Below are positions 1 through 64,000 of a stretch of 64,000 nt of DNA, piece after piece. A program made the position numbers and the translations under genes. Numbering within the stretch: position 1 is the first letter of the stretch; each line of letters starts with the position of its first letter. The stretch comes from Minisyncoccota bacterium (lineage in GTDB: Bacteria; Patescibacteriota; Minisyncoccia; Phycocordibacterales; DATDWN01). A model generated the notes under the pieces. The model had not been told where the DNA came from. It saw only the letters and a list, made by a program, of their open reading frames with translations, and searched no databases. The stretch covers positions 33,922 to 97,921 of the forward strand of contig DATDWN010000010.1 of assembly GCA_036517395.1 (NCBI GenBank), read 5' to 3'.

Positions 1-34
1 AGGACTCGATAGACCTACAAATAGGCTGAATTTT

Positions 35-400
35 GTGTTAGGATGTGGAAATATGAGAGATATAAAAGCTTTAACAAAAAGGATAATAGATTTTCGCAAT
101 GCTCGAGACTGGAAGCAATTTCATAACCCAAAGGATTTGGCCTTGTCGCTTGTACTTGAAGCTACTGAGGTCATGGAACATTTTCAATGGAAAAGTAAGG
201 AGGAGATGGAAAAATACATAATAACGAATAAATCTGATATCGGAGAGGAATTAGCTGATGTTTTGTACTGGGTTCTTTTAATGAGTAACGATCTAAAAAT
301 AGATGTGTTAGAGGCGCTAGAGAAAAAAATTAAAATAAATGAAGACAAATATCCTGTAGCCAAAGCAAAGGGCAAGCACACGAAATACAACAAACTATAA
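35..400 (+). CDS. MazG-like nucleoside triphosphate pyrophosphohydrolase (all-alpha NTP-PPase)
   Basis: 121 aa. EATE/ELADV acidic helix motifs typical of the MazG/dCTPase family (LEATEVMEHF...EELADVLYWVL). Confidence 0.7.
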   Translation: MLGCGNMRDIKALTKRIIDFRNARDWKQFHNPKDLALSLVLEATEVMEHFQWKSKEEMEKYIITNKSDIGEELADVLYWVLLMSNDLKIDVLEALEKKIKINEDKYPVAKAKGKHTKYNKL

Positions 401-403
401 ATT

Positions 404-2716
404 ATGATAGTCTATCAATCAACAAAAGAAGTCTTTTTGAAAGATGTTTCTGGTGGATGTATTGAGGATATTATTCGTGAATCTGTAAAGCAAAAACTAA
501 ATAAAAATGTCGGAAACAATGAGTACATTTCGTGGAAAAATTCGCTTGGATCGATGTATCATGTTATCGATAATGAGCTTATTCCGAAAGATTCTGGGAT
601 AGCTATTGAGTATTCAATACCAAGAACAAAAAATAGAATAGACTTTATCATAACTGGCCAGGATGATAATAATAATGACAAGGTAATTATCATTGAGTTA
701 AAACAATGGACCGATATTCAACTTACTGAAAAAGATGCTGTGGTTCTAACTCGCTTCCAGCAAGGACTCAGTGAGGAACTTCATCCATCATATCAAGCGT
801 GGTCTTACTCGTCTCTATTGTTGGGGTTTAATGCGACAGTTTACAATGAAAATATTGGATTAGAGCCATGTGCCTACCTACACAATTATATTAGTGATGA
901 TGTGCTGAAAAATTCTTTTTACGATGACTATTTAAAAAAAGCACCAGTTTTTTGTAAAGGAGAAAAAAAGAAACTTCAGGATTTTATTACAAAGTTTATA
1001 AAACATGGAGACAAGACTAATATAATGTATCGCATTGATAATGGTGAAATCCGTCCATCTAAAAACCTCGCAGATAGTATGGCCTTGATGATTAAGGGTA
1101 ATCAGGAGTTTATAATGATAGATGACCAAAAAATTGTGTATGAAACTGCACTATCTTTTGCAAGAAAATCTAGCAGTTACAATAAAAATGTTTTAATCGT
1201 GGAAGGAGGCCCTGGTACTGGTAAGTCTGTTGTGGCTGTTAATTTGATTGTTGCTATAACCAAACTTGGTTTAAATACTCAATATGTAACTAAAAATGCA
1301 GCTCCTCGTGCCGTATTCGAAAGTAAACTAACAGGAACACTAAAAAAAACACAAATCTCAAATATGTTCACGGGCTCTGGTTCTTATATAGATTGTGAAC
1401 AAAATGTTTTTGATTGTCTTATTGTGGATGAGGCTCACAGACTCAACGAAAAGTCTGGTATGTTTAAAAATCTTGGTGAAAATCAAATAAAAGAAATAAT
1501 AGAGGCTTCAAAATCTTCAGTATTTTTTATTGATGAAGATCAGAAGGTGACATGGCATGACATTGGGAAAAAAGACGAAATTGAAAAATGGGCGAATAAA
1601 ATTGGCGCAAAAGTCCAAAATCTTAAACTCGAATCACAGTTTCGTTGCAATGGTTCTGACGGGTATTTGTCCTGGCTTGATAACATTCTTGGTGTAGAAG
1701 ATACTGCTAACAGTACATTAGATGGCATAGAATATGATTTTAAAGTCGTTGATTCTCCGAATGAATTGAGAGATTTAATTTTTGAAAAAAATAAGATAAA
1801 CAATAAAGCCCGACTTGTCGCGGGGTATTGTTGGGATTGGGTTAGTAAAAAGGACAAGAGTTTAAGTGACATTCTTATTCCAGAATATGATTTTGGCATG
1901 AAATGGAATCTCGCTAGTGATGGAAATATTTGGATTATCTCACCGAAATCTGTAAATGAAGTTGGGTGTATTCATACATGCCAAGGTCTTGAAGTTGATT
2001 ATGTGGGGGTGATAGTTGGAGATGATTTTATTGTGCGAAATGAAAAGGTGATTACTAACCCAAATAACCGTGCAAAGACCGACGCTTCATTGAAAGGATA
2101 TCGAAAAGAATTAAAAGAAAATCCAGAAGCTGCAATTAAGAAAGCTAATGCAATTATCAAAAATACTTATCGCACTCTTATGACGAGAGGCATGAAAGGA
2201 TGTTATGTATATTTTACGGACAAAGAAACAGAAAAATATTTTAAGAACAGAATCAAAACAACACTTTCTACTGATAAATATGTGACGAAAAAAATTGTGT
2301 CGCCATTTGTCTCAGATTTTGAAATGATTAGCTTACCAATGTTTGAATCTGTCGGATGTGGAGAATTGTTATACGCAGATCCAACCGTTCAAGAAATGAT
2401 CTTAGTAAGAAAAGATTACATGTCAGGAGGTTCAAAGTATTTTGTTTTAAAAACTTCTGGTGATTCTATGAATAAAGCTGGTATAAACGATGGAGATTTA
2501 GTTTTATGTAGAAAAGATTATCATCCAGATGAAGGTAACAAAGTAGTAGCCCTCATAGGAGAAGATGCTACGATAAAGGAGTATCACAGAGAAAATGGTT
2601 ATGTTGTTTTAAAACCATGTTCGACTAACCCAACTCACAAACCATTGAAGTTTACAAACAATGAAGAAATGAATGTACAAGGTGTGGTAATTAGGGTTAT
2701 AGAAGAAAACGAGTGA
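404..2716 (+). CDS. Multidomain protein: N-terminal PD-(D/E)xK-like nuclease motif, DUF2075-type P-loop ATPase/helicase, C-terminal S24 (LexA/UmuD-like) peptidase domain
   Basis: E..IDFII..IIELKQW (E-D-ExK). Walker A GGPGTGKS and Walker B LIVDEAHRL. QFRC motif typical of DUF2075. C-terminus has a VGCGE putative Cys-Gly cleavage site, then the GDSM serine and a conserved Lys (TIKEY) of S24 peptidases. Confidence 0.65.
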   Translation: MIVYQSTKEVFLKDVSGGCIEDIIRESVKQKLNKNVGNNEYISWKNSLGSMYHVIDNELIPKDSGIAIEYSIPRTKNRIDFIITGQDDNNNDKVIIIELKQWTDIQLTEKDAVVLTRFQQGLSEELHPSYQAWSYSSLLLGFNATVYNENIGLEPCAYLHNYISDDVLKNSFYDDYLKKAPVFCKGEKKKLQDFITKFIKHGDKTNIMYRIDNGEIRPSKNLADSMALMIKGNQEFIMIDDQKIVYETALSFARKSSSYNKNVLIVEGGPGTGKSVVAVNLIVAITKLGLNTQYVTKNAAPRAVFESKLTGTLKKTQISNMFTGSGSYIDCEQNVFDCLIVDEAHRLNEKSGMFKNLGENQIKEIIEASKSSVFFIDEDQKVTWHDIGKKDEIEKWANKIGAKVQNLKLESQFRCNGSDGYLSWLDNILGVEDTANSTLDGIEYDFKVVDSPNELRDLIFEKNKINNKARLVAGYCWDWVSKKDKSLSDILIPEYDFGMKWNLASDGNIWIISPKSVNEVGCIHTCQGLEVDYVGVIVGDDFIVRNEKVITNPNNRAKTDASLKGYRKELKENPEAAIKKANAIIKNTYRTLMTRGMKGCYVYFTDKETEKYFKNRIKTTLSTDKYVTKKIVSPFVSDFEMISLPMFESVGCGELLYADPTVQEMILVRKDYMSGGSKYFVLKTSGDSMNKAGINDGDLVLCRKDYHPDEGNKVVALIGEDATIKEYHRENGYVVLKPCSTNPTHKPLKFTNNEEMNVQGVVIRVIEENE

Positions 2717-2768
2717 TTTTTTAAAAGAAAACAAAAGAAACTTTGCAACACGAAAAAGAATAAAATTT

Positions 2769-3299
2769 ATGGATTTACCATCAATAAAATTTAGATATTA
2801 TGAAAAACTTAAATTGTGGCATGATTATTTGTCACCGAATAGTATTTTTGAGACCAAAAAAATTGAATATTGGAAGCATGAAAAGATAATACTTTTGTGG
2901 GCATACTCAGGTGAACACCAGCATCTCTATTCGTATTTTGATAGTAATAGGATTCGTGAAATATATGGCATTGGCAAGAACAATCCAGAAATCTCGATTG
3001 ATAAAGAATTGGTTGAAGATTTTAAGAAGGATTACAATGATAGAGTGTACTACTTAACAGGAAATCTAGTTATAAAAGGTTTTGCTGAGACAATCATTGA
3101 AAATCCTGGCGGATATCCAGAAAAAATTAGAATAACCCCAAAGGGCTTATTGCTTGGCGAAATTATTTCAGAATCAAAATCTAACAATTTTTTAAAAAAG
3201 AATTCTATGCAATACAGAATAGGGTACTACCTTCTGGTAGGTATCATAATTTTCTCTATACTACTAATCGTCATGACTGTTTTTAATCAAGTTGTCTAA
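2769..3299 (+). CDS. Hypothetical protein with C-terminal transmembrane anchor
   Basis: 176-aa ORF with a C-terminal hydrophobic helix (YYLLVGIIIFSILLIVMTVF). No recognisable motif. Confidence 0.4.
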   Translation: MDLPSIKFRYYEKLKLWHDYLSPNSIFETKKIEYWKHEKIILLWAYSGEHQHLYSYFDSNRIREIYGIGKNNPEISIDKELVEDFKKDYNDRVYYLTGNLVIKGFAETIIENPGGYPEKIRITPKGLLLGEIISESKSNNFLKKNSMQYRIGYYLLVGIIIFSILLIVMTVFNQVV

Positions 3300-3313
3300 T
3301 TTATAGAAAAAAT

Positions 3314-3907
3314 ATGGAAATTATGCATATTGTATTCAATTTCGTTAAAAAATATTGGGTTGTGATTGTAGGGATGGTTGTGATTATGGCTGTGACGGGT
3401 GGGATAGAAGCATGGTCGGGGCGAGCGCTTCTTGGTCCTGATGGTCTGTTTGGCTGGTGGGATGGGAATATTTGGGGTAGTGAAAACTCTCAGCGCGTAG
3501 CGGACGCGTATTCTTTTTCGCATATTATTCACGGGATGATTTTCTACTGGTTCCTGTGGCTAGTGGCGAGAAAGGTTCCGGTGAAATACAGGTTTATAAT
3601 GGCTCTGGTTTTAGAGGCGGCATGGGAGCTTTTGGAAAATTCTCCTATCATCATCGACCGCTATCGTGCGGCGACAATCGCTCAAGGTTATGTTGGCGAC
3701 AGCGTGCTGAACTCTGTTTCGGATGTTCTCATGGCTGGGATAGGATTTGTTATCGCAAGGTATTCTCGCGTTTGGGCGACGGTGGTGCTGATTGTCATGA
3801 TGGAACTCGGATGTCTTTTCTGGATTCGGGACAATCTGACACTAAATGTAGTTATGCTAGTTTACCCCATAGAATCTCTCAAAGTCTGGCAATCCGAAGG
3901 GTATTAA
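3314..3907 (+). CDS. Integral membrane protein (DUF2585/UPF0314-like)
   Basis: Multiple transmembrane helices and an SFSHIIHG motif. GC content is moderately above the surroundings. Confidence 0.45.
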   Translation: MEIMHIVFNFVKKYWVVIVGMVVIMAVTGGIEAWSGRALLGPDGLFGWWDGNIWGSENSQRVADAYSFSHIIHGMIFYWFLWLVARKVPVKYRFIMALVLEAAWELLENSPIIIDRYRAATIAQGYVGDSVLNSVSDVLMAGIGFVIARYSRVWATVVLIVMMELGCLFWIRDNLTLNVVMLVYPIESLKVWQSEGY

Positions 3908-3940
3908 AATCCATAAGTTAATTAGATAATTATAAAATAA

Positions 3941-3986
3941 AACAATGACATTCCTACATTCTCAAGAATGTCGGAATGTCATTGTT
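3941..3986. repeat. 46-bp near-perfect palindrome aacaatgacattcctacattct-ca-agaatgtcggaatgtcattgtt (copy 1)
   Basis: 22-bp arms with one mismatch. Lies 19 bp upstream of the ArsR-like gene. Confidence 0.8.
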
Positions 3987-4004
3987 TGTAATGTAGTTTA
4001 AAGT

Positions 4005-4298
4005 TTGTGTTATTATAAAAGTATGAAAACCGCCAAGCAGTGCGAGAGATATTTCAAAGGGGCGGCTAATCATTGTCGGATAGATATTTTAGTTTTGGTT
4101 TCTAAAAACCCCGATATGACTGTGGAGGGTATCGCTGACACTTTGGGTAAAAATATTAAAACTGTTTCCGAACATACCAGACGACTGGTCCATGCGGGTC
4201 TTCTGAATAAAAAATATCAAGGAAGACATGTTATACACTCCCTTTCGCCATATGGAAAAAGATTTGTTCCGTTTATAAAATCATTCCTACATTCTTGA
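4005..4298 (+). CDS. ArsR-like winged-helix transcriptional regulator
   Basis: HTH pattern (VEGIADTLGKNIKTVSEHTRRLVHAGLL) with a winged-helix region following. The stop codon lies inside palindrome copy 2. Confidence 0.5.
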   Translation: MCYYKSMKTAKQCERYFKGAANHCRIDILVLVSKNPDMTVEGIADTLGKNIKTVSEHTRRLVHAGLLNKKYQGRHVIHSLSPYGKRFVPFIKSFLHS

Positions 4299-4312
4299 GA
4301 ATGTCGGAATGA
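4281..4312. repeat. 32-bp palindrome tcattcctacattct-tg-agaatgtcggaatga (copy 2 of the 3941 palindrome core)
   Basis: Same core as the 3941..3986 palindrome. Overlaps the ArsR-like stop and lies upstream of the 4345 gene. Confidence 0.8.
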
Positions 4313-4344
4313 TTATTATAATCTAAAAAATTAATCCAAAACCG

Positions 4345-4851
4345 ATGAAAGCAAAACTAGATCAACAACAAAACAACAACTCATCTCTTCAGCCAATTTT
4401 GTTTACTAGAGAGCAATACAAGGAACTGTTTCGAGCCATTAGCATATACGCTTTGATAAAACAGTCCTCAGCCATGCCCTATCTAGATCCGACTGGTTTA
4501 GGTGACTATATTATGCAACAGGGAGAAAAATTTGGTTTTGGCAAAGTGAAAGAAAATGAAGCCGATTGGTTTGATGAAGTGGAGGAGGAAGTTTTTGAGA
4601 ACATTTTCAATTACGCCCAAGGAGAGATGTTTCATCATTTAGCTCATATGCTCGCGGACAGAGATATCAGCATGGAGATTGAAGATGGAACTGGACTTTC
4701 AGAAGATGAATTGCCGTCCAGTATGTTTATGGATGCTGTGGCCAAGAGGGTGGATATGTATCTAAAAGAATTTGAAAAAAACGGAATTGATAATATAAAG
4801 GTCTTATGTAAGGATGCTGATAAATCTAGTCTAAATATTCGGCCCAAATAA
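4345..4851 (+). CDS. Hypothetical protein
   Basis: 168-aa ORF with no recognisable motif. Confidence 0.4.
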   Translation: MKAKLDQQQNNNSSLQPILFTREQYKELFRAISIYALIKQSSAMPYLDPTGLGDYIMQQGEKFGFGKVKENEADWFDEVEEEVFENIFNYAQGEMFHHLAHMLADRDISMEIEDGTGLSEDELPSSMFMDAVAKRVDMYLKEFEKNGIDNIKVLCKDADKSSLNIRPK

Positions 4852-4910
4852 AATTTTAGATAATTTTAGATAATTGGATAAATAAGGCTGTGGTGGTAAA
4901 GTTATAGGAT

Positions 4911-5465
4911 ATGGGAATAGAAGAAAGATACATTAATCATTTGGATGCTGGGTCGGGCGGGGATATGGGGCTTGAGGGGCAGGGTTTTCCAGCTGAGGAA
5001 GTGGTTGTTAATTTTTTCAATGCCAGTGGTTTTGATGCGCGTTTTTCCACAGCAACTGAGGATGAGGGGACAACTGATATTGGACCGAAACAGATAATAG
5101 ATGCGGTGGTTTATTATGATGGCAAACCAGCCATGGCTCCGCAAATTACTACTAGCACTATTAAAAGTTTCAGAGAGAAAAAATTAGACGAACTGCGTCA
5201 GAGACCATTTCTGCGTTTGGACGAAATGGGTCCGAGTGACCCGGCAATCCCAAAAGTTCTTATTTATTTGAAGGCGAAAGATGTCAAAGCTTTTGGAGAG
5301 GATCCTGATTTTAGCCGCCATCCAGAAATCGCGCTTCAGATTCTTAACAGTAGTATTATCAGTTTGAATTTTGATTTGAGTAAAACCGAAAACCCGCTGG
5401 AGCAAAAAGCTATCACGGAATTGGTAGGAATGCTTGAGACTGAGAAAAAGAAGTACATTCACTAG
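4911..5465 (+). CDS. Hypothetical protein
   Basis: 184-aa ORF with no recognisable motif. Confidence 0.4.
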   Translation: MGIEERYINHLDAGSGGDMGLEGQGFPAEEVVVNFFNASGFDARFSTATEDEGTTDIGPKQIIDAVVYYDGKPAMAPQITTSTIKSFREKKLDELRQRPFLRLDEMGPSDPAIPKVLIYLKAKDVKAFGEDPDFSRHPEIALQILNSSIISLNFDLSKTENPLEQKAITELVGMLETEKKKYIH

Positions 5466-5529
5466 CAGTTTTCAAATTTCAAAACAGTTTTCATTTTTTA
5501 TCGTATATGCTATTCTACGGGCAGATGTT

Positions 5530-5900
5530 CTAGCCCCAACTAACCAAAGTCAGCCCACCGAAGGAGGTGATTGCCGTGGGTGGACATGTGCGCGGTGAAC
5601 TCGCTGAGACTGCAGCCGCTCTATTGCGACTAAGTCTCACTGACTCGACAGTGGTGATCAAGGCGTTCATTGAGGATGGGTACTTCCACCTCGAGGAACT
5701 CCAGGGTCGCGCGACCTGCAACCCCCTGCAGGTGAACAGTCTGGCGCAACGAATCGATAGGGCTGAAAGTCTTCTCGTGACCAAGGCCAAACAGAAAGCG
5801 GGGTTGCTCGCTCGGCGGGAGGTGAGTCGATGAGGTGTCGTTGGGGAGAGTGCTCGTGTTTGCGTGGCCTAGGTCACAAAAGCACGAGCACTTTTCCATT
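5530..5900. other. GC-rich (about 58% GC) 370-nt segment without a consistent ORF; candidate structured RNA or foreign non-coding leader. Ends in a hairpin agtgctcgtg...cacgagcact followed by TTTT.
   Basis: Sharp compositional jump. Overlapping short ORFs on both strands. Terminal stem-loop at about 5850..5897. Confidence 0.3.
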
Positions 5901-5941
5901 TATAGTGACAACATGTCTAATTGTATAAGTCAATATTTCAT

Positions 5942-5970
5942 TTGACATAAACAATAGAGTGTGATAGAAT
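5942..5970 (+). promoter_or_regulatory. Sigma-70-type promoter TTGACA-17-TAGAAT
   Basis: Exact -35 hexamer with 17-bp spacer. SD AGGAGAAGG at 6033..6040 precedes the ATG at 6042. Confidence 0.5.
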
Positions 5971-6041
5971 ATTCAACAGATTGCGAAATACGGCTCATTT
6001 CATGGAGAAATGGGGTATTTCGCGAGTTTTTAGGAGAAGGT

Positions 6042-6938
6042 ATGAAAACACTCCGGTTCGTCGTAGTTTTTCTGATCGCGATTCTCATCTCGGTTTCGTC
6101 GACGTTCGCGCAGTCGGTTCCGACGGCGCCCACGGGGACGTCGCAGCCGGGCATCATTTCGCCAGTTGCGATGGACATCATCTCGATCAAGCCGACGGGG
6201 ATTCAGGGACGTGTCCAGGATTACTGGGGCAACCCGATTCCCGGCGCGTCCCTCGTCGTGTCGATCGTGCGACCCGATGGACAGAGTGGACAGCCATTCG
6301 CCGACCATGCGACCGCCAAGAAATTCGGGCCGTGCGAGTCGGGCAAGACGACGGACTGCGTTCGGAAAGATGGGAACTACAGCATCCCGAACTCGTCTCT
6401 CCCACAGTCGGACAACAAGTACGACGCGTGGCGGACTATCGACCTACGTGGCGAGGCCAAGGGTTTTGTCCATCACCTGGCTAACCCTGTTCAGATCAGT
6501 CTGGACGGGACCTCAAACCAGCAGGTGCAGGCGGTCCAGATGTACGAGAGTGGCTTCGCGACCAGTCAGGCCTATGCCTGGCGGGTGAACGACCGCGTGA
6601 CGGCCGTCGGGTTCTGGATGCGCCAGAACTGGACGGAGACCGTCTCCGTCAACTTCACCTTCAGGGGCTCGGCATGGACAGCGGTTCAAGCCGAGTATGG
6701 TATGACTCCGGTCTATGCCGAGGTTGGTCAAGGACCCCAAGGCAATGGTGTCTGGGTGGAGAGATGGTTCTGGACGCCTCAGAGCCCGACAGCACAGTTC
6801 GGCGGATCGTTCTGCGGGACGATCCAGATCAGCTCGGCCTACGAGGTCGAGCAGGTCAAAGCAGACCTGAAGGAGGTCTGCGTCAAGCTACCCAACGTCG
6901 CCGTAACAGGCGGTGGGGGTGGTGGAGGCAAGGGGTAA
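6042..6938 (+). CDS. Secreted protein with carboxypeptidase-regulatory-like (Cna-B-like) domain and C-terminal poly-Gly tail; GC-rich (about 60% GC)
   Basis: Signal peptide MKTLRFVVVFLIAILISVSSTFAQS. GRVQDYWGNPIPGASLVV motif. Ends GGGGGGGKG. The start is moved to the internal Met that carries a Shine-Dalgarno site. Confidence 0.6.
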   Translation: MKTLRFVVVFLIAILISVSSTFAQSVPTAPTGTSQPGIISPVAMDIISIKPTGIQGRVQDYWGNPIPGASLVVSIVRPDGQSGQPFADHATAKKFGPCESGKTTDCVRKDGNYSIPNSSLPQSDNKYDAWRTIDLRGEAKGFVHHLANPVQISLDGTSNQQVQAVQMYESGFATSQAYAWRVNDRVTAVGFWMRQNWTETVSVNFTFRGSAWTAVQAEYGMTPVYAEVGQGPQGNGVWVERWFWTPQSPTAQFGGSFCGTIQISSAYEVEQVKADLKEVCVKLPNVAVTGGGGGGGKG

Positions 6939-7001
6939 AGTAAATCCCGTGCCATGCTCATTCAAAGGCCGGTCCATCGCGGATCGGCCTTTTGTCATGC
7001 A

Positions 7002-7137
7002 TGTCCGCACACCAACTCTGGCATTGTGTCTTCCGTTGCTAATGTTGATAATTTAAGCGACAAATGTCAGTTGGTCATTGTTTGATTACACTATAATTTT
7101 GACACAGATGCAACGATGCCAGAGTTGGTGTGCGGAT
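7002..7137. mobile_element. MITE-like element (family 1, CCAAC variant) with about 21-bp terminal inverted repeats tccgcacaccaactctggcat
   Basis: Left end tccgcacaccaactctggcat; right end atgccagagttggtgtgcgga. Non-coding interior. Confidence 0.75.
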
Positions 7138-7159
7138 AAAGTTATCCACAGTTTCTTTA

Positions 7160-7195
7160 TTGACAGGTGAACCAGCGTTCACTAAACTGTATTTA
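7160..7195 (+). promoter_or_regulatory. Promoter TTGACA-17-TAAACT with embedded Cheo-type LexA box GAACCAGCGTTC (7169..7180)
   Basis: GAAC-N4-GTTC palindrome lying exactly in the spacer between -35 and -10, upstream of the lexA operon. Confidence 0.6.
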
Positions 7196-7218
7196 TATAA
7201 AAACTAACACAAAATAAA

Positions 7219-7419
7219 ATGTCCAAAAACAATTTAGAAAAAACATTGAGGAAGGAGTTAGAAGTTTTGAACGATGTGATAGATAGGAGAATATTGCGAG
7301 GCTTGTCATACAGTCGGGAGGCAAAGAGGCACAAGTTTGTTCTCTCTAACTTGTCGAGGATTAGACGAGAGTCGAGTGTTGGTAGTGGTTGGCTGTCGAG
7401 ATCGTTTTCAATAATTTAG
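7219..7419 (+). CDS. Small basic hypothetical protein (66 aa), first gene of lexA operon
   Basis: ORF between the LexA-box promoter and lexA. No homology recognised. Confidence 0.3.
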   Translation: MSKNNLEKTLRKELEVLNDVIDRRILRGLSYSREAKRHKFVLSNLSRIRRESSVGSGWLSRSFSII

Positions 7420-7441
7420 ATTTGAAAAATTTCATAAAAAC

Positions 7442-8026
7442 ATGTCAGAAGAAAAATACATAGTACAGAAAAATAAAATCACCTCTTTCTACCAGAAGCA
7501 TCGGCGCATGCCTGGGTATAAAGAAATCATGGATATGGTTGGGTTCAAATCGAAGAACGCCGTTTACAAACTTATAAACAAGCTGGTGGAGGATGAAGTG
7601 GTGGACAAAGATTCCAAAGGCAGACTTACTCCGATAAAAATATTTGGAGCGATACCGCTTCTCGGTCTTGTCGAGGCTGGGTTTCCGACAAGCGTGGATG
7701 AAGATAGATCGGAATCACTGAGCATAGACGAGTATCTGGTTGGTGGGAGCAAACAAGGCTCAACATATTTGCTGGAGGTAAAGGGGGATTCGATGATAGA
7801 TGAAGGGATAAGAGAAGGTGATCTGGTTCTGGCCGAGAGGCGAGGCGATCCGAAAGACGGCGATATAGTTATAGCCGAGGTTGATGGTGGTTGGACTATG
7901 AAATATTTCAAAAAAAAGGGCGATTTGATTTACCTAAAACCGGCGAATAAAAATTACTCACCTATATATCCGCAGTATGACCTAAAAGTTGCGGCGATTG
8001 TTAAGGGGGTGATAAGGAAATATTGA
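7442..8026 (+). CDS. lexA: LexA repressor (S24 peptidase family)
   Basis: N-terminal wHTH. VEAG Ala-Gly cleavage site, GDSM serine and downstream Lys. 194 aa. Confidence 0.85.
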   Translation: MSEEKYIVQKNKITSFYQKHRRMPGYKEIMDMVGFKSKNAVYKLINKLVEDEVVDKDSKGRLTPIKIFGAIPLLGLVEAGFPTSVDEDRSESLSIDEYLVGGSKQGSTYLLEVKGDSMIDEGIREGDLVLAERRGDPKDGDIVIAEVDGGWTMKYFKKKGDLIYLKPANKNYSPIYPQYDLKVAAIVKGVIRKY

Positions 8027-8433
8027 TGATAGATAATGAGAGCAAGGAATACGATGTATGGAACAGATTGAAGAAAAAGATTCAATCTGGTTCAGATATA
8101 CCCAATTTTTTTCCACAGGAGGGTGAAGTATGGATGTCTTCACTTGGTAAAAACATTGGATTTGAACAAAATGGAAGTGGGGCTAACTTTTCCAGGCCGA
8201 TATTAGTAGTTAAAAAGTTTAATAACCACATGTTTTGGTGTACTTCACTTTCAACTAAACAAAAAAAGTTTGATTTCTACTACAATTTTACAGATCCGAA
8301 TAGAGAAAAAGTTTCTGTTATCCTTGCTCAGTTAAAGTTGGTTAGTGTCAAAAGATTAAAAAGAAAGTTATATGATATTTCATCAGGTAATTTTACAGAA
8401 ATAAAATGCAAATTAAGAGGATTTTTGGAGTAA
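8023..8433 (+). CDS. MazF/PemK-family toxin-like protein (endoribonuclease fold)
   Basis: GEVWMS..GFEQNG..RPILVV..CTSLST..VILAQLKLVSVKRL pattern matches the MazF/PemK fold. The ATGA overlap with the lexA stop suggests translational coupling. Confidence 0.55.
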   Translation: MMIDNESKEYDVWNRLKKKIQSGSDIPNFFPQEGEVWMSSLGKNIGFEQNGSGANFSRPILVVKKFNNHMFWCTSLSTKQKKFDFYYNFTDPNREKVSVILAQLKLVSVKRLKRKLYDISSGNFTEIKCKLRGFLE

Positions 8434-8437
8434 TCGA

Positions 8438-8460
8438 AATCCCACATCTCTGCGGGATTT
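8438..8460 (+). terminator. Stem-loop aaatccc-acatctctgc-gggattt after the lexA operon
   Basis: 7-bp perfect stem immediately after the mazF-like stop. The T-run is weak. Confidence 0.4.
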
Positions 8461-8542
8461 CTCGGAGCCTTTCGGCACTTTGTAACAAAAGTATATATGA
8501 ATGAATATAAATGTCAAGTATAAAATGTGGTAATATAAAAAT

Positions 8543-9109
8543 ATGGATCAATTTTTAATTGAAGCTAGAAGGCTGATGTATAGTGAAGTTGAGAAAACTG
8601 GAATTCCAGCAAAAGCACAGGTTGATTTAGCTGTGGAAAAAGGTATCGAGTTGGCCAAGAGACTCAATGTGAATGTGGATATTATTGAAGCAAGTACACT
8701 ACTCATGGATTGCATGGTTGGGCAGGCTGTAAAGGCTAAACGACTGAATGATCACGTCAGCATGTCACTTGAAAAAGCGAAGGAATTATTGAATCAATCT
8801 TCTTTATCAATAAAAGAAAAAGATAATATATATCATTGCATATTGGAGCATCATGGTGTTGAGAAATTTTATTCTCTTGAATCTGAAATTTGTTGCAATG
8901 CAGATTGTTATAAATTTGCTTCGATGAGAGGTTTTGTTATAGCTTTAAGATATACAAGAGACATGCCGCTAAAGGATTTGGTCGCATTACTCACACAAAA
9001 AGTAGAGGAAAAATGGAGTATTGTCAGTCTTCAGTCGGTCAAAGACGATTTAAAAGATCAATACCAAATGGTTACTAAAATACTTCATAACTTATCATTA
9101 GAAATATGA
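8543..9109 (+). CDS. Hypothetical protein (degenerate HD-domain-like)
   Basis: ASTLLMDCMVGQ resembles the HD motif, with the His replaced. Confidence 0.35.
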   Translation: MDQFLIEARRLMYSEVEKTGIPAKAQVDLAVEKGIELAKRLNVNVDIIEASTLLMDCMVGQAVKAKRLNDHVSMSLEKAKELLNQSSLSIKEKDNIYHCILEHHGVEKFYSLESEICCNADCYKFASMRGFVIALRYTRDMPLKDLVALLTQKVEEKWSIVSLQSVKDDLKDQYQMVTKILHNLSLEI

Positions 9110-9726
9110 AACTAACAAAATATGAACAATCGGGGTTTGTGTTGGAGACTGATGCTGGATTTCGGTTGGCTTTTGATATTGGAGCATATACTCCTGTCGA
9201 AAAGCTAGAGGGTGTAGCGGTAGATGCAATGCTGGTCTCGCATCTGCACGGCGATCACTTTTCACCTGAACAGATAAAAGCACTTAGTGCTAAAAAACTT
9301 TACTTAAATCAGGAATGTGTGGATTTGTGGGGAGAAGGAGGTAATGGTATTGAAGTAGAAAGAGTTAAGGTTGGGGATAGTGTTAAAATCGGAGAGATTA
9401 GTGTGGAACTTTTTGATGTTAATCATGGGACAAATATTTCAATGAGACCAAAAGAGAACTTTGGTTTTTTGATGAAAGCAGATGGGCGGACTGTCTATTT
9501 TGCTGGGGATATGTTTTATGAGTCAGGTATGGATGTGAGTAGTCTTGAAGTTGATTTTGCACTTATACCAGTCGGAATTTTTTATACATTTGGTCCGGAA
9601 GAGGCTTTTGATTTTGCCAAGAAGTTCAAAGGGATTGGCAAAATTATCCCAATGCATTATGAAAAAACTCCAGGGACAAAAAGTAAGTTTATGGAATTAG
9701 CAAAAGGAACATTTGAATTAGAATAA
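9106..9726 (+). CDS. MBL-fold metallo-hydrolase
   Basis: HLHGDH zinc-binding motif (VSHLHGDHF). Confidence 0.7.
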   Translation: MKLTKYEQSGFVLETDAGFRLAFDIGAYTPVEKLEGVAVDAMLVSHLHGDHFSPEQIKALSAKKLYLNQECVDLWGEGGNGIEVERVKVGDSVKIGEISVELFDVNHGTNISMRPKENFGFLMKADGRTVYFAGDMFYESGMDVSSLEVDFALIPVGIFYTFGPEEAFDFAKKFKGIGKIIPMHYEKTPGTKSKFMELAKGTFELE

Positions 9727-9733
9727 ATATCCC

Positions 9734-10120
9734 ATGGTCAGATACAAAATGAGAGTTATACGTGGAGCGTTTACCGATCCTACTGTACTGGATCAGCTGA
9801 ACGCTGTCATTATTGAAAAATATGATCGGGATGAGTGGATAAGTATTGACGAAGTAGTGGTTACACTAGATGAGGTAGAACAGTTACAGAAGTTAATGAT
9901 AAAACATTACGACGACCCAGATGTTCCTTGGTATATGGACGGATACCAAGTTGATGATAAGAACAAAATGATTGTCGCTTTTGGAGCTGATGATGGTGAA
10001 GGGGGAAGAATCTTTCAGTTTGATCGTAGTGATAAAAATATGATGCAAATCGTTGCTAAGTATGGAGTATTAAAAGGCATTCCTGCAGAACAGATGGATT
10101 TTGGAGAGATTGATTTCTAA
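9734..10120 (+). CDS. Hypothetical protein
   Basis: 128-aa ORF with no recognisable motif. Confidence 0.4.
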   Translation: MVRYKMRVIRGAFTDPTVLDQLNAVIIEKYDRDEWISIDEVVVTLDEVEQLQKLMIKHYDDPDVPWYMDGYQVDDKNKMIVAFGADDGEGGRIFQFDRSDKNMMQIVAKYGVLKGIPAEQMDFGEIDF

Positions 10121-10379
10121 TAATATGAAAATATTTGTTAAAGCTAAGGCGGGGGCTAGGGAGAATAAAGTGGTTCCGCCTGTGGCAAGACTTTTGCCAC
10201 TTGGGGATGATGAAGAGGAGTTTTATAGCGTGTCTGTAAAAGAGCCACCACGGCAAGGAAAAGCCAATGAGGCAATAATGAAAGCGTTGGCAGAGTATTT
10301 CAAGGTCTCATTTTCAGAAATTCGACTAGTTTCTGGCGCTTCTTCAAAGAAAAAAGTTTTCGAGATCAAAAATCAATGA
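10101..10379 (+). CDS. DUF167/YggU-family protein
   Basis: MKIFVKAKAGAREN...SVSVKEPPRQGKANEAIMKALAEYF matches the YggU/UPF0235 pattern. Confidence 0.6.
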   Translation: MERLISNNMKIFVKAKAGARENKVVPPVARLLPLGDDEEEFYSVSVKEPPRQGKANEAIMKALAEYFKVSFSEIRLVSGASSKKKVFEIKNQ

Positions 10380-10452
10380 GATTAACTGTTGATATCGGAG
10401 GGTTACAAATTCCCTTGAGATGATATAATTAACACATTATCAGTTAGTCACA

Positions 10453-10574
10453 AGAACTTCCAAATCTGAGACAAGGTCGCGTATAAAATAGAAAAATAGA
10501 TTGGAGACGTACATGTCGTACGATGACAATCATTTTTCTATTTTAGACGAGTGAGTGCTAGATTTGGAAGTTCT
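10453..10574. repeat. 122-bp nested palindrome (outer arms agaacttccaaatct / agatttggaagttct; inner arms aaatagaaaaatagattgg / caatcatttttctattt; centre cgtacatgtcgtacg)
   Basis: Two nested inverted repeats with near-perfect symmetry, lying between a promoter-like TTACAA..TATAAT and the 10583 gene. Confidence 0.7.
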
Positions 10575-10582
10575 AACACAAA

Positions 10583-10837
10583 ATGAATCAACATAAAGTG
10601 GGAATGACGTTAGGTGCGTTTGCTGGTCTAGTGCATTTGGTTTGGGAGGTTATGATCGCTCTAGGATGGGCACAGGGGTATTTGGATTTTGTCTTAAGCA
10701 TGCATTCTCTAAACAATCCATACACGGTTCAAGCTTTTAATCTCGGTCGCGGGATAATGCTCGTCGTGATTGCTTGCGTTATGGGTTATGTGGTTGGATC
10801 GGTCTTTGCTGTTATCTACAACAGAGTTCATAAGTAA
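10583..10837 (+). CDS. Small membrane protein (84 aa, 2 TM)
   Basis: Two hydrophobic helices. Confidence 0.4.
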   Translation: MNQHKVGMTLGAFAGLVHLVWEVMIALGWAQGYLDFVLSMHSLNNPYTVQAFNLGRGIMLVVIACVMGYVVGSVFAVIYNRVHK

Positions 10838-10975
10838 TTTCTGGTCTAATGTATGGGTGTAAAAAAGTCAATGGTTTGGGGCTAGTCCCGCAGTGAAGTT
10901 GGCATCTGTATTTTATGCACAGTAAATCTGTGCTAGACAGACTTCTACTACTGTGGATAACCCATTTGACATTAT

Positions 10976-11004
10976 TTGACAGGTTACAACCCCTTGTGTA
11001 TACT
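10976..11004 (+). promoter_or_regulatory. Sigma-70-type promoter TTGACA-17-TATACT upstream of rpoB leader
   Basis: Exact -35 hexamer with 17-bp spacer. Confidence 0.5.
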
Positions 11005-11171
11005 CTACTTGACTTCACCAAGCACCAAAAGATATTAGTGCTCGGTAAATATGATTGAGTTTTGTCCGATTGGGGAGTCGGAATTTCGCAGTAAATTTTT
11101 AGAAATTATAGGCGGGTAAGTTTTTAGAATATTTTGCGTTTCAATCGCTAACAAAATAACACAAACAAAAT

Positions 11172-11210
11172 AGACCTTGGGGAAGGTCTGTTTTGTGTTT
11201 TTGTTTTCTT
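11172..11210 (+). terminator. Intrinsic terminator/attenuator hairpin agacctt-gggg-aaggtct followed by a T-rich run, 27 nt before the rpoB ATG
   Basis: 7-bp stem with tetraloop, then TGTTTTGTGTTTTTGTTTTCTTTT. Confidence 0.55.
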
Positions 11211-11236
11211 TTATTTATTAAAAACATAAATTTTTT

Positions 11237-14200
11237 ATGCAAAATTTACCATCTGCAACAGGAGTACGTCCGCAGAAGTTTTTCAGTCGCTTCAAGAAGC
11301 CGCTTTTACCGACACCGAACTTTGTCGAATCTCAACTGAACTCTTTCAAGTGGCTCACGGAGAAAGGTCTTTCAGAGGTCTTCACCGAGTTTTCTTCCAT
11401 AAAAGATTATTCGGAGAAAAAGTTCACTTTGGATTTTACTGGCTTTGAACTAGCCCAAGCCAAGTACGACGAGTACTATGCAAAGGACAACAAGCTTTCA
11501 TACGAAGCACCACTGAAAGTCAAGGTAAGGCTAAAAAATCATATTCTTGGCACAGAAAAAGAGCAGGAGATTTTCATGGCGGATTTTCCTCTGATGACTT
11601 CTCACGGTACTTTCATAATTTCCGGCATAGAGCGGGTTATCGTTCCTCAGCTGGCCCGATCCTACGGTGTTTTCTTTACAGCCAGTGAAGTCAAGGGCCG
11701 TAAACTTTTTGGGGCTAAGATTATACCTTCTAGGGGAGCATGGGTGGAGATTGAGTCTGACGCAGATGGTATGATTTTCGTTCGCATTGATCGCAAAAGA
11801 AAGTTTCCTGGCACCACTCTCTTGCGTGTCTTGGGGGCAAAAGATGATGGGGCTATAAAAAAACTTTTCGAAGGTGATAAATTTGCTACGGCGGCTATAG
11901 AAAAAACTCTTTTGAAAGATCACGGCAAAAGTATTGACGAGGCCTATATTGAAATACACAAAAGATTGCGTGATGGTGACTTGGCCACAGCAGAGAACGC
12001 CAAAGAATTTATTGATTCTATATTTGGAGGAGATCGCTATGATCTGTCTCCTGTCGGACGACATATGTTCAACAAGAGGTTTAATAAAAAGATGACAGAG
12101 GCGGAGCTGAAACGAAAAACTTTATCACTCGAAGACGTTGTTACTATTGTTTCTCATATCGCACTTCTAAACAATACTCCGCATGCAGTAGAGGATGATA
12201 TCGATCACCTCGGCACAAGGCGCGTCAGATTTGTCGGAGAACTTTTCCAGCAAAACATCCGCAAGGGAATGGCCCAGATCAAGCGAAATATCCAGAACAG
12301 AATGTCTACTATTGATACGGACGTCACTTTACCCGTACAGTTTGTGGCTCCTCGCCCACTTCAAGCTCGTATAAAAGAATTTTTTACAACCAACCAGCTT
12401 TCACAGTTTATGCTTCAGGAAAATTCTTTGGCCGAAATAGAACACTTGAGAACACTCTCTGCCCTCGGCGCGGGAGGCTTGAACCGTACTCGGGCTGGGT
12501 TTGAAGTGCGTGATGTCCACACTTCTCACTATGGCCGACTTTGTCCAATCCACACACCAGAAGGTCCGAACATTGGACTGGTTTTGCGTATGGCTATTTA
12601 CGCTAGAATCAACGCTTTCGGAATGATAGAAACCCCATACGCCAAAGTAAAAAGCGGAAAAGTGACAGACGAGATAGTTTATCTAAACGCTTCCCAAGAG
12701 GAGGAATACGCTATCGCTCACGCCGCTACTCCGGTAGACGAAACTGGCAAAATAACTGTGGCCCTAGTGGAAGTACGAAAAGAAGGTGAGCCAAGAGCTG
12801 TGCCAAAAGATCAGGTTGATTTTATGGATGTTTCTACAAGTCAGGCTTTTTCTATCGCCACATCTATGATTCCTTTTCTAAACCACAACAAAACTGACAG
12901 AGCGCTGATGGCATCAAACATGCAGAAACAGGCAACTCCTTGTATCGTTCCAGAGGCGCCTCTTGTGGCAACTGGTATGGAAACGAGTGCTATTCGTGAT
13001 ACTGGACGCCTTGTTATAGCGGGAGAAGAGGGCACAGTGACACACTCCGATGGTTTGAAAGTAGCAGTAAAAAATAGTAAAGGAAAAGAAATAGTTCACA
13101 ACTTAGTCAGATTTTCACGAACAAATGGTTTCACCGCTTTTCATCAGAGACCGAGTGTAAATGTGGGAGACAAGGTAAAGTTGGGTGATATCCTAGCGGA
13201 CACAAGCGCAAGTCAAAATGGTCAGTCCGCCATAGGTCAAAACATGCTTACGGCTTTCATGTCGTGGGGTGGTTCAAACTACGAAGACGCTATTATTCTT
13301 TCTGAAAGAGTTGTCAAAGATTCCAAGTTCACATCTATCCACATCGAAGAGTTTGTTGTAAATGTGCGTGATACGAAACTCGGTCCAGAAGTAACGACAT
13401 GCGATATTCCAAACGTAGGTGAAAGTAAACTGAAAAATCTTGCTGAAGATGGAATTGTCAGAGTCGGCGCTGAGGTCAGATCTGGAGATATTTTGGTGGG
13501 AAAGATTACTCCAAAGGGCGAGACACAACTAACACCAGAGGAGAGACTTTTGCGTAGTCTCTTCGGTGAAAAGGCTCACGATGTAAAAGATACATCAAAG
13601 AGAATGGAGGGTGGAAAGCGTGGACGAATCATAAAGGTTCAGATTTTCTCCCGAGAAAAAGGCGACAAACTTGATTCCGGAATTATAAAAAGAATACATA
13701 TTGAGGTAGCTCAACTGCGAAATGTTTCAGTTGGTGACAAACTGGCTGGACGACATGGAAACAAAGGTGTCATCTCGCGAATACTTCCAGAGGAGGACAT
13801 GCCTTATATGGCTGATGGAACTCCTGTTGATGTGATTTTGACTCCGCTCGGTGTGCCAAGCCGCATGAACTTGGGGCAAATATTGGAACTTCACTTAGGT
13901 CTTGCCGCTCATACTCTCGGTTATCAAGCAATAGTTCCGCCTTTTATCGGAGCAACGGGGCAAGAAATCAAAGCGGAGCTTGTGAAAGCGGGATTTCCCG
14001 AGAGTGGCAAGATAAAACTTTTTGATGGTCGAACGGGCGAAGCCTTTGAGAGGGATGTTGCCGTCGGATACATGTACATTATTAAACTTCACCACATGGT
14101 TGAAGATAAAATCCACATGCGTTCTATCGGGCCGTATTCTCTTATTACCCAGCAACCACTTGGTGGAAAGGCACAGAACGGAGGTCAAAGATTTGGAGAA

Positions 14201-14434
14201 ATGGAAGTCTGGGCTCTTCTCGGTCACGGAGCGGCGCATACTTTGCAGGAAATTTTAACTATCAAATCAGACGATATTGTTGGTCGCTCGGCTGCCTTTG
14301 ATGCAATAGTTAAAGGTCTGCCAATAACACAGCTTAACACTCCAGCCTCGTTTAATGTGCTTCTGAACAATCTTCGCGGACTAGCACTTGATGTGCAGAT
14401 AAAGAAAGGGTCGAAGGAGGAGAAGATAACGTAA
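11237..14434 (+). CDS. rpoB: DNA-directed RNA polymerase subunit beta
   Basis: Full-length match to RpoB conserved blocks (e.g. the NMQRQAVP-like region, GDKLAGRHGNKGV). Compact, 1065 aa. Confidence 0.97.
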   Translation: MQNLPSATGVRPQKFFSRFKKPLLPTPNFVESQLNSFKWLTEKGLSEVFTEFSSIKDYSEKKFTLDFTGFELAQAKYDEYYAKDNKLSYEAPLKVKVRLKNHILGTEKEQEIFMADFPLMTSHGTFIISGIERVIVPQLARSYGVFFTASEVKGRKLFGAKIIPSRGAWVEIESDADGMIFVRIDRKRKFPGTTLLRVLGAKDDGAIKKLFEGDKFATAAIEKTLLKDHGKSIDEAYIEIHKRLRDGDLATAENAKEFIDSIFGGDRYDLSPVGRHMFNKRFNKKMTEAELKRKTLSLEDVVTIVSHIALLNNTPHAVEDDIDHLGTRRVRFVGELFQQNIRKGMAQIKRNIQNRMSTIDTDVTLPVQFVAPRPLQARIKEFFTTNQLSQFMLQENSLAEIEHLRTLSALGAGGLNRTRAGFEVRDVHTSHYGRLCPIHTPEGPNIGLVLRMAIYARINAFGMIETPYAKVKSGKVTDEIVYLNASQEEEYAIAHAATPVDETGKITVALVEVRKEGEPRAVPKDQVDFMDVSTSQAFSIATSMIPFLNHNKTDRALMASNMQKQATPCIVPEAPLVATGMETSAIRDTGRLVIAGEEGTVTHSDGLKVAVKNSKGKEIVHNLVRFSRTNGFTAFHQRPSVNVGDKVKLGDILADTSASQNGQSAIGQNMLTAFMSWGGSNYEDAIILSERVVKDSKFTSIHIEEFVVNVRDTKLGPEVTTCDIPNVGESKLKNLAEDGIVRVGAEVRSGDILVGKITPKGETQLTPEERLLRSLFGEKAHDVKDTSKRMEGGKRGRIIKVQIFSREKGDKLDSGIIKRIHIEVAQLRNVSVGDKLAGRHGNKGVISRILPEEDMPYMADGTPVDVILTPLGVPSRMNLGQILELHLGLAAHTLGYQAIVPPFIGATGQEIKAELVKAGFPESGKIKLFDGRTGEAFERDVAVGYMYIIKLHHMVEDKIHMRSIGPYSLITQQPLGGKAQNGGQRFGEMEVWALLGHGAAHTLQEILTIKSDDIVGRSAAFDAIVKGLPITQLNTPASFNVLLNNLRGLALDVQIKKGSKEEKIT

Positions 14435-14565
14435 TTTTCAATTATCAATTTTACAATTTACAATCAATTTTCAAATAACAATGAATTAATTTTCAAAATT
14501 AGAAATTGAAACATTGCAAATTCAATAAAAATTAAAAATTAAAAATTGGAAATTTATTCAACATC
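14435..14565. repeat. AT-rich intergenic repeat family B (caatt/aattg-rich, about 120 bp), copy 1
   Basis: Homologous to 61006..61116 and 61693..61812. Begins ttcaattatcaatttt and ends gaaattgg/aaaattgaaaattt. Confidence 0.7.
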
Positions 14566-17500
14566 ATGATCAAATCAAAATACGCAGAAAGTTCAAACGA
14601 TTTTGAAACCATAGCTCTGAAAATAGCAAGTCCTGAGAGGATAAGGGAGTGGTCTTTTGGTGAAGTAACAAAACCGGAAACCATAAACTATCGTACACAA
14701 AGAAGTGAGAAGAACGGTTTGTTTGATGAAAAAATATTTGGTCCGGACAAAGACTATGAGTGTTACTGTGGTAAATATCGGGGTATCCGTTACAAGGGAA
14801 TTATTTGTGAAAAATGTGGAGTGGAAATTACACGCTCTATTGTTAGACGAGAAAGAATGGGTCACATTGAGTTGGCTACAGTGGTTTCTCATATATGGTT
14901 TTTGAAATCGATGCCAAGCAGGATAAACCTCGTTCTAGGTATTCCAACAGCGGACATTGAAAAAGTCATATACTTTGCCGGTTATATAATCACAAAAGTT
15001 TCCGAGGAGGATCGCACTCGGTATTTGAAGGATCTTGATTCTGAGTACAAGTCCAAAGTGAAGTCACTTCAGGATGAGAAGACAAAAGAGGCAGTCAAAG
15101 AAATGCTTCTCAACGCCAAGAGGGAAATCGAATCTATCCAAGAGGGGCGAGTTCTGGATGAGGTGGAATATTACAACTTTGGCATGAAATACGGGACTAT
15201 GTTTGAAGCGTCTATAGGAGCTGAAGCTATCTATAACATTTTCAAAAAAATCGACCTTCATAAACTCCTCTCCCAACTGAAGACTGAACTGGAAAAAGCA
15301 AGTAGCCTTGAGTCAGTAAAAATAAATAAAAGAATCGGTGTCATATGTGCCATGATTAATTCTGGTATAAGACCGGAATGGATGTTTTTGACAAATATTC
15401 CTGTTATGCCACCAGCTCTTCGTCCTATGGTGCCACTCGATGGAGGAAGATATGCAACCAGTGATGTTAACGACCTCTACAGGCGAGTAATAAATCGTAA
15501 CAATCGATTGAAAAAATTGAAAGAAATTTCCGCCCCGGATGTTATTTTGCGAAATGAGAAAAGAATATTGCAAGAAGCGGTTGATGCTTTGATTGATAAC
15601 TCCATAAGGCACGGTTCAGCCTCGGGCGCTATAAATCAGTCACAAAGACGACCTCTAAAATCCATCGCCGACAATCTCAAAGGCAAACGCGGTATTTTCC
15701 GTCAAAACCTTTTGGGTAAAAGGGTTGATTACTCTGGACGCTCTGTTATCGTGGTCGGCCCTGATCTCCACTTGAATCAATGTGGTTTGCCAAAGCATAT
15801 GGCTCTCGAGCTTTTCAAGCCTTTTGTTATATCGCAACTTTTGCAGAAAGAACTGTCCTATAACATTCGCGGAGCATCGAAGCTCATAGAGGATGGAATT
15901 CCTGAAGTGTGGGCAATTTTAGAGGAGGTTATTTCGACAAGATTTGTTCTTTTGAACCGCGCACCAACTTTGCACAGACTGGGCATTCAGGCTTTTCGTC
16001 CGGTTCTTATTGAAGGAAACGCTATCCAGGTTCATCCGCTAGTATGTTCGGCTTTCAACGCCGACTTCGATGGTGATCAGATGGCCGTTCATGTGCCACT
16101 TTCTGACGAAGCTCAAATGGAAGCTCGAGAAATAATGGCCTCTGACAAAAACATTTTGAAACCTGGTTCTGGAGATCCGACTGTTTCGGCCAAAATGCTG
16201 GATATCGTACTAGGTTGTTACTGGATGACAAAAGAAATTGCCCTAGAAAAGGGAGAGGGCAAATTTTTCTCATCTCCAAATGCCGCTATAACGGCCTATG
16301 ATCTCGGGGCTTTGTCTTTCCGTGCAAAGGTAAAAATTCTAGCGCCAGAAAATGACAGATATCGACAGTTTGATGGAAAACTTTTCGAGACAACAGTGGG
16401 AAGGCTTTTATTTAATTCCATCTTACCTCGAGATTATCCATTCATGAACAATGAGATCAACCGAGAGAAGATGTCTCTTTTGGTTGATGATCTTATTGAC
16501 AGATATGGTATTGAAAATGTGCCAAACATCATAGACAAAATAAAATCTTTTGGTTTTAAGTATGCTACTCACTCCGGTGTGACTTGGGGTATTGATGACA
16601 TAGTTATTCCGGAAGGCAAGAAAGATATTATATTAAAATCAAAAGAAAAGTCGGACATTGTTGTGGAGCATTTCAACCAAGGACTTATTTCTAAAGAAGA
16701 AAGATTGCGGCAAACTATAGAGATTTGGCATGGAGCTAAAGCCGATTTGGAAAAACTAATGCCAGGGACCTTGCCGAAAAATGGTTCCGTGAGCGATATG
16801 GTGCTTTCCAAGGCTCGAGGAACGATGTCAAACATTACACAGATGGCCGGTATGATTGGACTTATCGCAAACAATGCCGGAGAGACTATTGAATTCCCAA
16901 TCATATCTTGTTCGCAGGAAGGATTAACACCCCTTGAATATTTCATCACAACTCACGGTGGTAGAAAGGGTCTGACCGATACAGCTCTGAATACGGCTAA
17001 ATCCGGATATCTTACTCGAAAAATGTTCGTGGTGGCTCAGGACACTATTATCACAGAGGAGGACTGTGGCACAAAAGAAGGTGTAATAATAGACAAGCAC
17101 GCAATCTCCGGCATAGAGATCCCCATTGCAAAACATATAAAGGGTAGGTTTCTTTCGGCCGATGTTGTGGCCAAGGACGGCAAGGTTTTGTTCAAAAAGG
17201 ATCATTTGGTGACGAAAAAAGAAGCTCTAGAAATTGAAAACTCCGGAGTCAGTTCCGTTTCTGTTAGATCGCCGCTTTCGTGCAAGACTTTAAACGGTAT
17301 CTGTGTCAAATGTTATGGTGTTGATTTGGGTAAAAATAAAGTTGTTGAACTTGGTGAAGCCGTGGGTACTGTGGCCGGACAAGCTATTGGAGAGCCGGGA
17401 ACACAACTAACTATGAATACCAAACACGCTGGAGCAGCTTTGGTTTCCGGAGATATTGTTCAGGGTTTGCCTCGTGTGGAGGAGCTTTTTGAAAAAAGAA

Positions 17501-18243
17501 AACCAAAAAATCCGGCTATCGTCTGTTCTGTTGGAGGCACTATTTCGGAAATACGCGTTACGGACAAGGAAAAAGTTATTGTTATAACTCCAAACCTGGA
17601 AGATAGAACCAAAACAAAAGACAAGATCGAATACTCGATTTCTCTCAACCGAACAGTTTTGGTCAAAGTCGGGGATGAAGTCAAAAAAGGCCAAATGATT
17701 ACGGACGGTTCGGCTGACATTGATGAGCTCTTCAAATTTGCTGGACGAGATAAAACTATTGACTATATTATTCACGAAATCAACAAGCCGTACGAACTTC
17801 AGGGAGAAACCGTTTCTCGAAAACATATTGAAACTATCGTTAGACAAATGTTCTCACGAAAGAGAGTGAAGTCCCCCGGGGATTCCGTTTTTCTAGAGGG
17901 AGATATTGTAGAGGAAGCATTCTTTGTTGAAGAAAATAATCGATTGAAGACTGAAGGGAAAGAAGAGGCCAAAGCCGAAGGAGTGGTTATGGGTATTACT
18001 GATGTTTCACTTTCTCGAAAGAGTTTCTTGGCGGCGGCTTCCTTCCAACACACAACGAGAATGCTTATCTCAAGCGCTATCAAGGGTAACGCTGACCAAC
18101 TTTCCGGGTTGATGGAAAACGTTATTCTAGGACGACTTATTCCGGCCGGTACTGGATTCAAGGGGAGCAAGAAAGCGGCGATGATTGCCGAAATGAGAGC
18201 GACCCGACCTGTGGTGTATGAAGATAGGAATCGATTTCAGTAA
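14566..18243 (+). CDS. rpoC: DNA-directed RNA polymerase subunit beta-prime
   Basis: Zn-binding CxxC..CxxC at the N-terminus, NADFDGD catalytic motif. 1225 aa. Confidence 0.97.
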
Positions 18244-18370
18244 TTAACCTAATTTCTAATTATTCTAATTAACCTAAATAATAACCAAGTTCCAATGAAT
18301 CAATTGGAATTTGTATGTTGGGATTTATTTAGAAATTAGAATAATTAGGTCAATTAGAAATTTTTAATCC
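18244..18370. repeat. Palindromic AT-rich intergenic repeat family A (aatttctaattattctaatt...ttagaaattagaataattagg), copy 1
   Basis: Near-identical to 54735..54850 and 28420..28505. Partial copies at 35100..35150 and 59190..59216. Confidence 0.75.
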
Positions 18371-20119
18371 ATGTCCTCATCAGTCGATCAAATCAAATCA
18401 AAAATAGATATTGTCTCGCTTGTTTCCTCGTATATAAAACTGGAAAAAGCCGGGGCGAATTTCAAAGGCAGGTGTCCTTTTCACAACGAAAAGACTCCGT
18501 CGTTTTTTGTCTCGCCTGACAGAGGAAGTTACTATTGTTTTGGTTGCCAAGCCAAAGGTGACATATTCACTTTTGTTCAGGAGTTTGAGGGGCTTGATTT
18601 CATTGGCTCTCTCAAGGTTTTGGCGGACAGAGCGGGAGTTGTGTTGGAGCAGTACAACAGCGGTGATAAAACAGAAAAACAACGTCTGCATTCTGTTTTG
18701 GAACTAGCTGTATTTTTCTACCAGAAAAAGTTGGATGAGAACAAGGAAGCTCTGAAATATCTCCATAGTCGTGGCGTAACCGATGAGACAATAAAAGAAT
18801 TCAGAATTGGTTTTGCTCCGCCCGAGTGGAGGGATTTGTTCGAATATCTTTTGTCGCGGTCTGTGACAGAAGGAGACATGTTGGAAGTTGGTTTGATAAA
18901 GAGGAAAGACGGAACACAATCCAGCTACTACGACACATTTCGAGGACGAATAACATTTCCTATAAATGATTCATCGGGGAGAGTTGTCGGATTTTCCGGT
19001 CGAATACTCGTTCCAGATGACCCCAGTAATAGAGCAGAGCTCAGTACGGGGCAGGCAAGTCAACCAAAATATCTGAACACTCCACAAACTTCGCTTTTCA
19101 ACAAATCAGAAGTTTTGTTTGGGCTGGATAAGGCCAAGAAAGATATAAGGCTAAAAGATTATTCCGTTCTAGTCGAAGGTCAGATGGATCTCATAATGCT
19201 CCATCAGGTTGGTATTACAAACACAGTAGCATCGTCGGGGACAGCACTGACAGAAAACCACCTTATCAAACTGCGCAGATTATCGAACCGCATCATCATG
19301 GCTTATGATGCCGATTCGGCTGGTTTCTCTGCATCAAACAGAAGTTCGCAAATGGCTCTTTCTCTTGGCATGGAACTGAAACTAGCTTCTTTCCCCGAGG
19401 GCAAGGATCCGGCTGATCTGGCAAAGGACGATTTAGAAAAATTAAAAACCTGTTTCAAGAACGCCAAGCACATCATAGATTTCTACACAGACACGCTCCT
19501 AGAGAAGAAACTTCCGCCTCGCGAGTTGGGTAAAGAAATTCAGAAAAACGTTCTGCCTTACGTTTCCATATTGCCAAGTAGCATAGAGCAGTCACATTTT
19601 ATAAAAAGCATCGCTCAAAAGACGTTTATAAAAGAAGAGGCTTTATGGGATGATTTGAAACAAATTGGCAGTACGGGTGTAGTAACAGATAATAGGGCTA
19701 AAAAACCATCTCCGGTTAATCGTACGGAATCTATCGAGAGAAAAATCTATGGAATTATCGCATGGCAAAAAACAAACAAAAGTTCACAGCCAGAGGTCGA
19801 TATTGATGTGCTAGAAAAAAGAGCTAATGAAATTTTTGGACAGAGAATTATAGAACTTCAAAATAGGTATGAAAAAGAGAAAGACTCACTACTATTTGAG
19901 ATAGAATCGTACTATAATGGTAAAACTAATTTAGTAAAAGATGTAGAGGAACTCCTTTTTGGATTGGAGGAAGAATATTTGAAAGAAGAGTTCGCTGTTT
20001 CCATGATTAATCTCCAAAAAGCAGAACAATTAAAAGATGTGGGCCAGATAGCGAAATATTTAGAGGAATGTCAGAGGATTTCACAGAGGATTAATGAGAT
20101 TAAGAGCAAAAAAGTGTGA
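18371..20119 (+). CDS. dnaG: DNA primase
   Basis: CHC2 zinc finger ([15 protein letters not shown]) and TOPRIM domain (EGQMDLI..YDADSAG). Confidence 0.9.
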
Positions 20120-21423
20120 AAGTAGAAAGTATGAAAGTAAAAATAATGAAGAAGATTAAATCAAAAAAGAATAGCGCTAAATCACAGAAGTCTACTAAAA
20201 AAGTAGCGAAAAAAGTGAAAAAAGCAAAGAAGCGCAAGAAATTTGTTGTGCCGAAGATTCGTACCAAAAAGAAAAATAAATCTTCACTGGCCATGAATGC
20301 CGCCAGAAGTGAGAAAAAAGTAACTTCCAAAAGTGGAAAGGCAGATAAACAAGATCAGGGCATGACGCGACTAATGTCAAAGGGTAAAGAGCGCGGTTAC
20401 ATTACCTTTGATGAGATTTTGAAAGAATTTCCAACGGTTGAAGACGATATTATATTTCTTGATGAACTCTATGAGAAACTTTCTGGAAGTGGCATAGATG
20501 TGCTCGAGGGTGGAGGGCTCCTAGAAACTCCGGCCGCAGATGACCCAGCTAATAAAAAATATAGCTACGGGCGAAATACCGAAGGATCGTACGACTCTAT
20601 ACAAATGTATCTGAAAGAAATTGGTCAGTATCAACTCATTTCCGGTGGTATGGAAAAAGAGCTAGCAAAGAGGATAGAGAAGGGCGATGTAGAAGCTATA
20701 AACCTGCTTGCTCGTGCCAACTTGCGCCTCGTGGTTTCCATCGCCAAAAAGTACGCCAACCGAAGTCCAGACTTGACACTTCTTGATCTTATCCAAGAGG
20801 GCAATCTCGGACTTTTCAAAGCTGTTTCCAAATTCGACTGGACAAAGGGCTACAAGTTTTCAACCTACGCTACATGGTGGATTCGTCAGGCCATCACTCG
20901 TGCCTTGGCTGATCAGTCGCGCACGATACGAGTGCCCGTGCACATGGTGGAGACTATCGCCAAATACAAACAGGTTGTGAGAAGGCTTTCGCAAGACCTA
21001 GGCCGTGATCCATTGCCAGAAGAGATTGCTGTGGAGATGAATTTGCCGGTTGATAAGGTTTATACAATAGAGAAAATCGACCAGAGCACGCTTTCTCTTG
21101 AAAGTCCGATAGGTGAGGACGGCGATGAAAGCAAATCTAAACTAGGGGATTTTCTAGCGGATGAAAAGATTCTCTCTCCTGAGCAGGAAGCATCCAGACG
21201 CATTATTTCAGATCAAGTCAAAGAGATTTTAAACGACCTTCCGGAAAAAGAAAGAAAAATTTTGGAACTTCGTCATGGGCTTGTTGATGGTGTGACACAT
21301 ACACTGGAGGAAGTGGGCAAAGAGTTTGGTGTTACTCGCGAGCGTATACGACAGATTGAAGCCAAGGCGCATGAGAAGATTAGGCAACATGATAAGATAA
21401 ACCGATTACGTAACTATTATTAA
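20116..21423 (+). CDS. rpoD: RNA polymerase sigma-70 (primary sigma) with lysine-rich N-terminal extension
   Basis: Regions 1.2 to 4 are conserved ([13 protein letters not shown]; region 4 HTH). The N-terminal 60 aa is K-rich. Overlaps the dnaG stop. Confidence 0.9.
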
Positions 21424-21432
21424 TTTGAAAAA

Positions 21433-21459
21433 TCCTTGGCGGTTAAACCGCCAAGGAAA
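21433..21459 (+). terminator. Hairpin tccttggcggtt-aa-accgccaagga after rpoD
   Basis: Perfect 12-bp stem. Confidence 0.6.
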
Positions 21460-21487
21460 AATTATTCTATATTTATTAATTTATTTC

Positions 21488-21523
21488 CCACTTAACTTTA
21501 GCGGCCGCTAAAGTTAAGTGGGT
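21488..21523. repeat. 36-bp perfect palindrome cccacttaactttagcggccgctaaagttaagtggg
   Basis: Perfect inverted repeat. A related copy lies at 59155..59190. Confidence 0.8.
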
Positions 21524-21566
21524 TGAACTTATTCTGTTTCTTTACTTTAGATTCTAAAAATCAGAC

Positions 21567-21596
21567 AAATTTACTACAGTATACTGTAGTAAATTT
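21567..21596. promoter_or_regulatory. 30-bp perfect palindrome aaatttactacagtatactgtagtaaattt abutting a consensus promoter (operator-like)
   Basis: Perfect dyad symmetry, 5 bp upstream of the -35 hexamer. Confidence 0.5.
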
Positions 21597-21600
21597 GTGC

Positions 21601-21629
21601 TTGACAGTGGTGGCTGTTTGTGCTATCAT
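21601..21629 (+). promoter_or_regulatory. Sigma-70-type promoter TTGACA-17-TATCAT
   Basis: Exact -35 hexamer with 17-bp spacer. Confidence 0.5.
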
Positions 21630-21688
21630 GGATGGCAGAAATCTGAGAGGTGGATGCCCGTCTCCAAGCCAAGAAAGGGCTAAAACTC

Positions 21689-22243
21689 ATGCGTTTCACA
21701 ATTCGTCTCGTCGTCGTTCTCGGCCTTTTCCTTGGCTCCGCCATCCCGGCGAGCGCACAGGGCAAGGTGTCTGGTTCAGTCGAGGTGCAGAACGTGTTGA
21801 GTGAGAGTGGGGTCGTCCCGCAACTCGACGCGTACGTGCACGGGCCACTCTCGGGCAAGATCGGCTGGACGGTTTGGATGCTCGTGTCGAAGTCGTGGAG
21901 TGAGGGGCTCTTCGGGGTCACCTACGCGCCGGCCAAGTGGATCGAGGTGTCCGCGAGCGCTGGGCTGGAAAGCAACAAGAGCCCGTTTCGCGGCGCCGCG
22001 AGTATCTGGATGGGGAGTGGCAAGTACTCCTTCGTCTCGCTCCATGAAAAGGGTGGGAGCGGACGCTGGATGAAGAACGTGGCGACGTATGAGGTCAACA
22101 AGACTCTCACCGTCGGCGTTCTCCAACAGTCGTTCGTTGGGGTCGGCCCCTACGCCGCGGTCAAGGTGGGACGTATGACCATCTGGGGTGCGTACGCCGT
22201 CGCTGACGATCGCGGTTTGCTCACCGCGAAGTTCACGTTCTGA
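21689..22243 (+). CDS. Secreted small beta-barrel (OMP-like) protein, paralog 1; GC-rich
   Basis: Signal peptide MRFTIRLVVVLGLFLGSAIPASAQG. Alternating amphipathic strands. C-terminal ...AKFTF (terminal Phe). The ORF start is trimmed to the Met that carries the signal peptide. Confidence 0.5.
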   Translation: MRFTIRLVVVLGLFLGSAIPASAQGKVSGSVEVQNVLSESGVVPQLDAYVHGPLSGKIGWTVWMLVSKSWSEGLFGVTYAPAKWIEVSASAGLESNKSPFRGAASIWMGSGKYSFVSLHEKGGSGRWMKNVATYEVNKTLTVGVLQQSFVGVGPYAAVKVGRMTIWGAYAVADDRGLLTAKFTF

Positions 22244-22364
22244 GGGAGTCTCGTGTTGGTGGAGTTTCCCGAAAGGGGACTCCACCGGCAGGAGGCAGAG
22301 GTCCAGAGTAGAATTGTCTACTTCTGGGCTTTTTTCGTACTAAAAATTTCACAAATTTTTGAGG

Positions 22365-22393
22365 TTGACAGGGGCGTTTACTTAGTATATAAT
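22365..22393 (+). promoter_or_regulatory. Sigma-70 consensus promoter TTGACA-17-TATAAT
   Basis: Exact consensus hexamers with 17-bp spacer. SD GGAGGG precedes the ATG at 22444. Confidence 0.55.
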
Positions 22394-22443
22394 AAAAACA
22401 GAAAATCGAGAGGCAGAAACCCGTTTCTAAGGCCGGAGGGCAC

Positions 22444-22995
22444 ATGAAAATAAGCGTCGTTGCCGTTCTACTTGCGCTCGTCGCAGGGACGGCGCAAGCG
22501 CAAGAGCCTGAGGCAAAGATCTCGGGGTTCGTTGAGTCGTACAATCAAATTGTGCGGGGAGAGAAACTCAACTCCTCACTCAACCTGTACATCGAGGGGC
22601 CTATCAAGGGCAGGCTCGGCTGGGCCACTGTGCTCTGGGTCCAGAAGGATTGGACCGAGTGGATGGGCGGTTTCACGGTGACTCCTGCACCGTGGATCGA
22701 GTTCATCGCTGTCCTTGGCGGCGAGACCGACGATCGGCCGCTTCGCGGATCCGGAATCCTCTGGCTCTCGAAGGCGGGTCTGACCCTCGAGGCTGAGTAC
22801 GAAGCTGGTGGAAGTGGAACTTGGTACAGGGCGAACGCCAAGTACAAAGTCCATTTCCTCTCGCTCGGCGTCAACTCGGTTGCCGACGTCGGCACCGGAC
22901 CCTACCTCGAGCTTGGCCTGGGCAAGTGGGATCTCTGGGGGTCCTACGTTGTCAAAGCCCACGGCGGAGTTTTTGGACTTCGTCGCAACTTCTGA
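22444..22995 (+). CDS. Secreted small beta-barrel (OMP-like) protein, paralog 2; GC-rich
   Basis: Signal peptide MKISVVAVLLALVAGTAQA. Alignable to paralog 1 (GRLGWATVLWVQKDW vs GKIGWTVWMLVSKSW). C-terminal ...RRNF. Confidence 0.5.
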   Translation: MKISVVAVLLALVAGTAQAQEPEAKISGFVESYNQIVRGEKLNSSLNLYIEGPIKGRLGWATVLWVQKDWTEWMGGFTVTPAPWIEFIAVLGGETDDRPLRGSGILWLSKAGLTLEAEYEAGGSGTWYRANAKYKVHFLSLGVNSVADVGTGPYLELGLGKWDLWGSYVVKAHGGVFGLRRNF

Positions 22996-23131
22996 CTTCT
23001 GTAATGTCTCAGTCGTCCGAGTTGACTCGCGAGGGTGGAACCTGATTTCAGGGTTCCACCATCGCGAGTTTTTTGATACAAGGAATTTGTAATTTATGAT
23101 ACTATTGATGCAGAACTGATTTGGAGGGACC

Positions 23132-23305
23132 ATGGACCAGCCAATTGAGGAGGCGGGAACGGAGAGACTCTGTCCTTATTGCCACAGCTGGAAAGTGGCT
23201 CCTTTCATAGGAGATTACTACCGCTGTGCCAATGAAGGATGTTATAGACTGATTGAAAAAGATGAACTGCTGGTTCGCAAGGTGAACCAGCCCGAGGGAG
23301 AGTGA
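23132..23305 (+). CDS. Small zinc-ribbon protein (57 aa); GC-rich
   Basis: CPYC...CANEGC. SD GGAGGG at 23123. Below the 60-aa cutoff of the ORF track, so translated by hand. Confidence 0.35.
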   Translation: MDQPIEEAGTERLCPYCHSWKVAPFIGDYYRCANEGCYRLIEKDELLVRKVNQPEGE

Positions 23306-23306
23306 C

Positions 23307-23759
23307 ATGGATGCTACTGATCTCATCCGGCCAGTCAACTTGTTCGAGCAAGATTTCAGCCGTGCAACCGAGGCCGAACGCGAACAAGTGGTGGCACTCT
23401 TACGGGTTTTCATGGCGAGGTTGCGTATCATTCTACGTGGGTGTGAACCCATGGTGAGAAAGGTCACCCCGCAGAACGAAGAGCGTTGCGCGACGTGCGC
23501 TTTCAACCCAGTGACGGACTCTCTCCCAGGGTTTGCTCTCACTGCCTATGGGGTTCTCCAGTGCATCTACAACGACCAGAAGGCTTTTCTCTGCCATGGT
23601 GAAAATCCTGACTGGGAGGATCAGCACCTGATCGACCCCGCGAACCCTATCCTGTGCAACGGCTTCCTTGCAGTTCGGCTCTACGCCGGCATCAGTGCGG
23701 CCCTTCTCGCTATCCGTACGATGAAGGCTATTAGGAAGGTTGTTCCAAAAAGTCCGTAA
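23307..23759 (+). CDS. Hypothetical protein (150 aa); GC-rich
   Basis: Start abuts the zinc-ribbon stop (TGAcATG). Followed by hairpin cgtagaa..ttctacg at 23791..23818. Confidence 0.4.
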   Translation: MDATDLIRPVNLFEQDFSRATEAEREQVVALLRVFMARLRIILRGCEPMVRKVTPQNEERCATCAFNPVTDSLPGFALTAYGVLQCIYNDQKAFLCHGENPDWEDQHLIDPANPILCNGFLAVRLYAGISAALLAIRTMKAIRKVVPKSP

Positions 23760-23833
23760 ATGCGGACAAGAAAGGTGTCCGACCAGCCTCACGTAGAATT
23801 GCCTCGGCCCTTCTACGCGGGGCTTTTCTACTA

Positions 23834-23972
23834 CATCCGCACACCAACTTTGCTCTCATTGCATCCAGTCTCAAAATCTAGATGCACATCTAAGATTTAG
23901 ATATGATTTCCAACTTTTGCTTTAGTCTATATGTAGCAATAGGGAGACAAGAGCAAAGTTGGTGTGCGGATA
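23834..23972. mobile_element. MITE-like element family 1 (CCAAC variant; inverse orientation relative to the 45390 copy)
   Basis: Ends catccgcacaccaactttgctct / agagcaaagttggtgtgcggata. Interior shares gcatccagtctcaaaatctagatgcacatc with the 47607 copy. Confidence 0.8.
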
Positions 23973-24106
23973 CATCCGCACACCAACTTTGCCATCGTCC
24001 TGCTTTTTCAAAAAACTTACTCCTGCTTTATAATTTTTGTTGTAATTTGCTTAAAGTACACCTTAAATCAGGACATAAAAAGTAATGGCAGGGTTGGTGT
24101 TCGGAT
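23973..24106. mobile_element. Degenerate MITE-like element family 1, in tandem with the previous copy
   Basis: Intact left end catccgcacaccaactttgcc. Degenerate right end gggttggtgttcggata. Unrelated interior. Confidence 0.55.
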
Positions 24107-24130
24107 AAAAATCCATGCTATTCTATATGC

Positions 24131-27085
24131 ATGTCATCAGACAAAATCTTCGAAGAACGATATAAAAATCTAAACCAGGAACAGAAAAAAGCCGTTGATA
24201 CTATTGAGGGTCCGGTTATGGTTGTGGCCGGTCCCGGCACTGGTAAGACCACGATTCTGACCCTGCGTATTGCCCAGATTTTGCGTAAAGCCACAGGGGT
24301 TTCCGCCAATGCTATTTTAGCTATTACCTACACAGACGCTGGAGTGAAAGTGATGAGAAGCAAACTACGAGAAATTATAGGCAACACCGCCCATGATGTT
24401 TACATTCACACATTCCACTCTTTTGCATCTAGCATGATAGCAGAGTACCCGGATCACTTTTTAAATATAAATGATTTTCGTCAAATAACTCCGGTCGAAC
24501 AAGAGAGTTTGGTAAGAGAAATAATTACAGAACCAAAGTTCAAAGACCTGCGACCTCTGGGCAAACCGGACGCCTATTTGTCGGGAATTATTCGCGCCAT
24601 AGGTGACGCAAAAAAAGAAGCTTTGATTCCCGAAATGGTTGCTGAAAACGCCCTAAAACAAATAAAAAAAATAGAAGAAGACGAAGACAGCATCTCAACG
24701 CGTGGGGCGACGAAGGGCCAACTCAAAGCTGATGCTTTAGAGAGTATAGAGAAATTGAAAAAGACCATTCTTTTTGCCAGAGTTTATGACCGCTATGAGC
24801 AAATAAAAAGGGAGAAGAAACTTCGTGACTATGACGACCTTATTGTTGAGCTTTTGGTGGCTTTGCAGAACGATGAGCTTTTTCTGCGTCTTGTCCAAGA
24901 AAGATTTCTCTATATCTTAGTTGATGAACATCAAGATACGAACGATTCACAAAACTTTATTATTGCTCTCTTGGCTGAGTTTTTCGAGACACCAAATATT
25001 TTTATTGTGGGGGATGAAAAGCAGGCCATATATCGTTTTCAGGGTGCTTCTGTAGAGAACTTTCTTCGTTTACGCAAGAGGTGGCCGGATATGCAACTTA
25101 TTCACCTCGATACAAACTATCGTTCGCACCAGTCCATACTGGATGCTGTTTGGAGCATGATTGAGAATAATTATGATGGGGAAGAGCACAAAGACTTGCG
25201 GGTTAAACTAAAATCCGAATCTGGGGAAAAGAAGAAACCAGTGGATATTGTCACCGCTGAAAATACTCTGGCTATGGAGGAATATTTGATAGGTGAACTG
25301 AAACGAATTACTTCCGATGATCCAGAGGCCAGTGTAGCGATTATTGTTAGGCGTAATCGAGAACTAGAAAGAGTGCTCCGGTTTCTTGATTTGCGTGGAG
25401 TAGAGGTTTCTTCCGAAAGAAGCGTTGATATATTTCACCATCCTATTGGTATGGCCTTTTTTGACCTTATTGAATATATAAACGACCAGACCAAAATCGA
25501 ATCACTAGCAAAGTCCTTGGCCAGTGGATTGTGGGGACTGTCTCATGTATCCTCAATAGAACTTATTCGCTCTATTGCAAAAGAAGAGTTGGGAAATTTG
25601 GATAAGATTTTACCACAACTAAAAGCCATAAGAGAGAGGATGCTTTCCGATGGCGCTCTTGAAGCTTTGATTTTCATCGCGGAATCCTCTGGTCTTACGG
25701 ATATTATTGCTCGCAATCCTGCCAATGTGTCGGTCTGGCGCGGTATCGTTACTTTGGCTGAGTCCGTAATAAGAGACACACAGGCGGATAATCCGGCGGA
25801 ACTTTTCGCTAGTTTGCTTTCATATCGAGATTCGGCCGAACTAAAACCGGTTAAAGTTTCTGTTGGCGCACCAGATTTGAAAATCAAGGCCATGACCGCT
25901 CATGGTTCCAAAGGTTTGGAATTTGATTATGTTTTTATACCATATGCTACGGAAGAGGCTTGGGTCGGTCGTGTTTGGGGTTCGTCTTTTATTTTGCAGG
26001 ATAGAAACTTTGGCGATCATAATGTCGAGGATATAAGACGGCTTTTTTATGTTGCTATAACCAGAGCCAAGAAACATGTCAGTGTTTTGTATGCCAAAGA
26101 AGAGTCTGATGGACGAGTTTTGACCCCACTTAGATTTATAAATGAGTTGTATTCAAAAGATGTCAAATCGATTGAACTATCGAGAGTCCAGCTTGCTTTG
26201 GATTTTCAGGAAGTAAAAGCAAAGAAAAACAAAACGGATGAAAAAGACAACCAGTACCAGAAGCTCATGATAAATGAGGCCAAAAAAGTCCTAACGGAAA
26301 ATGGTCTTTCGGTGACAGCCCTGAATCATTTTCTGGAATGTCCGAGCAAGTTTTTGTATGAGAGTATTTTGAAGTTGCCACAGGCGCCGAGTGCCTCCTC
26401 GGAGAAGGGTACGGCCATGCACGAAGCTATCTCGGAGATTTGGAGATCAAAGAGGGGTGGGGTGGAAGATATTGAAAAAATTATCACATCAATCACAGCG
26501 GAATATATTGACAGATCTCTAATATCCAAAGGTGATAAGGAGGCTTTGAAAAAGGAACTTGCTCTTAACGCTCCGGCTGTTGCCAAGTCACTTTTTCCTC
26601 ATTTTACCACTACATCAAAAACCTCTGTTGAGAGATGGGTGGAAGCGCCCTTCGACACATCTTATGATAAAGAAAAAATCACAATACATGTACATGGAAA
26701 ACTTGATGTTATTTTAGAAGATTTGGACGAGGTATCCGTTTTTGACTACAAGACACGACAGGCCATGTCTGTGGCTAACATAAAAGGCCAAAACAAGGGC
26801 AACGAAAATGGAAACTATTTCAGACAGCTTGTTTTTTATAAACTGCTTTTGGAAAATGTTCACTTGGGCAGGAATAAGAAGGTTTCCACTTCCTTGGTTT
26901 TTGTTTCTCCTGATGATAAAGGTAGGTGTCCGATTATAACTCTAGAAGTAACATCAGATGATATTAAGAAAGTTAAAGATGAGATAAATGATTTAATAGA
27001 GAATGTTTGGAATGGCGAGTTCGTTAGACACTACTGCAGTAATGCAAACTGCTCATACTGTGCTTATCGTAAACTACTTCAATAA
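24131..27085 (+). CDS. UvrD/PcrA-family ATP-dependent helicase fused to a C-terminal RecB-like PD-(D/E)xK nuclease with Cys cluster (AddB/Cas4-like)
   Basis: GPGTGKT Walker A, DEHQDT Walker B. C-terminal VFDYKT nuclease motif and a CSNANCSYC cysteine cluster. Confidence 0.8.
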   Translation: MSSDKIFEERYKNLNQEQKKAVDTIEGPVMVVAGPGTGKTTILTLRIAQILRKATGVSANAILAITYTDAGVKVMRSKLREIIGNTAHDVYIHTFHSFASSMIAEYPDHFLNINDFRQITPVEQESLVREIITEPKFKDLRPLGKPDAYLSGIIRAIGDAKKEALIPEMVAENALKQIKKIEEDEDSISTRGATKGQLKADALESIEKLKKTILFARVYDRYEQIKREKKLRDYDDLIVELLVALQNDELFLRLVQERFLYILVDEHQDTNDSQNFIIALLAEFFETPNIFIVGDEKQAIYRFQGASVENFLRLRKRWPDMQLIHLDTNYRSHQSILDAVWSMIENNYDGEEHKDLRVKLKSESGEKKKPVDIVTAENTLAMEEYLIGELKRITSDDPEASVAIIVRRNRELERVLRFLDLRGVEVSSERSVDIFHHPIGMAFFDLIEYINDQTKIESLAKSLASGLWGLSHVSSIELIRSIAKEELGNLDKILPQLKAIRERMLSDGALEALIFIAESSGLTDIIARNPANVSVWRGIVTLAESVIRDTQADNPAELFASLLSYRDSAELKPVKVSVGAPDLKIKAMTAHGSKGLEFDYVFIPYATEEAWVGRVWGSSFILQDRNFGDHNVEDIRRLFYVAITRAKKHVSVLYAKEESDGRVLTPLRFINELYSKDVKSIELSRVQLALDFQEVKAKKNKTDEKDNQYQKLMINEAKKVLTENGLSVTALNHFLECPSKFLYESILKLPQAPSASSEKGTAMHEAISEIWRSKRGGVEDIEKIITSITAEYIDRSLISKGDKEALKKELALNAPAVAKSLFPHFTTTSKTSVERWVEAPFDTSYDKEKITIHVHGKLDVILEDLDEVSVFDYKTRQAMSVANIKGQNKGNENGNYFRQLVFYKLLLENVHLGRNKKVSTSLVFVSPDDKGRCPIITLEVTSDDIKKVKDEINDLIENVWNGEFVRHYCSNANCSYCAYRKLLQ

Positions 27086-27775
27086 TGCATCAATGATGCC
27101 TTTGAGATTTTCATACGGCTGGGCACCTTGGACTGGAGTTTTTGTTCCGTCTTTTGAAACTATGATTGAGTTTGGTGTGCCCTTACCACCAGCTGCAATA
27201 GCGTCCTCGTAGTCCGCCTGTACTTTTGCTGCATATTTGCCACTAGACAGACATGTGTTGAAAGCGCTTACATCGAGACCTACCGCTTTTGCCATTATTG
27301 GAAGTTGTGCTGGGTCGAGAGAGTTGTTTGATGTTGTCGTGTCATACAAGAGATTTGTGTATTGCCAAAACTTGGATGGTCCACCGAGCTCGTTTGCGCA
27401 CTCCAGTGCCTCGGCTTCTTTTCGGGCTTTTGGGTGGAGGGAATCAATAGGGAAGTGTCTGTAAACCCAAGCCACTTTACCGTCCTTGCCATACTCGTCC
27501 ATCACACGTCTCATTGTGCTATGGAATACTTTGCAGAAAGGACATTCGGGATCAGAGTATTCGACGATTATGAGGTCAGCGTTGGGATTTCCTATGATGT
27601 GATCGTCTACAGAAACAGGTCTCATCTTTATGTCAGTACTTCCGGTCGTTCCCTGAGTTAATTTATTTGTAGCCACAAGCTGTACTCCTTTCAAGTTTGA
27701 ATAATATAAGGCTCCGCCAATAAGCGCACCGGCGATTATTATTGCGATTGGGACTGACAGTTTTTCTAACGTCAT
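27074..27775 (-). CDS. DsbA-like thiol:disulfide oxidoreductase, membrane-anchored
   Basis: N-terminal TM helix and a CPFC active site (YSDPECPFCKVFH). Confidence 0.7.
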   Translation of the reverse strand: MTLEKLSVPIAIIIAGALIGGALYYSNLKGVQLVATNKLTQGTTGSTDIKMRPVSVDDHIIGNPNADLIIVEYSDPECPFCKVFHSTMRRVMDEYGKDGKVAWVYRHFPIDSLHPKARKEAEALECANELGGPSKFWQYTNLLYDTTTSNNSLDPAQLPIMAKAVGLDVSAFNTCLSSGKYAAKVQADYEDAIAAGGKGTPNSIIVSKDGTKTPVQGAQPYENLKGIIDALLK

Positions 27776-27837
27776 ATGTTTTTGTAAAAATTAATTGTTA
27801 TAGGATTATATCGCACGACGCATTTAGTAGCAATCTC

Positions 27838-28419
27838 CTAGAACAGCGACCCTGTCTTCACCTCCGCCACGGGTTCCCAGTGTTTTGTCTCCAGCTTGAT
27901 TTCTTTTGTAAAAGGTCCTTCTTTGAACATCAGACGCTTATTTTTCAGTGCGTATTCGTAAACATCTTTTGTTATTTTGACGTCGTCGAGGCAGTATTTG
28001 CGTATCTCGTCTGTTTTTCCAGTTCTCCACCAGACGACGGCGTCAAAGCCATGACCACTTTTGTTTATGCCAAAAGTACCTTCGGCTATCTGGTCCAGTT
28101 TCATCCGCCGACCGTACTGCATTTTTATTTCTTTCAGGACATCAAGCGAACGGATTTTCGTCAAGTCACCTCGACCTGCTTTTTTGTAATATTTGTTTAG
28201 TAGGGGGATGTCAAAATGCTCGCCTGTAAATGTGATCAGGACATCAGCCTTCTCAAAAATTGGCCACATTTGATCAAACTCTTCCTGTAAAAAGCTCTGG
28301 TATTTACCACTCTCATAATCATAAAGACCAACAACAGAAATGTCCAAATCCGCCGGATCATTTGACCCGATGTCTTGGAATATATTTTTTGTTTCAATAT
28401 CGAAAACGAGTTTACGCAT
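27838..28419 (-). CDS. RNase H-like 3'-5' exonuclease (PolB-exonuclease-like/YprB-type)
   Basis: FDIETKNIF (DxE motif) at the N-terminus. Length 193 aa. Confidence 0.55.
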   Translation of the reverse strand: MRKLVFDIETKNIFQDIGSNDPADLDISVVGLYDYESGKYQSFLQEEFDQMWPIFEKADVLITFTGEHFDIPLLNKYYKKAGRGDLTKIRSLDVLKEIKMQYGRRMKLDQIAEGTFGINKSGHGFDAVVWWRTGKTDEIRKYCLDDVKITKDVYEYALKNKRLMFKEGPFTKEIKLETKHWEPVAEVKTGSLF

Positions 28420-28505
28420 GGGAATGAATTGACCTAATTATACTAATTATTTCTAATTAATCTAAATAATAACCAAATACCAAATTAGAAATTAGAACAA
28501 TTAAG
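28420..28505. repeat. AT-rich palindromic intergenic repeat family A, copy 2 (shorter)
   Basis: ctaattatttctaattaatctaaataataaccaaa...aattagaaattagaacaattaagttaattagaaataat. Confidence 0.65.
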
Positions 28506-29789
28506 TTAATTAGAAATAATTTTTACTATTTCTTCTGGTTTCACTGTTTTCTCCTCTCCGCTTTCCATGTTTTTTACTTTATACAAGCCGGACTTTATTT
28601 CATCTTGACCAACACAAATAATGAAAGGAATTCCTTGTTTGTCGGCAAGTTTTATTTGATCACCAAGTTTTTTGTCAGTCAGATTTACTGAAACATTGAG
28701 ACCGTCTTTACGCAAAGTTTCAGCCAGTTTTTGTGCGTAGTCGTTTACAGAAGAATCGAGTGTGCAAATATAAAGATCTGTGGATGATTTGTATTTTGGC
28801 AAAAGGCCGTGGGATTCCAAAAAGTCTTTGTTAGTAACATCACCCCAGCCGAAACCGACGGCTGGTATCTTTTTTGCTCCAAAAATATCCAAAAGGTCGT
28901 CATATCTTCCCCCGCCAAAAAGTGATCGGTTATTTTCTGGACTAGTATCAAACATTTCAAAAACCACACCTGTGTAATAGTCAAAACCGCGCATCAAGGT
29001 TGGACTGAAAATCACATTTTGAATACCAGCCGAGTCTAATTTCTCAATAAGCCCCATCAGTTCATCTGCATTTTTATTATTACCGAGGGACTCTAGTAGT
29101 CTCTCGCTCGAAGACAGCACTCGCGCGAAATCCGAGGCTTTATCACCAATGATTTTCTCTAAACTTTCTTCAAATGTCTCAGCTGATATTTTATCCTTTT
29201 TATCTATGATTTTTGAAACCGTGTGGGCTTGTTCTTCGTTTAGTTCAAACCGTGCATAAAGGTCGTTTATCAGTTTTCTGCTGTTTATTTTTATGACAAA
29301 GTCGCTGTCTTTTGCCCCGAACTCTTTTATTATGTTGTAGGCTATTGTGATAATTTCAGCATCTGCCTCACTATTTTCCACGCCAAATAAATCCACGTTG
29401 AGTTGCCAGTGCTCACGAAGGCGACCTCTCTGTGGTTTCTCGTATCGAAAAAGATTTGGCATTGAGTACCAGCGTAGAGGGAAAGCGAGGTCGTGGACTC
29501 TTCCTGCCACCAGTCTTGCCACCGTTGGTGTCATTTCTGGTCGCAGGGTTACTTCGCGGTTGCCTCGGTCTGTAAATGTGTAAGTCTGTTCGTTTACTAT
29601 TTCTTCACCCGTTTTTGCTTTGTATAGTTCTGCTGGTTCTAGGATTGATGCGCTGTATTCAACATAACCAAATCTCTCGACTACTTTGCGCCAAGTGTTG
29701 AATATATAGTTCTGCACGAACATATCTTCCGGATAAAAATCGCGTACGCCCTTGTAGCTTTCTGTTGATAGTTTGGATTTATTGGTCAT
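28506..29789 (-). CDS. hisS: Histidine--tRNA ligase
   Basis: Class II aaRS motifs. GGGRYDDL motif 3. Confidence 0.9.
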   Translation of the reverse strand: MTNKSKLSTESYKGVRDFYPEDMFVQNYIFNTWRKVVERFGYVEYSASILEPAELYKAKTGEEIVNEQTYTFTDRGNREVTLRPEMTPTVARLVAGRVHDLAFPLRWYSMPNLFRYEKPQRGRLREHWQLNVDLFGVENSEADAEIITIAYNIIKEFGAKDSDFVIKINSRKLINDLYARFELNEEQAHTVSKIIDKKDKISAETFEESLEKIIGDKASDFARVLSSSERLLESLGNNKNADELMGLIEKLDSAGIQNVIFSPTLMRGFDYYTGVVFEMFDTSPENNRSLFGGGRYDDLLDIFGAKKIPAVGFGWGDVTNKDFLESHGLLPKYKSSTDLYICTLDSSVNDYAQKLAETLRKDGLNVSVNLTDKKLGDQIKLADKQGIPFIICVGQDEIKSGLYKVKNMESGEEKTVKPEEIVKIISN

Positions 29790-29817
29790 GTGGGTTATTG
29801 TTAGTTTAGAATCTCTT

Positions 29818-29972
29818 TCTCACCAAAACCTTTTTGGAAACAGAATAAATTTCTGCTGAAATTTTTCTTCAGCGCTCGGAGCTCAAGTAAATTATCAATT
29901 GATTACAATTGTAATTTTCTAAGCTCTTGTGCGATGTTCCAAAAAGATTTTGCCTCGACGAGATTCTAAAGA
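29818..29972. repeat. 155-bp MITE-like repeat family 2, copy R1 (inverted relative to R2), immediately upstream of hisS
   Basis: About 95% identical to the reverse complement of 34058..34210. Internal 17-bp inverted termini caaaacctttttggaa. Contains the 12-bp palindrome ttacaattgtaa. Confidence 0.8.
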
Positions 29973-29999
29973 ACTGTATTTTATAGTGTATCAGAATAT

Positions 30000-30761
30000 A
30001 TGAAAAAAAATAGTGGTCTAAATTTAATCTATAAAAACCTTGGTGAGACGCCAAATGAGGCGATTTTGAGGTATAAAAGAGAAAATCCCGAATACGCCGA
30101 TCTCGCAATGACCTATGCCGGCAGACTGGATCCTATGGCTGAAGGAGTGCTTCTAGTTTTGTCGGGAGACGAAATAAAGGAGAAAGAAAAATATCTTGGT
30201 TTGCGAAAAACCTATGTTTTTGAAATATTGTGGGGATTTTTGACAGACTCTCTGGATTTACTTGGGCTAGTTTCTGGTCATCACTTGGACACTCCGTTTC
30301 CAAGTGATGAGGAAATGAAGACAAGGCTGAAAGAATACATTAGAAAGTTTGAGCAGAAATATCCAGCGTACTCCTCGAAAACTATTGTGGGTGTGCCATT
30401 ATTTAAACTAGCGAGACAAGGGAAGTTGGCGGATATTGAGATTCCAAAACACGAAGTGGAGATTTTTGAAGCCAAGTTTCTATCTCGCTGGTTTGTTTCA
30501 GGTGATGACTTATTAAAAAATATCGAGCATAAAATATCTCTAGTTTCCGGCGACTTTAGGCAATCTGAAATTTTGAAAAAATGGCAAGCAAACTTGTCAA
30601 CCTCACAGGTTGACAAGTTTGTAATAGACCGGATTGAAGTAACGGTTTCAAGCGGGTTTTATGTTAGGCAGTTTGTTTCGGATATAGCTGAATCTTTTGG
30701 AACAAAGGCCGTTACTTTTCATATAAAAAGAACTAGTATTGAAAATTTTTCAATCTTGTGA
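30000..30761 (+). CDS. truB: tRNA pseudouridine synthase (TruB family)
   Basis: YAGRLDPMAEGVLLVLSGDE matches the TruB catalytic Asp motif (GTLDPLATGVL). Confidence 0.7.
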   Translation: MKKNSGLNLIYKNLGETPNEAILRYKRENPEYADLAMTYAGRLDPMAEGVLLVLSGDEIKEKEKYLGLRKTYVFEILWGFLTDSLDLLGLVSGHHLDTPFPSDEEMKTRLKEYIRKFEQKYPAYSSKTIVGVPLFKLARQGKLADIEIPKHEVEIFEAKFLSRWFVSGDDLLKNIEHKISLVSGDFRQSEILKKWQANLSTSQVDKFVIDRIEVTVSSGFYVRQFVSDIAESFGTKAVTFHIKRTSIENFSIL

Positions 30762-30779
30762 TTATATAAAAAGCGGATT

Positions 30780-31210
30780 GTCGCAACCGCGTAGTTTACT
30801 CTGGAGGCCTAATGAGCGTCGTGTTGAAGGATCTCGAAAGGGCTAGTGGCAGGTTCGGTTTGCTTTTTCGGCGGGGGATGGGGCGAATGTGCCTCAGTTT
30901 CCAAGAGGTGGCAAACCGGTCGCGACTCGACAAGAGGTTAGTTGTCGAGGTTGCGGAAGGGCGGGCACACACCATCCGTCACGCCGAGGTGAGACGGATC
31001 ATGGACGTGGCTCTGCCGAAAGACATCGGTAGGATGAGGTCGGAGGCGTTTCATCTCCTCCTCATCTTCACGCCACGTCCACGTCCACGGTTTGTGCGGC
31101 GCATTCACCCCTCCCGTCGGTTTGCGCCTCAGAGGCGCAACTAGTTCCCGCCCAAAGCTTCGAAAAGGCCCCTCACATGCGATTGCAGCATGTGAGGGGC
31201 TCTCCGCTTA
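30780..31210. other. GC-rich (about 58% GC) 430-nt non-coding segment; candidate structured RNA. Ends with strong hairpin cccctcacatgc-gattgca-gcatgtgagggg
   Basis: The only ORF (30812..31144) is Arg-rich and not protein-like. The terminal 12-bp hairpin lies between the convergent truB and typA genes. Confidence 0.3.
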
Positions 31211-31212
31211 AA

Positions 31213-33048
31213 TTATTTTCTGGTCACTTTCTTTCTTAGTCTGACAGATTTCGGAGTAATCTCTATAAACTCGTCATCGGACATCACTTCCATAGCTTTC
31301 TCAATATCCAGTTTATAGGTAGCGGCGAGGTAAACGCTGTCATCTGATCCGGCCGCTCTCATGTTTGTCAGTTGTTTGCCTTTTGTTGGATTTACAAACA
31401 AGTCGTCGCCCTTTGAAACATTGCCTATGACTTGACCAACGTAGACTTCCACTCCTGGGTCAACATACAAAGTCCCTCTCTGTTGCAAGTTATCCAATGC
31501 AAAAGCCAAGACCTTGCCTTTTTCCATTGAAACCATCGAGCCGTAACTCGTCTTTTTTATTTCACCGACAAATTCTCTAAATTCTATAAATCGCGAAGAG
31601 AGAATGCCGTTGCCTTTTGTATCTACTATAAACTGCCCACGATAACCCAGAAGTCCGCGCGTCGGAATCTCAATTACAATTCTTTGATGCCCGTGTGTCT
31701 GCTTTACACTAGTTAAAATTCCACGTCTTTCTGTCAGTCGAGAAATAACAGAACCAGCCAATTCATCGGAGACATCCACAGTTACTTCTTCAAAAGGTTC
31801 CATTTTCACACCATTAACGTTTTCTTTTATAATAACGTGGGGCTGGGAAACCTGGAGTTCAAATCCTTCACGACGCATGTTTTCCAGAAGTATGGCGATG
31901 TGAAGCTCACCACGCCCGTATACAGTATAGCCTTGGATGGCCGGATTTTCATCATTCCACTCAATTTTCAACCCGACGTTTATTTCCAGCTCTTTTTCCA
32001 AGCGTTCACGAATTTGTCGTCCTGTGACAAACTTTCCTTCACGTCCGGCGAAGGGTGAGTCGTTTACCAAAAAGTTCATGGAAATAGTTGGTTCGTCAAT
32101 GTTTATAGATGGCAGGGTTTCCGCATCTTCGCTCTGGCAAATAGTGTCGCCAATATAAATAGTAGGAAGCCCCGCGATCATAACAATATCTCCCGCGGCG
32201 GCCATATCAGTTTCCACTCTTTTTGTACCTTCAAAGCTGAAAAGTTTTGTAAGTTTTCCCCTAAACTCAGGCTTTGCCTGAGTCGGGCGATCATCCGCTT
32301 CTGCGGATGATTTAGCCGAGATACCTTTTTTAACATATACAACATCGCCACTTTTTACGATGCCCTCGTAAACTCTACAGACAGCAAGTCTGCCGAGGAA
32401 GTTATCATATGCGAGGTTGAAAGATTGAAGTCGGGCTGGGAGATTTTTGTCTCCACTTGCTGCGGGCACTTCACGCAGTATTGTTTCAAGAAGGGGAGTT
32501 AAATCTTTTGATTCATCCGACAGTTTCATTTTGGCAATTCCGTCACGCCCGATAGCGTAAACAGTTGTAAAGTCCAGCTGTTCGTCGTTTGCGCCGAGCT
32601 CTAGGAAAAGCTCCAAAACAAGTTCATGCACTTCCTCTGGCCTTGCCGCTGCTTTGTCTATTTTATTTATTATGACGATAGGTTTCAATCCCAGTTCGAG
32701 AGATTTTTTCAAAACAAATCTAGTTTGTGGCATCGGCCCTTCCTGCGCATCGACGAGCAGAAGCACGGTGTCTATCGAACGTAGCACTCGCTCAACCTCG
32801 GAACCAAAGTCTGAGTGTCCAGGGGTATCAACAATATTTATTTTAGTAACTTCGCGACCTGAGTCTCTACTAGGGTAATACACTGATGTGTTTTTGGCGT
32901 ATATGGTAATGCCACGCTCGAGTTCGAGGGCGTTTGAGTCCATGGTGACACCCTCGGCAGTCATGCCTGTTTGGCGCATGAGAGCGTCGGTGAGAGTAGT
33001 CTTACCGTGATCAACGTGGGCTATGATTGCAATGTTTCGTATCTCCAT
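31213..33048 (-). CDS. typA: Translational GTPase TypA/BipA
   Basis: NIAIIAHVDHGKTTL G1 motif. PTISMNFLVNDSPFAGREGKFVTGRQIRERL and YGRGELHIAILLENMRREGFEL are diagnostic of BipA rather than LepA. Confidence 0.9.
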   Translation of the reverse strand: MEIRNIAIIAHVDHGKTTLTDALMRQTGMTAEGVTMDSNALELERGITIYAKNTSVYYPSRDSGREVTKINIVDTPGHSDFGSEVERVLRSIDTVLLLVDAQEGPMPQTRFVLKKSLELGLKPIVIINKIDKAAARPEEVHELVLELFLELGANDEQLDFTTVYAIGRDGIAKMKLSDESKDLTPLLETILREVPAASGDKNLPARLQSFNLAYDNFLGRLAVCRVYEGIVKSGDVVYVKKGISAKSSAEADDRPTQAKPEFRGKLTKLFSFEGTKRVETDMAAAGDIVMIAGLPTIYIGDTICQSEDAETLPSINIDEPTISMNFLVNDSPFAGREGKFVTGRQIRERLEKELEINVGLKIEWNDENPAIQGYTVYGRGELHIAILLENMRREGFELQVSQPHVIIKENVNGVKMEPFEEVTVDVSDELAGSVISRLTERRGILTSVKQTHGHQRIVIEIPTRGLLGYRGQFIVDTKGNGILSSRFIEFREFVGEIKKTSYGSMVSMEKGKVLAFALDNLQQRGTLYVDPGVEVYVGQVIGNVSKGDDLFVNPTKGKQLTNMRAAGSDDSVYLAATYKLDIEKAMEVMSDDEFIEITPKSVRLRKKVTRK

Positions 33049-33422
33049 TTGTTTGATTTGTATATTTGGCGCATTTCGTTGTTGGAAAGCAAAAAATTAT
33101 TCTCACCTGCGCACTCAGGCAGGCTCGAATCCTTTTTCACTTTCCGCCTAGAACTGCATCCAAATCTCCAAATCAAAGGATGCAATTCATTGAAAAACCG
33201 GCTACAGCCGGCGGTCAAGATTTAATTAAAGCATAATTTGTTTAATGATGCAAATTAGGCCTAATTATGGCTAATTTTAGGCCTTATTTTGGTACTTGAC
33301 ACGAGTATACTTGCGGTATACAATATAGGTAGATTCTTCGGGCTCCTCTCCCTACCCCTCAATACGAACTTCTGGAAAGTTAACTGTTCGGCCACGGGCC
33401 GACGCACACTGAGGTAGCAGCC

Positions 33423-33974
33423 ATGCCAACGTATTCGCAGATTCTGCCCTGGGCTCTGGCCTGGGCTCTGGCCTTCTTCGGTTTTCTCATTCTCTTTGGC
33501 ATCATCTTCCAGAAGAAGCACAAAAGTGACATCGACGCGCTGAAAGTCGACATCACGTTGTGGAAGACGAATTCGAAGGAGCTGTCCACGACGCTCGAGA
33601 ATATGAGGAGGGAGGTGAGTGACCTCACCCATGAACGTGACGACCTGAAGCAGTTCGTCAGCGCGTTCGTCTCGGACGAGCATGCCCTCGAGGTCATGGG
33701 TCTCGCCACGGCGCGTATGCACGAGGTCTGCCAGAAGGCCGTCGGCGATCACGGAAAATTTCCCACATACGACCTCGACCCCGACGAGTTTCAACGGCAG
33801 CTCCTCATGGTTGTATCCATCATGGCGTCGGAGGCGGAGGTCGTCGAACGTGCCGCCGATGACTGGCGATCTCTCATGTATCTCGCGATGCATGCGGGTT
33901 ATCCCACGAGGATCGACCCCACGACCCGGAGGGTGGTCATTGACCGCGAGAAGGAGGCGTCGAGCGCGGCGTAG
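33423..33974 (+). CDS. Hypothetical membrane/coiled-coil protein; GC-rich
   Basis: N-terminal TM helix, then a charged coiled-coil-like region. Chosen over the antisense 210-aa ORF. Hairpin terminator gggccgaac..gttcggccc at about 33998..34030. Confidence 0.4.
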   Translation: MPTYSQILPWALAWALAFFGFLILFGIIFQKKHKSDIDALKVDITLWKTNSKELSTTLENMRREVSDLTHERDDLKQFVSAFVSDEHALEVMGLATARMHEVCQKAVGDHGKFPTYDLDPDEFQRQLLMVVSIMASEAEVVERAADDWRSLMYLAMHAGYPTRIDPTTRRVVIDREKEASSAA

Positions 33975-34057
33975 TCGTCGTCGACAGCGTAGTTCTTTAA
34001 GGGCCGAACCGTATGTGTTCGGCCCTTTCGCTTATCTAAATATAATTTTAACCACTA

Positions 34058-34210
34058 AGCCCAATCTCGTCGAGGCAAAACCTTTTTGGAACATCGCGCA
34101 GGAGCTTAGAAAATTACAATTGTAACCAATTGATAATTTACTTGAGTTCCGAGCGTGAAGAAAAATTTCAACAGAAATTTATTCTGTTTCCAAAAAGGTT
34201 TTGGTGAGAA
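34058..34210. repeat. 155-bp MITE-like repeat family 2, copy R2, immediately upstream of the DedA-like gene
   Basis: Matches the reverse complement of R1. Termini caaaacctttttggaac ... gtttccaaaaaggtttt. Confidence 0.8.
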
Positions 34211-34244
34211 AGAGATTGGGCGAATTGTGTGCTAAAATGTCTCA

Positions 34245-34841
34245 ATGTTCCTATCTCCGACACACGCTCTGGCCATTCTCGAGCACTATCACTACTGGCT
34301 TATTTTTCCTATTGCTGTGATTGAAGGTCCGATTATCATAATCATTTCTGGCTTTCTGGTTTCTCTCGGTTTTCTGAACACATATATCGCTTTTGCCGTT
34401 CTCGTTCTTGCTGACACCATAGGCGACTCTTTGTATTATCTTCTCGGCAGGTATTGGAGAAGGGCGGAGTGGGTTAAAAAAATCGCTCTTTTCTTGGGAT
34501 TTAATGAAGACAAGGAAAAATCTCTGGAAAACCATTTCAAAAAGCATAAAATCAAAACTTTTCTTTTGGCCAAAATATCTCACGGTATTGGTGGGTCGGT
34601 TCAGGTGGCGGGCGGTTACGCCGGAGTGGATTATCTGGAATTTCTAGCCCTTACTCTTCTAGGCACCATACCCAAAACTTTTGTCCTCATGATAGTCGGC
34701 TTTTATTTGGGCAACTCATACATGACCATTGATAGCTTTTTGGATTACATCGGCTTTATAGTTTTCAGTATCTTTGTATTTCTCATCCTATATCTGGTTT
34801 TGGGCAAATATGTCAAAAGTTATTTTGCCAAAGGAGAATAG
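34245..34841 (+). CDS. DedA/VTT-family membrane protein
   Basis: Multi-TM protein. IEGPIIIIISGFL resembles the DedA re-entrant motif. Confidence 0.5.
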   Translation: MFLSPTHALAILEHYHYWLIFPIAVIEGPIIIIISGFLVSLGFLNTYIAFAVLVLADTIGDSLYYLLGRYWRRAEWVKKIALFLGFNEDKEKSLENHFKKHKIKTFLLAKISHGIGGSVQVAGGYAGVDYLEFLALTLLGTIPKTFVLMIVGFYLGNSYMTIDSFLDYIGFIVFSIFVFLILYLVLGKYVKSYFAKGE

Positions 34842-35114
34842 TTGACTTATAATATAGAGATGACAGAGACACTACCTCCACTTACACTACCCACCATTCC
34901 ATATATAAATCTACCTTTTCTTTTTAGTCTGCAAATACTCATGGTTATTTTTGTTCTGTTTCTAATAACATATCTTATTGTGTCCGCGGTTTTGTTTTAC
35001 CACTGGACATCATATGGTATGCGCAGTTTTGGTATATTAGTGGCGGAAACGCTGTTTACCATAGTTTCGGTTACGCTTTTTACCGTGGCTGGTTTAGCCC
35101 TGCATTATTTTTAG
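34842..35114 (+). CDS. Small membrane protein (90 aa)
   Basis: Two hydrophobic helices. Confidence 0.3.
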   Translation: MTYNIEMTETLPPLTLPTIPYINLPFLFSLQILMVIFVLFLITYLIVSAVLFYHWTSYGMRSFGILVAETLFTIVSVTLFTVAGLALHYF

Positions 35115-35151
35115 AAATTAGAATAATTAGGTTAATTAGAAATTTAATAAT

Positions 35152-35694
35152 ATGTCCTACGAAGTATTACATCTAGAACCAGAAGAACACGTTATCCTCC
35201 AAGTCAGAAAACATTGGATCGTCTTTGCTCTATACGCCGCGACTCTTCTCCTGGCCGCTTTCCTGCCTTTCATACTGATTTCACTGGCTCGGGTGTTTGT
35301 TCCCGCTTTGCTTGATTTTCATATCACTGGCAATCAACCCGCTTTGTTTTTATTTTTCTATACACTCTGGCTTCTCACCCTCTGGATTTTCTTTTTTATT
35401 GATTGGACCAAATACTATCTCGACGTCTGGTATGTGACGGAGGAGCGCATCATCGCTATTGACCAGAGACGTATATTTGACAGGGAAGTGTCAAACCTGC
35501 GTTTTGACAGAATACAAGACGTCACTCTGGACGTTCACGGCTTTATCCCGACATTACTTGGTTTTGGTAATATAAAAGTTCAGACAGCCAGTGAAGATAG
35601 CCGAGAGTTTTTTATGACTACGGTTAGAAATCCGGAAGAGATAAGACGAGTCATATTTCAGCAACAAAATAAGATGGTGCTTGGAAGCAAGTAA
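35152..35694 (+). CDS. Membrane protein with bacterial PH (bPH_2/YdbT-like) domain
   Basis: Two N-terminal TM helices, then a YLDVWYVTEERIIAI...NLRFDRIQDV pattern. Confidence 0.55.
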   Translation: MSYEVLHLEPEEHVILQVRKHWIVFALYAATLLLAAFLPFILISLARVFVPALLDFHITGNQPALFLFFYTLWLLTLWIFFFIDWTKYYLDVWYVTEERIIAIDQRRIFDREVSNLRFDRIQDVTLDVHGFIPTLLGFGNIKVQTASEDSREFFMTTVRNPEEIRRVIFQQQNKMVLGSK

Positions 35695-35858
35695 AAAGTC
35701 CATAAAGGCAAAAGTCCATAAAGCAAAGTTTGGAATAAATTCTATTCACTTTTGACTTTATAGACTTTGAGGACTTTATGGACCAATCCAAGTAATCCAC
35801 AGATGTGGGTTTATTCTTCTGCCAGTTATTGTTATAATTAATCCGTTATTATTAATTT

Positions 35859-35993
35859 ATCCGCACACTAACCTTGGTATTGTCTCCCTGTTGTGACATA
35901 AAAAGTTAAACAAAAGTTAGAGATATATTTAAATTTGGGATGTATCTCCAGAATCTGAGACTGGAGGCAACGATACCAAAGTTAGTGTGCGGA
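35859..35993. mobile_element. MITE-like element family 1 (CTAAC variant)
   Basis: Ends atccgcacactaaccttggtattgtctccctgttg / caacgataccaaagttagtgtgcgga. Confidence 0.8.
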
Positions 35994-36007
35994 CATGTTT
36001 TTTATAT

Positions 36008-36209
36008 GAAATCATTACATATGGTTACATTTATCCTTCTAATAGTTGGAGGACTAGCATGGGGACTGCACGCTTTTGGTTATGACCCAATAGACAGTCT
36101 TGGTTCATCGGTTTCTATGATTGTCTATGTTCTAGTTGGTCTGTCAGCAATATATGAGGCTATTAGTCACAAGGGCCTGTGTCGCAATTGTTCCAGTAGT
36201 AGTATGTAG
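36008..36209 (+). CDS. DUF378-family small membrane protein
   Basis: LIVGGLAWGLHAFG...YVLVGLSAIYE pattern. The start is chosen downstream of the MITE; the ORF track starts at 35940, inside the MITE. Confidence 0.45.
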
Positions 36210-36258
36210 TTTTAGCTCAGCCTTTCAAAACAAAAGCTCCCTAAGGGGAGTTTTTGTT

Positions 36259-36582
36259 TTACTCAAAGACGAAATTGTTAATGTTTATAGCGTCATGATG
36301 AGCTGTATAAACCACCTTGCCCTTATTCAGTATTAAAACTTGCGGAGATTCATGTTTTATATCAAAAAAATCTTCAATTTTTTTGGATAACACAGGCATC
36401 TCTTGGACCGTGACTAGATAAATTGGGACAATTAGTCTTTTTTCTTCTAACCTTCGTTTAATTTCATCATACACTCGACCACTCCCGTTGCAATCCGCGG
36501 AATGTATGAAAATAATTACCGACTCGGTATGGGAATCTTCCACTATTTGCGACAAATGAGTAGTTAATCGGAAATGACTCAT
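36259..36582 (-). CDS. Thioredoxin-fold protein (YtxJ/DUF2847-like)
   Basis: Single Cys motif (SADCNGSG) in a thioredoxin-like context. Confidence 0.35.
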   Translation of the reverse strand: MSHFRLTTHLSQIVEDSHTESVIIFIHSADCNGSGRVYDEIKRRLEEKRLIVPIYLVTVQEMPVLSKKIEDFFDIKHESPQVLILNKGKVVYTAHHDAININNFVFE

Positions 36583-36587
36583 ATTTT

Positions 36588-37244
36588 TTAGTTCTTTCCT
36601 TGAGATTTTTCTTTGGATTTATTTCTTTGTTCTTTTTCTTCTTGTTTCTCTCCTAGTTTCAGTATTATTTCTTGGTGTTTGTCTAAAAATTGTTTAAGAC
36701 CAGCATTTAATTCTATTGCACTTTTCTCATCACCACTATCTTTTATTTTGGCAACATCTTGTGACACTTCTTTGGTTCGTGTAGAAAAATTCTTCTCAAT
36801 TTCCGGTGCATTATTTTCATCAAGTTTGTTCTGGTCTGACAGCTCCTCCGCTTCCTTTAGCCTTTCGATGGTGTGTTTTATTTTAACTTCGGTTTGTGCT
36901 TTTGCTCCGACTGCGACCAAAGATTCCACTTTTTCATTTAGGTGTATTTTTACTGGATAAAGAATGTCTCCTGGGAGCGATGAGTTCGCAGCAAAAACTG
37001 TTCCCCCTGTAATAAAGATGAAAAGTACAGCAATCCCCGCTGAAACGAACATTTTTTGTCTCATAAAAAACATATTGAAATATGGAGATTTGCTCAGGTA
37101 TGGGCTTTTTATCGGCCGGTTTTTTGTTTCAACATATTCGATTGGGTTGGTTTTTATAAAATTTTCAAGCACAAGAAGACCCTCAGTTTTTTCTTCCTCT
37201 GTAAGCGTCTCTTTTTTTATTTTTTTGAATATTTCTTGGTCCAT
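36588..37244 (-). CDS. Putative anti-sigma factor (single-pass membrane protein downstream of ECF sigma)
   Basis: Position directly after the ECF sigma gene. Cytoplasmic N-terminus, TM helix, extracytoplasmic charged domain. Confidence 0.45.
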   Translation of the reverse strand: MDQEIFKKIKKETLTEEEKTEGLLVLENFIKTNPIEYVETKNRPIKSPYLSKSPYFNMFFMRQKMFVSAGIAVLFIFITGGTVFAANSSLPGDILYPVKIHLNEKVESLVAVGAKAQTEVKIKHTIERLKEAEELSDQNKLDENNAPEIEKNFSTRTKEVSQDVAKIKDSGDEKSAIELNAGLKQFLDKHQEIILKLGEKQEEKEQRNKSKEKSQGKN

Positions 37245-37255
37245 TTTATTTTTGT

Positions 37256-37768
37256 TTATATTTTCTTACTTTTTATTATTTCCTTCAATCTTTTTATTCC
37301 TCTGTTTATGCGAACCGATATTACATTTACCGATTTGCCGGTTATGGCGGCGATTTCCGAAACACCCAACTCTTCAACATATCTCATGAACAATATTTCG
37401 GAATAAGTCTCTGGAAGGTTTTTTATCAAAACCAACGCTCCCTCTCCGTCCATCTTATCTATCCAAGATTCTCCCGGATTCTCTCCGAAGTCTTGACCAT
37501 CCTCCATTAGCTCATCCAGAGACCTTACACTCGCCCTGCCTTTTTTTCTGTATTCATCTATTACCAAATTGTTCGCTATTTTGTAGAGAAAAGCCTTATC
37601 ATTTTCTACTGCACCATTTTTTGAAATATATACCCATGTTTTCATAAAAACCTCTTGTGTAAAGTCCTTGGCCTTCTCCCTGTCGTTTAGCTTGAAAAAG
37701 ATAAATCGAAAGATTTGGTCAGAGTGGGTGTTGTATGAATCTAGAAATGTCTTTTCGAGGTCCTTCAT
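37256..37768 (-). CDS. ECF-type RNA polymerase sigma factor
   Basis: Region 2 (FTQEVFMKTWVYI) and region 4 HTH (LGVSEIAAITGKSVNVISVRINRG). Confidence 0.8.
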   Translation of the reverse strand: MKDLEKTFLDSYNTHSDQIFRFIFFKLNDREKAKDFTQEVFMKTWVYISKNGAVENDKAFLYKIANNLVIDEYRKKGRASVRSLDELMEDGQDFGENPGESWIDKMDGEGALVLIKNLPETYSEILFMRYVEELGVSEIAAITGKSVNVISVRINRGIKRLKEIIKSKKI

Positions 37769-37934
37769 ATAAGTAGACGTCTTAAATTATTGTTTCTTAC
37801 TTTATCACAAACGTGCCCAAAAAGCCCCCGCTCCTGTAAGAAAGCCATATGATAGGCGTCATAACAGGCGTAAGGGTATTTAAATAGTATCCTTACCTTC
37901 CGTTGATTATTAACCTACATTATTAAAAAAACAT

Positions 37935-38654
37935 ATGAAAAAATATATATCTTATGCACTTACTGTTTCTTGTTTAGGTCTTACTGCTCTGCCTTTGATG
38001 GCCAGCGCTTCGTTGCTTAAATTAGGTGATGAAGAAAAAGCGGAATTAAAGTCTGCTATTAACTCAACTGTTTCGGGTGGTGTAGGCGTTAGTGGAAATG
38101 CTGATGTCAATGCTAATAATAATGGTTTCATTAATAGCGGTAATGCCAACGTTAACAGCAGAACTAACTTCGGGGCAGAAGTTAGGGCTGAGGCTAGATT
38201 AAAAGCAAAGTCAGATGATAGAGGTAATGCAAGCTCAACCTCTGACAAAAATGAGTTAAAGTCTAAGGAAAAAGGTGAGGTCAAGGCCGGTAAAAACGGC
38301 ATGAACTCCTTCGTACAGTGGCTCAAGCAGTTTCGCACCAAAGCAGTTGCTCAAGTTGATGCAATAGCTCCGAAAATATTATTTGAGTCTTCATTCAGAA
38401 TAAATTCCACTTCTTCTCACGTAGTCTGGGTTACAAATGAAAATTCAGATAGTAAAGTATGGTTGAGCACAAGTGCGGGGGTAAGTACAAGCACTACACC
38501 TAGAGCAGTTTCCTCATCAATGTCGCTCTTCCACAACCTAACTGTTTCTGGCTTGGCAACAAGCACAACATATTTTTATGTTGTAGGCAGTACTGACGCC
38601 TCTGGCAACACAATTTACTCAGCTGAGAATTCATTCAAGACCACTCTCCAGTAA
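37935..38654 (+). CDS. Secreted protein with C-terminal fibronectin-III-like domain
   Basis: Signal peptide. TTYFYVVGSTDASGN...FKTT matches the Fn3/PAP-N-like repeat signature also seen in the 46700 and 47752 proteins. Confidence 0.55.
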   Translation: MKKYISYALTVSCLGLTALPLMASASLLKLGDEEKAELKSAINSTVSGGVGVSGNADVNANNNGFINSGNANVNSRTNFGAEVRAEARLKAKSDDRGNASSTSDKNELKSKEKGEVKAGKNGMNSFVQWLKQFRTKAVAQVDAIAPKILFESSFRINSTSSHVVWVTNENSDSKVWLSTSAGVSTSTTPRAVSSSMSLFHNLTVSGLATSTTYFYVVGSTDASGNTIYSAENSFKTTLQ

Positions 38655-38736
38655 CAGATGATAGGAAGTTTTGTGTTTTTTCGTATACAAAATCCGCCTC
38701 CCTCGGATTTTGTACACTAGGGGGGCGGGTGGTTAG

Positions 38737-39453
38737 TCAGCCCCCAATAGTTTTCAAGAGGGCGTTGATTTTTCTCATCTGATCATTGGCACCAATGCTC
38801 TGTGCCATCAGAAGCGCCCGCAGAAGATAGGTGCGGGCCCTGTCATGGTCCTTCATCTCGGGTTTGAGAAACAACTCGCCGGCCTTGCGCAGGACCCGAG
38901 AGAACTGAGCCTTGGCCTGTAGTCGGTTTGGCTCCTGCCGGATTTCCTTGTCCATGGCTACCGCCGTCTCAACCAGGCTCATGATCTCGTTGCGGTTGAA
39001 GTCGGTAGCGTAGATGGTTTCAGCCAGGGTCATCCTGACCAAGGCTCTCTGATGGGCCTTCGCGCCATCTGTGGCTGCTAGAGCCACAGCCCTTCGGGCC
39101 AAGAAAAGCGGCCCCAGATCCTCTGACTGCTTCAGACGGGATGGCTGTCCCACAGTGATTCCTGGGATTCTTGCCCGCGCCTTGAGCAAGAACTGCACCA
39201 GAACATCGAGCTGGGTGTGGCTGCACTTCTTGTATTGTAACCAGAGAAATGTAGCGTGGATGGTGCCGAAGATGCAGAGTTGCACAGGGTGTTGTCGTGC
39301 CACGCTGATGTAGGCCGATAGCATGATGCTGTGGCCTTGGATGTACCGTCCCCAGTTCCTGCATTTTCGGGCGTCAGTTCGAGCCATGGCCAGGGCGTCT
39401 GGGTGGCCCTTCCACATGGCTTCCGCCGTGTTTGCCGGTTTTCTGGTTTCCAA
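38737..39453 (-). CDS. Hypothetical protein; GC-rich (about 57% GC)
   Basis: 238-aa ORF. Compositionally distinct island. Confidence 0.4.
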   Translation of the reverse strand: METRKPANTAEAMWKGHPDALAMARTDARKCRNWGRYIQGHSIMLSAYISVARQHPVQLCIFGTIHATFLWLQYKKCSHTQLDVLVQFLLKARARIPGITVGQPSRLKQSEDLGPLFLARRAVALAATDGAKAHQRALVRMTLAETIYATDFNRNEIMSLVETAVAMDKEIRQEPNRLQAKAQFSRVLRKAGELFLKPEMKDHDRARTYLLRALLMAQSIGANDQMRKINALLKTIGG

Positions 39454-39526
39454 GTATCCTCCTCTCCAGACGCGGTGTGCGTCTGATAATTTCCGAGTTC
39501 AGATTATCACGAGAGTTTAGTTTTGT

Positions 39527-40345
39527 CTAGTATTTGTTTTTTCTTTTCCTATCTTTTAATATCATTTTTAACATTAAGAATATAAAAACAACAGATAACA
39601 CTAAACCAAAATAAAACAGTAATTTAGAACTGACAACAGCGAAAACAGCGTTTGCCAAATGTTTTTGGGTCGTTGGAAGAAAGCCTGTTTCTTGGGTTTT
39701 TGCGGATTGAGTATTGCCCGTTGATTTTGTATTATTTTCAACTTTTTTTGCTAAGGATTTTTCCGCTGTTGTACGCAAAGATTCTGTCATGTTATAAATC
39801 GAACTCAATACTCTTTTTACTATTGGTGTGGATGAGGCAATACCAGCTTGGATAGTATTAGTCACTAGGTTTATAGTTTGGGTCGCCTTCGATGGTGGTG
39901 TTGGTGGTGGGGGAGGCGGAGCAGGTTCGACGTTTATACTTTGACTTCCAGTGGTTTGGTTTGCCACGCTGACGGCAGTTTTGGTATTTGTATCAAACAC
40001 TTCGCTAATTTTGGCTAAAACCAAATGTTTACCGGCTGAAGCTGTCCATGATACAGACTCGACTTGTGTTTCACCCGCGGGAACAGTAAAGCTATTCGTG
40101 CCAACGACAATATCATCGATCAAAAAATCTAGTTTTCCTGTAATTGAGTTTTGACTGCTATTATATAGGACTGTGAAAATATTTACTGAATTTCCTGCGG
40201 TAACATTGCTTTTGGATACCCAAACTGAGTTTGGAGCAAAACCCGCTGACAAATCACTTCCTGCAGAGGCTATTTTCGGTCCGATTTGCAAAAGTAAAAA
40301 TAGTAAAAAAATCAATCGAAAATATTGCATATATTTATTATACAA
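39527..40345 (-). CDS. Secreted/anchored protein with poly-Pro linker, downstream of ECF sigma
   Basis: Signal peptide, PAPPPPPPTPPSK linker and a C-terminal TM helix. Confidence 0.5.
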   Translation of the reverse strand: MYNKYMQYFRLIFLLFLLLQIGPKIASAGSDLSAGFAPNSVWVSKSNVTAGNSVNIFTVLYNSSQNSITGKLDFLIDDIVVGTNSFTVPAGETQVESVSWTASAGKHLVLAKISEVFDTNTKTAVSVANQTTGSQSINVEPAPPPPPPTPPSKATQTINLVTNTIQAGIASSTPIVKRVLSSIYNMTESLRTTAEKSLAKKVENNTKSTGNTQSAKTQETGFLPTTQKHLANAVFAVVSSKLLFYFGLVLSVVFIFLMLKMILKDRKRKNKY

Positions 40346-40414
40346 TACAGTGGTATTTCTGCACTAATTTATGAGGAGACTCGAAATGAAGTTTTGAAAA
40401 CTTAAAAAATCTGT

Positions 40415-40927
40415 CTAGACAAAGTTGTATAAAAGTTTCAGTTTTTCCAAGCCACGGTGGATTTGTACCGCCAGAGCATTTTTTGTCTCTCCTGTGACAA
40501 GGGACATTTCAGAGAGCGATAGGTTTTGTGTAAATCGCATACGCATTACTTTTTGATATTTTTCCGGCAGATGAGCGATAAGTAGGAATGCTGACTTACC
40601 ATCCAAGACGTCAACTAGATGCTCGGAGTCGTCACTCCCTAGGCTGAAGCCATTATCCAGAAGCGTATCGAGAGATGTTGTTTTGCGCTTTCTATACTCA
40701 TCTATAATAAGACAGTTCAGAGCGTGGTAGAGAAAAGCCTTCATAGTATCGATTTTGCCACCCTTGATCAGATAATTCCATGTTTTCATGAAGGTGTCCT
40801 GTACCAAATCCTCACTTAGTTGGCGATTGTTTACCTTGAAGAATGAGTGTTTACAAAGACCGCTCTGGTGGTCTCTGTAAGCCAGAGTCATGGTTGTGTT
40901 CATTTGAATTCGTTCTCTCTCTGTCAT
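40415..40927 (-). CDS. ECF-type RNA polymerase sigma factor (paralog)
   Basis: DLVQDTFMKTWNYL region 2 and a region 4 HTH. Confidence 0.75.
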   Translation of the reverse strand: MTERERIQMNTTMTLAYRDHQSGLCKHSFFKVNNRQLSEDLVQDTFMKTWNYLIKGGKIDTMKAFLYHALNCLIIDEYRKRKTTSLDTLLDNGFSLGSDDSEHLVDVLDGKSAFLLIAHLPEKYQKVMRMRFTQNLSLSEMSLVTGETKNALAVQIHRGLEKLKLLYNFV

Positions 40928-41088
40928 AGCAGTGTTATCAAAATTTAATCTTAATTTAATAATAGTATTCTTGTGTTTGTCTTAAGTCAACTAACCAAGA
41001 ATCAATAACTGTGTTGTAATACGTTTAATTTAATAAGAAGTTAATGATGTTCCTTGCAAATCTTAATAATAGGTGATAGACTCTATGT

Positions 41089-41757
41089 ATGGCAATTCTG
41101 ATTATTGAGGATGAAAAAAAGCTGGTGGATATAATAAAACGCGCTCTGAAAAGTGAGCGTTATTCTGTCGACACAGCATATGATGGACAAGAAGGTCTTG
41201 AGAAGGCCATGAAGAACAATTACTCCTTGATTATTCTTGATATTATGCTTCCGAAAAAGGATGGGTTGACTGTATGTAAGGACCTACGGGCCCGAAATAT
41301 TCATACTCCAATCATAATGCTAACTGCCCGAGGCACGGTGGAAGACAAGGTAAGAGGGCTTGATGTTGGGGCGGATGATTACCTTATAAAACCTTTTGGG
41401 ATAAAAGAACTTTTTGCTCGAATTCGCGCTGTTTTGAGACGAAGAAAAACTACTGATTCGGATATAAAAAAAATTGCTAATCTGGTAATGGATAAAAAGA
41501 AACACGAGGTTACTCGCGCGGGCAAAATTATTGACCTCACACCAAAAGAGTACAAGCTTTTAGACACACTTCTAACGAGAATGGGGGAAGCGGTAAAGAG
41601 GCGAGATCTCATTGATCATGCTTGGGGGCCAGAATTTAAAGAGACAAACAATGAACTGAATGTTCATATTAAATATCTGCGTAACAAAATAGACGCTGGC
41701 AAAAACAAGCCCTTGATACAAACAATACGCGGAGTCGGTTTTGTTTTGAAAGAATAA
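41089..41757 (+). CDS. OmpR-family response regulator
   Basis: Receiver domain (D in ILDIMLP) plus a winged-helix trans_reg_C domain. Confidence 0.9.
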   Translation: MAILIIEDEKKLVDIIKRALKSERYSVDTAYDGQEGLEKAMKNNYSLIILDIMLPKKDGLTVCKDLRARNIHTPIIMLTARGTVEDKVRGLDVGADDYLIKPFGIKELFARIRAVLRRRKTTDSDIKKIANLVMDKKKHEVTRAGKIIDLTPKEYKLLDTLLTRMGEAVKRRDLIDHAWGPEFKETNNELNVHIKYLRNKIDAGKNKPLIQTIRGVGFVLKE

Positions 41758-41762
41758 AAATA

Positions 41763-42914
41763 GTGAAAAAAAAGCCAGAAAAAGAAATAGAAACAAAATT
41801 AAAAGAGTCGGAGATCAGATACCGACGTCTTTTTGAGACAGCCCATGATGGAATACTTATACTTGATTCAAATACCGGACAGATTACAGACGTCAACCCT
41901 TTTTTAGTCACTTTGTTGGGTTATTCTAAAACTGAACTATTGAATAAAAAACTGTGGGAAGTCGGGGCGTTTAAAAACATGAAAGCCTCAAAGGACGCTT
42001 TTAAAATTCTTCAAACACAAGGTCATTTGCGTTATGACAACTTACCCCTAGAGACAAAAGGAGGCCAACCTGTTGAGGTTGAGTTTGTCAGTAACTCATA
42101 CATGGCGGGAGATACTCTGGTTATACAGTGCAATATAAGAGATATAACTGAACGCAAGAGACTCGATCTGATAAAAGAAACAGAACGGCTTCTTCAAGAA
42201 GAGAAGTTAAAAGTGGAATCAATCGCCGACGCCACGCATGAACTTCGTACTCCTATTGCAATAATAAAGGGCAATGTTGATCTAGCCATGCAGGATAAAA
42301 GTAAAAACCCCAAACCGGCAAAGAGTGCCCTCAAAGCCATAAACTATGAGGTAAAGCATCTTAGTAGTATTTTGGCGGATTTGTCTTTGGTAACTTCAAA
42401 AGCTTGGGAATTAAAAAATAGAATTGTTTATGAAAAACTAAATCTGAAATCCCTCGTAACAACTGTAGTGGAGAGGTGTAAAGCTTTGGCTTATAAGAAA
42501 AATATCTCCATAACTACTAGAAATATACCAAGCATAACTCTGGTAGGAGATAAAGTTTATTTAGAAAAAATGTTGGTCAATCTGGTAAAGAACTCGATTA
42601 TTTATGGTAATAGAGATGGTTATACAAAAATCTCAGTAGATAAATCCAAAGAGTTTGTTACGATAAACATAACAGACAATGGAATCGGAATATCGGAAGA
42701 AGATTCACCGCATGTATTTGAGAGGTTTTATAGAGCTGATAAATATCACACTAGTGGTGGAAACAGTATTGGTCTGGGATTGGCTATTGTAAAATGGATT
42801 GCGGAAATTCATGGCGGTACAGTCAGCGTCAAAAGTGTAAAAAATAAAAATAACGCCAAGGGCAGTGTTTTTAGCGTCTCCTTGCCTTTGAAAAACAAAT
42901 CTAAAGCCACTTAA
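41763..42914 (+). CDS. PAS-domain sensor histidine kinase
   Basis: PAS domain, HisKA H-box ATHELRTPIAIIKG, and HATPase_c N/G boxes. Confidence 0.85.
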   Translation: MKKKPEKEIETKLKESEIRYRRLFETAHDGILILDSNTGQITDVNPFLVTLLGYSKTELLNKKLWEVGAFKNMKASKDAFKILQTQGHLRYDNLPLETKGGQPVEVEFVSNSYMAGDTLVIQCNIRDITERKRLDLIKETERLLQEEKLKVESIADATHELRTPIAIIKGNVDLAMQDKSKNPKPAKSALKAINYEVKHLSSILADLSLVTSKAWELKNRIVYEKLNLKSLVTTVVERCKALAYKKNISITTRNIPSITLVGDKVYLEKMLVNLVKNSIIYGNRDGYTKISVDKSKEFVTINITDNGIGISEEDSPHVFERFYRADKYHTSGGNSIGLGLAIVKWIAEIHGGTVSVKSVKNKNNAKGSVFSVSLPLKNKSKAT

Positions 42915-42982
42915 GAAGCTATATTTTTGTTGTTTATTTAATTCTACTTGTGTGATATAAAGCAGGGAGAAAGAGGTGCCAG

Positions 42983-43807
42983 ATGACAATGACAAAGCAG
43001 GCTCTGCTTCTGAGACTTGCCCAAGTTGTCTCCCTGGAACAGAGGGAACAGCTTCGGCAAACTTGGAACAGAAATGTTTCCAGCCCTGCCGCTTTCCTGC
43101 CACACGAGAGGGTGGGGAAAGTGAGCATAGAGGAAGCGGAAGCGAACAACAAGGACCTTGGGAATTTCAGCACCGGTTTTGTCCGGCGCTGTCTTGCCCA
43201 GTTCGCAACCACGCAAGGGAAGGTTCGGCGCGAGATTGAGAGGAAGAAAATCATCGCTGTCGGTTACGGCCGCGGCTATGATTCTCCGTGGATCTATGAA
43301 GCAGGACTGGCGGGGCTGGCCACTTGGTGGATTGATGTGTCGGATAAAGCTTTGGAATTGGCCTGGCCAGACATCGAGGCCCAGGTCTACGCTTCAGAAG
43401 CTCGTGGAGTTTCATGTCCATCCCCCGGCGTGAGGCTGGGAGAAATCCATACAGTTCTCTCAGACCCAAGCAGTATTGGTCTGGAAGATCTGTCCACCAT
43501 TTCGGCTTGGTACTTCGGTCGGACCCTCGGTTGTCTATACAAGTGGAGTGCTCCACTCGTTCTCCAGGAGGTGGGTCAAACCTTGAGTGAGGATGTGGAT
43601 CCCCTTAAGGAGAACCAGATTATTATTGTGCAGGGACTGCAGGATAATAATCAAGGCTATGTCAGCTGTACCAGCACTCTGCACCGTAGGACAATGATTC
43701 AACGAAATATAAGGAAAGGAGCTGGACGCTCTGTTGAGATCGCCCTTGAAGATACACACCCGTATTACGATAAAATCGTAACGGCGATGTGCTTCAAAGC
43801 GATCTAA
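42983..43807 (+). CDS. Hypothetical protein; GC-rich insert between two kinase genes
   Basis: 274-aa ORF at about 55% GC. IIAVGYGRGYD faintly resembles a Rossmann-like motif. Confidence 0.4.
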   Translation: MTMTKQALLLRLAQVVSLEQREQLRQTWNRNVSSPAAFLPHERVGKVSIEEAEANNKDLGNFSTGFVRRCLAQFATTQGKVRREIERKKIIAVGYGRGYDSPWIYEAGLAGLATWWIDVSDKALELAWPDIEAQVYASEARGVSCPSPGVRLGEIHTVLSDPSSIGLEDLSTISAWYFGRTLGCLYKWSAPLVLQEVGQTLSEDVDPLKENQIIIVQGLQDNNQGYVSCTSTLHRRTMIQRNIRKGAGRSVEIALEDTHPYYDKIVTAMCFKAI

Positions 43808-43871
43808 AATGGCGGACGGGAAAGAGGGGAAACCCTTGCTCTCGGCCGCCATTTGTTGTAGTTTATAGGAT

Positions 43872-45092
43872 ATGATTTTGGATAAGATTACTCAGTTGAA
43901 TCAAACTGTTCTGGAATGTCTGGGGGAGACTAGTGAGATTAAAATAGTTAAAGCTTTTACTGAAGCAGGTTTGCAGGTTCTTCATGCTGATTTTGGTTTT
44001 GTGTGGCTTAACTCTGCCAAGTCTCATGCTTTAGAGTTAGTTTATAAAAGTCCAAATCTACCCTATATGCCAGTTGTTCCACGTGAAGAAGGTAGAAACT
44101 ACCGAGTTCTAGAGTTTTCTACTCCTGATTTTGTAACTGACGTAAAAAAAAGAATGGATAAATATGATGTTAGCTCCTACATGAAAAGCTTTGTTATTAT
44201 TCCTCTGGTCTATAAGCAAGCAGTTTATGGCACTATGGTTTTGTGTTTCAAAAAATCGGAATCTTTCTCAAAGGAAAAGAGAATACTCAGTGTTTTTATT
44301 GGAAACAGCATAGCTCAAACCGTTACCATTCGTAGACTTGCTATAAACGAACAAGAAGCCAGAATCTTGTCTGAGAAAAGAGAGCTACTTCTCAATGAAG
44401 AAAAAGTTAAAACAGAATTTATTGCGAACACAACCCATGAGTTTCGTACACCTCTTGCTATTATAAAAGGAAATATTGACCTAGTTTTAATTAATGATTC
44501 AAAAGGAGTAAAGTCTGTTAAAAACACACTTGTTGCTATTAATCATGAGGTGGAATATTTATCGAATATTCTTGCAGATTTGGAATTGCTCACCTCTGAA
44601 AGAGGATCAGTAAAAAATAGAATTGTTTCGAAAGAAGTTAATATGGCAGATTTAATCAGTCGGATTATAAAAAGATGTCAGGCTATCGCTCACAAGAAAA
44701 ATATTTCTATAAAAGCAAAAAATATTCCAAGGATTATTTTGATGGGGGACACTGTCTATTTGGAAAAAGCATTCTTAAACCTTATTAGAAATGCAGTTAT
44801 TTACGGACGAGAAGGAGGATGGATAAAAATTGATGCAGTAAAGATTGGAAGGTCGGTAGAAATAAAAATAAAAGACAACGGTATTGGGATTGATGAAGAA
44901 GACTTGCCACGTATTTTCGATCGTTTTTATAGGGCCGATAAATCGCACAATCGAAGTTCAAAAAATACCGGGCTCGGTTTAGCCATCGTCAAATGGGCGG
45001 TAAATTTGCATGGTGGAAATGTCAGTGTGAAAAGTCATAAGAATAAAGGATCGACTTTTAATGTCATTTTACCTATATTAAAACAGGGTTAA
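43872..45092 (+). CDS. GAF-domain sensor histidine kinase (paralog)
   Basis: H-box NTTHEFRTPLAIIKGNIDL, closely similar to the first kinase. HATPase_c domain. Confidence 0.8.
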   Translation: MILDKITQLNQTVLECLGETSEIKIVKAFTEAGLQVLHADFGFVWLNSAKSHALELVYKSPNLPYMPVVPREEGRNYRVLEFSTPDFVTDVKKRMDKYDVSSYMKSFVIIPLVYKQAVYGTMVLCFKKSESFSKEKRILSVFIGNSIAQTVTIRRLAINEQEARILSEKRELLLNEEKVKTEFIANTTHEFRTPLAIIKGNIDLVLINDSKGVKSVKNTLVAINHEVEYLSNILADLELLTSERGSVKNRIVSKEVNMADLISRIIKRCQAIAHKKNISIKAKNIPRIILMGDTVYLEKAFLNLIRNAVIYGREGGWIKIDAVKIGRSVEIKIKDNGIGIDEEDLPRIFDRFYRADKSHNRSSKNTGLGLAIVKWAVNLHGGNVSVKSHKNKGSTFNVILPILKQG

Positions 45093-45096
45093 GTCA

Positions 45097-45278
45097 AACC
45101 CCATCTCAAAAATAAACGCCAATAATAAAACAAGATTCTTGCCTAACCAAACATTCAAATTTCGGTAAAAAATAGAGTTTCGCCACTCAACATATCCAGA
45201 TATGTTTTGTGTCTCATCCTCTATTTTTCCCTCGAAATTTGAATGTTTGGTTTAGTCATTATTTTTGAGATGGGGTTT
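45097..45278. repeat. 182-bp hairpin-forming palindromic element (arms aaaccccatctcaaaaataa...ccaaacattcaaatttcg)
   Basis: Long inverted repeat with one about 28-bp insertion in the left arm. Inner palindrome aacatatccagatatgtt. Confidence 0.7.
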
Positions 45279-45389
45279 TCAACAGTTTGTGAACAGCTTG
45301 TGCCCTTTTAGGGTTTATTTTTTATTGACTTATTTATTTTGTGATAATAGAATATTAATATTAGATTAAGAATTAATAATTAGTTAATA

Positions 45390-45527
45390 CATCCGCACAC
45401 TAACTTTACTCTTGTCTCCCTGTTGCTACATTAAGAGTCAAGCAAAAGTTAGGGATCATATCTGAGTTTAAGATGTACATCTAGATTTTGAGACTGGATG
45501 CAATGAGAGCAAAGTTAGTGTGCGGAT
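45390..45527. mobile_element. MITE-like element family 1 (CTAAC variant)
   Basis: catccgcacactaactttactcttgtctccctgttgc...gcaatgagagcaaagttagtgtgcggata. Ends 9 bp before the ATG of the 45537 gene. Confidence 0.8.
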
Positions 45528-45536
45528 AAATAAATC

Positions 45537-45800
45537 ATGTTAAAAAGAATTAAATCAATAATAGAGGATTCGATGTCAAATCAAACAAGAAACATAAAAA
45601 GTGGATTTAGGGCTTTAACAATGTGCAAGAAGTGCTACACATTTTATTACAAAAAAGCTTGGCATTTTGAAAGGCCGGAGTATCTGGATGATTATGTTGA
45701 GCAAGAAGTACCTGTGCGCTTTACAGAGTGTCCAGCCTGCTTGGAACAGGATGAAGCTTTGTTTGAAAAAGAATCAAGTTTAGTTTTGAGTAGAGTATAG
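45537..45800 (+). CDS. Small zinc-ribbon protein (87 aa)
   Basis: CKKC...CPAC cysteine pairs. Confidence 0.4.
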   Translation: MLKRIKSIIEDSMSNQTRNIKSGFRALTMCKKCYTFYYKKAWHFERPEYLDDYVEQEVPVRFTECPACLEQDEALFEKESSLVLSRV

Positions 45801-45859
45801 AAGCCCAAGTCAGAAAATATGTTTTTGTTTTGCAATATCTAGCCGCTACCAACGGCTAG

Positions 45860-46450
45860 ATGGATATGAGTACAAATAAAAAAGAAGGTAAGGGGAATCT
45901 GGAGTCTATTGAGGCTGATCTAGGAGAGCATTTCTGGGAAAATAGTTGTTGGCCATATATTAAAACTATCGTTGATGTTGTTCGTGAGCCTGTTTTGATT
46001 CTCGACAAAGATCTCCGAGTAATGATTGCTAACGAGCCTTTTTATAGGGTTTTTCAGGTGGAGGCCAAAGACACTGAAAAAAAGCTTGTTTATGAGCTGG
46101 GCAATGGCCAATGGGATATTCCTGCTCTGCGAAAACTTCTGGAAGATATTTTGCCAAAGAACACTGTTTTCAAGGGTTTTGAAGTTATACACCAATTTCC
46201 CTTTGTTGGGCGTAAGGTAATAATTCTAAATGCTCGTCAGATTCACTTCAAGGATCACGCTGCTTCGGAATTTTTTCCACCTATTATGCTCCTTGCCATG
46301 GAAGATGTGACAGAAATGATGATTATTGCCGAGAAACTTGCTGGACAAGCTAATCAGGTTGAAACCAAAATGTTGGACAGAACGCGCAGATTGGAAGCTC
46401 ATTTATTAAGGTTGGAAAAAGATTTTAACGAACTGAAGCTAACGCTGTAA
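45860..46450 (+). CDS. PAS-domain protein
   Basis: PAS-fold pattern (VLILDKDLRVMIANEPFYRVFQV...GNGQWDIP). Confidence 0.5.
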   Translation: MDMSTNKKEGKGNLESIEADLGEHFWENSCWPYIKTIVDVVREPVLILDKDLRVMIANEPFYRVFQVEAKDTEKKLVYELGNGQWDIPALRKLLEDILPKNTVFKGFEVIHQFPFVGRKVIILNARQIHFKDHAASEFFPPIMLLAMEDVTEMMIIAEKLAGQANQVETKMLDRTRRLEAHLLRLEKDFNELKLTL

Positions 46451-46558
46451 TATTTTGAACATTAAAACGGCATTAATAATGTTAGGTCAAATCAAAGGTC
46501 GGCCCATACAAACAAAAACACAATATACAAAACAATAGGATTAAATTAATAAATAATT

Positions 46559-46692
46559 CATCCGCACACTAACTTCCGTTTTGTCTCCCAGTTGCGACAT
46601 CGGTGGTTATACAAAAGATGCCTTATCCCTAAACGGGGATGTGCATCTAAACTCTGAGACAGGGCAACGAGACAGAAGTTAGTGTGCGGATA
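46559..46692. mobile_element. MITE-like element family 1 (CTAAC variant)
   Basis: catccgcacactaacttccgttttgtctcccagttgc...gacagaagttagtgtgcggata. Ends 7 bp before the ATG of the 46700 gene. Confidence 0.8.
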
Positions 46693-46699
46693 AAATAAT

Positions 46700-47344
46700 A
46701 TGACAAATACAACAACCTTAAATCGAAAGCTTACTTTGGGAATCGCAGGAATCTTGTCCGTTTTCATGTTTGGTATCGCTTATACTGCTTCTGCTGCGAC
46801 GTTATATCGTCAGTTGCAGTTCGGCATGAGTGGTTCTGATGTTTCAGACCTTCAAGTTTTTCTAGCCAAGGATGTCGCTATCTATCCACAGGGATTGGTT
46901 ACAGGATACTTTGGCAACCTTACAAAATCAGCAGTGGTTAACTTCCAAAATCGAAACGGTATCTCTCCAGTAGGTCGTGTCGGTCCAATAACAATGGCGG
47001 CAATAAATGTCCAGATGGGTAGCGACAGTAGCTCTCCATTTATCGGTGCAGTTTCTGTTAGCACTTCAAATAACTTTGCAACTCTCAACTGGAACACAAA
47101 CGAGAATGCTTCAGCAGTAATCTATTACTCGACTATGCCTATCTCTATGATAGAAGGTAGCCCAACAACAGGAGTGACTATTGGTGGTTCAAGTCTACTC
47201 GTTCACACAGATCTTCGTTCTGTACATTCAGCAAGCATAACGGGATTACAAGCAAACACTACATATTACTTCGTTGTATATGTAAGAGATGGTGCTGGTA
47301 ATGAGAGTATCTCATGGCCTTCAACATTTACTACTGCACAATAA
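46700..47344 (+). CDS. Secreted protein: peptidoglycan-binding (PG_binding_1-like) domain plus Fn3-like domain
   Basis: Signal peptide. LQFGMSGSDVSDLQVFLA...GYFGNLTKSAVVNFQ matches the PG-binding repeat. NTTYYFVVYVRDGAGN matches the Fn3-like repeat. Confidence 0.6.
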   Translation: MTNTTTLNRKLTLGIAGILSVFMFGIAYTASAATLYRQLQFGMSGSDVSDLQVFLAKDVAIYPQGLVTGYFGNLTKSAVVNFQNRNGISPVGRVGPITMAAINVQMGSDSSSPFIGAVSVSTSNNFATLNWNTNENASAVIYYSTMPISMIEGSPTTGVTIGGSSLLVHTDLRSVHSASITGLQANTTYYFVVYVRDGAGNESISWPSTFTTAQ

Positions 47345-47349
47345 ACAAT

Positions 47350-47499
47350 ATGTTAACTACTATAGCGGTTGTACTAGTTATCTTGTGGCTACTTGGGGTT
47401 GTCACGGCACACACTATCGGCGGGTTCATCCACATCTTACTTGTTATAGCAATAATAATAGTTCTGATTAGGGTGATTCGTGGCGAGAAAGTACTATAA
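47350..47499 (+). CDS. Small membrane protein (lmo0937-like, about 50 aa)
   Basis: MLTTIAVVLVILWLLGVV...IHILLVIAIIIVLIRVI. Internal start chosen. Confidence 0.4.
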   Translation: MLTTIAVVLVILWLLGVVTAHTIGGFIHILLVIAIIIVLIRVIRGEKVL

Positions 47500-47606
47500 A
47501 AAGTCACAAAACTAAAGAAAAACTATCGAGTCAAATCGATGGTTTTTCTTTGTAATACTTTTCCCTTTCTGGCGTCTTCATTAATATAAGATTAATAAAT
47601 AATGTA

Positions 47607-47744
47607 CATCCGCACACTAACTTTGGTATGGTTGCATCCAGTCTCAAAATCTAGATGCACATCCCAATTTAGATACAATTTCTAACTTTTGCCTAACTCA
47701 ACATATGGCAACAGGGAGACAATACCAAAGTTAGTGTGCGGATA
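47607..47744. mobile_element. MITE-like element family 1 (inverse orientation)
   Basis: catccgcacactaactttggtat...ggcaacagggagacaataccaaagttagtgtgcggata. Ends 7 bp before the ATG of the 47752 gene. Confidence 0.8.
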
Positions 47745-47751
47745 AAAATTT

Positions 47752-48843
47752 ATGAATAAAATAGCAATTCTAGTCGGTGGCATTATTGTAGTCGCCGCAG
47801 TTATCGGGGGTCTGGTTTACATGAGTCGCGGTAGTGCAGTTGACTCAAACGCCACAACCACACCTTCGATTGCCACAGGTGACACTGGTGGTACAGTGGC
47901 AAACTCACCTCAAGCAGGAGTGCCTACAGTCGTCACAAGTTCAAATGTTTCTCCTACAAACACCACAGCTATCGTAAACGGAAATGTCAATCCTAAAGGT
48001 GCTTTCACCAGCTACTGGTATGAGTTTGGCACAAGCTCTGATTTGGGTAACAAGACTACAAACCAAACACTTGGCTCGGGTTTTGTTCAGATTTCAGCTC
48101 CGGGGTATATCACCGGTCTTTTAAAAAATACCACATACTACTTTCGTCTAGTGGGTGAAAATAAATACGGAAGAGTAGCCGGTACCATATACTCGTTTAG
48201 CACAAGCGAAAATAACCCAGCTCCAGTCGGAAGTGCTCCAATCTCAAAAACAATAGCCGCTTCGGGTATTTCTCGAACGACAGCTAACTTAAATGGAGAA
48301 GTCACACCAAACAAATCCTTCACTTCTGTCTGGTTTGAATATGGCAAGACAGCGGATTTAGGTAACACCACAGCATTTTCTTCTGTCGGAGATGGCAGTA
48401 GCAAACTTACAACCTCAGTATCGCTTTCTGGTTTGGATCCTCTAACTACTTATTACTTTCGCTTGAACGCTCAAAATCAGTTTGGCACAATCAACGGTTC
48501 TATATTGAATTTCAAGACGACAGGTCCAACATCTGCAAAAGCGCCGAGTGTAACAACAGGCAACGCTAGCGCCATCTCGGATTCTGGAGCAACTTTGCAT
48601 GGCACGGTTAATCCTAACTTAGCTGATACGACATATTGGTTTGAATACAGTACGGACTCACTTTTAGGTTCAGTTCTGCTTCAATCGACAGATCCTGTCT
48701 CCTTAGGGGCTGGTAGTAGTCCAATGTCTGTAGACGCTGCCATCACAGATCTCAACTCAAAAACTAATTATTACTTTCGCCTAGTTGCCCAAAATTCTCT
48801 TGGCACTGTTCGTGGTGATAAAGTAACATTTAAAACTAAATAA
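47752..48843 (+). CDS. Secreted protein with four tandem Fn3-like repeats
   Basis: Signal peptide and TM anchor. Repeated (T)TYYFRLVA(Q/E)N...F(K/S)T signature (x3-4). Confidence 0.6.
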   Translation: MNKIAILVGGIIVVAAVIGGLVYMSRGSAVDSNATTTPSIATGDTGGTVANSPQAGVPTVVTSSNVSPTNTTAIVNGNVNPKGAFTSYWYEFGTSSDLGNKTTNQTLGSGFVQISAPGYITGLLKNTTYYFRLVGENKYGRVAGTIYSFSTSENNPAPVGSAPISKTIAASGISRTTANLNGEVTPNKSFTSVWFEYGKTADLGNTTAFSSVGDGSSKLTTSVSLSGLDPLTTYYFRLNAQNQFGTINGSILNFKTTGPTSAKAPSVTTGNASAISDSGATLHGTVNPNLADTTYWFEYSTDSLLGSVLLQSTDPVSLGAGSSPMSVDAAITDLNSKTNYYFRLVAQNSLGTVRGDKVTFKTK

Positions 48844-48858
48844 ATCCGAACACTAACA
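48844..48858. mobile_element. Remnant of family-1 MITE terminus (atccgaacactaac)
   Basis: Matches 13 of 14 positions of the MITE terminus. Lies upstream of yggT-like. Confidence 0.35.
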
Positions 48859-48866
48859 CAAAATAT

Positions 48867-49226
48867 ATGGACTCATCATACACTTCCTCAAGTACGAAAC
48901 CACTTTACCGAGGCACGCAGATTGTTTGGTACATACTGGGCATTATAGAGGTTCTCCTAGCCTTCCGCTTCATCCTGAAGCTCTTGGGAGCTAATCCAAC
49001 TGCCGGTTTTACTAGCTTCATATACGGCGTGACTTATGTTTTCGCGGAGCCTTTCCTAAACGTATTTCGTGTTACTCAAGTTTCAGGAAGTACTCTGGAG
49101 TGGACTACACTCCTTGCTATACTTGTTTACTGGGTAATAGCTGTTGGTATTATCAAACTCTTTCTCATGGGTAAAACAGTTTCTACGCCAGAAGCGGCTG
49201 CTAAATTAAATAGTCAGGAAAAATAA
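48867..49226 (+). CDS. YggT-family membrane protein
   Basis: WYILGIIEVLLAFRFILKLL and FAEPFLNVFR match YggT/Ycf19 motifs. Confidence 0.6.
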   Translation: MDSSYTSSSTKPLYRGTQIVWYILGIIEVLLAFRFILKLLGANPTAGFTSFIYGVTYVFAEPFLNVFRVTQVSGSTLEWTTLLAILVYWVIAVGIIKLFLMGKTVSTPEAAAKLNSQEK

Positions 49227-49246
49227 AAGAAGAATAAAAGAAAATC

Positions 49247-49729
49247 ATGCAATTATCAGAAATAAAAAGAGCAATAAATGAAAGCCATCCTTATTTGAAG
49301 AATTTTTTCTATATATCTGTTGCTGTTTTTGTTTTTGGTTTTATGGTCTTCTTCTCGGTTTATTTAATCCCCAATACTAAAGTGGTAAAAGCCGAGGTAT
49401 CGGAAAACTCAGTCTCTCTCGGTAAATCTGTTTTAGAGGTGCACATTGCAAACAATGGCATGGTTTATCTGCAGGGTGCTCGCGTTCTTGCCGTATCGGG
49501 AACTACGGTCTTGGTTAGCACCTCATGGAATCACATGGAATTTAAGTGGACCATCCAAACGAACGCGTCGAATTATGGCAAACGTCACTTCGGCACAAGC
49601 TTTCTTGATTCAAAAGGTAAAAGTGGAACTCTAAATGATATTCGTGTAGGAGATTTTATCAGTATTAATGGTCTTCTGGATATGAATTCTAGTGAGGTGG
49701 TTGTAAAGGCTGATGTTGTTAGAATTTAG
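49247..49729 (+). CDS. Hypothetical membrane-anchored protein
   Basis: N-terminal TM helix. 160 aa. Confidence 0.4.
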   Translation: MQLSEIKRAINESHPYLKNFFYISVAVFVFGFMVFFSVYLIPNTKVVKAEVSENSVSLGKSVLEVHIANNGMVYLQGARVLAVSGTTVLVSTSWNHMEFKWTIQTNASNYGKRHFGTSFLDSKGKSGTLNDIRVGDFISINGLLDMNSSEVVVKADVVRI

Positions 49730-49731
49730 TT

Positions 49732-50154
49732 TTACCTAAGCCAGACTTTTATTTCTTCCTGAGCTTCCTCTGGTGTTTCGGATGAGTGCATAACATTATG
49801 TAGAGCTCTGCCTTCTTCTTGACATTTCTCTAGTGTGTCTATGGTGAAATTATCTCTGACAACTTTTTTAATTTCAAGCATTCTAATAATGGCCTTTTCC
49901 CCCATAACCACCATGGCGCAGATGTTATGGTCTTTAATGTAGCTTTTGCTTAAATAGTCAATGATTTGCTCTTCGGTCGCTCCATAATTTCTGGCTTTGA
50001 CATTGTAGTGTTCACGGCACTGTTTTTCGGTCGCAGATATAAATTTTTGTTCAAGTATTAATAAATCGGAGTCTAAAATGTTCTGAATTATGTGTGGCAA
50101 TAACCCTCTCGATATTCCGTCAGGTTTTACCAGAACCAGTGACTTCTCTTTCAT
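49732..50154 (-). CDS. ndk: Nucleoside diphosphate kinase
   Basis: LVLVKPDG, an NVMHSSE motif (NxxHGSD equivalent), and KVWL at the C-terminus. Confidence 0.8.
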   Translation of the reverse strand: MKEKSLVLVKPDGISRGLLPHIIQNILDSDLLILEQKFISATEKQCREHYNVKARNYGATEEQIIDYLSKSYIKDHNICAMVVMGEKAIIRMLEIKKVVRDNFTIDTLEKCQEEGRALHNVMHSSETPEEAQEEIKVWLR

Positions 50155-50409
50155 AATTCAGCATTTTACCATCTATTTTTAGAAAGGCAATATTTCGAGG
50201 TAATGTGCACATGCATTTGGTACTTTTTAATATTAGTATTAATCTCCCGTGTGTTTTGGCACCGCGGGCAGGGTGATCTTGCTGATAATAATTACTTAGC
50301 TCCGCTCGTTGGATACATTTAGAACTCTCGATTGGGCTCAGATTCAGAGAGAACTTGATTACTCAGGATTATTTTTAAAACCCATTTCTTATGCTAAAGT
50401 ATAACAATT

Positions 50410-50880
50410 ATGGATGTTGACGCAAATCATTTTAAAGAGAAAAAATTAGAAGCAGAAGCAATTTACTCTGCTCAAAAGACTATTTATAACCCTTATTTCA
50501 AAACCAACATTGTTTTAAACTCTGACGGTTTCCATCATTTGCAGTTTTCAGCTCGTAGAGAAAGAAATAAAAGAGAGCAATTATTCAAATTTAGTTTATT
50601 ACCATTCGGATTAGAAATTATTAGAAAATCTGGGACAATTCAAGAGTACAGAAAACTATTAACTCCCATTGGTAAGAAATCAGCAGTAGATGGTTCTATA
50701 CCGATGAAAAATGTTGAGTACTGGGGTTTGATAGGAATAGTTGGTCCAAAAGGAATAAAAGTGAGGACTATATTAAGAAGAGTAGGAGATGGCAATATTA
50801 CTTTTTGGAGTGTTATGCTCTATTCAAAAATAAAGAATGGTAATCAAAAACTATTTACAGAAGGTATGGAAGATGAGTAA
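50410..50880 (+). CDS. Hypothetical protein
   Basis: 156-aa ORF. Followed by hairpin caccacccgaaggtggt. Confidence 0.4.
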   Translation: MDVDANHFKEKKLEAEAIYSAQKTIYNPYFKTNIVLNSDGFHHLQFSARRERNKREQLFKFSLLPFGLEIIRKSGTIQEYRKLLTPIGKKSAVDGSIPMKNVEYWGLIGIVGPKGIKVRTILRRVGDGNITFWSVMLYSKIKNGNQKLFTEGMEDE

Positions 50881-51032
50881 ACAAAAACACCACCCGAAGG
50901 TGGTATCTTTGTTATGCCTGCCTTCAGCTTAGGTATTCCTTAGCTGAACGGGGCTTACGCCCACAGGCACATATAGACACTATCATATCTTACATAAAAA
51001 ATCAATGAAGATTGGGGATTTCCTGTGTTTAG

Positions 51033-51593
51033 CTATTTTTTCAAAATTTTAACAATTCCAACCACAGAATTTGCTTTTTTATCAAGGTTTTTGAACTTCC
51101 AAAGATATTCTTCAAGATGAGGAGCCACAGAAGGTTTAGTGTCGTCTACCTTTTCAGCTTTGACTAGTTGTTTTGGGTCATAAAGCACGAGAAGGTCAAT
51201 TCGCAATCTATAACCTCTATCAATCAAGGTATTTTCATAAAATCGTTTTACATCTTCAGCAAATGACTCACTTATGAGTTTTCCATCCTTTATTTCTATT
51301 GTTCCCGCTTGAATATCAGGTTGGTATGCTTCAAACTCTTCGTGGGCAACACCTTTTCTATTCGGGTCGTATTTATCAGTTCCAGTTTTTAAGATAATAT
51401 CCGCCAGTTCATCAAGAGTGTATTGAGGATGGTCGGCAATACTCAAAGCCCGAAGTAAATAACTCCCTACAAAGTTTTCAGATAGTGATTTGTCTATTTT
51501 TGCTCCTACAACAGAATAATCAGGTTGAGTATCCAAAGTGTATTCAGGAATAGAAATTGTGATGATTTTAGGTTGCATATTATTCTTCTTCAA
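51033..51593 (-). CDS. Hypothetical protein
   Basis: 186-aa ORF. Confidence 0.4.
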   Translation of the reverse strand: MKKNNMQPKIITISIPEYTLDTQPDYSVVGAKIDKSLSENFVGSYLLRALSIADHPQYTLDELADIILKTGTDKYDPNRKGVAHEEFEAYQPDIQAGTIEIKDGKLISESFAEDVKRFYENTLIDRGYRLRIDLLVLYDPKQLVKAEKVDDTKPSVAPHLEEYLWKFKNLDKKANSVVGIVKILKK

Positions 51594-51984
51594 TGGAGGT
51601 ATGCATTATCTCTACTACAAAATTTACGAATAAATCAGGTAGGTCAAAATAGCATTCCTTTTCTGACCAACCACCTTCTCTGAACTTTATGTTTTTACTG
51701 ATAGCCCAATTTTCTACCTTCTTAATAACCCCTCTAGGGTCATCAGAGAGAAACGCTATATGAGTTTTTCTTTTAGTATCTAAATCAGGAATGGGCTTTT
51801 CATCCACTTCAACGACTTGAATAGCAAAATGTAATTGCTTTTGACCGACCATTGCCCATTGATAGCCGTTATTTGGTTGGTAGACAACTTCGCAGTCAAA
51901 GATTTTATACATTTCAAGAACATCAGGAAGAGAACCTTTTGTGATGTTTTGAGCATAGTGATGTAGTCGTGGGTCTATTTTCAT
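51580..51984 (-). CDS. Hypothetical protein
   Basis: 134-aa ORF, tightly packed with its neighbours. Confidence 0.35.
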   Translation of the reverse strand: MKIDPRLHHYAQNITKGSLPDVLEMYKIFDCEVVYQPNNGYQWAMVGQKQLHFAIQVVEVDEKPIPDLDTKRKTHIAFLSDDPRGVIKKVENWAISKNIKFREGGWSEKECYFDLPDLFVNFVVEIMHTSIEEE

Positions 51985-51985
51985 A

Positions 51986-52360
51986 TTATTCAGGTCGGCA
52001 GTATATTTCTAATCTGTAACCATTTGGGTCATCAAACCAAATAAATTCTTTATTACCATATTTATCATTCATTATTCCACTATTCTTTATTCCTGAATTG
52101 TTTAGTGTTTGTTCAAACTCTCTTAGCTCTTCCATACTTCTAACTCCAAAAGCAAGATGATTTAAGCTAGTTTTATCTTTGTCTGATTTCTCAAAATCTC
52201 CATAAGCCAGTCCAAAGAAGATTTTTGTCTCTCCAATTTTATAAGCGACTTGTTCCTTGTCTTGTTGTTCGGGTTTACCAAGAAAAGAATTGTAAAACTT
52301 CTCTGTTTCTTCTATATTCTTAATTATTAAGACTATATGGTCTATGAATTTTGGTTGCAT
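51986..52360 (-). CDS. VOC-family (glyoxalase/bleomycin-resistance fold) protein
   Basis: IDHIVLIIKNIEETEKFY...LNHLAFGV...YRLEIY. Confidence 0.6.
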   Translation of the reverse strand: MQPKFIDHIVLIIKNIEETEKFYNSFLGKPEQQDKEQVAYKIGETKIFFGLAYGDFEKSDKDKTSLNHLAFGVRSMEELREFEQTLNNSGIKNSGIMNDKYGNKEFIWFDDPNGYRLEIYCRPE

Positions 52361-52363
52361 AAG

Positions 52364-52912
52364 TTATTTTAGTTCATACTCCCAACCTGCTTTCCAAGCT
52401 TTTGTTTTCCTCCAATCCTCTGCAAGAGCTTCTTTCCAAGTCTTACCCTTAACTAGAACATCAAGTGAAAGTTGCGGTGCTTTATGTCCAACTATAGCAA
52501 CGCTTTTTCCATCATAATTTTGCTTTAGAAATTCAAGGAAGTCAGCTATTCGTGTTTTCACATTCACATAGCTTTCTCCTTCAGGAAATGGCTTTTCAAT
52601 ACACTCTTCTTCCTGCATTGGCTCAACAATATGAGACGAAGCTCCATTTAGTGTTCCATAATTACATTCTCGTAATCTAGCGTCAGGAACGATTTCATAC
52701 ATTCCTTTCCAAGCTAACTCTGCTGATTTAACTGCTCTCTGTAGGTCTGAACAAAAAACAACATCAAAATGCATATCCTGAGTCTTATCTTTCAAGGCAA
52801 TAGACTGGTCTATACCAATTTGAGACAACTCAACATCTTTCCAGCCAGATGAGATTTCCTTCTCATTATCGGTAGTAGTTCCGTGAACAAAGTATGTAAT
52901 TTTTATAGACAT
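52364..52912 (-). CDS. Histidine phosphatase (phosphoglycerate mutase-like) family protein
   Basis: ITYFVHGTTTDNE N-terminal His motif and an internal GHKA-type second His. Confidence 0.55.
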   Translation of the reverse strand: MSIKITYFVHGTTTDNEKEISSGWKDVELSQIGIDQSIALKDKTQDMHFDVVFCSDLQRAVKSAELAWKGMYEIVPDARLRECNYGTLNGASSHIVEPMQEEECIEKPFPEGESYVNVKTRIADFLEFLKQNYDGKSVAIVGHKAPQLSLDVLVKGKTWKEALAEDWRKTKAWKAGWEYELK

Positions 52913-52913
52913 A

Positions 52914-53342
52914 TTATTTTAGTTCAAAATACTTTTCTAAGACATCAAAGTAATCACTGCCATCATCAACTTCTTTATAGTTATTTTTATCTACCCATCT
53001 AAAGTTATTATGCTCCTCGCTTAATTTAACATCTCCTGATACATATTTTGCTCTGAACGCAACAAGATAAACTACTTTTGGATAATTTCTATGAGTTTTA
53101 GGAAATTCGTGATACCAAACCGCAAAAGGATTATAGACTTCAATTTCTAAACCTGTCTCTTCCATCACTTCTCTTTTTAATGACAAGACTAAAGACGAAG
53201 CATCTGCGTCTACAGCTTCGCCTTCCTGAATTTTACCACCCGCAAAGTCCAATCCTTCAACAGGGTCAAATAACACTAGAACTTTTCCGTCTTTTTCAAT
53301 GAAAGCTTTTTGACCGACACAAAACAGTGCATCATTTTTCAT
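52914..53342 (-). CDS. NUDIX hydrolase
   Basis: Nudix box GGKIQEGEAVDADASSLVLSLKREVMEETGLEI. Confidence 0.7.
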   Translation of the reverse strand: MKNDALFCVGQKAFIEKDGKVLVLFDPVEGLDFAGGKIQEGEAVDADASSLVLSLKREVMEETGLEIEVYNPFAVWYHEFPKTHRNYPKVVYLVAFRAKYVSGDVKLSEEHNNFRWVDKNNYKEVDDGSDYFDVLEKYFELK

Positions 53343-53345
53343 ATT

Positions 53346-53687
53346 TTATATTAAATTAAAACCAACCATTTTTACTATAGTATCCAAACTAACCTTATCT
53401 CCATAATAACTTTTGTAGTGATTGAGCATATCCGCTTGGTCTTTATACTTTTCGTGTCCTTCAAAATCGTCCTCTTCTAATTCTTTTAACTTTTTCTCTT
53501 CAACCTTAGTTATTACCGCCTTTGCAAATTCTTCGCTGGTTGATTTATTTACTAGTGAAAGTTTATCACCTTTTTCTAGGTTTTTATCGTCAAATAACCT
53601 CCAAGTTGAAGTTTTCTCTCCTGATAAAACAGGAGCTACTAAGTAAGGCATAAACTTGAGAGTTTTCATACGATTGAATTTTAACAA
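53346..53687 (-). CDS. ASCH-domain protein
   Basis: ASCH pattern with LSGEKTSTWR near the N-terminus. Confidence 0.5.
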   Translation of the reverse strand: MLKFNRMKTLKFMPYLVAPVLSGEKTSTWRLFDDKNLEKGDKLSLVNKSTSEEFAKAVITKVEEKKLKELEEDDFEGHEKYKDQADMLNHYKSYYGDKVSLDTIVKMVGFNLI

Positions 53688-53852
53688 AATGTAAAGTAAA
53701 GTAAAGGATTATGAGTACTATTGAACAGAACTTAGAACGTAGTTACAACCTCTTTATTAACCGAAATACTCTATCGGATTTTTTTAAAGGTTTAGCCCAG
53801 TATCTTGAATATGTATATGAAGTTCCTGTTCTGAAAGAAGTTATGGAAGTAT

Positions 53853-54209
53853 ATGCAAAAGAAAGAAACGAGGATTACTAAGGGTATGTATGACAAGAAA
53901 CAGCAAGAACTTCAAGACCAGTTACAGTTACTTGGAATTGAAATGTCAGAACATCAGAAAGCAGATTATGATTACCAAACCACTGTTGCTACAGTCATAT
54001 CAGTAGCACGAAGAGCAAAAAATATATTTGAAAATAGTTCTGATGTTGCAGGTAAACGAGCATTTTTGAACTACATACTTCAGAACCCGACAGTAAACGA
54101 AAAAAAGCTATATTTTTCAATAGCTTCTCCGTTCAATCTAGTACTAGAACTAGCTGATAACCCTAACTGGCTCCGCGGGCAGGGATCGAACCTGCGACCC
54201 ATCGCTTAA
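53853..54209 (+). CDS. Hypothetical protein; 3' part reads through the antisense of the tRNA, so the true C-terminus is uncertain
   Basis: The ORF overlaps tRNA-Asn by 42 nt. A 56-aa ORF (53711..53881) lies immediately upstream. Confidence 0.25.
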   Translation: MQKKETRITKGMYDKKQQELQDQLQLLGIEMSEHQKADYDYQTTVATVISVARRAKNIFENSSDVAGKRAFLNYILQNPTVNEKKLYFSIASPFNLVLELADNPNWLRGQGSNLRPIA

Positions 54210-54243
54210 CAGGCGATTGCTACTACCACTGAGCTACCGCGGA
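54168..54243 (-). tRNA. tRNA-Asn (anticodon GUU), 76 nt, CCA encoded
   Basis: Reverse complement reads TCCGCGG-TA-GCTCAGTGGTAGTAGC-A-ATCGC-CTGTTAA-GCGAT-GGGTC-GCAGG-TTCGATC-CCTGC-CCGCGGA-G-CCA. 7-bp acceptor stem, GTT anticodon, GGTTCGATCC T-arm. Confidence 0.85.
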
Positions 54244-54350
54244 ATGTTTTATTTTATGAATATTTCACAAGATACTTACCCATAATATCCAAAAATATGT
54301 AATAAAGCAATTAGTTGTTACGGCTTATTAGAGAGTGATATAATACCAAT

Positions 54351-54734
54351 ATGAAAATAAAAATACGTTCAAAAAATTTTGAGATAACGCCGGCCATTTT
54401 TAATTATGTAAATAAAAAAGTTTCATCTCTGGCCAAATTTCTCCATCTCAGAGACGATGCTCTGTCCGAAGTGGAGATAGGCAGAACGACAACTCATCAC
54501 AAATCTGGAGATATATTCAGAGCAGAAATAAATATTTCAGAACCCGGAGCTAAACAAATTCATGTGGCTGCAGAAGAAGCTGACTTGTACACCGCTATTG
54601 ATGTTGTCCGTGATGAAACAGAACGAGCTATCGTTTCAAGGAAAAATAAATATAGGACAATGTTTCGAAGAGGCGCGATAGGAGTGAAAAATATATTAAA
54701 ACGTATTGATCCTAGAAATTTTAGAAGAAAGTAA
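54351..54734 (+). CDS. hpf: Ribosome hibernation promoting factor (YfiA/RaiA family)
   Basis: MKIKIRSKNFEITPAI...EVEIGR...AEINISEPGAKQIHVAAEEADLYTAID. Confidence 0.85.
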   Translation: MKIKIRSKNFEITPAIFNYVNKKVSSLAKFLHLRDDALSEVEIGRTTTHHKSGDIFRAEINISEPGAKQIHVAAEEADLYTAIDVVRDETERAIVSRKNKYRTMFRRGAIGVKNILKRIDPRNFRRK

Positions 54735-54850
54735 TTATAAATTAATCTAATTTATAATTATTCTAATTAACCTAAATAATAACAAAGCACCAATGATCCA
54801 ATTGGGATTTGATTAGGGCAATTAGGATAACTAGGTCAATTAGAAATTTT
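54735..54850. repeat. AT-rich palindromic intergenic repeat family A, copy 3
   Basis: Near-identical to 18244..18370 (ttctaattaacctaaataataac...caattgg.atttg...ggtcaattagaaattttta). Confidence 0.75.
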
Positions 54851-55696
54851 TAGATTTCCTCTCAAATAATCTTTATAATCCATTTCTTTTTTACCCTCTG
54901 GAACAACTCTCTCCAAAACCAGTTGACCATCCTCAATGTGTGCTCGTTTTACTATGACTCTTTTGTCATTGTCGAAAAAATAAGCCGTTGGCCAAACATG
55001 AAAAGCGCGGATTTTTCGCAGATTGATTTCTGCGTCATTGCCTAGATTTATCTCGCCATCTTCTTTTTCTATTTTCTTACACACTGTGGCGCTTTGGTGG
55101 TCCTGTTCTTTGGCTTCAATTTTTCCTTCCACCCACTCTGGCATGATTTCTGCCAACAGTTTTCCACCCTCATGCGCCAGTTTGTTTTCCAAATCAGCTT
55201 CATAGGGAGGCCACTCGGGCGTATCTACTTTTTTCTGTGCAAGTATTGGTCCATGATCCATCTCCGTATCCAGTTTAATTATGCTTACGCCCGTTTCGTC
55301 TTCTTTCAAAATTGCGCTTTTTATTGGCGACGGCCCTCGCAGTTTTGGTAGGAGAGAAGGGTGAAGATTTAGCGTTCCGTGTTTTGAAATATTTAAAACT
55401 GCTTTTGGGATGATTTTTCCATAAGAAAAAACAATAAAAACATCCCATTTTTTTTCGCCCCACTTGGCGGCTAAGCCGCCAAGTGTTTCAGGTTGCGAAA
55501 TCTCGATCTGGTTTTCCTCAGCCCAAATTTTTACAGGAGGGGGAGTCAGTACAAGCCCCCGCCCTTTTGGTTTATCAGGGATTGTCACTATTAACTCCGG
55601 AACAAATCCAGCGACTTTCAATTCATCCAAAACTATCACAGAAAACTCAGTAGTGCCAAAGAAAACCCATTTCAAATTTTGATTGTCGTTTTCCAT
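54836..55696 (-). CDS. fmt: Methionyl-tRNA formyltransferase
   Basis: Formyl-transferase N domain and an SLLPKLRGPSPI motif. Confidence 0.9.
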   Translation of the reverse strand: MENDNQNLKWVFFGTTEFSVIVLDELKVAGFVPELIVTIPDKPKGRGLVLTPPPVKIWAEENQIEISQPETLGGLAAKWGEKKWDVFIVFSYGKIIPKAVLNISKHGTLNLHPSLLPKLRGPSPIKSAILKEDETGVSIIKLDTEMDHGPILAQKKVDTPEWPPYEADLENKLAHEGGKLLAEIMPEWVEGKIEAKEQDHQSATVCKKIEKEDGEINLGNDAEINLRKIRAFHVWPTAYFFDNDKRVIVKRAHIEDGQLVLERVVPEGKKEMDYKDYLRGNLKISN

Positions 55697-55700
55697 TTCC

Positions 55701-56240
55701 TTAGATACTAGCTACTTTATGCTGTGTCTCCGGTATTATCTCCTCCACATATTTTGCTTTGTCTATGAAAAGCACTCCGTTCAAGTGGTCTATCTCATGC
55801 TGGAAAATCTGCGACATCAGTCCCGTGCCACCTCTTTCAAACTTTTTACCTTTTTCATCAAATGCTTCCACGGTGGCTTTCTTACCACGGCTGACCTGGC
55901 CATACAAATATCTCACAGACAAACAACCTTCCTCCACGACCATCTTTTCTTTTGATACTTTCTTTAATATCGGATTTATAAAAACCAGAGACTGAGTTGT
56001 AGTCTTATCCTCTTGCGTCAGGTTTTTAATGATATTTGGTACTCTTCCCGATACAACAAAAATGCGCAAGGGGTATCCAATCTGTGGCGCGGCTATGGCT
56101 ACCCCGTCATCTTGGGAAGCAAGGGACGATTTCATCTCCGCAATAATTTTCTGAATTTTTGGTGAAGTTATGTCTTTGACAGGAACATCTTGGCATATCT
56201 TGCGCAGTATGGGGGATTCCTTTTGAAGTATTTTTTTCAT
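55701..56240 (-). CDS. def: Peptide deformylase
   Basis: GVAIAAPQIG, EGCLSV and HEIDHLNG motifs. Confidence 0.9.
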   Translation of the reverse strand: MKKILQKESPILRKICQDVPVKDITSPKIQKIIAEMKSSLASQDDGVAIAAPQIGYPLRIFVVSGRVPNIIKNLTQEDKTTTQSLVFINPILKKVSKEKMVVEEGCLSVRYLYGQVSRGKKATVEAFDEKGKKFERGGTGLMSQIFQHEIDHLNGVLFIDKAKYVEEIIPETQHKVASI

Positions 56241-56368
56241 CCCGTTAGAGATAGGAAATCCCTCATACTCGAGGCATTTCCGTAGTTTATTTACATTAAT
56301 TAATTATAATCAATATTATTCTTACCATAAGTATATCAAAAAACAAAACTAACTGATCTCTAACGGGA

Positions 56369-58303
56369 TCATAACAAGGTTGCTGGGTCTATCTTGATCG
56401 TGTATTGAGGCGGGAGCTGGCGCAGCTTTGCGAGCAAAAGTTTATCAACCCATTTGCCCACTGGTAGGGAAATTAAACCATGTATTGTGCACTTACTTTT
56501 GCTCCCAGCAATGAAAGCCTCAAAAACTGTCACCTGGTATGGTTTCATAAACTCCAGTGTTTCCTCCATTTGTTTTTTTATGACATTTTTTTCGCCCTCT
56601 AGGGTTATTTTGATATATGTGGTAAATGGCGGGTATCCGATAGACTCTCGTTCTGCTATCTCATCGCGATAAAAATCAATCAAATTTCCACGCACAGCAT
56701 AGTCAAAGACTTTTGTATTTTCTTGCCGCGTCTGAAATAGTAGATTTTTCTCGGAGATAGCTCGTAGTCCCAGTAGAATATGAAATATTTTTTCGTTTAT
56801 TTGAAAATCAGGAATTGAAAAATATGAGTCAATAGAAACCACAGTGGTATTTTCCACTTTTTGGTTTAGATATGACAGAGCCATCTCTGTTCCGACCATT
56901 ATTCCACCAGCCGTAGCATAAAATGCATCACGGACTTTGACAGCTTGTTTGTGTGTGGATACATTGTCTTTGTCCATGACGAAAAGCATTTTTTTGTTTT
57001 CATTTTCTCCAAGAATTGACCTTACTTCCTCTGCCACTCTTTCAACGCCGATGCCAAGCGGATTTAACCTCCACCCCCCGCAGTGGATACACAACTCTAG
57101 GGCGTCGCGTCTTTCTCCACAATGATTGCAGACAAACAAATTTCCGGTACTTCGCGAAGTCTTTGTTGTTGGTGGTTTACCATATAGTACAACAGGTGCT
57201 TTACAATTTTTGCAAACCACAACCGTGCCACAATCACTACAGAGCGTTATAGGGTAAAGTCCTTTGCGACCGCAAAATAAAAATGTGTGCTCGTTATTTT
57301 CTCTTCCTTTTTTGATCAGGCTTACAAGTTTTTGATCAAATATTTTGAACTCCTTTTTCTTCATATCCTGTGGAGTCTTCATGTTTACTATCTGGCAGTT
57401 GGCCGTCGAGAGAGATCTAAATTTAAGAGGGGATAGTTCCGAGTACACGCCTGCTTTCTCACGCCATATTGTTTCTGTGCGCAAGAGTGTGTCGCCAAAA
57501 ACCAGTCGGATACCGAGCTCTCTTGCTACCATCTCCGCCACGCCACGAATATCTATGAAGGGTCTTGTTTGCATTTTGTAGCCTCTTGAACTTTCTTTGT
57601 CTATGATTATTGTGCCAAGATCACCACGTGGAAGAGATAAAAAAGAACCCGTGCCGATTATCAAAATAGGATGTTCCTCATTAATAGCCTCTTGCCATAT
57701 TTTTAATAATTCTTTTTTTGATACCGGGCGCGAAATTAGCACAGTATATTTTTCTATACCTTTTTCCAAAATAGTTTTGGCGTTCAGCATGTCTTCTGTT
57801 GTTGGTAAGCAGAAAAAAACGCTATGGTCTTTCGCGAACTCTTCACGTATCAGGCTCTTGTATGTGGCGTATCTTTCTTCGTCTTCGGATTGCAAGAGGA
57901 CGGTTTCATAAAACCTTCCAGAGGTTACCCCAGAGGTCTTGTCTGTGGGGTCGTAAGACAATTTATCGCTTCCTTCAAGGATTGCTTTTGGGATAAGAGC
58001 TGAGAGTACAGCCCCGACGCTTGCCGCGTTATAATCCGCTATCTTCTGCGCGGCTTCTATGAAGGCAGGTGAGAGAAATGTTCTAGCGGAAATCTTTTCT
58101 ACTTTTTTGATGCTATATGCCAGAGATTTCAATTCGGACTTTATTTCTTGAGCTATTCTACTTCCCGTTACCAATCCGTATGTAGTTTTGCTTCGTAATG
58201 GTACAGAAACGATAGAGCCCACCGGCACTTCTTTGTTCGTAAAATAAGTCAGCGTGTCCTTGGATATGCCTCGGCTTATAGGAATGACCGTAATAATGCG
58301 CAT
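56369..58303 (-). CDS. priA: Primosomal protein N' (replication restart helicase PriA)
   Basis: Zinc-binding CxxC arrays (CSDCG..CKNC..CNHCG..CIHCGG) inside a helicase core. Confidence 0.85.
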   Translation of the reverse strand: MRIITVIPISRGISKDTLTYFTNKEVPVGSIVSVPLRSKTTYGLVTGSRIAQEIKSELKSLAYSIKKVEKISARTFLSPAFIEAAQKIADYNAASVGAVLSALIPKAILEGSDKLSYDPTDKTSGVTSGRFYETVLLQSEDEERYATYKSLIREEFAKDHSVFFCLPTTEDMLNAKTILEKGIEKYTVLISRPVSKKELLKIWQEAINEEHPILIIGTGSFLSLPRGDLGTIIIDKESSRGYKMQTRPFIDIRGVAEMVARELGIRLVFGDTLLRTETIWREKAGVYSELSPLKFRSLSTANCQIVNMKTPQDMKKKEFKIFDQKLVSLIKKGRENNEHTFLFCGRKGLYPITLCSDCGTVVVCKNCKAPVVLYGKPPTTKTSRSTGNLFVCNHCGERRDALELCIHCGGWRLNPLGIGVERVAEEVRSILGENENKKMLFVMDKDNVSTHKQAVKVRDAFYATAGGIMVGTEMALSYLNQKVENTTVVSIDSYFSIPDFQINEKIFHILLGLRAISEKNLLFQTRQENTKVFDYAVRGNLIDFYRDEIAERESIGYPPFTTYIKITLEGEKNVIKKQMEETLEFMKPYQVTVFEAFIAGSKSKCTIHGLISLPVGKWVDKLLLAKLRQLPPQYTIKIDPATLL

Positions 58304-58384
58304 GGGGGTATTATAACAAAAAACATTGAATTAATTGTCTTAGAAGATCCTTATCAAATCATAAAATATAACATCAATTTTTTA

Positions 58385-59158
58385 TCAAATAATCACTTGT
58401 ATCAGGGTTTCTCCGTCCAAAACATAAATAAAACTAGGGTCGGTTTCTATGAAATGCGGGTCGGTGCCACGGAATATTGGTATGAAATTTTGGGTTCCGC
58501 TTTTGTCGGTTTCTATGACGAAGACAGAATTGCTCGTGGAGAAAATGATAGCGTCGGAGCGATCTTTATAAAAATAAATGTTTCTTATGGGTGTTTCTGA
58601 TTTTATTACTAAGGTCCCCCCTGGGTCTTTCCTAGGAGAATTTACCATGATTGCGTTGCTTCCAAGCCACAATGTTACTGAGCCGTCTTTGCTTGTACGA
58701 GGTGAATCTTTTGTGGGTGGTTTGTCTGCTGAGACTTGATTTCGCAGTTTCCAATATTCAGGATCGTTTTTTGTGATAATCTCACCTGAAACATTTTGAG
58801 TTACGAAAATAGGGAAGAGTGTCACGCTTCCCCCGCTCGACACAATAAAATCTTTTTTCCAAGGGAAGTATCCTTGACGAGAAACGATTATTGAATGTCT
58901 GGTTGGGGTCAGAGAAATTTTCACCACCTCATTGTCTTTTGTCGTTGTGATTTTTTGGTCGGTATCAACGAAAATATCAGTGTTTATTATTGGAATTTCA
59001 ATGGATACCGTGCCCAGTTTTCCTATTTTGAAATTATCCTCGATCCTGTATCCCATTTTGTAGCCAACAAAAACAGCAATCAAAATAATTGTTCCCGTTC
59101 CTGCAAAAACCCAATATTTTTTGTCCCTTCCCATATTTTTAGATTTATCATTATACAC
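58385..59158 (-). CDS. Hypothetical membrane-anchored protein
   Basis: N-terminal TM helix. 257 aa. Confidence 0.45.
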   Translation of the reverse strand: MYNDKSKNMGRDKKYWVFAGTGTIILIAVFVGYKMGYRIEDNFKIGKLGTVSIEIPIINTDIFVDTDQKITTTKDNEVVKISLTPTRHSIIVSRQGYFPWKKDFIVSSGGSVTLFPIFVTQNVSGEIITKNDPEYWKLRNQVSADKPPTKDSPRTSKDGSVTLWLGSNAIMVNSPRKDPGGTLVIKSETPIRNIYFYKDRSDAIIFSTSNSVFVIETDKSGTQNFIPIFRGTDPHFIETDPSFIYVLDGETLIQVII

Positions 59159-59190
59159 TTAACTTTAGCGGTCGCGAGAATTAAGTGTAT
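59155..59190. repeat. Imperfect palindrome acacttaactttagcggtcgcgagaattaagtgt, related to 21488..21523
   Basis: Shares cacttaactttagcgg.cgc and ttaagtg arms with the rpoD-downstream palindrome. Confidence 0.6.
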
Positions 59191-59216
59191 GTGTTTTTAA
59201 TTAGAAATTAGGAATT

Positions 59217-60251
59217 ATGTGTGATATTGTATCTCATATGTCATTTTTCTCAAAAAAACTTGGAATTGACCTCGGCACAGCCAATATTCTGGTCTTTGTT
59301 CCAGGGCGCGGTATCGTCCTAAACGAGCCTTCTGTTGTGGCTGTTTCCGAGGAGGACAACCGCATCGTGGCTATTGGCATAGAGGCCAAGGAAATGATTG
59401 GCCGTACGCCGGAGGCCATCATAGCTTACAGGCCGATGAAAGATGGCGTTATTGCGGACTACAGAGTGACGGAGGCCATGCTACGCCACTACATGGACAA
59501 AGCTCTGGGAAGATGGAACTTTGTAAAACCGGAGGTTCTGGTTTCTGTGCCGGCTGGTGTGACATCGACCGAGAGACGGGCTGTTATAGAAGCGGCTATT
59601 CGTGCTGGAGCAAAAAACGCATATGTGGTCAAAGAGCCGATACTTGCCGCTATTGGTGCGGGCATTCCGATACATCAAGCCATGGGACACATGATAGTTG
59701 ATATAGGTGGTGGAACGACGGACGTAGCAGTCATTTCTCTCGGTGGCATCGTGGCCTCGACTTCGGTCAAATGCGCCGGAAATAAAATTGACTATGCCAT
59801 CACGGACTACATAAAGAAAACATTTAACCTCGGCATTGGCGACAAAACCGCGGAAGATATAAAAATAAAAATCGGCTCAGCCATTCCCCTCGACGAAGAG
59901 CTTTCCATAATGATAAAAGGTCGCGATTTTGTTACGGGACTTCCGCGAAGCGTTGAAATAAAAACAAACGAAGTGGTAAAGGCTATAAGCAAGGACCTGC
60001 GCGAGATGATAAAAGCCATAAAAGATGTTTTGCAGGAAACGCCACCAGAGTTGTCGAGTGACATCATAGATCAGGGGATAATTATGACGGGAGGCACATC
60101 CCAGCTTCGAAACTTCCCCGAGCTTGTTTTTCGACGTACGGGAGTGAAAGCCGTTTTGGCCAAGGATCCGCTCTATTGTGTGGCAAAGGGAACGGGGATT
60201 GCCTTGGAGCATTTGGATGTGTACAAGAAATCGGTGATTAGTAAGCGATAA
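59217..60251 (+). CDS. mreB: Rod shape-determining protein MreB
   Basis: LGIDLGTANILV and actin-fold phosphate motifs (DIGGGTTD). The start may be the internal Met at 59241. Confidence 0.9.
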   Translation: MCDIVSHMSFFSKKLGIDLGTANILVFVPGRGIVLNEPSVVAVSEEDNRIVAIGIEAKEMIGRTPEAIIAYRPMKDGVIADYRVTEAMLRHYMDKALGRWNFVKPEVLVSVPAGVTSTERRAVIEAAIRAGAKNAYVVKEPILAAIGAGIPIHQAMGHMIVDIGGGTTDVAVISLGGIVASTSVKCAGNKIDYAITDYIKKTFNLGIGDKTAEDIKIKIGSAIPLDEELSIMIKGRDFVTGLPRSVEIKTNEVVKAISKDLREMIKAIKDVLQETPPELSSDIIDQGIIMTGGTSQLRNFPELVFRRTGVKAVLAKDPLYCVAKGTGIALEHLDVYKKSVISKR

Positions 60252-60318
60252 AACCCACTCATCATATTTCTCGCAAAACATGATGAGTGGGTTTTAAATT
60301 CTTTGATATAATACCTTC

Positions 60319-61005
60319 ATGCAAGAGCTTATTAATTCCTACAAACAATCGAAAAATCTTCATCATGCTTATTTTTTGGTGGGGGATGGAGAAAAAATCT
60401 TTTCGGAATTAAAGAATTTTTTGGAAAAAAGTGTTGGAATCAAAACTTCCGGTAATCCTGATTTTTGGCATGGGAGGTTTAATAGCTTGACCATTGACGA
60501 GGCGAGAGAGATAGCATTGGCTCAAGAGAGAAAATCTTTTGCGGAAGTCGGACTTCCGCAAAAAAAGATCTTCATTATCCAAGCGGACTTTATAAGTCAC
60601 GAAGCCCAGAATTCGCTTCTTAAAGTTTTTGAAGAGCCAACCGCTGGTACTCATTTTTTCATAATCTCTCCCCAAGATATTTTACTCCCCACCCTCCGCT
60701 CCCGAGTTCACACCATAAACATGGCAAGGACGCCCCTTGCCACTAGTATGTCAAGGACAGTCCTTGACATGAAACTAGCAGAGCGATTGGCAAAGGTTAA
60801 AGAGATTGCAGAAGCCATAGGTGATGAGGAGTCGACAAAACAAGATGCAATATCATTTCTAAACGAGGTTGAAAAAGAGTTGCATGAGGTTGGTGTGGAA
60901 AAATCTGCTAAATCACTAGAGGTCTGCCAACTCGCTCGGGCATCACTATATGACCGTGGTGCACCGGTAAAGATGATCCTGGAAAATGTTGTACTTAGTA
61001 TTTAA
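60319..61005 (+). CDS. holB: DNA polymerase III delta-prime-like subunit (degenerate; lacks P-loop)
   Basis: HHAYFLVG...IFIIQADFISHEAQNSLLKVFEEPTAGTHFFIIS...LLPTLRSRVH matches delta-prime sensor motifs. Confidence 0.55.
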   Translation: MQELINSYKQSKNLHHAYFLVGDGEKIFSELKNFLEKSVGIKTSGNPDFWHGRFNSLTIDEAREIALAQERKSFAEVGLPQKKIFIIQADFISHEAQNSLLKVFEEPTAGTHFFIISPQDILLPTLRSRVHTINMARTPLATSMSRTVLDMKLAERLAKVKEIAEAIGDEESTKQDAISFLNEVEKELHEVGVEKSAKSLEVCQLARASLYDRGAPVKMILENVVLSI

Positions 61006-61116
61006 TTTTCAATTATCAATTTTGCAATTTTCATTGAATTTTCAATGAATTAATTTTCAAACATTGAAACATTGAGAATTGACTGAAAATTGAGAACTAA
61101 AAATTGAAAATTTGGC
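61006..61116. repeat. AT-rich intergenic repeat family B, copy 2
   Basis: ttttcaattatcaattttgcaattt...gaaaattgagaactaaaaattgaaaattt. Confidence 0.7.
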
Positions 61117-61692
61117 ATGATATGTTATGCTGGTAATCAAATGGCTTACAATTTTTCTCAACTAAAACAAAGTATCGCTACAACCGAGGATTGGCTGAAA
61201 AAGGAGTTCTCTGGTATTCGCACAGGCAGAGCTAATCCGGCTATTCTCGATGGAGTCAAGGTGGAAAGTTATGGATCGTTCATGCCCATAAACCAACTGG
61301 CAAATGTTTCAGTTGCAGACGCGCGGATGCTGGTTATTTCTCCATGGGATTCTTCTCAGGTTAAAGCTATTGAGAAGGCCATAATAGATTCGGGACTCGG
61401 ACTTTCGGTCAACGTCGATGACAAAGGGATTCGAGTTATATTTCCGGAACTAACAAGCGACAGACGGGCTGGACTTTTGAAAATTGCCAAACAAAAACTA
61501 GAGGATGCGCGAGTTACTCTTCGCACAGAAAGGGAGAGGGTGATAAAAGATATAGATAAACAGGAAAAGGAGGGTGTGATGTCCGAGGATGAAAAGTTTC
61601 GCCTGAAAGCCGAACTGCAAAAGATGCTGGACGAATCAGGGAGAAATTTGGAAGGAATGTTTGGGAAGAAAGAAAGGGAGATATCTGAATAA
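61117..61692 (+). CDS. frr: Ribosome recycling factor
   Basis: IRTGRANPAILDGVKVE...VISPWD...SDRRAGL motifs. The start may be the Met at 61141. Confidence 0.9.
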   Translation: MICYAGNQMAYNFSQLKQSIATTEDWLKKEFSGIRTGRANPAILDGVKVESYGSFMPINQLANVSVADARMLVISPWDSSQVKAIEKAIIDSGLGLSVNVDDKGIRVIFPELTSDRRAGLLKIAKQKLEDARVTLRTERERVIKDIDKQEKEGVMSEDEKFRLKAELQKMLDESGRNLEGMFGKKEREISE

Positions 61693-61812
61693 TTTACAAT
61701 TTACAATTTTGCAATTTCCAATCAATTCTTAATGGTTCAATGGCCAATTTGAAAATTAATTCATTGAAAATTCAATGAAAATTGAGAACTGAAAATTGAA
61801 AATTTATTAACC
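61693..61812. repeat. AT-rich intergenic repeat family B, copy 3
   Basis: tttacaatttacaattttgcaattt...gaaaattgagaactgaaaattgaaaattt. Confidence 0.7.
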
Positions 61813-62913
61813 ATGTCCATTATCATATTTCTCATCATTCTCGCAATACTCGTTCTTGTTCACGAGCTCGGGCATTTTATTGTTGCCAAAAAATCAGGAA
61901 TAAGAGTCGATGAGTTTGGGTTGGGATTTCCTCCGCGGCTTCTGGCTAAAAAATGGGGAGAGACAACATACACACTGAACGCCATTCCTTTTGGTGGGTT
62001 TGTAAAAATATTTGGTGAGGACAGCCACACGGAGTCTATGTCGGAAGAAGATAAATCAACTAGCTTTTGTTATAAACCGAAATGGGTTCAAGCACTGGTT
62101 CTTGTAGCTGGAGTTACATTTAACATGATATTTGCTTGGCTTGTCATATCTCTCGGCTTTATGATTGGCCTTCCCACTCCCACTGACTATGCAGGTCTGG
62201 GGCAAGTTACAAATCCGCACCTAGTTGTGACAGAAGTCCTCATCAATTCTCCAGCTCAAAAAGCAGGGCTGGAATCAGGCGACAAAATATTGTCCTTATC
62301 CTCTGGTCACATTGTTTTGAAAGACGAAACTCTAACACCCGAAAATGTTCAGCACACTATATCTGAAAGCAAAGCAAAGAGCGTGGAAGTCACGTATAGC
62401 CGAGGTCAAAATCCTCTGGTCGTTGTTTCTATCACACCAAGTACTGATGTTGTCGCTGGCTCTAGAGTAATAGGAATAGCTATGGATATGATAGGCACTC
62501 TCAAACTTCCAATTCATTTGGCTTTGATTGAAGGAGCAAAAACCACATGGTATCTGACGGAGTCCACGCTTATTGGTCTAGGAGGATTTTTGTGGAATGT
62601 GGTGAAGTTTAAATCCGATTTTTCTCAAATCTCCGGTCCTGTGGGTATAGTCTCTGTTGTTTCTCAAGCCAATGCTCTAGGGTTTATATATCTTCTCTCT
62701 CTTATGGCTATCATTTCCATAAACCTCGCTATTATAAACCTCTTGCCTTTTCCCGCTTTGGATGGGGGAAGGCTTTTGTTTGTGGTGATTGAGGCGATTA
62801 TCCGCCGACCCATCTCTCCCAAGTTTGTCAGAATGACAAATACGGTCGGGTTTGCCCTTCTGATTGTTTTAATGATTATCGTAACTGGTCACGACATATT
62901 TAAACTCTTGTGA
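61813..62913 (+). CDS. rseP: RIP zinc metalloprotease RseP (site-2 protease)
   Basis: HELGHF (HExxH) in TM1, a PDZ domain, and an LPFPALDGGRLLF motif. Confidence 0.85.
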   Translation: MSIIIFLIILAILVLVHELGHFIVAKKSGIRVDEFGLGFPPRLLAKKWGETTYTLNAIPFGGFVKIFGEDSHTESMSEEDKSTSFCYKPKWVQALVLVAGVTFNMIFAWLVISLGFMIGLPTPTDYAGLGQVTNPHLVVTEVLINSPAQKAGLESGDKILSLSSGHIVLKDETLTPENVQHTISESKAKSVEVTYSRGQNPLVVVSITPSTDVVAGSRVIGIAMDMIGTLKLPIHLALIEGAKTTWYLTESTLIGLGGFLWNVVKFKSDFSQISGPVGIVSVVSQANALGFIYLLSLMAIISINLAIINLLPFPALDGGRLLFVVIEAIIRRPISPKFVRMTNTVGFALLIVLMIIVTGHDIFKLL

Positions 62914-62925
62914 TAAGATTTGAAC

Positions 62926-64000
62926 ATGCGTCAATCATTACTTTTTACAAAAACTAGAAAAGAAGCTCCAGCAGATGAGGTTTCCAAAAACGCACAGCTT
63001 CTTATCCGCGCTGGCTTCATCCACAAAGAAATGGCGGGAGTATATGATTACTTGCCTTTAGGTTTGCGAGTTATAAACAATTTGCGAAAAATAATAGGAG
63101 AAGAAATGGAAGCTATCGAAAGTCAAGAAGTGTCCCTCTCAACTCTTCAAGACCCAGAAATTTGGAAAGCAACCGACAGGTGGAGTGATGAAAAAGTGGA
63201 TGTTTGGTTCAAGACCAAACTGAAAAATGATACAGAGCTTGGGCTCGGCTGTACTCACGAAGAGCCAATGGTTCGAATGATGAAAGATCACGTGTCATCA
63301 TATCGTGATTTACCAAAATACACACACCAATTTCAGACAAAATTCAGAAATGAATTACGATCCAAATCCGGCATCATGCGCGGGAGGGAATTTCTTATGA
63401 AAGATATGTATTCTTTCAATAAAAGTCTGGAAGAGCTTGACGCTTTTTATGAAAAAGCTATTCAAGCTTACAGAAATGTTTACAACAGAGCGGGAATAGG
63501 CGACAGGACTTATCTGACTTTTGCATCGGGTGGTATGTTTTCCAAATTTAGCCACGAGTTTCAGACTGTTTGTGATGCTGGGGAAGACCACATATATATA
63601 GACAAAGAAAAAAACATGGCCGTGAACGATGAAGTCATGCAGGATGAGATTTTGCAGAGTTTGGATATTAAAAGAGAAAACCTTGTCGAAGCAAAATCGA
63701 TTGAAGTCGGAAATATTTTCAAATACGGAACGAGATATACGACAGAGCTGGGACTTAATTTCAAAGATGAAGAAGGCGACGAAAAAACGGTTGTGCTTGG
63801 AGCCTATGGCATAGGCCTTGGTAGACTTATGGGCACCATAGTTGAATTACTTTCCGATGATAAAGGCATAGTTTGGCCAAAAGGTGTCGCTCCTTTTTCC
63901 GTTCATCTTGTGCGACTTGGAGAAACTCCTGACGTAGTTTCTGCGGCGGATAAACTATATGAAGATTTGAAAAATAAAGGAGTTGAAGTTCTCTACGATG
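62926..64000 (+). CDS. proS: Proline--tRNA ligase (5' partial; continues beyond window)
   Basis: N-terminal class II ProRS pattern (LLIRAGFIHKEMAGVYDYLPLGLRV...FRNELRSKSGIMRGREFLMKDMYSF). No stop before position 64000. Confidence 0.8.
   Translation, partial: MRQSLLFTKTRKEAPADEVSKNAQLLIRAGFIHKEMAGVYDYLPLGLRVINNLRKIIGEEMEAIESQEVSLSTLQDPEIWKATDRWSDEKVDVWFKTKLKNDTELGLGCTHEEPMVRMMKDHVSSYRDLPKYTHQFQTKFRNELRSKSGIMRGREFLMKDMYSFNKSLEELDAFYEKAIQAYRNVYNRAGIGDRTYLTFASGGMFSKFSHEFQTVCDAGEDHIYIDKEKNMAVNDEVMQDEILQSLDIKRENLVEAKSIEVGNIFKYGTRYTTELGLNFKDEEGDEKTVVLGAYGIGLGRLMGTIVELLSDDKGIVWPKGVAPFSVHLVRLGETPDVVSAADKLYEDLKNKGVEVLYD

Follow-up and report, generated by a model that had tools for sequence, protein, structure and literature searches.

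GC-rich gene cassettes of probable foreign make-up between housekeeping genes of an AT-rich Candidatus Paceibacterota chromosome

The stretch of DNA analyzed here (64,000 nt, referred to as the window) is 40.8% GC and belongs to an AT-rich, ultra-small groundwater bacterium of Candidatus Paceibacterota (CPR). The GC content of its backbone, scored in 200-nt windows, averaged 0.392 (standard deviation, 0.056; maximum, 0.54). Seven segments had initially been described as standing at about 50 to 62% GC; six proved to be clear islands, with 52 to 61% GC versus 39% in the backbone, whereas segment 3300-3900 (island 1) is weak, at only 46%. The clear ones are island 2 (5521-7060; GC 0.56 to 0.59, with 100-nt peaks of 0.66), island 3 (21601-23840; 0.55 to 0.59), island 4 (30781-31240; 0.57), island 5 (33501-34100; 0.56), island 6 (38701-39520; 0.54 to 0.56), and island 7 (43001-43500; 0.55). 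Each is, as had been noted, a single gene or a short cassette. The window contained 11 flagged GC-rich segments versus 0 to 4, mostly 0, in loci of about 20 kb from related Paceibacteria.

Island 1 is a gene for a DUF2585 membrane protein (3314-3907, plus strand; Pfam DUF2585, E=1.4e-64). Its GC (0.46) and GC3 (0.49) are close to the highest values of native genes, and it begins 15 nt past the upstream native gene with neither a Shine-Dalgarno (SD) sequence nor a promoter of its own. Homologues with 46 to 48% identity are located on replicons of Rhizobiales and other alphaproteobacteria, and the island appears to be old and largely ameliorated. Island 2 carries two genes on the plus strand. 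Gene 2a (5576-5833; GC 0.58, GC3 0.62) is an 85-aa orphan ORF for which we moved the start to the GTG at 5576, preceded by GGAGGTG, an SD read directly in the sequence; its exact 85-aa product is recorded in the host's own population only, and a terminator hairpin follows at 5844-5897 (dG -37.7 kcal/mol, z -7.3). Gene 2b (6042-6938; GC3 0.72), preceded by a promoter at 5942-5970 (TTGACA-17-TAGAAT with an extended TG; 11/12 match) and closed by a hairpin at 6964-6993 (dG -23.1, z -3.3), codes for a 298-aa secreted protein whose signal peptide ends between TFA and QS. In a search of 5.8e9 proteins, this protein had a single relative, P0004 (53% identity), the gene of which is itself a single-gene island, with 60 to 69% GC in a contig of 27 to 40% GC.

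Island 3 occupies the rpoD/uvrD junction with four genes on the plus strand. A promoter at 21601-21629 (TTGACA-17-TATCAT) precedes isl3a (21689-22243; GC 0.61, GC3 0.78), which encodes a 184-aa signal-peptide protein and ends in two tandem terminator hairpins (22248-22333; dG -57.4, z -7.8). It is followed by a perfect promoter (22365-22393; TTGACA-17-TATAAT, 12/12 match), by isl3b (22444-22995), a 183-aa paralogue with 34% identity to isl3a and of the same barrel family, and by a hairpin at 23024-23070 (dG -35.7, z -5.4). A promoter-like site at 23073-23100 then precedes isl3c (23132-23305), a 57-aa zinc-ribbon protein, and isl3d (23307-23759), a 150-aa orphan, both identified by ORF, GC3, and public-assembly gene calls, with a terminator hairpin at 23785-23824. 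The AlphaFold2 model of isl3a has 12 strands (pLDDT 85.9) and predicts a beta-barrel with a C-terminal Phe; its best Foldseek matches are the KdgM porin (TM 0.59 to 0.65), NanC, and a designed 12-stranded barrel. The family comprises 574 clusters in metagenomes (E<=1e-3), and none of 58 members examined matched Pfam. Both paralogues, isl3a and isl3b, carry a signal peptide and are predicted to form 12-stranded beta-barrels of KdgM/NanC-like fold, in an undescribed family. Like the KdgM/NanC porins (PF06178; PDB 4fqe, 4pr7, 2wjq, and 8xua), they are modeled as antiparallel 12-stranded barrels of about 160 residues and have a signal peptide, a C-terminal Phe, and strands alternating between polar and apolar residues, with Foldseek TM values of 0.51 to 0.65. 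Unlike those porins, to which they show no sequence similarity (7 to 11% identity), they are encoded in CPR-like genomes, and their porin role is putative. CPR genomes have been described as monoderm (PMC8871954), and porin-like barrels would be unexpected in such a lineage.

The remaining islands contain one gene each. At the truB/typA junction, island 4 has a 110-aa basic orphan ORF (30812-31144, plus strand; GC 0.59, GC3 0.69, SD GGAGG), possibly encoding a helix-turn-helix protein judging from its sequence, and a terminator hairpin (31167-31201; dG -32.5, z -5.5). Gene callers disagree on this ORF, which was called in L001 and L003 and not in L002 despite identical DNA; in relative L017 the same junction holds the gene of an unrelated RRM protein. 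Island 5 (33423-33974, plus strand) has a promoter at 33296-33324 (TTGACA-17-TACAAT) and a hairpin at 33999-34027 (dG -22.2, z -3.3); its 183-aa product consists of an N-terminal transmembrane helix followed by a coiled coil and has a weak PHROG match to an Rz-like spanin (E=7.6e-4). The ORF on the opposite strand, 33261-33893, was rejected as a shadow ORF, as GC3 is 0.78 on the plus and 0.58 on the minus strand. Island 6 lies on the minus strand (38737-39453; GC 0.57, GC3 0.69) and encodes a 238-aa helical orphan protein from a TTG start behind GGAGAGGAGGA, with an AGGAGG SD and a hairpin at 38683-38717 (dG -18.8, z -3.5). Island 7 (42983-43807, plus strand; GC 0.52, GC3 0.55, SD GAGGTG) is flanked by two histidine-kinase genes, encodes a 274-aa orphan protein, and ends in a hairpin at 43808-43853 (dG -29.6, z -4.6). 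Pfam, PDB, and plasmid searches returned no match for the products of islands 6 and 7. Judged from the sequences, 5 of the 11 island products are secreted or membrane proteins, fewer than the "mostly" of the initial annotation.

The GC3 values of island ORFs (0.52 to 0.79) and native genes (0.24 to 0.50) do not overlap (Mann-Whitney p=7e-7). Aggregate GC1/2/3 was 0.59/0.445/0.687 for islands and 0.49/0.345/0.371 for native genes; the island values agree with the Muto-Osawa relations for a genome of about 60% GC, and the signature of amelioration is absent. The codon shift runs through all classes (C over T, G over A, CGN over AGR, and CTN over TTR). An SD of at least 5 nt, correctly spaced from the start, precedes 8 of 11 island genes versus 1 of 47 native genes (Fisher p=7e-7), so the SD contrast initially noted is strongly confirmed. 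SD sites are likewise missing from the housekeeping ORFs of relatives, among them GC-rich relatives and, separately, L102 (0/10). The anti-SD motif is absent in about half of Parcubacteria (PMC9297842); the native genes of the window and its relatives likewise lack SD sites, but gene islets with SD sites in genomes of this kind are not among the findings of that study. The 16S 3' end lies outside the window, so that loss of the anti-SD in the host genome is something we can only infer. Strong hairpins were found at all 10 island ORF ends examined (dG -19 to -57 kcal/mol, z -3.3 to -7.8), in full agreement with the terminators originally proposed. The promoter claim held in part: five near-consensus sigma-70 promoters lie directly 5' of island genes (5942, 21601, 22365, 23073, and 33296), but such sites are in no excess over shuffle expectation window-wide (39 versus 43, 44 versus 36, and 47 versus 39), and several native genes have good ones too, e.g., at 10976 (before rpoB), 27805, and 28437. 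Cassette anatomy and the contrast with the host in composition and SD use are thus directly visible in the window.

Relatives share the gene order rpoB-rpoC-dnaG-rpoD-uvrD-dsbA-rnh-hisS-truB-typA, and the same junctions hold different cargo in other relatives. The rpoD-uvrD gap measures 170 to 700 bp in family-level relatives versus 2.7 kb in the window, and compared with the syntenic genomes, island 3 is inserted DNA. At this site, L013 has the order isl3a-isl3b-isl3c-uvrD, with an isl3b ortholog, P0002 (54 to 55% identity), an isl3c homologue (41 to 44%) at the same position, and no isl3d. In L094, a barrel-family member and a zinc-ribbon gene precede uvrD-dsbA(72%)-rnh(88%)-hisS(58%); isl3a of the window matches L094 (47%) no better than L102 (49%), where the gene lies at another locus, and orthology with L094 is therefore not secure. 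Island 3 would be older than its divergence from at least one other sampled genome, and probably from two. Between the genomes that share it, four-fold sites approach saturation in island and backbone genes alike, and yet GC4 is 0.57 to 0.71 in island genes versus 0.27 to 0.43 in backbone genes. These data do not support a recent date for the acquisitions, since the island persists at the same site in L013, with a family member in L094, and has retained its GC-rich composition.

Genes of the barrel family stand out by high GC in four more AT-rich CPR-like genomes (L013, L094, L096, and L102), with a perfect -35 also 5' of the isl3a-related genes in all four, and equal their contig in GC in the SD-rich contigs L097 and L099 (56 to 59% GC). 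Relatives in the host lineage that carry the genes at matching high GC were thus found, for this one traceable family only, and they make simple recent horizontal transfer too simple an account. The products of the strong islands have 0 or 1 relatives in a word-indexed search and fall in tiny population-restricted clusters; phage, plasmid, and viral collections gave no matches to strong-island products, and no donor lineage was found for any strong island.

Taken together, these observations suggest that the GC-rich segments are probably moron-like foreign expression cassettes in the AT-rich CPR chromosome. Codon usage typical of about 60% GC, in every codon class, and SD sites in a lineage that hardly uses them point to a foreign origin, although the donor is not identifiable, the proteins being near-orphans; the promoters and terminators of their own, the status of island 3 as inserted DNA when compared with family-level relatives, and the alphaproteobacterial homologues of island 1 agree with the foreign make-up claimed initially. 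In each cassette, a sigma-70-type promoter would be followed by an SD, one to four ORFs, and a strong intrinsic terminator, in many cases with a hairpin in the 5' leader, the whole placed at housekeeping-gene junctions (rpoD/uvrD, truB/typA, typA/dedA-like, and others). Such cassettes may have entered horizontally, at different times, from a GC-rich, SD-using pool absent from cultured genomes, plasmids, and phages, and expression and usefulness may account for their retention. For island 3, the predicted output is a pair of 12-stranded porin-like beta-barrels, made in abundance and exported by Sec; the remaining products would be secreted, membrane, or small cytoplasmic orphans.

Phage morons, as described by Hendrix and colleagues, are independent promoter-gene-terminator units between conserved genes, often with deviant GC. 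The islands resemble them in being autonomous, with their own promoter and intrinsic terminator between two conserved neighbors, in deviating in composition, and in occupying junctions that are empty or different in relatives. They differ in residing in a CPR bacterial chromosome with no phage genes nearby, in deviating upward in GC, and in the SD contrast with the host. Under the amelioration model of horizontally acquired DNA, reportedly due to Lawrence and Ochman in 1997, island 1 fits well, with proteobacterial homologues, intermediate GC3, and host-like signals, whereas island 3 has kept donor-like GC1/2/3 despite near-saturated four-fold sites. That GC3 stays unameliorated although synonymous sites have diverged to saturation is not the outcome expected of simple transfer followed by amelioration; candidate explanations are selection on the expression package and repeated replacement from a GC-rich pool at the same junctions. 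Genomic islands and horizontal transfer have been documented in groundwater Patescibacteria, up to 13% of genome length and mostly between Patescibacteria, with ancient transfers escaping detection because they are ameliorated (PMC12455944). That phylum and habitat type are those of the window host, but the islets here are sub-kilobase to 2 kb, single-gene, and without mobility genes. They encode orphan proteins for which no donor can be given, and one or more of them, although old, shows no amelioration.

A less likely reading is that these are native lineage-specific Patescibacteria genes rather than recent imports, in which GC-rich coding sequence, SD, strong promoter, 5' hairpin, and strong terminator form a selected package, serving, for instance, to drive envelope proteins to very high levels. 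In its favor is the barrel family: members keep the same locus in genome pairs (rpoD/uvrD; gyrB/mraZ in L102 and L109) and remain GC-elevated at saturated synonymous sites, a leader hairpin and perfect TTGACA recur upstream of them in several genomes, and the closest members apparently all occur in CPR-like genomes, so that the family is possibly native to CPR. Core housekeeping genes are also slightly richer in GC3 than other native genes, but rpoB, rpoC, and typA reach just 0.39 to 0.42 and lack SD. Moreover, the preference for G over A and CGN over AGR resembles a different mutational equilibrium rather than tRNA adaptation, and the deviant make-up is common to ten unrelated products, small cytoplasmic orphans included. 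Finally, barrel genes match their surroundings in GC-rich contigs, and their GC offset varies from +0.05 (L109) to +0.2.

The initial annotation favored repeated small acquisitions, possibly through MITE-rich intergenic hotspots; in the form of recent, MITE-delivered events, we regard this as improbable. MITE-like elements do lie immediately past the terminators of islands 2, 3, and 5, on one side each: a palindromic copy at 6999-7140 (terminal repeats ATCCGCACACYAACTTTGG...), two overlapping copies at 23831-24109, the second with a promoter-like site (24005-24034) 97 nt 5' of uvrD, and a second repeat of about 156 nt at 34063-34217. The last is inverted relative to a copy at 29810-29965 (arms 90 to 98% complementary; 95.5% over 156 nt), and this pair flanks the whole block truB-island 4-typA-island 5. 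The differing cargo at conserved junctions and the seemingly unameliorated composition would also fit. However, no island lies between paired MITE ends, islands 4, 6, and 7 are MITE free, four copies occupy island-free junctions (35852, 45387, 46556, and 47604), the island 3 version of L013 runs directly into uvrD without a MITE, and island 3 is common to deeply diverged genomes. The claim that MITEs bound most islands thus holds for three of them on one side. We found no integrase or transposase genes in the window, nor any island inserted next to a tRNA or bordered by direct repeats.

The suggestion that the contig might be a chimera of reads from AT-rich and GC-rich organisms draws on the sharp compositional steps alone and has almost no credibility: ENA, JGI, and Logan assemblies yielded ten independently assembled contigs from nine samples that match the window, island 3 included, at 98.5 to 100% identity (at least 99.9% in seven) across island borders, both flanks of the islands are backbone in conserved synteny, and the borders coincide with promoters and terminators rather than arbitrary points. 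The islands are therefore independent of the assembly, barring a systematic error common to every assembler. GC-rich RNA genes are a classic cause of GC islands in AT-rich genomes, and not every pipeline calls a gene in island 4; structured RNA genes or introns are nevertheless an extremely improbable account, since Rfam detected one tRNA only in the window at the gathering threshold and nothing credible in islands 3 to 5 at E<=1, isl2b and isl3a/b/c have homologues at the protein level, the starts have SD sites at the proper distance, and all island ORFs show the coding periodicity GC3>GC1>GC2.

Sliding-window analysis of the window (overall GC, 40.8%; backbone mean, 0.392, with a standard deviation of 0.056) resolved six sharp GC-rich segments of 0.54 to 0.59 GC with 100-nt peaks of 0.66: island 2 (about 5521 to 7060), island 3 (about 21601 to 23840), island 4 (about 30781 to 31240), island 5 (about 33501 to 34100), island 6 (about 38701 to 39520), and island 7 (about 43001 to 43500). 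The initial annotation had listed a seventh, island 1 (3300 to 3900), which is a single DUF2585 gene of 46% GC and proved weak. Comparable 20-kb stretches of related genomes usually hold no segment of this kind. The GC3 ranges of island ORFs (0.52 to 0.79) and native genes (0.24 to 0.50) are disjoint (p = 7e-7), and rpoB, rpoC, and typA reach a GC3 of only about 0.4. Pooled island values of GC1, GC2, and GC3 (0.59, 0.445, and 0.687) agree with the Muto-Osawa relations at a genomic GC of about 60%, their offsets resembling those of native genes, and by this comparison third positions do not run ahead of first and second ones. Relative to native genes, every class of codon deviates, with C favored over T, G over A, CGN over AGR, and CTN over TTR; the deviation looks like a different mutational equilibrium, not like tRNA adaptation. 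The compositional contrast read earlier from the sequence is borne out by both GC and codon usage, and the islands show the deviation in both by which horizontally acquired islets are recognized.

The GC-rich islands are built as complete transcription units. Shine-Dalgarno (SD) sites of at least 5 nt, correctly spaced 5' of the start, precede 8 of 11 island genes versus 1 of 47 native genes (Fisher p = 7e-7), as the initial annotation had held, and this is the sharpest contrast between the two sets. Housekeeping ORFs of relatives, including those of 53 to 60% GC, lack SD sites, as do the native genes of the CPR-like genome L102; SD-lessness is therefore a trait of the lineage, in line with a published report that about half of Parcubacteria have lost the anti-SD motif (PMC9297842). 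The proposed hairpin terminators were found 3' of all 10 island ORF ends analyzed (dG of −19 to −57 kcal/mol; z of −3.3 to −7.8), mostly with U-tracts. The promoter claim held in part. Near-consensus sigma-70 promoters lie directly 5' of isl2b (5942), isl3a (21601), isl3c/d (23073), and isl5 (33296), and a perfect TTGACA-17-TATAAT promoter lies directly 5' of isl3b (22365), but the window-wide count of sigma-70-like sites shows no excess over shuffle expectation and such sites also precede some native genes, so that the evidence is confined to where the best sites lie.

The backbone of the window comprises rpoB, rpoC, dnaG, rpoD, a UvrD/PcrA-type helicase gene, a DsbA-like gene, an RNase-H-like gene, hisS, truB, and typA, and the order rpoB-rpoC-dnaG-rpoD-uvrD-dsbA-rnh-hisS-truB-typA is conserved in family-level relatives. 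Among species-level genomes, the nearest are Paceibacteria/Parcubacteria MAGs, with a DnaG 42 to 50% identical. In five relatives (L017, L020, L026, L028, and L030) the rpoD-uvrD gap measures only 170 to 700 bp versus 2.7 kb in the window; thus, island 3, which occupies this gap, is an insertion at family-level scale. Three unrelated genes stand at rpoD|uvrD in L016, and an RRM protein is encoded at truB|typA, the site of island 4, in L017; both junctions are variable sites. At these two junctions, presence and absence relative to syntenic relatives varied as in acquired islets.

Genes isl3a and isl3b of island 3 are paralogues (34% protein identity) belonging to a family of small predicted barrel proteins, and isl3c encodes a 57-aa zinc-ribbon protein. 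In contig L013, isl3a-isl3b-isl3c lies directly 5' of uvrD at 55 to 65% protein identity, with neither isl3d nor the palindromic MITE-like repeat of the window. In L094, a barrel-family member and a zinc-ribbon gene are followed by uvrD-dsbA-rnh-hisS (72, 88, and 58% identity for the last three). At conserved four-fold codons, third-base identity is 0.32 to 0.44 against an expected 0.26 to 0.31, close to random for island and backbone genes alike, and GC4 is 0.57 to 0.71 in island genes and 0.27 to 0.43 in backbone genes. Island 3 is not recent. A second locus repeats the fixed-site pattern: in L102 and L109 a barrel gene sits between gyrB and mraZ, with GyrB 83% identical but the barrel only 38%. 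In a rough neighbor-joining tree, isl3a and isl3b fall into separate subclades and L094 is no nearer to the window's isl3a than are members at other loci; we therefore downgraded the claim of orthology with L094. Vertical descent from the ancestor of L094 is plausible.

The barrel member is GC-elevated in each of the five AT-rich CPR-like genomes that were examined first (the window, L013, L094, L096, and L102), with a GC3 of 0.60 to 0.78 versus 0.32 to 0.48 in the backbone, and it has a TTGACA promoter together with a G-rich ribosome-binding site; the barrel gene of L109 has a small GC offset. On two contigs of 56 to 59% GC, L097 and L099, barrel gene GC matches the surroundings and strong SD sites precede 16 of 21 and 4 of 6 neighboring genes, respectively. 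The two contigs resemble a pool that could have supplied the cassettes. On L097 (1 to 9875; 59% GC), the barrel member lies among 21 small genes, 20 of them on one strand and nearly all lacking a Pfam match, with 16 strong AGGAGG sites and one prepilin-like gene; neither PHROG matches nor attC-like repeats were found there. L096 bears a second GC-rich islet (14432 to 14809, minus strand) encoding a 125-aa signal-peptide protein, with a GC of 0.66 and a GC3 of 0.82 versus about 0.45 in the backbone, so that GC-rich islets for secreted proteins are not unique to the window genome.

Database searches with the island proteins yielded nothing in Pfam, PHROGs, and NCBIfam except DUF2585 and a weak spanin-like match, and PDB sequence searches gave no match (for barrel proteins, none at E ≤ 0.1). 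The exact island sequences fall into tiny 90% clusters restricted to the window's population, and the strong-island products are near-orphans. A single relative of isl2b (53%) was found among 5.8 billion proteins; its gene is itself a single-gene island of 60 to 69% GC on a contig of 27 to 40% GC, with other neighbors. Viral contigs scanned with isl2b and the barrel profile gave no match, nor did plasmids searched by tblastn with isl6, isl7, and isl3a or phages searched with isl3a. As to donors, island 1 alone has named non-CPR homologues, in Alphaproteobacteria (46 to 48%), and the traced close relatives of the barrel family lie in CPR-like genomes. The isl5 product (33423 to 33974) carries a transmembrane helix at its N terminus ahead of a coiled coil and is the one matching Rz-like spanins in PHROGs (E = 7.6e-4); no other lysis genes are close to it.

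We consider it probable that the islands are foreign-build cassettes, similar to phage morons, that arrived by horizontal transfer on separate occasions from a pool of GC-rich genes with SD sites and were kept as working transcription units. Island 1, with its alphaproteobacterial homologues, is an older, largely ameliorated case. Horizontal transfer and genomic islands are documented in Patescibacteria (PMC12455944). It is rather unlikely that the islands are instead native CPR genes whose whole expression package, including the GC-rich coding sequence, is under selection; the CPR-like affiliation of the barrel relatives and the composition maintained over near-random four-fold identity are compatible with such an origin, and the shift of every codon class and the short rpoD-uvrD gap of relatives point to import. 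The two readings merge if selection, or replacement recurring at the same junction, has kept old imports "foreign." In the literature, we found no description of SD sites coupled to GC-rich islets in an SD-less genome, of moron-like anatomy in a chromosome, of composition persisting across saturated divergence, or of the porin-like barrel family. If confirmed, SD sites together with GC3 would provide a simple test for foreign-build genes in SD-less CPR genomes. That some island genes keep a foreign composition over long divergence challenges the dating of transfers by amelioration in such lineages.

The initial annotation had suggested acquisition through MITEs. The MITE-like palindromic element is about 140 nt long with terminal repeats of 30 to 35 nt (ATCCGCACACYAACTTTGG...) and has seven copies in the window, of which three abut islands 2 and 3 and four lie at island-free junctions. 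A second repeat of 156 nt forms an inverted pair (29810 to 29965 and 34063 to 34217; 95.5% identical) that encloses a 4.1-kb segment with truB, island 4, typA, and island 5, its right copy abutting island 5. This pair could mediate inversion, but none is evident because gene order matches that of relatives. No island in the window is bracketed by a pair of element ends, the copies at islands 2, 3, and 5 being one-sided, and the L013 version of island 3 is MITE-free. Recent MITE-mediated capture is accordingly improbable, despite the abutting copies; the elements look like independent colonizers of intergenic space, not vehicles. The islands do not fit cargo of a composite transposon, since two bracketing ends are missing and the 156-nt pair includes truB and typA in the order of relatives, nor do they fit integron gene cassettes, given the islands' own promoters, dispersed positions, and 3' hairpins without a common sequence. 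No direct repeats flank the islands, the island ORFs encode neither integrase nor transposase domains, and the sole tRNA of the window (54168 to 54243) is far from them. At three genes (starts at 45537, 46700, and 47752), the right terminal repeat of a MITE-like copy (45387 to 45530, 46556 to 46694, and 47604 to 47746) ends 5 to 7 nt before the ATG, and the copy before uvrD (23970 to 24109) contains a promoter-like site (24005 to 24034); the element may supply promoters or 5' untranslated regions to neighboring genes.

That the contig is a chimera, the alternative raised earlier, can practically be dismissed: ten contigs, representing nine samples in the ENA, JGI, and Logan assembly collections and retrieved by the exact product of 22444 to 22995, match the window at 98.5 to 100% across island borders (seven at ≥99.9%, L006 and L010 at about 98.5%), JGI contig L106 is identical over 32989 to 53807, and each island has backbone in conserved gene order on both sides. 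Structured RNA genes or introns have next to no likelihood as an account of the segments, as island ORFs show codon-position GC periodicity and permissive Rfam scans matched the MITE hairpin alone, to miRNA models.

A profile search of 1.84 billion representatives placed 574 clusters at 50% identity in the barrel family, 291 of them at E ≤ 1e-10. Members are about 180 aa long, with N-terminal signal peptides read directly in the sequences, and a C-terminal Phe ends 97 of the 156 proteins tallied, nearly all barrel-family representatives. An AlphaFold2 model built from a 10-sequence alignment predicted a 12-stranded barrel with confidence (pLDDT, 85.9; pTM, 0.75). Its best solved neighbors are the 12-stranded porins KdgM (Foldseek E = 2.5e-5; TM, 0.59 to 0.65), VhGalP, and NanC and a designed 12-stranded transmembrane barrel (TM, 0.5 to 0.65 overall), and the predicted fold is of the porin-like outer-membrane type. 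The family resembles KdgM and NanC in its predicted 12-stranded transmembrane β-barrel and in combining a Sec signal peptide with a C-terminal aromatic β-signal, but differs in failing sequence membership (PF06178 and other OMP models): none of 58 members matched Pfam OMP models, two unrelated single-member weak matches aside, and the window's barrel proteins belong to no Pfam family, PF06178 included. This predicted family, for which Pfam has no model, is new.

CPR bacteria have been described as monoderm where examined (PMC8871954), and no envelope-biogenesis genes were found within the 64-kb window. The closest traced relatives of the family all appear to lie in CPR-like genomes, and a targeted full-text search found no paper on β-barrel outer-membrane-type proteins in CPR. 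In bacteria thought to have no outer membrane, barrel genes occupy fixed chromosomal sites and are preceded by near-consensus promoters, and the family bears on the make-up of the CPR envelope and on how ultra-small epibionts tap their hosts. As a speculative extension, to which we give little weight, the cassettes might serve a monoderm CPR epibiont as a standing set of "host-interface" genes, with barrels destined for the outer membrane of a diderm host and a build that is actively maintained. The barrels would then bear an outer-membrane-type C-terminal signal though their producer has no such membrane, and would be exported and inserted into the host outer membrane as a nutrient conduit. 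Selection, or repeated replacement out of a GC-rich pool, would preserve the GC-rich, SD-bearing, consensus-promoter build at fixed junctions, and this build would then not be a passing mark left by recent transfer.

A common motif, CAGAAA..GAGAGG, occurs in the 5' leaders of barrel genes, with a short GC hairpin and AAG after it, about 20 to 30 nt 5' of the SD site (window, 21630 to 21688 and 22394 to 22443; L013, 334 to 386; L109, about 5300 to 5356). Stem sequences vary with pairing kept, covariation support is weak (four sequences), and Rfam has no match; the leader could be mRNA-stabilizing or regulatory. On L104 (7918 to 15700), a more distant member, P0017, lies directly 3' of a UvrD-type helicase gene and is followed by genes with the phage-associated domains DUF3310, DUF6899, and DUF7487. 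Adjacency of barrel genes to a UvrD-type helicase in both the window and L104 may be coincidence.

Elsewhere in the window, a 30-nt perfect hairpin, CATTCCTACATTCTCAAGAATGTCGGAATG, occurs in two copies (3940 to 3987 and 4282 to 4311; 93% identical) flanking a small ArsR-like HTH gene (4005 to 4298), the first folding at −28 kcal/mol (z of −7). AT-rich repeat families (TTCTAATTAACCTAAATAATAACC..., AATTAGAAATT..., and TTTTCAATGAATTAATTTTCAAA...) lie between native genes at 14429 to 14555, 18242 to 18363, 28451 to 28519, 35110 to 35145, 54740 to 54849, 60990 to 61113, and 61687 to 61805, and may represent promoter or terminator regions native to the lineage. A native 770-aa protein (404 to 2716) appears, judging from its motifs, to have a P-loop ATPase/helicase-like body (GPGTGKS) joined to a C-terminal LexA/S24-peptidase-like domain (GDSM...K), and a separate LexA-like gene is located at 7442 to 8026.

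Follow-up and report, generated by a model that had tools for sequence, protein, structure and literature searches.

The described systems closest to the repeats reported here differ widely in how they are built and how they move. The Correia (NEMIS) elements of Neisseria are palindromic repeats of approximately 100–155 bp with inverted ends of about 26 bp, and they come in two size classes. They occupy many intergenic sites near genes, with which they are transcribed as long hairpins; a TA duplication, outward promoters and an IHF site are further characteristics, and we know of no coding partner for them. REPINs, which carry a GTAG/CTAC tag, are usually found at the 3′ ends of genes, and the RAYT protein is an HUH/Y1 enzyme of approximately 150 aa or more whose gene is usually single-copy. 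The elements of the IS200/IS605 group encode an HUH Y1 transposase, have subterminal hairpins rather than long terminal inverted repeats (TIRs), and measure at least 600–700 bp. The ERIC/IRU and RUP/BOX repeats are imperfect palindromes of approximately 107–127 bp within transcribed intergenic regions, where they can alter mRNA stability. The UvrC/HEase lineage includes the GIY-YIG homing enzymes, which possess DNA-binding domains, act on one cognate allele and lack inverted ends (PMC1564403).

The window, by which we mean the whole 64,000-nt stretch of DNA that was analyzed, contains seven repeat copies of 131–139 bp each and one solo end (Table 1), all at the positions given by the first-pass annotation. 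The family core is TCCGCACACYAAC (17 matches in the window, approximately 2 expected), and the 10-mer ATCCGCACAC, with at most one mismatch, occurs 17 times compared to 2.07 ± 1.5 in shuffled sequence; 15 of these 17 occurrences are element ends. The annotated TIRs form a near-perfect terminal stem of 22–26 bp in each copy (z of −6.4 to −9.8 for the fold against dinucleotide shuffles). The solo end matches the family consensus at 13 of 14 positions, the sole mismatch being the common TCCGAACAC variant. Internal blocks, said to be shared by all copies, are common to six; the interior of the copy at 23973–24106 is unlike the others and defines a second subfamily (B). Both orientations do occur, as the interiors of the copies at 23834 and 47607 are reversed relative to the remaining ones. 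All copies are intergenic. A search of the window against Rfam at the gathering threshold found only tRNA-Asn and gave no match to the repeats.

Table 1. Repeat copies, putative transcription signals and downstream genes, by position in the window.
Feature	Position	Strand	Remarks
Copy 1, subfamily A	7002..7137	+	After the terminator of the upstream gene; 82 nt before small ORF 7219-7417; 304 nt before lexA
Copy 2, subfamily A, flipped interior	23834..23972	+	88% identity to copy 5; abuts copy 3
Copy 3, subfamily B	23973..24106	+	Ends 24 nt before ATG 24131 (UvrD/PD-(D/E)XK helicase-nuclease)
Copy 4, subfamily A	35859..35994	+	Ends 11 nt before ATG 36006 (DUF378); orthologous site empty in L197
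Copy 5, subfamily A	45390..45527	+	Ends 9 nt before ATG 45537 (87-aa ORF, no family)
Copy 6, subfamily A	46559..46692	+	Ends 7 nt before ATG 46700 (PG_binding_1 + Fn3 protein)
Copy 7, subfamily A, flipped interior	47607..47744	+	Ends 7 nt before ATG 47752 (Fn3 protein); orthologous sites empty in L197 and L199
Solo end ATCCGAACACTAAC	48844..48857	+	Right after stop 48843; 9 nt before ATG 48867 (YGGT)
Terminator-like hairpin	35794..35811	+	Upstream of copy 4
Best sigma-70-like site, TTGACT-17-TAGAAT	45325..45353	+	After terminator-like hairpin 45302-45314; 36 nt upstream of copy 5
Terminator-like hairpin of upstream gene	47513..47552	+	AT-rich stretch to copy 7 is the only promoter room
UvrD-type helicase, C-terminal PD-(D/E)XK nuclease	24131..27085	+	3′ of copy 3
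DUF378 membrane protein	36006..36209	+	3′ of copy 4
PG-binding + Fn3 protein	46700..47344	+	3′ of copy 6
Fn3-type protein	47752..48843	+	3′ of copy 7; 55-74% identity across Parcubacteria

Beyond the window, a metagenome scan for the TIR recovered 63 distinct paired copies at 55 loci. All are in low-GC contigs of the groundwater ultra-small (CPR) bacteria, to which paired elements were restricted in this census. The ends read (TTYA)TCCGCACACYAACTTTGG...CCAAAGTTRGTGTGCGGA(TRAA), with approximately 21 bp that pair perfectly; across the seven window and 63 public copies the arms span 21–26 bp. Public copies fall into two length classes, 129–139 nt (approximately 134) and 59–74 nt (approximately 68), and into a few interior subfamilies that recur at different loci. 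The arms covary: pair 16/57 is UA 44 times and CG 17 times and is never unpaired, pair 25/48 is CG 41 times and UA 21 times, and pair 24/49 takes four pair types. The covariation score (0.172 vs 0.130 ± 0.006) was exceeded in 0 of 500 shuffles. A strand test for selection at the RNA level, based on G·U vs A·C mismatches (79 vs 61, p = 0.15), was not significant. The flanks are frequently TA...TA, and they are asymmetric (TTCA vs TAAA) with a polarity that tracks gene direction. No target-site duplication was found among direct repeats of 2–8 nt at boundary offsets of 0–5, which were not above control; the sole excess was a compositional 4-nt TAAA/TAAA effect (12 of 67). Some copies follow stop codons or lie between convergent genes.

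Five of the window copies end 7–24 nt before the ATG of a long ORF, much as annotated, with the correction that the DUF378 gene starts at 36006 rather than 36008. This placement is genuine and recurs in other genomes: an outward ORF start lies within 45 nt in 39 of the 63 copies, mostly at 3–15 nt, and a start codon lies within 15 nt in 26 of 50 copies, compared to 13.8 expected under uniform placement. Gene calling at these loci was crude, with ORFs accepted from ATG only and from 60 aa upward, and the enrichment is only approximately two-fold because intergenic gaps in CPR genomes are short. The terminal GGATAAA had been thought to stand in for a ribosome-binding region. Considering that Shine-Dalgarno sites are almost absent from this genome, it is not a replacement for one. 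TATAAT-N6-7-ATG contexts are present in the window, and many genes look leaderless. A TATAAT-like hexamer lies outside the element, with its end exactly 3 nt upstream of the gene-distal arm (on average 3.9 of its 6 positions match at this offset, vs approximately 2.1 at other offsets), and similar AT-rich sequence is found at the empty sites of relatives. Our promoter scan of the window gave no excess of sites and detected none inside the element, and a promoter there is not supported. Of the two functions that the first-pass annotation had offered, promoter or 5′ UTR, a transcribed leader is thus likelier than a promoter donor. With Shine-Dalgarno sites lacking and genes that look leaderless, the element most likely forms a hairpin within the 5′ leader; in the predicted folds the AUG is left unpaired. 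A transcript begun at the sigma-70-like site upstream of copy 5 would include that entire element in its leader.

It had also been suggested that the element coordinates a surface-protein set, three of the served genes being counted as Fn3-repeat or PG-binding genes. Only the genes at 46700 and 47752 are of this kind, and the ORF at 45537 has no Pfam match. The idea of a surface-protein set fails on the genes that adjoin family members, which include those for the UvrD/PD-(D/E)XK helicase, DUF378, lexA, rpoB, copA, xseA and a CtpB-like protease. The genes next to the copies at 45.4–48.9 kb are conserved chromosomal genes of Parcubacteria; the Fn3 genes in the 45–49 kb cluster are paralogues. 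Movement is apparent from the related L168, where one element precedes lexA by 9 nt and a second precedes rpoB; the window has none at either place, and its own copy lies upstream of the small ORF (7219-7417) instead. Orthologous sites are empty in L197 and L199. Since the sites of relatives are empty or differently filled, the family has moved. This insertion polymorphism is confined to comparisons between related species; within the window population, nine assemblies show no difference, orientation included, and neither a transposition event nor an excision footprint was seen.

The description of the copies as MITE-like and non-autonomous stands. Copies of 59–139 nt have no coding capacity, seven of them adjoin unrelated genes within 64 kb, and a Pfam search of a subset of the window ORFs found no mobilizing gene. 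An autonomous IS with the same TIR had been envisaged, and a same-ended coding form does exist, but it is no classical IS. At each of six separate loci, exactly 300 bp with a single 88-aa GIY-YIG ORF are enclosed by these ends, and all six 88-aa genes examined (65–91% identical) lie inside such exact units. The ATG is 25 nt from the left end, the stop codon falls within the right arm, and the ORF fills the whole interior in the orientation of the downstream gene. This form obeys the same flanking rules as the gene-less copies, and compensatory changes in its arms alter even the last codon. The ORF is under purifying selection (dN/dS of 0.05–0.30). With dS of approximately 1–2 between them, the sampled copies are old and not fresh transpositions. 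A 230-nt internally deleted copy shares a contig with an intact one, contigs L165, L181 and L184/L112 each carry the coding form together with MITEs, and in L187, which comes from the same sample as the window, a 300-bp copy lies beside 32 nt that match the AT-rich repeat of the window at 97%. No other ORF-bearing version was found among more than 60 loci. The interiors of the MITEs and of the GIY-YIG element have no significant similarity (median z of 0.2), and thus it is only by their ends and flanking rules that the two are linked. These point to the 300-bp form as the likely autonomous partner of the gene-less copies.

By its sequence, the 88-aa protein is a GIY-YIG nuclease of the Slx1/UPF0213 type. 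PF01541 is the precomputed assignment for all protein matches, the YVY...YVG, R, H and E motifs can be recognized in the translated sequences, and the closest solved proteins by phmmer are the UPF0213 members 1zg2 (E = 2.4e-4) and 1ywl (E = 3.7e-3). It consists of the catalytic domain, without a DNA-binding domain. UPF0213 proteins are prokaryotic Slx1-like proteins, and the lineage is viewed in the literature as a family of repair proteins with vertical inheritance (PMC1564403). Distant homologues (59–61% identity) lack TIRs. Elsewhere in CPR, small GIY-YIG genes behave selfishly, one example being that within the 23S rRNA in L149.

The family shares with Correia/NEMIS its palindromes, two size classes and intergenic sites near genes. 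It differs in having no duplication, a −10-like hexamer that is outside the element, no enrichment in the promoter scan, a 300-bp coding form and a tight proximity to start codons. Like REPIN-RAYT, it combines non-autonomous hairpin repeats and pairing arms with a small non-DDE nuclease gene flanked by the repeat; here, however, the enzyme is an 88-aa GIY-YIG protein, its gene is inside the element, and copies are 5′ of genes. The very small size, end hairpins, absence of a target-site duplication, one-sided asymmetric target motif and orientation bias recall IS200/IS605, but the only ORF of the coding form is PF01541 and not an HUH protein. A small selfish GIY-YIG gene between host genes is also known from the free-standing Seg-type homing genes of phage T4 and the rRNA-intron endonucleases of CPR. 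In contrast to homing endonucleases, the present form has a bare Slx1/UPF0213-like domain, inverted-repeat ends, gene-less derivatives and six different insertion contexts. ERIC/IRU and RUP/BOX, also imperfect palindromes in transcribed intergenic regions, are unrelated to the family in sequence, lack its phasing to start codons and are not known to have a coding partner that shares their ends. In common with MITEs, the family has TIRs, small non-coding members in many copies, a same-ended autonomous form and sites filled or empty between species; a fixed-length target-site duplication was not found, and the ORF of the autonomous form encodes a GIY-YIG nuclease, unlike the transposases of known IS families.

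On balance, the sequence comparisons favor the reading that all seven copies belong, as non-autonomous members, to a hairpin-ended mobile family of CPR/Patescibacteria, with the 88-aa nuclease as its putative mobilizer. The nuclease would mobilize both the 300-bp and the gene-less forms and, unlike a DDE cut-and-paste enzyme, would probably act on the hairpin or cruciform of the arms. The elements may land, or survive, in an A/T-rich AAT-T-Y-A stretch immediately ahead of a start codon. This would place them either in the interval from the −10 box to the ATG, in genes that would otherwise be leaderless, or in the gap that separates a stop codon from the ATG that follows it. The host promoter would then transcribe the element as a long 5′ hairpin, with the A-rich linker and AUG staying single-stranded, and in the 300-bp form the captured promoter would express the nuclease ORF ahead of the host gene.

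The elements could instead be mobile with the GIY-YIG gene as a passenger, a secondary insertion into the loop, and another, unsampled enzyme as the mobilizer. We regard this as unlikely. The unrelated MITE interiors, the bare catalytic domain, the selfish small GIY-YIG genes elsewhere in CPR (as in the L149 23S rRNA) and the homologues without TIRs all speak for a passenger, but the architecture is identical at all six loci, compensatory arm changes reach the last codon, the ORF is under purifying selection, and no other ORF-bearing version was found among the loci sampled. Quite improbable is a classical MITE of a DDE-transposase IS elsewhere in the genome, such as one of the IS630/Tc1-like kind that targets TA. 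TIRs, small size, many copies and the frequent TA...TA flanks agree with it; the direct repeats and the asymmetric, gene-tracking flanks do not, and no ends paired 0.7–3.5 kb apart enclose a transposase. The one transposase match (IS1595-like, L010) was a chance coding match.

An immobile cis-regulatory leader, whether an RNA hairpin or a protein-binding palindrome, inherited vertically or through gene duplication, would account for the start-codon position, the phased −10-like box, the arm covariation and the accessible AUG, and given the paralogous Fn3 genes part of the 45–49 kb cluster could be a duplication. It is nonetheless highly unlikely, as the copies at 23834 and 45390 share 88% identity at unrelated loci, the elements occupy different positions in orthologous regions and their sites can be empty in relatives, the family includes an ORF-bearing form and a decayed copy, some copies follow stop codons or lie between convergent genes, and Rfam has no match. 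We give very little weight to invertible promoter switches (invertons) for phase variation of surface proteins. Inverted repeats do bracket a short segment upstream of the Fn3 and PG-binding genes, with interiors in both orientations, yet the nine independent assemblies have one orientation, the window ORFs scanned include no recombinase gene, the same elements precede rpoB, lexA, copA and xseA, and no promoter was detected inside. Integron attC-like sites separating gene cassettes at 45.4–48.9 kb would fit the spacing of approximately 1.1 kb, the invariant AAC...GTT cores, the variable center and the length range. This reading is barely credible: an integrase was not found, core genes and conserved chromosomal genes adjoin the copies, conservation continues for 9–13 nt outside the cores, and the perfect stems lack extrahelical bases.

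For the organism, the likeliest role of the elements in the window is that of leader hairpins that are tolerated or have a mild regulatory effect, not that of a signal for a dedicated regulon; effects on mRNA stability or on RNase III processing are possible. For the mobile family built around the 88-aa nuclease, we tentatively suggest that it may represent an undescribed class of prokaryotic mobile element. Its autonomous unit would be 300 bp, with an 88-aa Slx1-like nuclease as the only protein; this would recognize the hairpin or cruciform of its own ends, insert without target duplication in the transcription-start region of leaderless genes, capture the host promoter and spawn abundant gene-less derivatives in CPR. 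The smallest IS elements of which we are aware measure approximately 600–700 bp. If the proposal is correct, the 300-bp autonomous unit would be smaller than any of these.

The seven gene-less, hairpin-ended repeats of the window and the solo element end at 48844 (the half-site) lie exactly where the first-pass annotation placed them, as we confirmed by rereading all the regions. The 10-mer ATCCGCACAC (at most one mismatch) has 17 matches in the window, compared to 2.07 +/- 1.5 in dinucleotide shuffles, and 15 of the matches mark element ends. Aligned to each other, the seven copies show a mean column identity of 74%, with the invariant blocks TCCGCACAC.AAC and GTT.GTGT.CGGA. Every copy folds as a rod with a near-perfect terminal stem of 22-26 bp (z = -6.4 to -9.8). 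Both orientations occur, as had been described, the interior being flipped in copies 23834 and 47607. The interior was also said to be shared by all; this holds for six copies (subfamily A), and copy 23973-24106 has a different one (subfamily B). The pairings GTCTC/GAGAC and ACAT/ATGT are conserved within the subfamily A interior, and covariation outside the arms is slight. An Rfam scan of the window returned only tRNA.

A census of the inverted ends in public data, as the annotation had proposed, was performed in two scans. The first, with a 16-mer against species-representative genomes, was swamped by chance matches: only 9 of its 116 loci held a paired element, and ends paired 60-140 nt apart occurred in CPR records only (Saccharibacteria, a Paceibacterota MAG and a Taylorbacteria genome). 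Unpaired matches inside an IS1595-type transposase gene (L010) and an FKBP-type gene (L023), both CPR, were chance coding matches and not element ends. The second scan, with a more specific 24-nt pattern, yielded 55 metagenome loci, all of low GC. Together the scans gave 63 distinct paired elements, of 129-139 nt (n = 51, mode 134-135), 59-74 nt (n = 10), 96 nt (n = 1) and 300 nt (n = 1). Their interiors sort into few subfamilies, one with 24 copies (six from the window) and another with 10 (including 23973). Half elements were seen at two public loci (L147 from 5812 onward, L176 from 5568 onward); in these, the left arm survives together with about 90 nt of the interior, the 3' end of a convergent gene stands in place of the right arm, and the ATG of a divergent gene lies 10 nt outside the surviving arm.

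The source population of the window is a Parcubacteria-type CPR of the Rifle aquifer. Nine ENA or Logan assemblies contain identical contigs, so that flipped or empty alleles sought within this population were not found. Relatives of the window Fn3 protein (55-74% identical) are labelled Patescibacteria, Pacebacteria, Kaiserbacteria and Yonathbacteria. The window genes are ordinary chromosomal ones (dnaG, rpoD, hisS, truB, bipA, lexA and a UvrD-type helicase by Pfam; rpoB by its match in the related locus L168 and gene order). GC content is unusually high in two segments (21500-23800 and 5961-6938; 0.50-0.54, compared to 0.41 overall), where both strands carry ORFs that overlap and Pfam gives no match.

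Comparison with related genomes revealed the empty sites that insertion would leave. In L168, whose lexA is 74% identical to that of the window, one element separates lexA from a small ORF, its end 9 nt short of the lexA ATG, and a second precedes rpoB. Both sites are empty in the window, whose own copy lies on the upstream side of the small ORF. In a second relative (L197), with a 72% identical Fn3 protein, both DUF378 and the Fn3 gene lack a preceding element, and in a third (L199) the gap before the Fn3 gene measures 21 nt. Two window copies at unrelated loci, 23834 and 45390, share 88% identity. Target-site duplications, which the annotation had suggested looking for, were absent at 2-8 nt with any boundary offset, and this sets the family apart from DDE-type MITEs. 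The window copies belong, as non-autonomous members, to a mobile family with hairpin ends.

Covariation was tested on a gap-free alignment that took in both arms of all 63 elements. The variable arm positions remain complementary: pair 16/57 is UA in 44 elements, CG in 17 and unpaired in none, pair 25/48 is CG in 41 and UA in 21, and pair 24/49 takes all of GC, CG, UA and AU. Both the covariation score and the count of double changes exceeded all 500 shuffles and all slid controls. Because the identity of a position is free while complementarity is retained, the data favour pairing between the arms, in RNA or in single-stranded DNA, or copying of one arm from the other; if a protein recognised each arm separately, such retention would not be expected. 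A strand-specific test for selection at the RNA level, which compared G.U with A.C on the sense strand, gave no significant result overall. The fixed T.G/C.A mismatch at position 22 gives an interior orientation of 23:8 relative to the downstream gene.

Five window ends sit 7-24 nt before an ATG, with 74-297 nt free on the opposite side, in keeping with the first description (the DUF378 start is ATG 36006, not 36008). An outward ORF starts within 45 nt of one end in 39 of the 63 copies, mostly at 3-15 nt. On crude gene calls, 26 of 50 copies had a start within 15 nt; placing the copies uniformly within their own gaps predicts 13.8, and none of 100,000 simulations reached 26. CPR/Patescibacteria genomes are extremely compact. 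Several copies occupy the whole space between two cistrons, one arm lying 0-4 nt after a stop codon and the other 4-9 nt before an ATG. The gene-oriented flanks are asymmetric, reading ..tatAAT-T/A-C/A-A, then the element (TCCGCACAC ... GTGTGCGGA), then TAAA-N-ATG. The last base of a TATAAT-like hexamer falls exactly 3 nt before the gene-distal arm; matches there average 3.9 of 6 (at least 5 in 13 of 38 copies), compared to about 2.1 at other offsets and 2.7 at the mirrored site. Since comparable AT-rich sequence is present at the empty sites of relatives, the hexamer is part of the target and not of the element. A sigma-70 scan of the window regions found 13 sites against 10.1 expected. The order in these regions is terminator, AT-rich stretch, element and ATG, and the A-rich linker and AUG are unpaired in RNA folds. 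The simplest reading places the element in the transcribed leader, with transcription probably starting at or just before the left arm. We infer a leader hairpin that may bring stability and RNase III effects on the served genes.

Several functional readings were weighed against this placement. The suggestion that the end GGATAAA stands in for a ribosome-binding region fails, because the organism largely lacks Shine-Dalgarno initiation and appears to use leaderless or A-rich starts: GGAG-type motifs are nearly absent upstream of 55 window genes. TATAAT followed by 6-7 nt and ATG occurs at many window genes (for example 54351, 56369 on the minus strand, and 60319), which suggests widespread leaderless mRNAs. 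A surface-protein regulon was not borne out, as genes of many kinds follow family members. Two downstream genes, rather than the three claimed, have Fn3 or PG-binding domains. A LexA box, suggested by the copies near lexA and the UvrD-type helicase, was discarded: the ends do not form a local palindrome, and copies also stand before many unrelated genes. The end also reads TTATCC-GC-ACA, like a DnaA box, for which the window shows no enrichment (2 matches, 0.6 expected). The attC and inverton readings were both rejected. A perfect TTATCCACA is present at 7142-7150, and a DnaA-box-like 9-mer (TTATCCACA/TGTGGATAA) adjoins an element end there, just after 3275 in L181 and at about 7680 in L168.

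A search for an autonomous insertion sequence with the same ends had been suggested. The ends were indeed found elsewhere around a 300-bp coding unit; the enzyme is a GIY-YIG nuclease. The 300-nt element of L165 has one ORF, starting 25 nt from the left end and stopping at a TAG within the right arm (GTTAGTG), with an 88-aa GIY-YIG product. A database search with this protein returned 336 relatives, the majority of 88 aa and from Paceibacterota or Patescibacteria. The DNA of five further members (65-91% identity) was fetched, and at all six loci the unit measures exactly 300 bp end to end, in a different gene context at each. The flanks are alike in all six (TATAAT, GATAAT or an AT-rich hexamer, then TTCA or TAAA, then TCCGC...GCGGA-TAAA-N-ATG), and the ORF and the downstream gene always point the same way. 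The inner arms co-vary (CTCTCATTT/AAATGAGAG versus CCCTCATTT/AAATGAGGG) even at the price of an altered last codon. Purifying selection acts on the ORFs (dN/dS 0.05-0.30, dS about 1-2). Two remoter homologues (59-61% identity, 83-86 aa) are without such ends. The same contigs host coding and gene-less forms. A contig with an intact 300-bp copy also carries a 230-nt copy with an internal deletion. A test of whether the MITEs arose from the 300-bp form by deletion showed no significant similarity between the interiors. None of the window ORFs is of the 88-aa GIY-YIG type. A contig from the same sample (L187) has a 300-bp copy directly downstream of a 32-nt, 97% match to the third repeat of the table, and the coding partner of the window genome probably lies elsewhere in the genome. 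Insertions in CPR rRNA genes are known, and a small GIY-YIG ORF without inverted ends was seen inside an apparent 23S rRNA gene (L149, 2590-3039).

The closest solved proteins to the 88-aa nuclease are the UPF0213 proteins 1zg2 and 1ywl. Proteins of this type are regarded as minimal prokaryotic Slx1-like nucleases, contrasted with selfish GIY-YIG lineages and viewed as vertically inherited repair proteins (PMC1564403). Since eukaryotic Slx1 is structure-specific (PMC1564403), the nuclease would likely mobilise the elements through the structure formed by the paired ends. By inserting just downstream of a -10-like AAT-TYA site, the promoter-less 300-bp unit would likely use the host promoter. 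A full-text literature search of incomplete coverage returned neither small mobile CPR/Patescibacteria repeats (MITEs) nor inverted-repeat-flanked UPF0213/GIY-YIG elements, and an earlier description of either is possible.

Repeat features of the window and of a related locus
Feature	Sequence	Source	Coordinates
Hairpin-ended elements (starts)		Window	7002, 23834, 23973, 35859, 45390, 46559, 47607
Second repeat, AT-rich, palindromic, intergenic	TTCTAATTAACCTAAATAATAACC ... TTTAGAAATTAGAATAATTAGGTCAATTAGAAATTT	Window	18242-18363, 28451-28519, 35110-35145, 54740-54849
Third repeat, AT-rich, ~120 nt	AATTTTCAATTATCAATTTTACAATTT...	Window	14429-14555, 60993-61113, 61687-61805
Inverted repeats, ~156 nt, 90-98% complementary		Window	29810-29965, 34063-34217
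Self-complementary sequence, 30 nt, two copies	CATTCCTACATTCTCAAGAATGTCGGAATG	Window	3949-3978, 4282-4311
Sister palindromic family, two adjacent copies	ends TTYATCCAGGCACYAA...	L168	7424-7678

The second repeat terminates a few nt before start codons (dnaG 18371, 35152, and on the minus strand hisS 29789 and 54836); thus more than one repeat family occupies this position in the window genome. The third lies in intergenic gaps before rpoC and two other genes. The ~156-nt repeats enclose a 4.1-kb block (truB, a 110-aa ORF, bipA and a 210-aa ORF) and could mark a past or possible inversion. The 30-nt copies bracket a 97-aa ORF (4005-4298), and the ends of the sister family resemble TTYATCCGCACACYAAC yet are distinct.

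Several contigs of the window population's assemblies terminate at the hairpin-ended repeats; these break metagenome assemblies and could be used as strain markers. An element between a -10 box and a start codon, in a genome without Shine-Dalgarno sites, is a natural experiment on the ways in which a structured leader of 135 nt is tolerated, or exploited, by leaderless genes. If the 88-aa protein mobilises the elements, a nuclease family would be added to the short list of DNA-moving enzymes, a minimal autonomous element would be defined, and part of the widespread, uncharacterised UPF0213/YhbQ-like proteins would gain a biological role.

Follow-up and report, generated by a model that had tools for sequence, protein, structure and literature searches.

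The lexA operon described here appears to have been joined to a mobile cassette made up of a MazF-like gene and a small RNA, and we consider it rather probable that the RNA serves as the antitoxin of this cassette while LexA serves as its switch. The window, by which we mean the whole 64,000-nt stretch of Minisyncoccota DNA that was analysed, would accordingly hold two units side by side. One would be a LexA-autoregulated unit of LexA box, orf66 and lexA, conserved in a clade of Paceibacteria (Zambryskibacteria and relatives). The other would be a compact, horizontally mobile, two-part cassette inserted directly 3' of lexA, in which a promoterless gene for a MazF-fold endoribonuclease faces a convergent structured RNA of about 50 nt with a strong promoter of its own. 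The coordinates of the features are given in Table 1.

Table 1. Features of the lexA operon and of the cassette behind it (window positions)
Feature	Position	Strand	Remarks
DnaA-box-like site TTATCCACA	7142..7150	+	exact match to the DnaA-box consensus; lies about 10 nt 5' of the -35 hexamer
lexA operon promoter	7160..7188	+	-35 TTGACA 7160-7165, spacer 7166-7182, -10 TAAACT 7183-7188
LexA operator GGTGAACCAGCGTTCAC	7166-7182	+	fills the 17-nt promoter spacer; core 7169-7180
orf66	7219..7419	+	small basic conserved protein; first gene of the lexA operon
lexA	7442..8026	+	194 aa; TIGR00498, Peptidase_S24
MazF/PemK-fold gene	8026..8433	+	135 aa; extra N-terminal helix; PF02452
Predicted small RNA gene	8428..8490	-	covariance model R1, covariation; P1 and P2 hairpins
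Small RNA promoter	8490..8517	-	-35 TTGACA 8517-8512, 16 nt, -10 TATACT 8495-8490

A preliminary description of this DNA had read the start of the operon as a promoter of the autoregulated lexA type, with a perfect LexA box in the spacer between its two hexamers, and this reading proved right. Direct inspection of the sequence and a promoter scan both place a perfect GAAC-N4-GTTC core box (GAACCAGCGTTC) there. The bare 12-mer is not rare, since the 64 kb contain two matches against 0.97 expected, and the significance of the box therefore comes from comparison across loci. Among 71 related lexA loci the box is perfect in 65 and has one mismatch in 5 more, always in the same place between the -35 and -10 hexamers and as part of an extended operator palindrome, GGTGAAC-N4-GTTCAC; the -35/operator/-10 architecture is kept in 61 unique related loci. 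The second match in the window (24530) was rejected as an operator because it lies inside a helicase ORF and is without the extended flanks. With a conserved operator in its own promoter, lexA is predicted at the sequence level to be autoregulated. The DnaA-box-like site upstream also recurs, as 41 of 59 unique related promoters have TTATCCACA, and 49 have TATCCACA, at most 50 nt 5' of the LexA box, with a preferred spacing of 16–18 nt. The window holds only one other perfect TTATCCACA site.

The lexA gene itself had been called correctly, together with its AG cleavage site and its Ser and Lys residues. The whole protein scores 113.5 bits with TIGR00498 (cut-off 110.95) and matches Peptidase_S24 (PF00717) at 3e-26, and 19 homologues all keep the A79-G80 cleavage site and the Ser/Lys dyad of S117 and K154. 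For the N-terminal winged-helix DNA-binding domain, PF01726 reaches only 13.7 bits (cut-off 23.7), and the TIGR00498 equivalog aligns from residue 13 on. A homologue of orf66 lies directly 5' of lexA in 74/80 related metagenome loci, nearly all of them without any MazF-like gene; the earlier suggestion that the 66-aa ORF could be a third toxin-antitoxin component thus finds no support, and orf66 is instead the conserved opener of the lexA operon. The family comprises 68 unique sequences with the common motif E..LN..ID.KI..G.SY..EA.RHK and forms 166 clusters at 50% identity among 1.84 billion proteins. The orf66 product has no transmembrane segment and no match in Pfam, NCBIfam, PHROG, PADLOC or the PDB. 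As far as sequence comparison can tell, box-orf66-lexA, preceded by the DnaA-box-like site, is a conserved operon of the clade, and this conserved DnaA-box/LexA-box/orf66/lexA unit points to a small SOS effector in these bacteria.

The assignment of the third gene to the MazF/PemK family was borne out by both HMM search and structure prediction. Its product scores 27.8 bits with PF02452 (gathering cut-off 23.1), a model matched by all 22 family members (best E-value 1.1e-10), and also matches the PHROG "MazF-like growth inhibitor" at 1.6e-12; no gene of the locus was matched by PADLOC. An AF2 model reached a pLDDT of 79.8 and a pTM of 0.71 once the shallow alignment of 22 sequences, which gave a pLDDT of 41, was extended with a 127-aa paralogous subfamily (B-type; the 134–135-aa subfamily that includes the window gene is called A-type). 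With this model the top 50 Foldseek matches in the PDB were all MazF/PemK/YdcE (probability 1.00, TM-scores 0.6–0.77), while a sequence-profile search of the PDB found EndoA/YdcE at an E-value of about 0.05, which is weakly informative. R57-P58 and T77 align with R25-P26 and T48 of Bacillus subtilis EndoA, of which R25 and T48 are the catalytic Arg and Thr, and R57 and T77 are invariant in both Paceibacteria subfamilies. The N-terminal helix carries an invariant W-N..K motif. The gene may encode an RNA-cutting toxin.

An overlap between the start of this gene and the lexA stop, previously given as ATGA, does exist, and its sequence is TGATG: the ATG shares 1 nt with the stop codon (with the TTG at 8023 as start codon, the overlap would be TTGA). 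A Shine-Dalgarno-like AAGGA lies ahead of the start, within lexA. Four independent assemblies agree exactly at this junction, which rules out an assembly error.

The linkage of the A-type gene to lexA is specific to this lineage, as lexA adjoins it in none of 80 other species. The genes upstream of its relatives vary (NUDIX, rplB, UDG or none), and the NUDIX gene, with a gap of 1 nt, forms a junction as tight as that of lexA. No conserved protein antitoxin was found on either side of the gene in the 80 species, nor any gene for a MazE/PemI/AbrB-type protein near it; the largest cluster of neighbouring proteins covers 8 loci only and is made up of antisense pseudo-ORFs that lie across the RNA element. 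The closest LexA relatives (87–93% identity) are without the MazF-like gene, and in the one with an 87% identical LexA the order is orf66-lexA-DUF167-rpoB, with the insert absent. Base composition drops exactly at the junction, from 43% GC (GC3 46%) in lexA to 31% (GC3 29%) in the MazF-like gene, and the cassette looks to have been inserted recently. Elsewhere its genomic context differs in nearly every species, some genomes carry several paralogous cassettes side by side, and the region 3' of lexA is a hot spot with many different genes. The variable contexts, together with the foreign composition here, indicate the behaviour of a mobile element and not that of a core gene.

Two other lineages appear from their sequences to have wired the cassette to LexA independently. 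A B-type cassette begins 1 nt after lexA in loci L132 and L173, and the MazF-like gene of locus L049 stands under its own perfect LexA operator. A LexA box as a general trait upstream of the family was rejected, since it occurs in 1 of 77 other loci, and apparent lexA matches 2–3 kb downstream in L043, L049 and L071 were discarded because the one in L049, at least, is the S24 domain of a helicase fusion. Links between the cassette and LexA are confined to three lineages among about 90 loci, so that its control by the SOS response could be incidental. In the window lineage, the position of the MazF-like gene in the operon would place it in the SOS regulon, and SOS induction is to be expected of a gene that, at this locus, lacks its own promoter. 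Given this lack of a promoter, the overlap with the lexA stop and the two parallel lineages, a LexA-repressed, damage-induced toxin of the MazF type is plausible for this lineage.

On the minus strand, at 8428–8517, a near-consensus promoter precedes a predicted two-hairpin RNA of about 50 nt that converges on the MazF-like gene. The RNA is predicted to start near 8483 (ACAAAGUG...) and to end at the MazF-like stop codon (8431–8433); hairpin P1 (8476–8467, GCC-GAAA-GGC) is joined by the linker UCCGAGAAA to hairpin P2 (8461–8436). A covariance model of this element, R1, has a single match in the window (70 bits, E = 7.5e-18) and full-length matches in 80/80 homologous loci, the core sequence being present in 81/81, whereas it found nothing in 437 kb of loci without an A-type gene. 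The element is thus strictly linked to the MazF-like gene. It also covaries: 98.4% of the cells in the alignment are paired, and two-sided changes number 51 against 4.4 in shuffles and affect 8 of 13 pairs, a result equalled in none of 500 shuffles. The strand can be read from a GNRA or UUCG loop in P1 (71/79 sequences) and from an excess of G.U over A.C pairs (17 versus 4), both of which hold for the minus-strand reading only. The unpaired nucleotides are near-invariant. No Rfam family reached its gathering threshold, and only chance matches appeared at E <= 10; in viral contigs the pattern of the RNA turned up once, as a chance match in a contig of high GC content.

The RNA promoter agrees with the consensus at 11 of 12 positions in the window. 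A match of at least 10/12 is found on the RNA strand in 63 of 79 loci, as opposed to 13 of 79 on the other strand, and the match is weaker in the remaining 16. Its conservation is position-specific, and whatever lies on its far side, it is directed at the hairpins and the MazF-like gene from a constant 53–68 nt. At most loci the RNA gene ends 3–5 nt from the stop of the MazF-like gene. The window copy has a weak U-tract after P2 (UUUCGAUUACUCC), and its RNA reaches hardly at all into the coding sequence, so that an antisense mechanism would need mRNA running through P2; a simple terminator scan did not call P2. A 52-aa ORF over the RNA (8393–8551, minus strand) was rejected because its frame is not conserved and its start lies upstream of the RNA promoter, as was an integron attC site, because the cassettes are single, not arrayed, and the element includes a promoter. 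To judge from this linkage, the conserved partner of the MazF-like gene is the convergent small RNA, absent from the preliminary description, and not LexA. The RNA is presumably transcribed, and may be an RNA antitoxin with features of type I or type III.

In the mechanism that we propose, the MazF-like ORF would be transcribed only from the LexA-repressed promoter, and its translation would be coupled to that of lexA. RecA-stimulated cleavage of LexA would raise the level of MazF-like mRNA, while the constitutive small RNA would act as antitoxin in one of two ways: type I-like, by pairing with the toxin mRNA at its 3' end, or type III-like, as a pseudo-substrate bound by the protein. We lean toward the latter, given the near-invariance of the nucleotides left unpaired in the RNA. 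Toxin activity would appear only once SOS-driven transcription outran the small RNA, so that LexA would be a transcriptional switch and not an antitoxin. A bolder form of this proposal is that a MazF-family RNase with an N-terminal RNA-recognition helix, neutralised by a protein-binding, single-copy, convergent two-hairpin RNA, represents a widespread undescribed toxin-antitoxin-like class, a promoterless cassette of about 0.5 kb that plugs into host operons and has been recruited at least three times to the SOS regulon of the Candidate Phyla Radiation (CPR), coupling DNA damage to RNA cleavage. We offer it tentatively and regard it as somewhat doubtful. The Paceibacteria belong to the CPR.

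The most serious competitor of a small-RNA-buffered toxin, although we think it rather unlikely, is a conserved housekeeping RNase, non-toxic or narrowly specific, for which the RNA would be a substrate, a cofactor or just a regulatory element at the 3' end; its place after lexA, in a region that varies, would then be a neutral accident. Such a role is possible in view of the unusually high conservation of the protein for a toxin (60–85% identity across many lineages); copies also sit within core operons, for instance after rplB, the hot spot downstream of lexA takes up many different genes, and homologues of toxins often occur solo and may have been co-opted for other functions (PMC2701414). 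The ever-changing context and the foreign composition of the window copy speak against it, as do the paralogous cassettes side by side and the relatives on plasmids and prophages, and three independent links to LexA would seem, in our judgement, more than accident would be expected to produce. We find it improbable that the downstream element is only a bidirectional terminator combined with an unrelated outward or insulating promoter, with no small RNA gene at all. P2 is a GC-rich hairpin right after the stop codon and could, taken alone, be such a terminator, but a promoter turned toward hairpins and gene from a constant distance does not fit this account, a P1 with GNRA/UUCG loops and the invariant linker CCGAGAAA would be superfluous in a terminator, and the RNA subtype differs from one protein subfamily to the next.

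Very improbable, in our view, is one of the two readings offered in the preliminary description, by which LexA itself, inactivated by proteolysis, would be the antitoxin-like partner of the MazF-like protein in a new type of toxin-antitoxin system, possibly with orf66 as a third component. The overlap does put lexA in the position of an antitoxin gene, no MazE-like protein is encoded at the locus, a second MazF-like subfamily lies 1 nt behind lexA in another lineage, and a transcription factor has been proposed as the antitoxin of a solitary MazF (MrpC and MazF-mx; PMC4803016). That precedent is itself disputed, and the comparative evidence does not support the proposal: the same gene has lexA beside it in 0/80 species, almost any gene can stand upstream and unrelated ones form equally tight junctions, the closest LexA relatives do without the gene, orf66-lexA is conserved in its absence, and its strictly co-inherited partner is the RNA downstream. 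Since many members of the clade have both proteins, LexA might conceivably act on the MazF-like protein in trans.

Pairing of a MazF-like gene with a convergent RNA, as in the small-RNA cassette that we favour, extends beyond the A-type. Three other MazF-like subfamilies each have an analogous convergent RNA of their own, every protein subfamily being paired with its own RNA subtype. Homologues on plasmids and prophages of Campylobacterota share the N-terminal motif and have convergent promoter-like sites with hairpins, and no protein antitoxin is annotated for them. For the C. jejuni plasmid pVir, one report describes a validated pair of RNA antitoxin and protein toxin, cjrA/cjpT (PMC7826846). 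A 134-aa protein of the PemK/MazF family encoded on this plasmid has 36% identity to the window protein and the same N-terminal motif, FD.WN..KK; its gene has a convergent promoter-like site, hairpins that end at the stop codon and no annotated protein antitoxin. This PemK-like gene is a candidate for cjpT, and that they are the same gene may at most be presumed. The candidate RNA on pVir differs from the window RNA in being longer (about 85 nt, three hairpins), in having no sequence similarity to the Paceibacteria RNA and in having no link to LexA.

MazF serves as the textbook example of a type II toxin, one that a protein neutralises. If our reading is true, a MazF subfamily in which a small RNA replaces the protein antitoxin blurs the classification into types I, II and III, explains part of the many "solo" MazF genes returned by annotation pipelines and adds an RNA family absent from Rfam. 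The subfamily is conserved across many Paceibacteria lineages and is probably present on Campylobacter and Helicobacter plasmids and prophages too. The copy in the lexA operon would be a simple and testable circuit, with LexA as switch and the RNA as buffer, in organisms with tiny genomes whose regulation has hardly been studied.

Parts of this arrangement resemble known systems. The small SOS effectors adjacent to lexA in Gram-positive bacteria, yneA, sosA, chiZ and divS, are membrane-anchored division inhibitors. Like them, orf66 is a gene for a small protein that adjoins lexA and a Cheo-type LexA box; unlike them it is co-directional with lexA and not divergent, is the first gene of the operon, shows no detectable homology and encodes no transmembrane segment. 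The canonical mazEF, pemIK and kis-kid systems share PF02452, the fold and the positions of the catalytic Arg and Thr with the window protein, which differs in its extra N-terminal helix and in having no MazE/PemI/AbrB-type partner; in 80 species there was no adjacent co-conserved gene for a protein antitoxin of the type II kind. Among type I systems, txpA/RatA and bsrG/SR4 of Bacillota are convergent, with overlapping 3' ends. The window cassette is like them in that the toxin gene and the RNA gene converge and their 3' ends meet, but its RNA overlaps the coding sequence by only a few nt, and while one source describes type I toxins as usually small hydrophobic peptides (PMC6563280), the candidate here is a soluble RNase-fold protein of 135 aa.

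In the type III systems ToxIN, CptIN and TenpIN, an endoribonuclease with a Kid/MazF-like fold is inhibited by a structured RNA, which consists of tandem repeats encoded upstream on the same strand, with a terminator before the toxin gene (PMC5086642). The window RNA is single-copy, downstream and convergent, and the window protein is matched by PF02452 and by structures of MazF rather than by ToxN. The main RNA-recognition site of ToxN is an extended helix (PMC5086642), to which the extra N-terminal helix here may be analogous, and the near-invariant unpaired nucleotides suggest that the RNA could bind and inhibit the toxin protein. MazF-mx of Myxococcus xanthus is a solitary MazF that was drawn into a host regulatory programme and is controlled by a transcription factor (PMC4803016); binding of MrpC to MazF-mx was proposed and is now disputed, and in the window nothing supports binding by LexA and an RNA partner is present. 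A parallel in logic is SymE/SymR of E. coli, in which a LexA-repressed, SOS-induced toxin is held in check by a constitutive cis-encoded antisense RNA (PMC1891008). SymE has an AbrB/MazE fold and a LexA-box promoter of its own, whereas the candidate toxin here has a MazF fold and is the last gene of the lexA operon, and SymR overlaps the 5' end of its target whereas the window RNA meets the 3' end of the toxin gene. The predicted logic would nevertheless be alike in both, with LexA doing the switching and the RNA the buffering.

The DNA belongs to an uncultured bacterium of the Paceibacteria/Zambryskibacteria type, within the Candidate Phyla Radiation (CPR), and a protein identical to the 135-aa product of the MazF-like gene carries the database name 'Candidatus Paceibacterota' as its source. 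The MazF/PemK identity proposed for this product in the preliminary description held in both the HMM search and the structure model. PF02452 (gathering cut-off 23.1) was matched at 27.8 bits, and by 22/22 aligned family members (best E-value 1.1e-10), and the PHROG 'MazF-like growth inhibitor' matched residues 4-127 at 1.6e-12. An AlphaFold model from 22 near-identical sequences was unusable (pLDDT 41); once a second subfamily was added, pLDDT rose to 79.8 (pTM 0.71), and the best 50 PDB matches were all MazF, PemK or YdcE (probability 1.00, TM-scores 0.6-0.77). Arg57-Pro58 and Thr77, invariant in the family, align to Arg25-Pro26 and Thr48, the catalytic residues of B. subtilis EndoA. The product is a MazF-fold protein, with an extra N-terminal helix relative to the canonical fold (residues 4-20; W12, N13 and K16 invariant). 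Its 865 close relatives (60-85% identical) span Zambryski-, Nomura-, Vogel-, Kaiser-, Wolfe-, Yanofsky-, Doudnabacteria and others, and the second subfamily, of 127 aa, is ~30% identical to it.

The 200 nt past the MazF-like stop codon were scanned in 79 loci for promoters agreeing with the consensus at 10 or more of 12 positions, and a promoter directed back at the gene was found in 63, compared with 13 on the other strand. Its distance is fixed: 53-68 nt separate the end of the -10 hexamer from the stop codon. Conservation is confined to particular positions (TTGAC, TGn, TATACT, ~6 nt, then UACAAAGUG), and the segment ACAAAGUGCC-GNRA/UUCG-GGC-UCCGAGAAA-CCCCGC-loop-GCGGGG-UUUCGA is near-uniform; in most loci its end lies 3-5 nt away from the stop codon. 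RNAalifold of the 79 distinct sequences gives two hairpins, P1 and P2, in which 98.4% of alignment cells pair and 8 of the 13 pairs show two-sided changes; compensatory cells number 51 versus 4.4 in shuffles, none of 500 shuffles was as good, and slid controls collapse. Strand-specific signs, namely a GNRA or UUCG P1 loop in 71/79 sequences and 17 G.U versus 4 A.C pairs, favour a minus-strand reading. The covariance model matched at full length and at the same position in 80/80 loci with flanking sequence, and gave no significant hit across 437 kb of loci lacking an A-type gene (the 134-135-aa subfamily, to which the window protein belongs); no Rfam family matched. Analogous convergent units lie beside the 127-aa subfamily and two further paralogues, as a promoter followed by ACA(G/A)(U/A)UGGC-UUCG-GCC-linker-CCCCC-GCAA-GGGGG with the compensatory variants CCCUC/GAGGG and CCCAC/GUGGG. 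Since such a unit accompanies each subfamily, MazF-like protein and RNA are evidently co-inherited as a cassette of ~0.5 kb. A degenerate extra A-type RNA (47.5 bits, linker CCGAGA changed to CACAAAA) occurs at 3279-3341 (-) of the comparison loci L005/L015, beside the convergent RNA of a 130-aa paralogue and with no A-type gene adjacent; it is possibly the remnant of a lost cassette.

Features of the lexA operon and its cassette, with two comparison loci
Feature	Position	Strand	Basis or remarks
-35 TTGACA, lexA operon promoter	7160-7165	+	direct reading of 6900-8800, promoter scan
LexA box GAACCAGCGTTC	7169-7180	+	within 17-nt spacer; direct reading
-10 TAAACT, lexA operon promoter	7183-7188	+	direct reading, promoter scan
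orf66, 66 codons	7219-7419	+	direct reading
lexA, 194 aa	7442-8026	+	direct reading, HMM
MazF-like ORF, 135 codons	8026-8433	+	direct reading, HMM, fold
Small RNA, covariance-model match	8428-8490	-	70 bits, E = 7.5e-18; sole match in window
pVir homologue and convergent site (C. jejuni)	L189, NC_008770 30634-31125		
Extended LexA operator GTGAACGATTGTTCAC (Nomurabacteria locus)	L049 3966-4003		between -35-like hexamer and TATAAT, preceded by TTTTCCACA

LexA scored 113.5 against the cut-off of 110.95 of the NCBIfam LexA equivalog (S24 domain, 3e-26), and the cleavage site, Ser and Lys previously described correspond to Ala79-Gly80, Ser117 and Lys154, invariant in 19 homologues. The perfect box in the 17-bp promoter spacer was confirmed on rereading. 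A bare GAAC-N4-GTTC 12-mer is not statistically rare in 64 kb (2 observed versus 0.97 expected), and the second one lies inside a UvrD-like ORF. Among 80 metagenome loci with LexA 62-93% identical, 71 had enough upstream sequence; 65 of these carry a perfect box and 5 more a box with one mismatch. The architecture is constant (TTGACn, then GGTGAAC-N4-GTTCAC(C/T) as spacer, then TATAAT/TATACT), always 5' of the orf66 homologue and never between orf66 and lexA, and because of this constancy the autoregulated promoter proposed earlier is real in terms of sequence conservation. The DnaA-box consensus TTATCCACA occurs at 7142-7150, ~10 nt upstream of the -35 hexamer, and at 10952-10960 (-). It is kept in 41/59 unique related promoters, and TATCCACA in 49/59, at a preferred spacing; in some 127-aa cassettes (L132, L173, L176, L188) the 9-mer is also found at the small-RNA promoter or within it. 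It may reflect DnaA co-regulation or be a promoter element that these bacteria commonly use.

The suggestion that orf66 is a third toxin-antitoxin component did not survive comparison. An orf66 homologue lies immediately 5' of lexA in 74/80 loci, and the MazF-like gene is absent from almost all of them; orf66 is therefore part of the lexA operon and not of a toxin-antitoxin set. The 68 distinct sequences (one of 45 aa, the others of 63-82) have in common M-SK..LEK.L..EL..LN..ID.KI.KG.SY..EA.RHKF and a short aromatic/hydrophobic C-terminal tail, and fall into 166 clusters at 50% identity in a library of 1.84 billion proteins, with no match in Pfam, NCBIfam, PHROGs, PADLOC or PDB. By its conservation, orf66 is evidently a genuine gene of a previously unannotated small-protein family. 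Small LexA-adjacent SOS effectors are known in Gram-positive bacteria (yneA, sosA, chiZ, divS), and by analogy orf66 may be a candidate SOS effector, as a lead only.

The start-stop overlap of the MazF-like gene with lexA stands, although it reads TGATG, the A of ATG being common with the lexA TGA, and not ATGA; AAGGA, a Shine-Dalgarno-like sequence, lies inside the final lexA codons. The junction is the same in four independent assemblies from different samples, ruling out an assembly error. It is nevertheless very unlikely that LexA is itself the antitoxin, as had been suggested as one option from its position in the antitoxin slot; action in trans would be a remote possibility. Neither lexA (0/80) nor any other neighbour gene of the window recurs beside the MazF-like gene in 80 species-representative genomes, and the largest cluster of any neighbouring ORF comprises 8 of 80 loci. 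The upstream gene ranges from one for a 1303-aa protein to none, with frequent tight abutment to unrelated genes; 127-aa members lie behind NUDIX (1-nt gap), rplB (inside a ribosomal protein operon) or UDG, or alone. A genome with an 87% identical LexA reads orf66-lexA-DUF167-rpoB without an insert, and the closest LexA relatives (92-93% identity) have other neighbours. The region 3' of lexA is highly variable in the clade, with DUF167 and MBL-fold genes (by homology to the window's own genes) and Mpg-, MGMT- and DinB-like genes (read from N-terminal sequences), and at the junction GC3 falls from 46% in lexA to 29% in the MazF-like gene. For these reasons the MazF-like gene has evidently been inserted recently at a hot spot, and a closely abutting stop codon does not mark the gene upstream as an antitoxin. 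The locus exceeds routine annotation in interest, though the LexA-antitoxin idea is unsupported.

A MazF-like housekeeping RNase, with the RNA as substrate or cofactor and an accidental lexA linkage, would suit the unusually high protein conservation and the copies within core operons; ever-changing genomic contexts, paralogous cassettes side by side and relatives on plasmids and prophages speak against it, and we consider it unlikely, if far from negligible. Solo MazF genes are common (PMC2701414). It is improbable that the downstream element is no more than a terminator with a stray promoter. In phage and plasmid records, tblastn found 33-36% identical proteins in Campylobacterota alone, on C. 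jejuni plasmid pVir, CJIE4 prophages, and Helicobacter and Nitratiruptor plasmids. These homologues have the N-terminal FD.WN..KK motif of the MazF-like family, and no annotated protein antitoxin lies beside them (L189-L192). Each of the three plasmids has a convergent promoter-like site with hairpins whose end adjoins the stop codon. The promoter scan found no site in the CJIE4 prophage (L192), where only a -10-like TGATATAAT, seen by eye, precedes the hairpins. According to PMC7826846, which cites Shen et al. 2016, the RNA antitoxin cjrA and the protein toxin cjpT form an experimentally validated type I pair on pVir. It is likely that cjpT is the pVir PemK-like gene, and this probable identity is the chief outside evidence for an antitoxin role of the Paceibacteria RNA.

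Homologues of the MBL-fold, p128 and DUF167 genes (9106-10379) directly follow lexA in L095, L100, L102, L115 and L120, so that the cassette and a 188-aa HD-like gene (8543-9109, 34% GC) look like insertions separating lexA from older neighbours. A 325-aa ORF (5961-6938; 59% GC, GC3 72%, versus 41% GC for the genome) is missing at the same position in some otherwise identical strains (L001, L002, L004) and is probably foreign DNA. It lies immediately 5' of the lexA promoter and of a ~133-bp repeat resembling a miniature inverted-repeat transposable element (7004-7136, 23975-24105, 47609-47742; lone arm 35973-35993), with terminal inverted repeats of 21-33 nt (TCCGCACACCAACTCTGGCAT; 7 arm matches versus 0 expected); it has no counterpart in Rfam. 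The lexA promoter directly adjoins one copy, and a second is located just 5' of a 984-aa UvrD-like helicase gene.

A LexA box at the MazF-like gene is not a family trait (1/77 other loci). The link to LexA takes three forms: the A-type cassette behind lexA in the window lineage; a 127-aa cassette with its own convergent RNA 1 nt behind orf-lexA in the L132/L173 lineage (L132 3009-3392; L173 1727-2884 and downstream); and, in L049, a MazF-like gene with its own promoter and a perfect GTGAAC-N4-GTTCAC operator. The link has arisen independently at least three times. A MazG-like pyrophosphohydrolase gene (35-400, +) precedes a 770-aa fusion gene (404-2716, +) joining a Schlafen group-3 helicase domain (PF09848, 1e-106) to a C-terminal LexA-like S24 autopeptidase domain with GDSM present; the pair also lies directly 3' of the cassette in L049 (4642-7141). 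The fusion may be a helicase or defence protein activated by RecA*.

We infer the transcription and function of the small RNA, and the toxicity of the MazF-like protein, from sequence throughout. In the window the gene follows lexA and lacks its own promoter, the sole nearby promoter-like match (8009-8037) overlapping the start codon. Its mRNA would be transcribed from the LexA-repressed promoter, with translation coupled to lexA, and DNA damage would therefore raise its level; the small RNA, whose promoter matches 11 of 12 consensus positions, would counteract the toxin. A cis-antisense RNA does not require sequence conservation, yet unpaired stretches (the 5' ACA-containing segment, the loops, and CCGAGAAA/UUCGA, which may include a tandem G.A motif) are near-invariant, which suggests recognition by a protein. 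The most economical candidate would be the MazF-like protein, which is conserved to an equal degree and might bind by way of its additional basic N-terminal helix. Alternatively, or in addition, the RNA could be antisense to the 3' end of the mRNA, like its counterparts in convergent type I systems.

What appears to be new is a small-RNA family strictly paired with a MazF subfamily across CPR bacteria, the promoterless plug-in behaviour of the cassette, and its place as the last gene of a lexA operon. LexA-repressed toxins with RNA antitoxins are already known, and for the pairing of a MazF-like toxin and an RNA antitoxin there is probably one characterised precedent, in Campylobacter. The proposed arrangement resembles SymE/SymR of E. 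coli, where LexA is the switch and the buffer is an antisense RNA (PMC1891008), and it resembles ToxN/ToxI in that ToxN recognises ToxI through an extended helix (PMC5086642), to which the extra N-terminal helix of the MazF-like protein may correspond.
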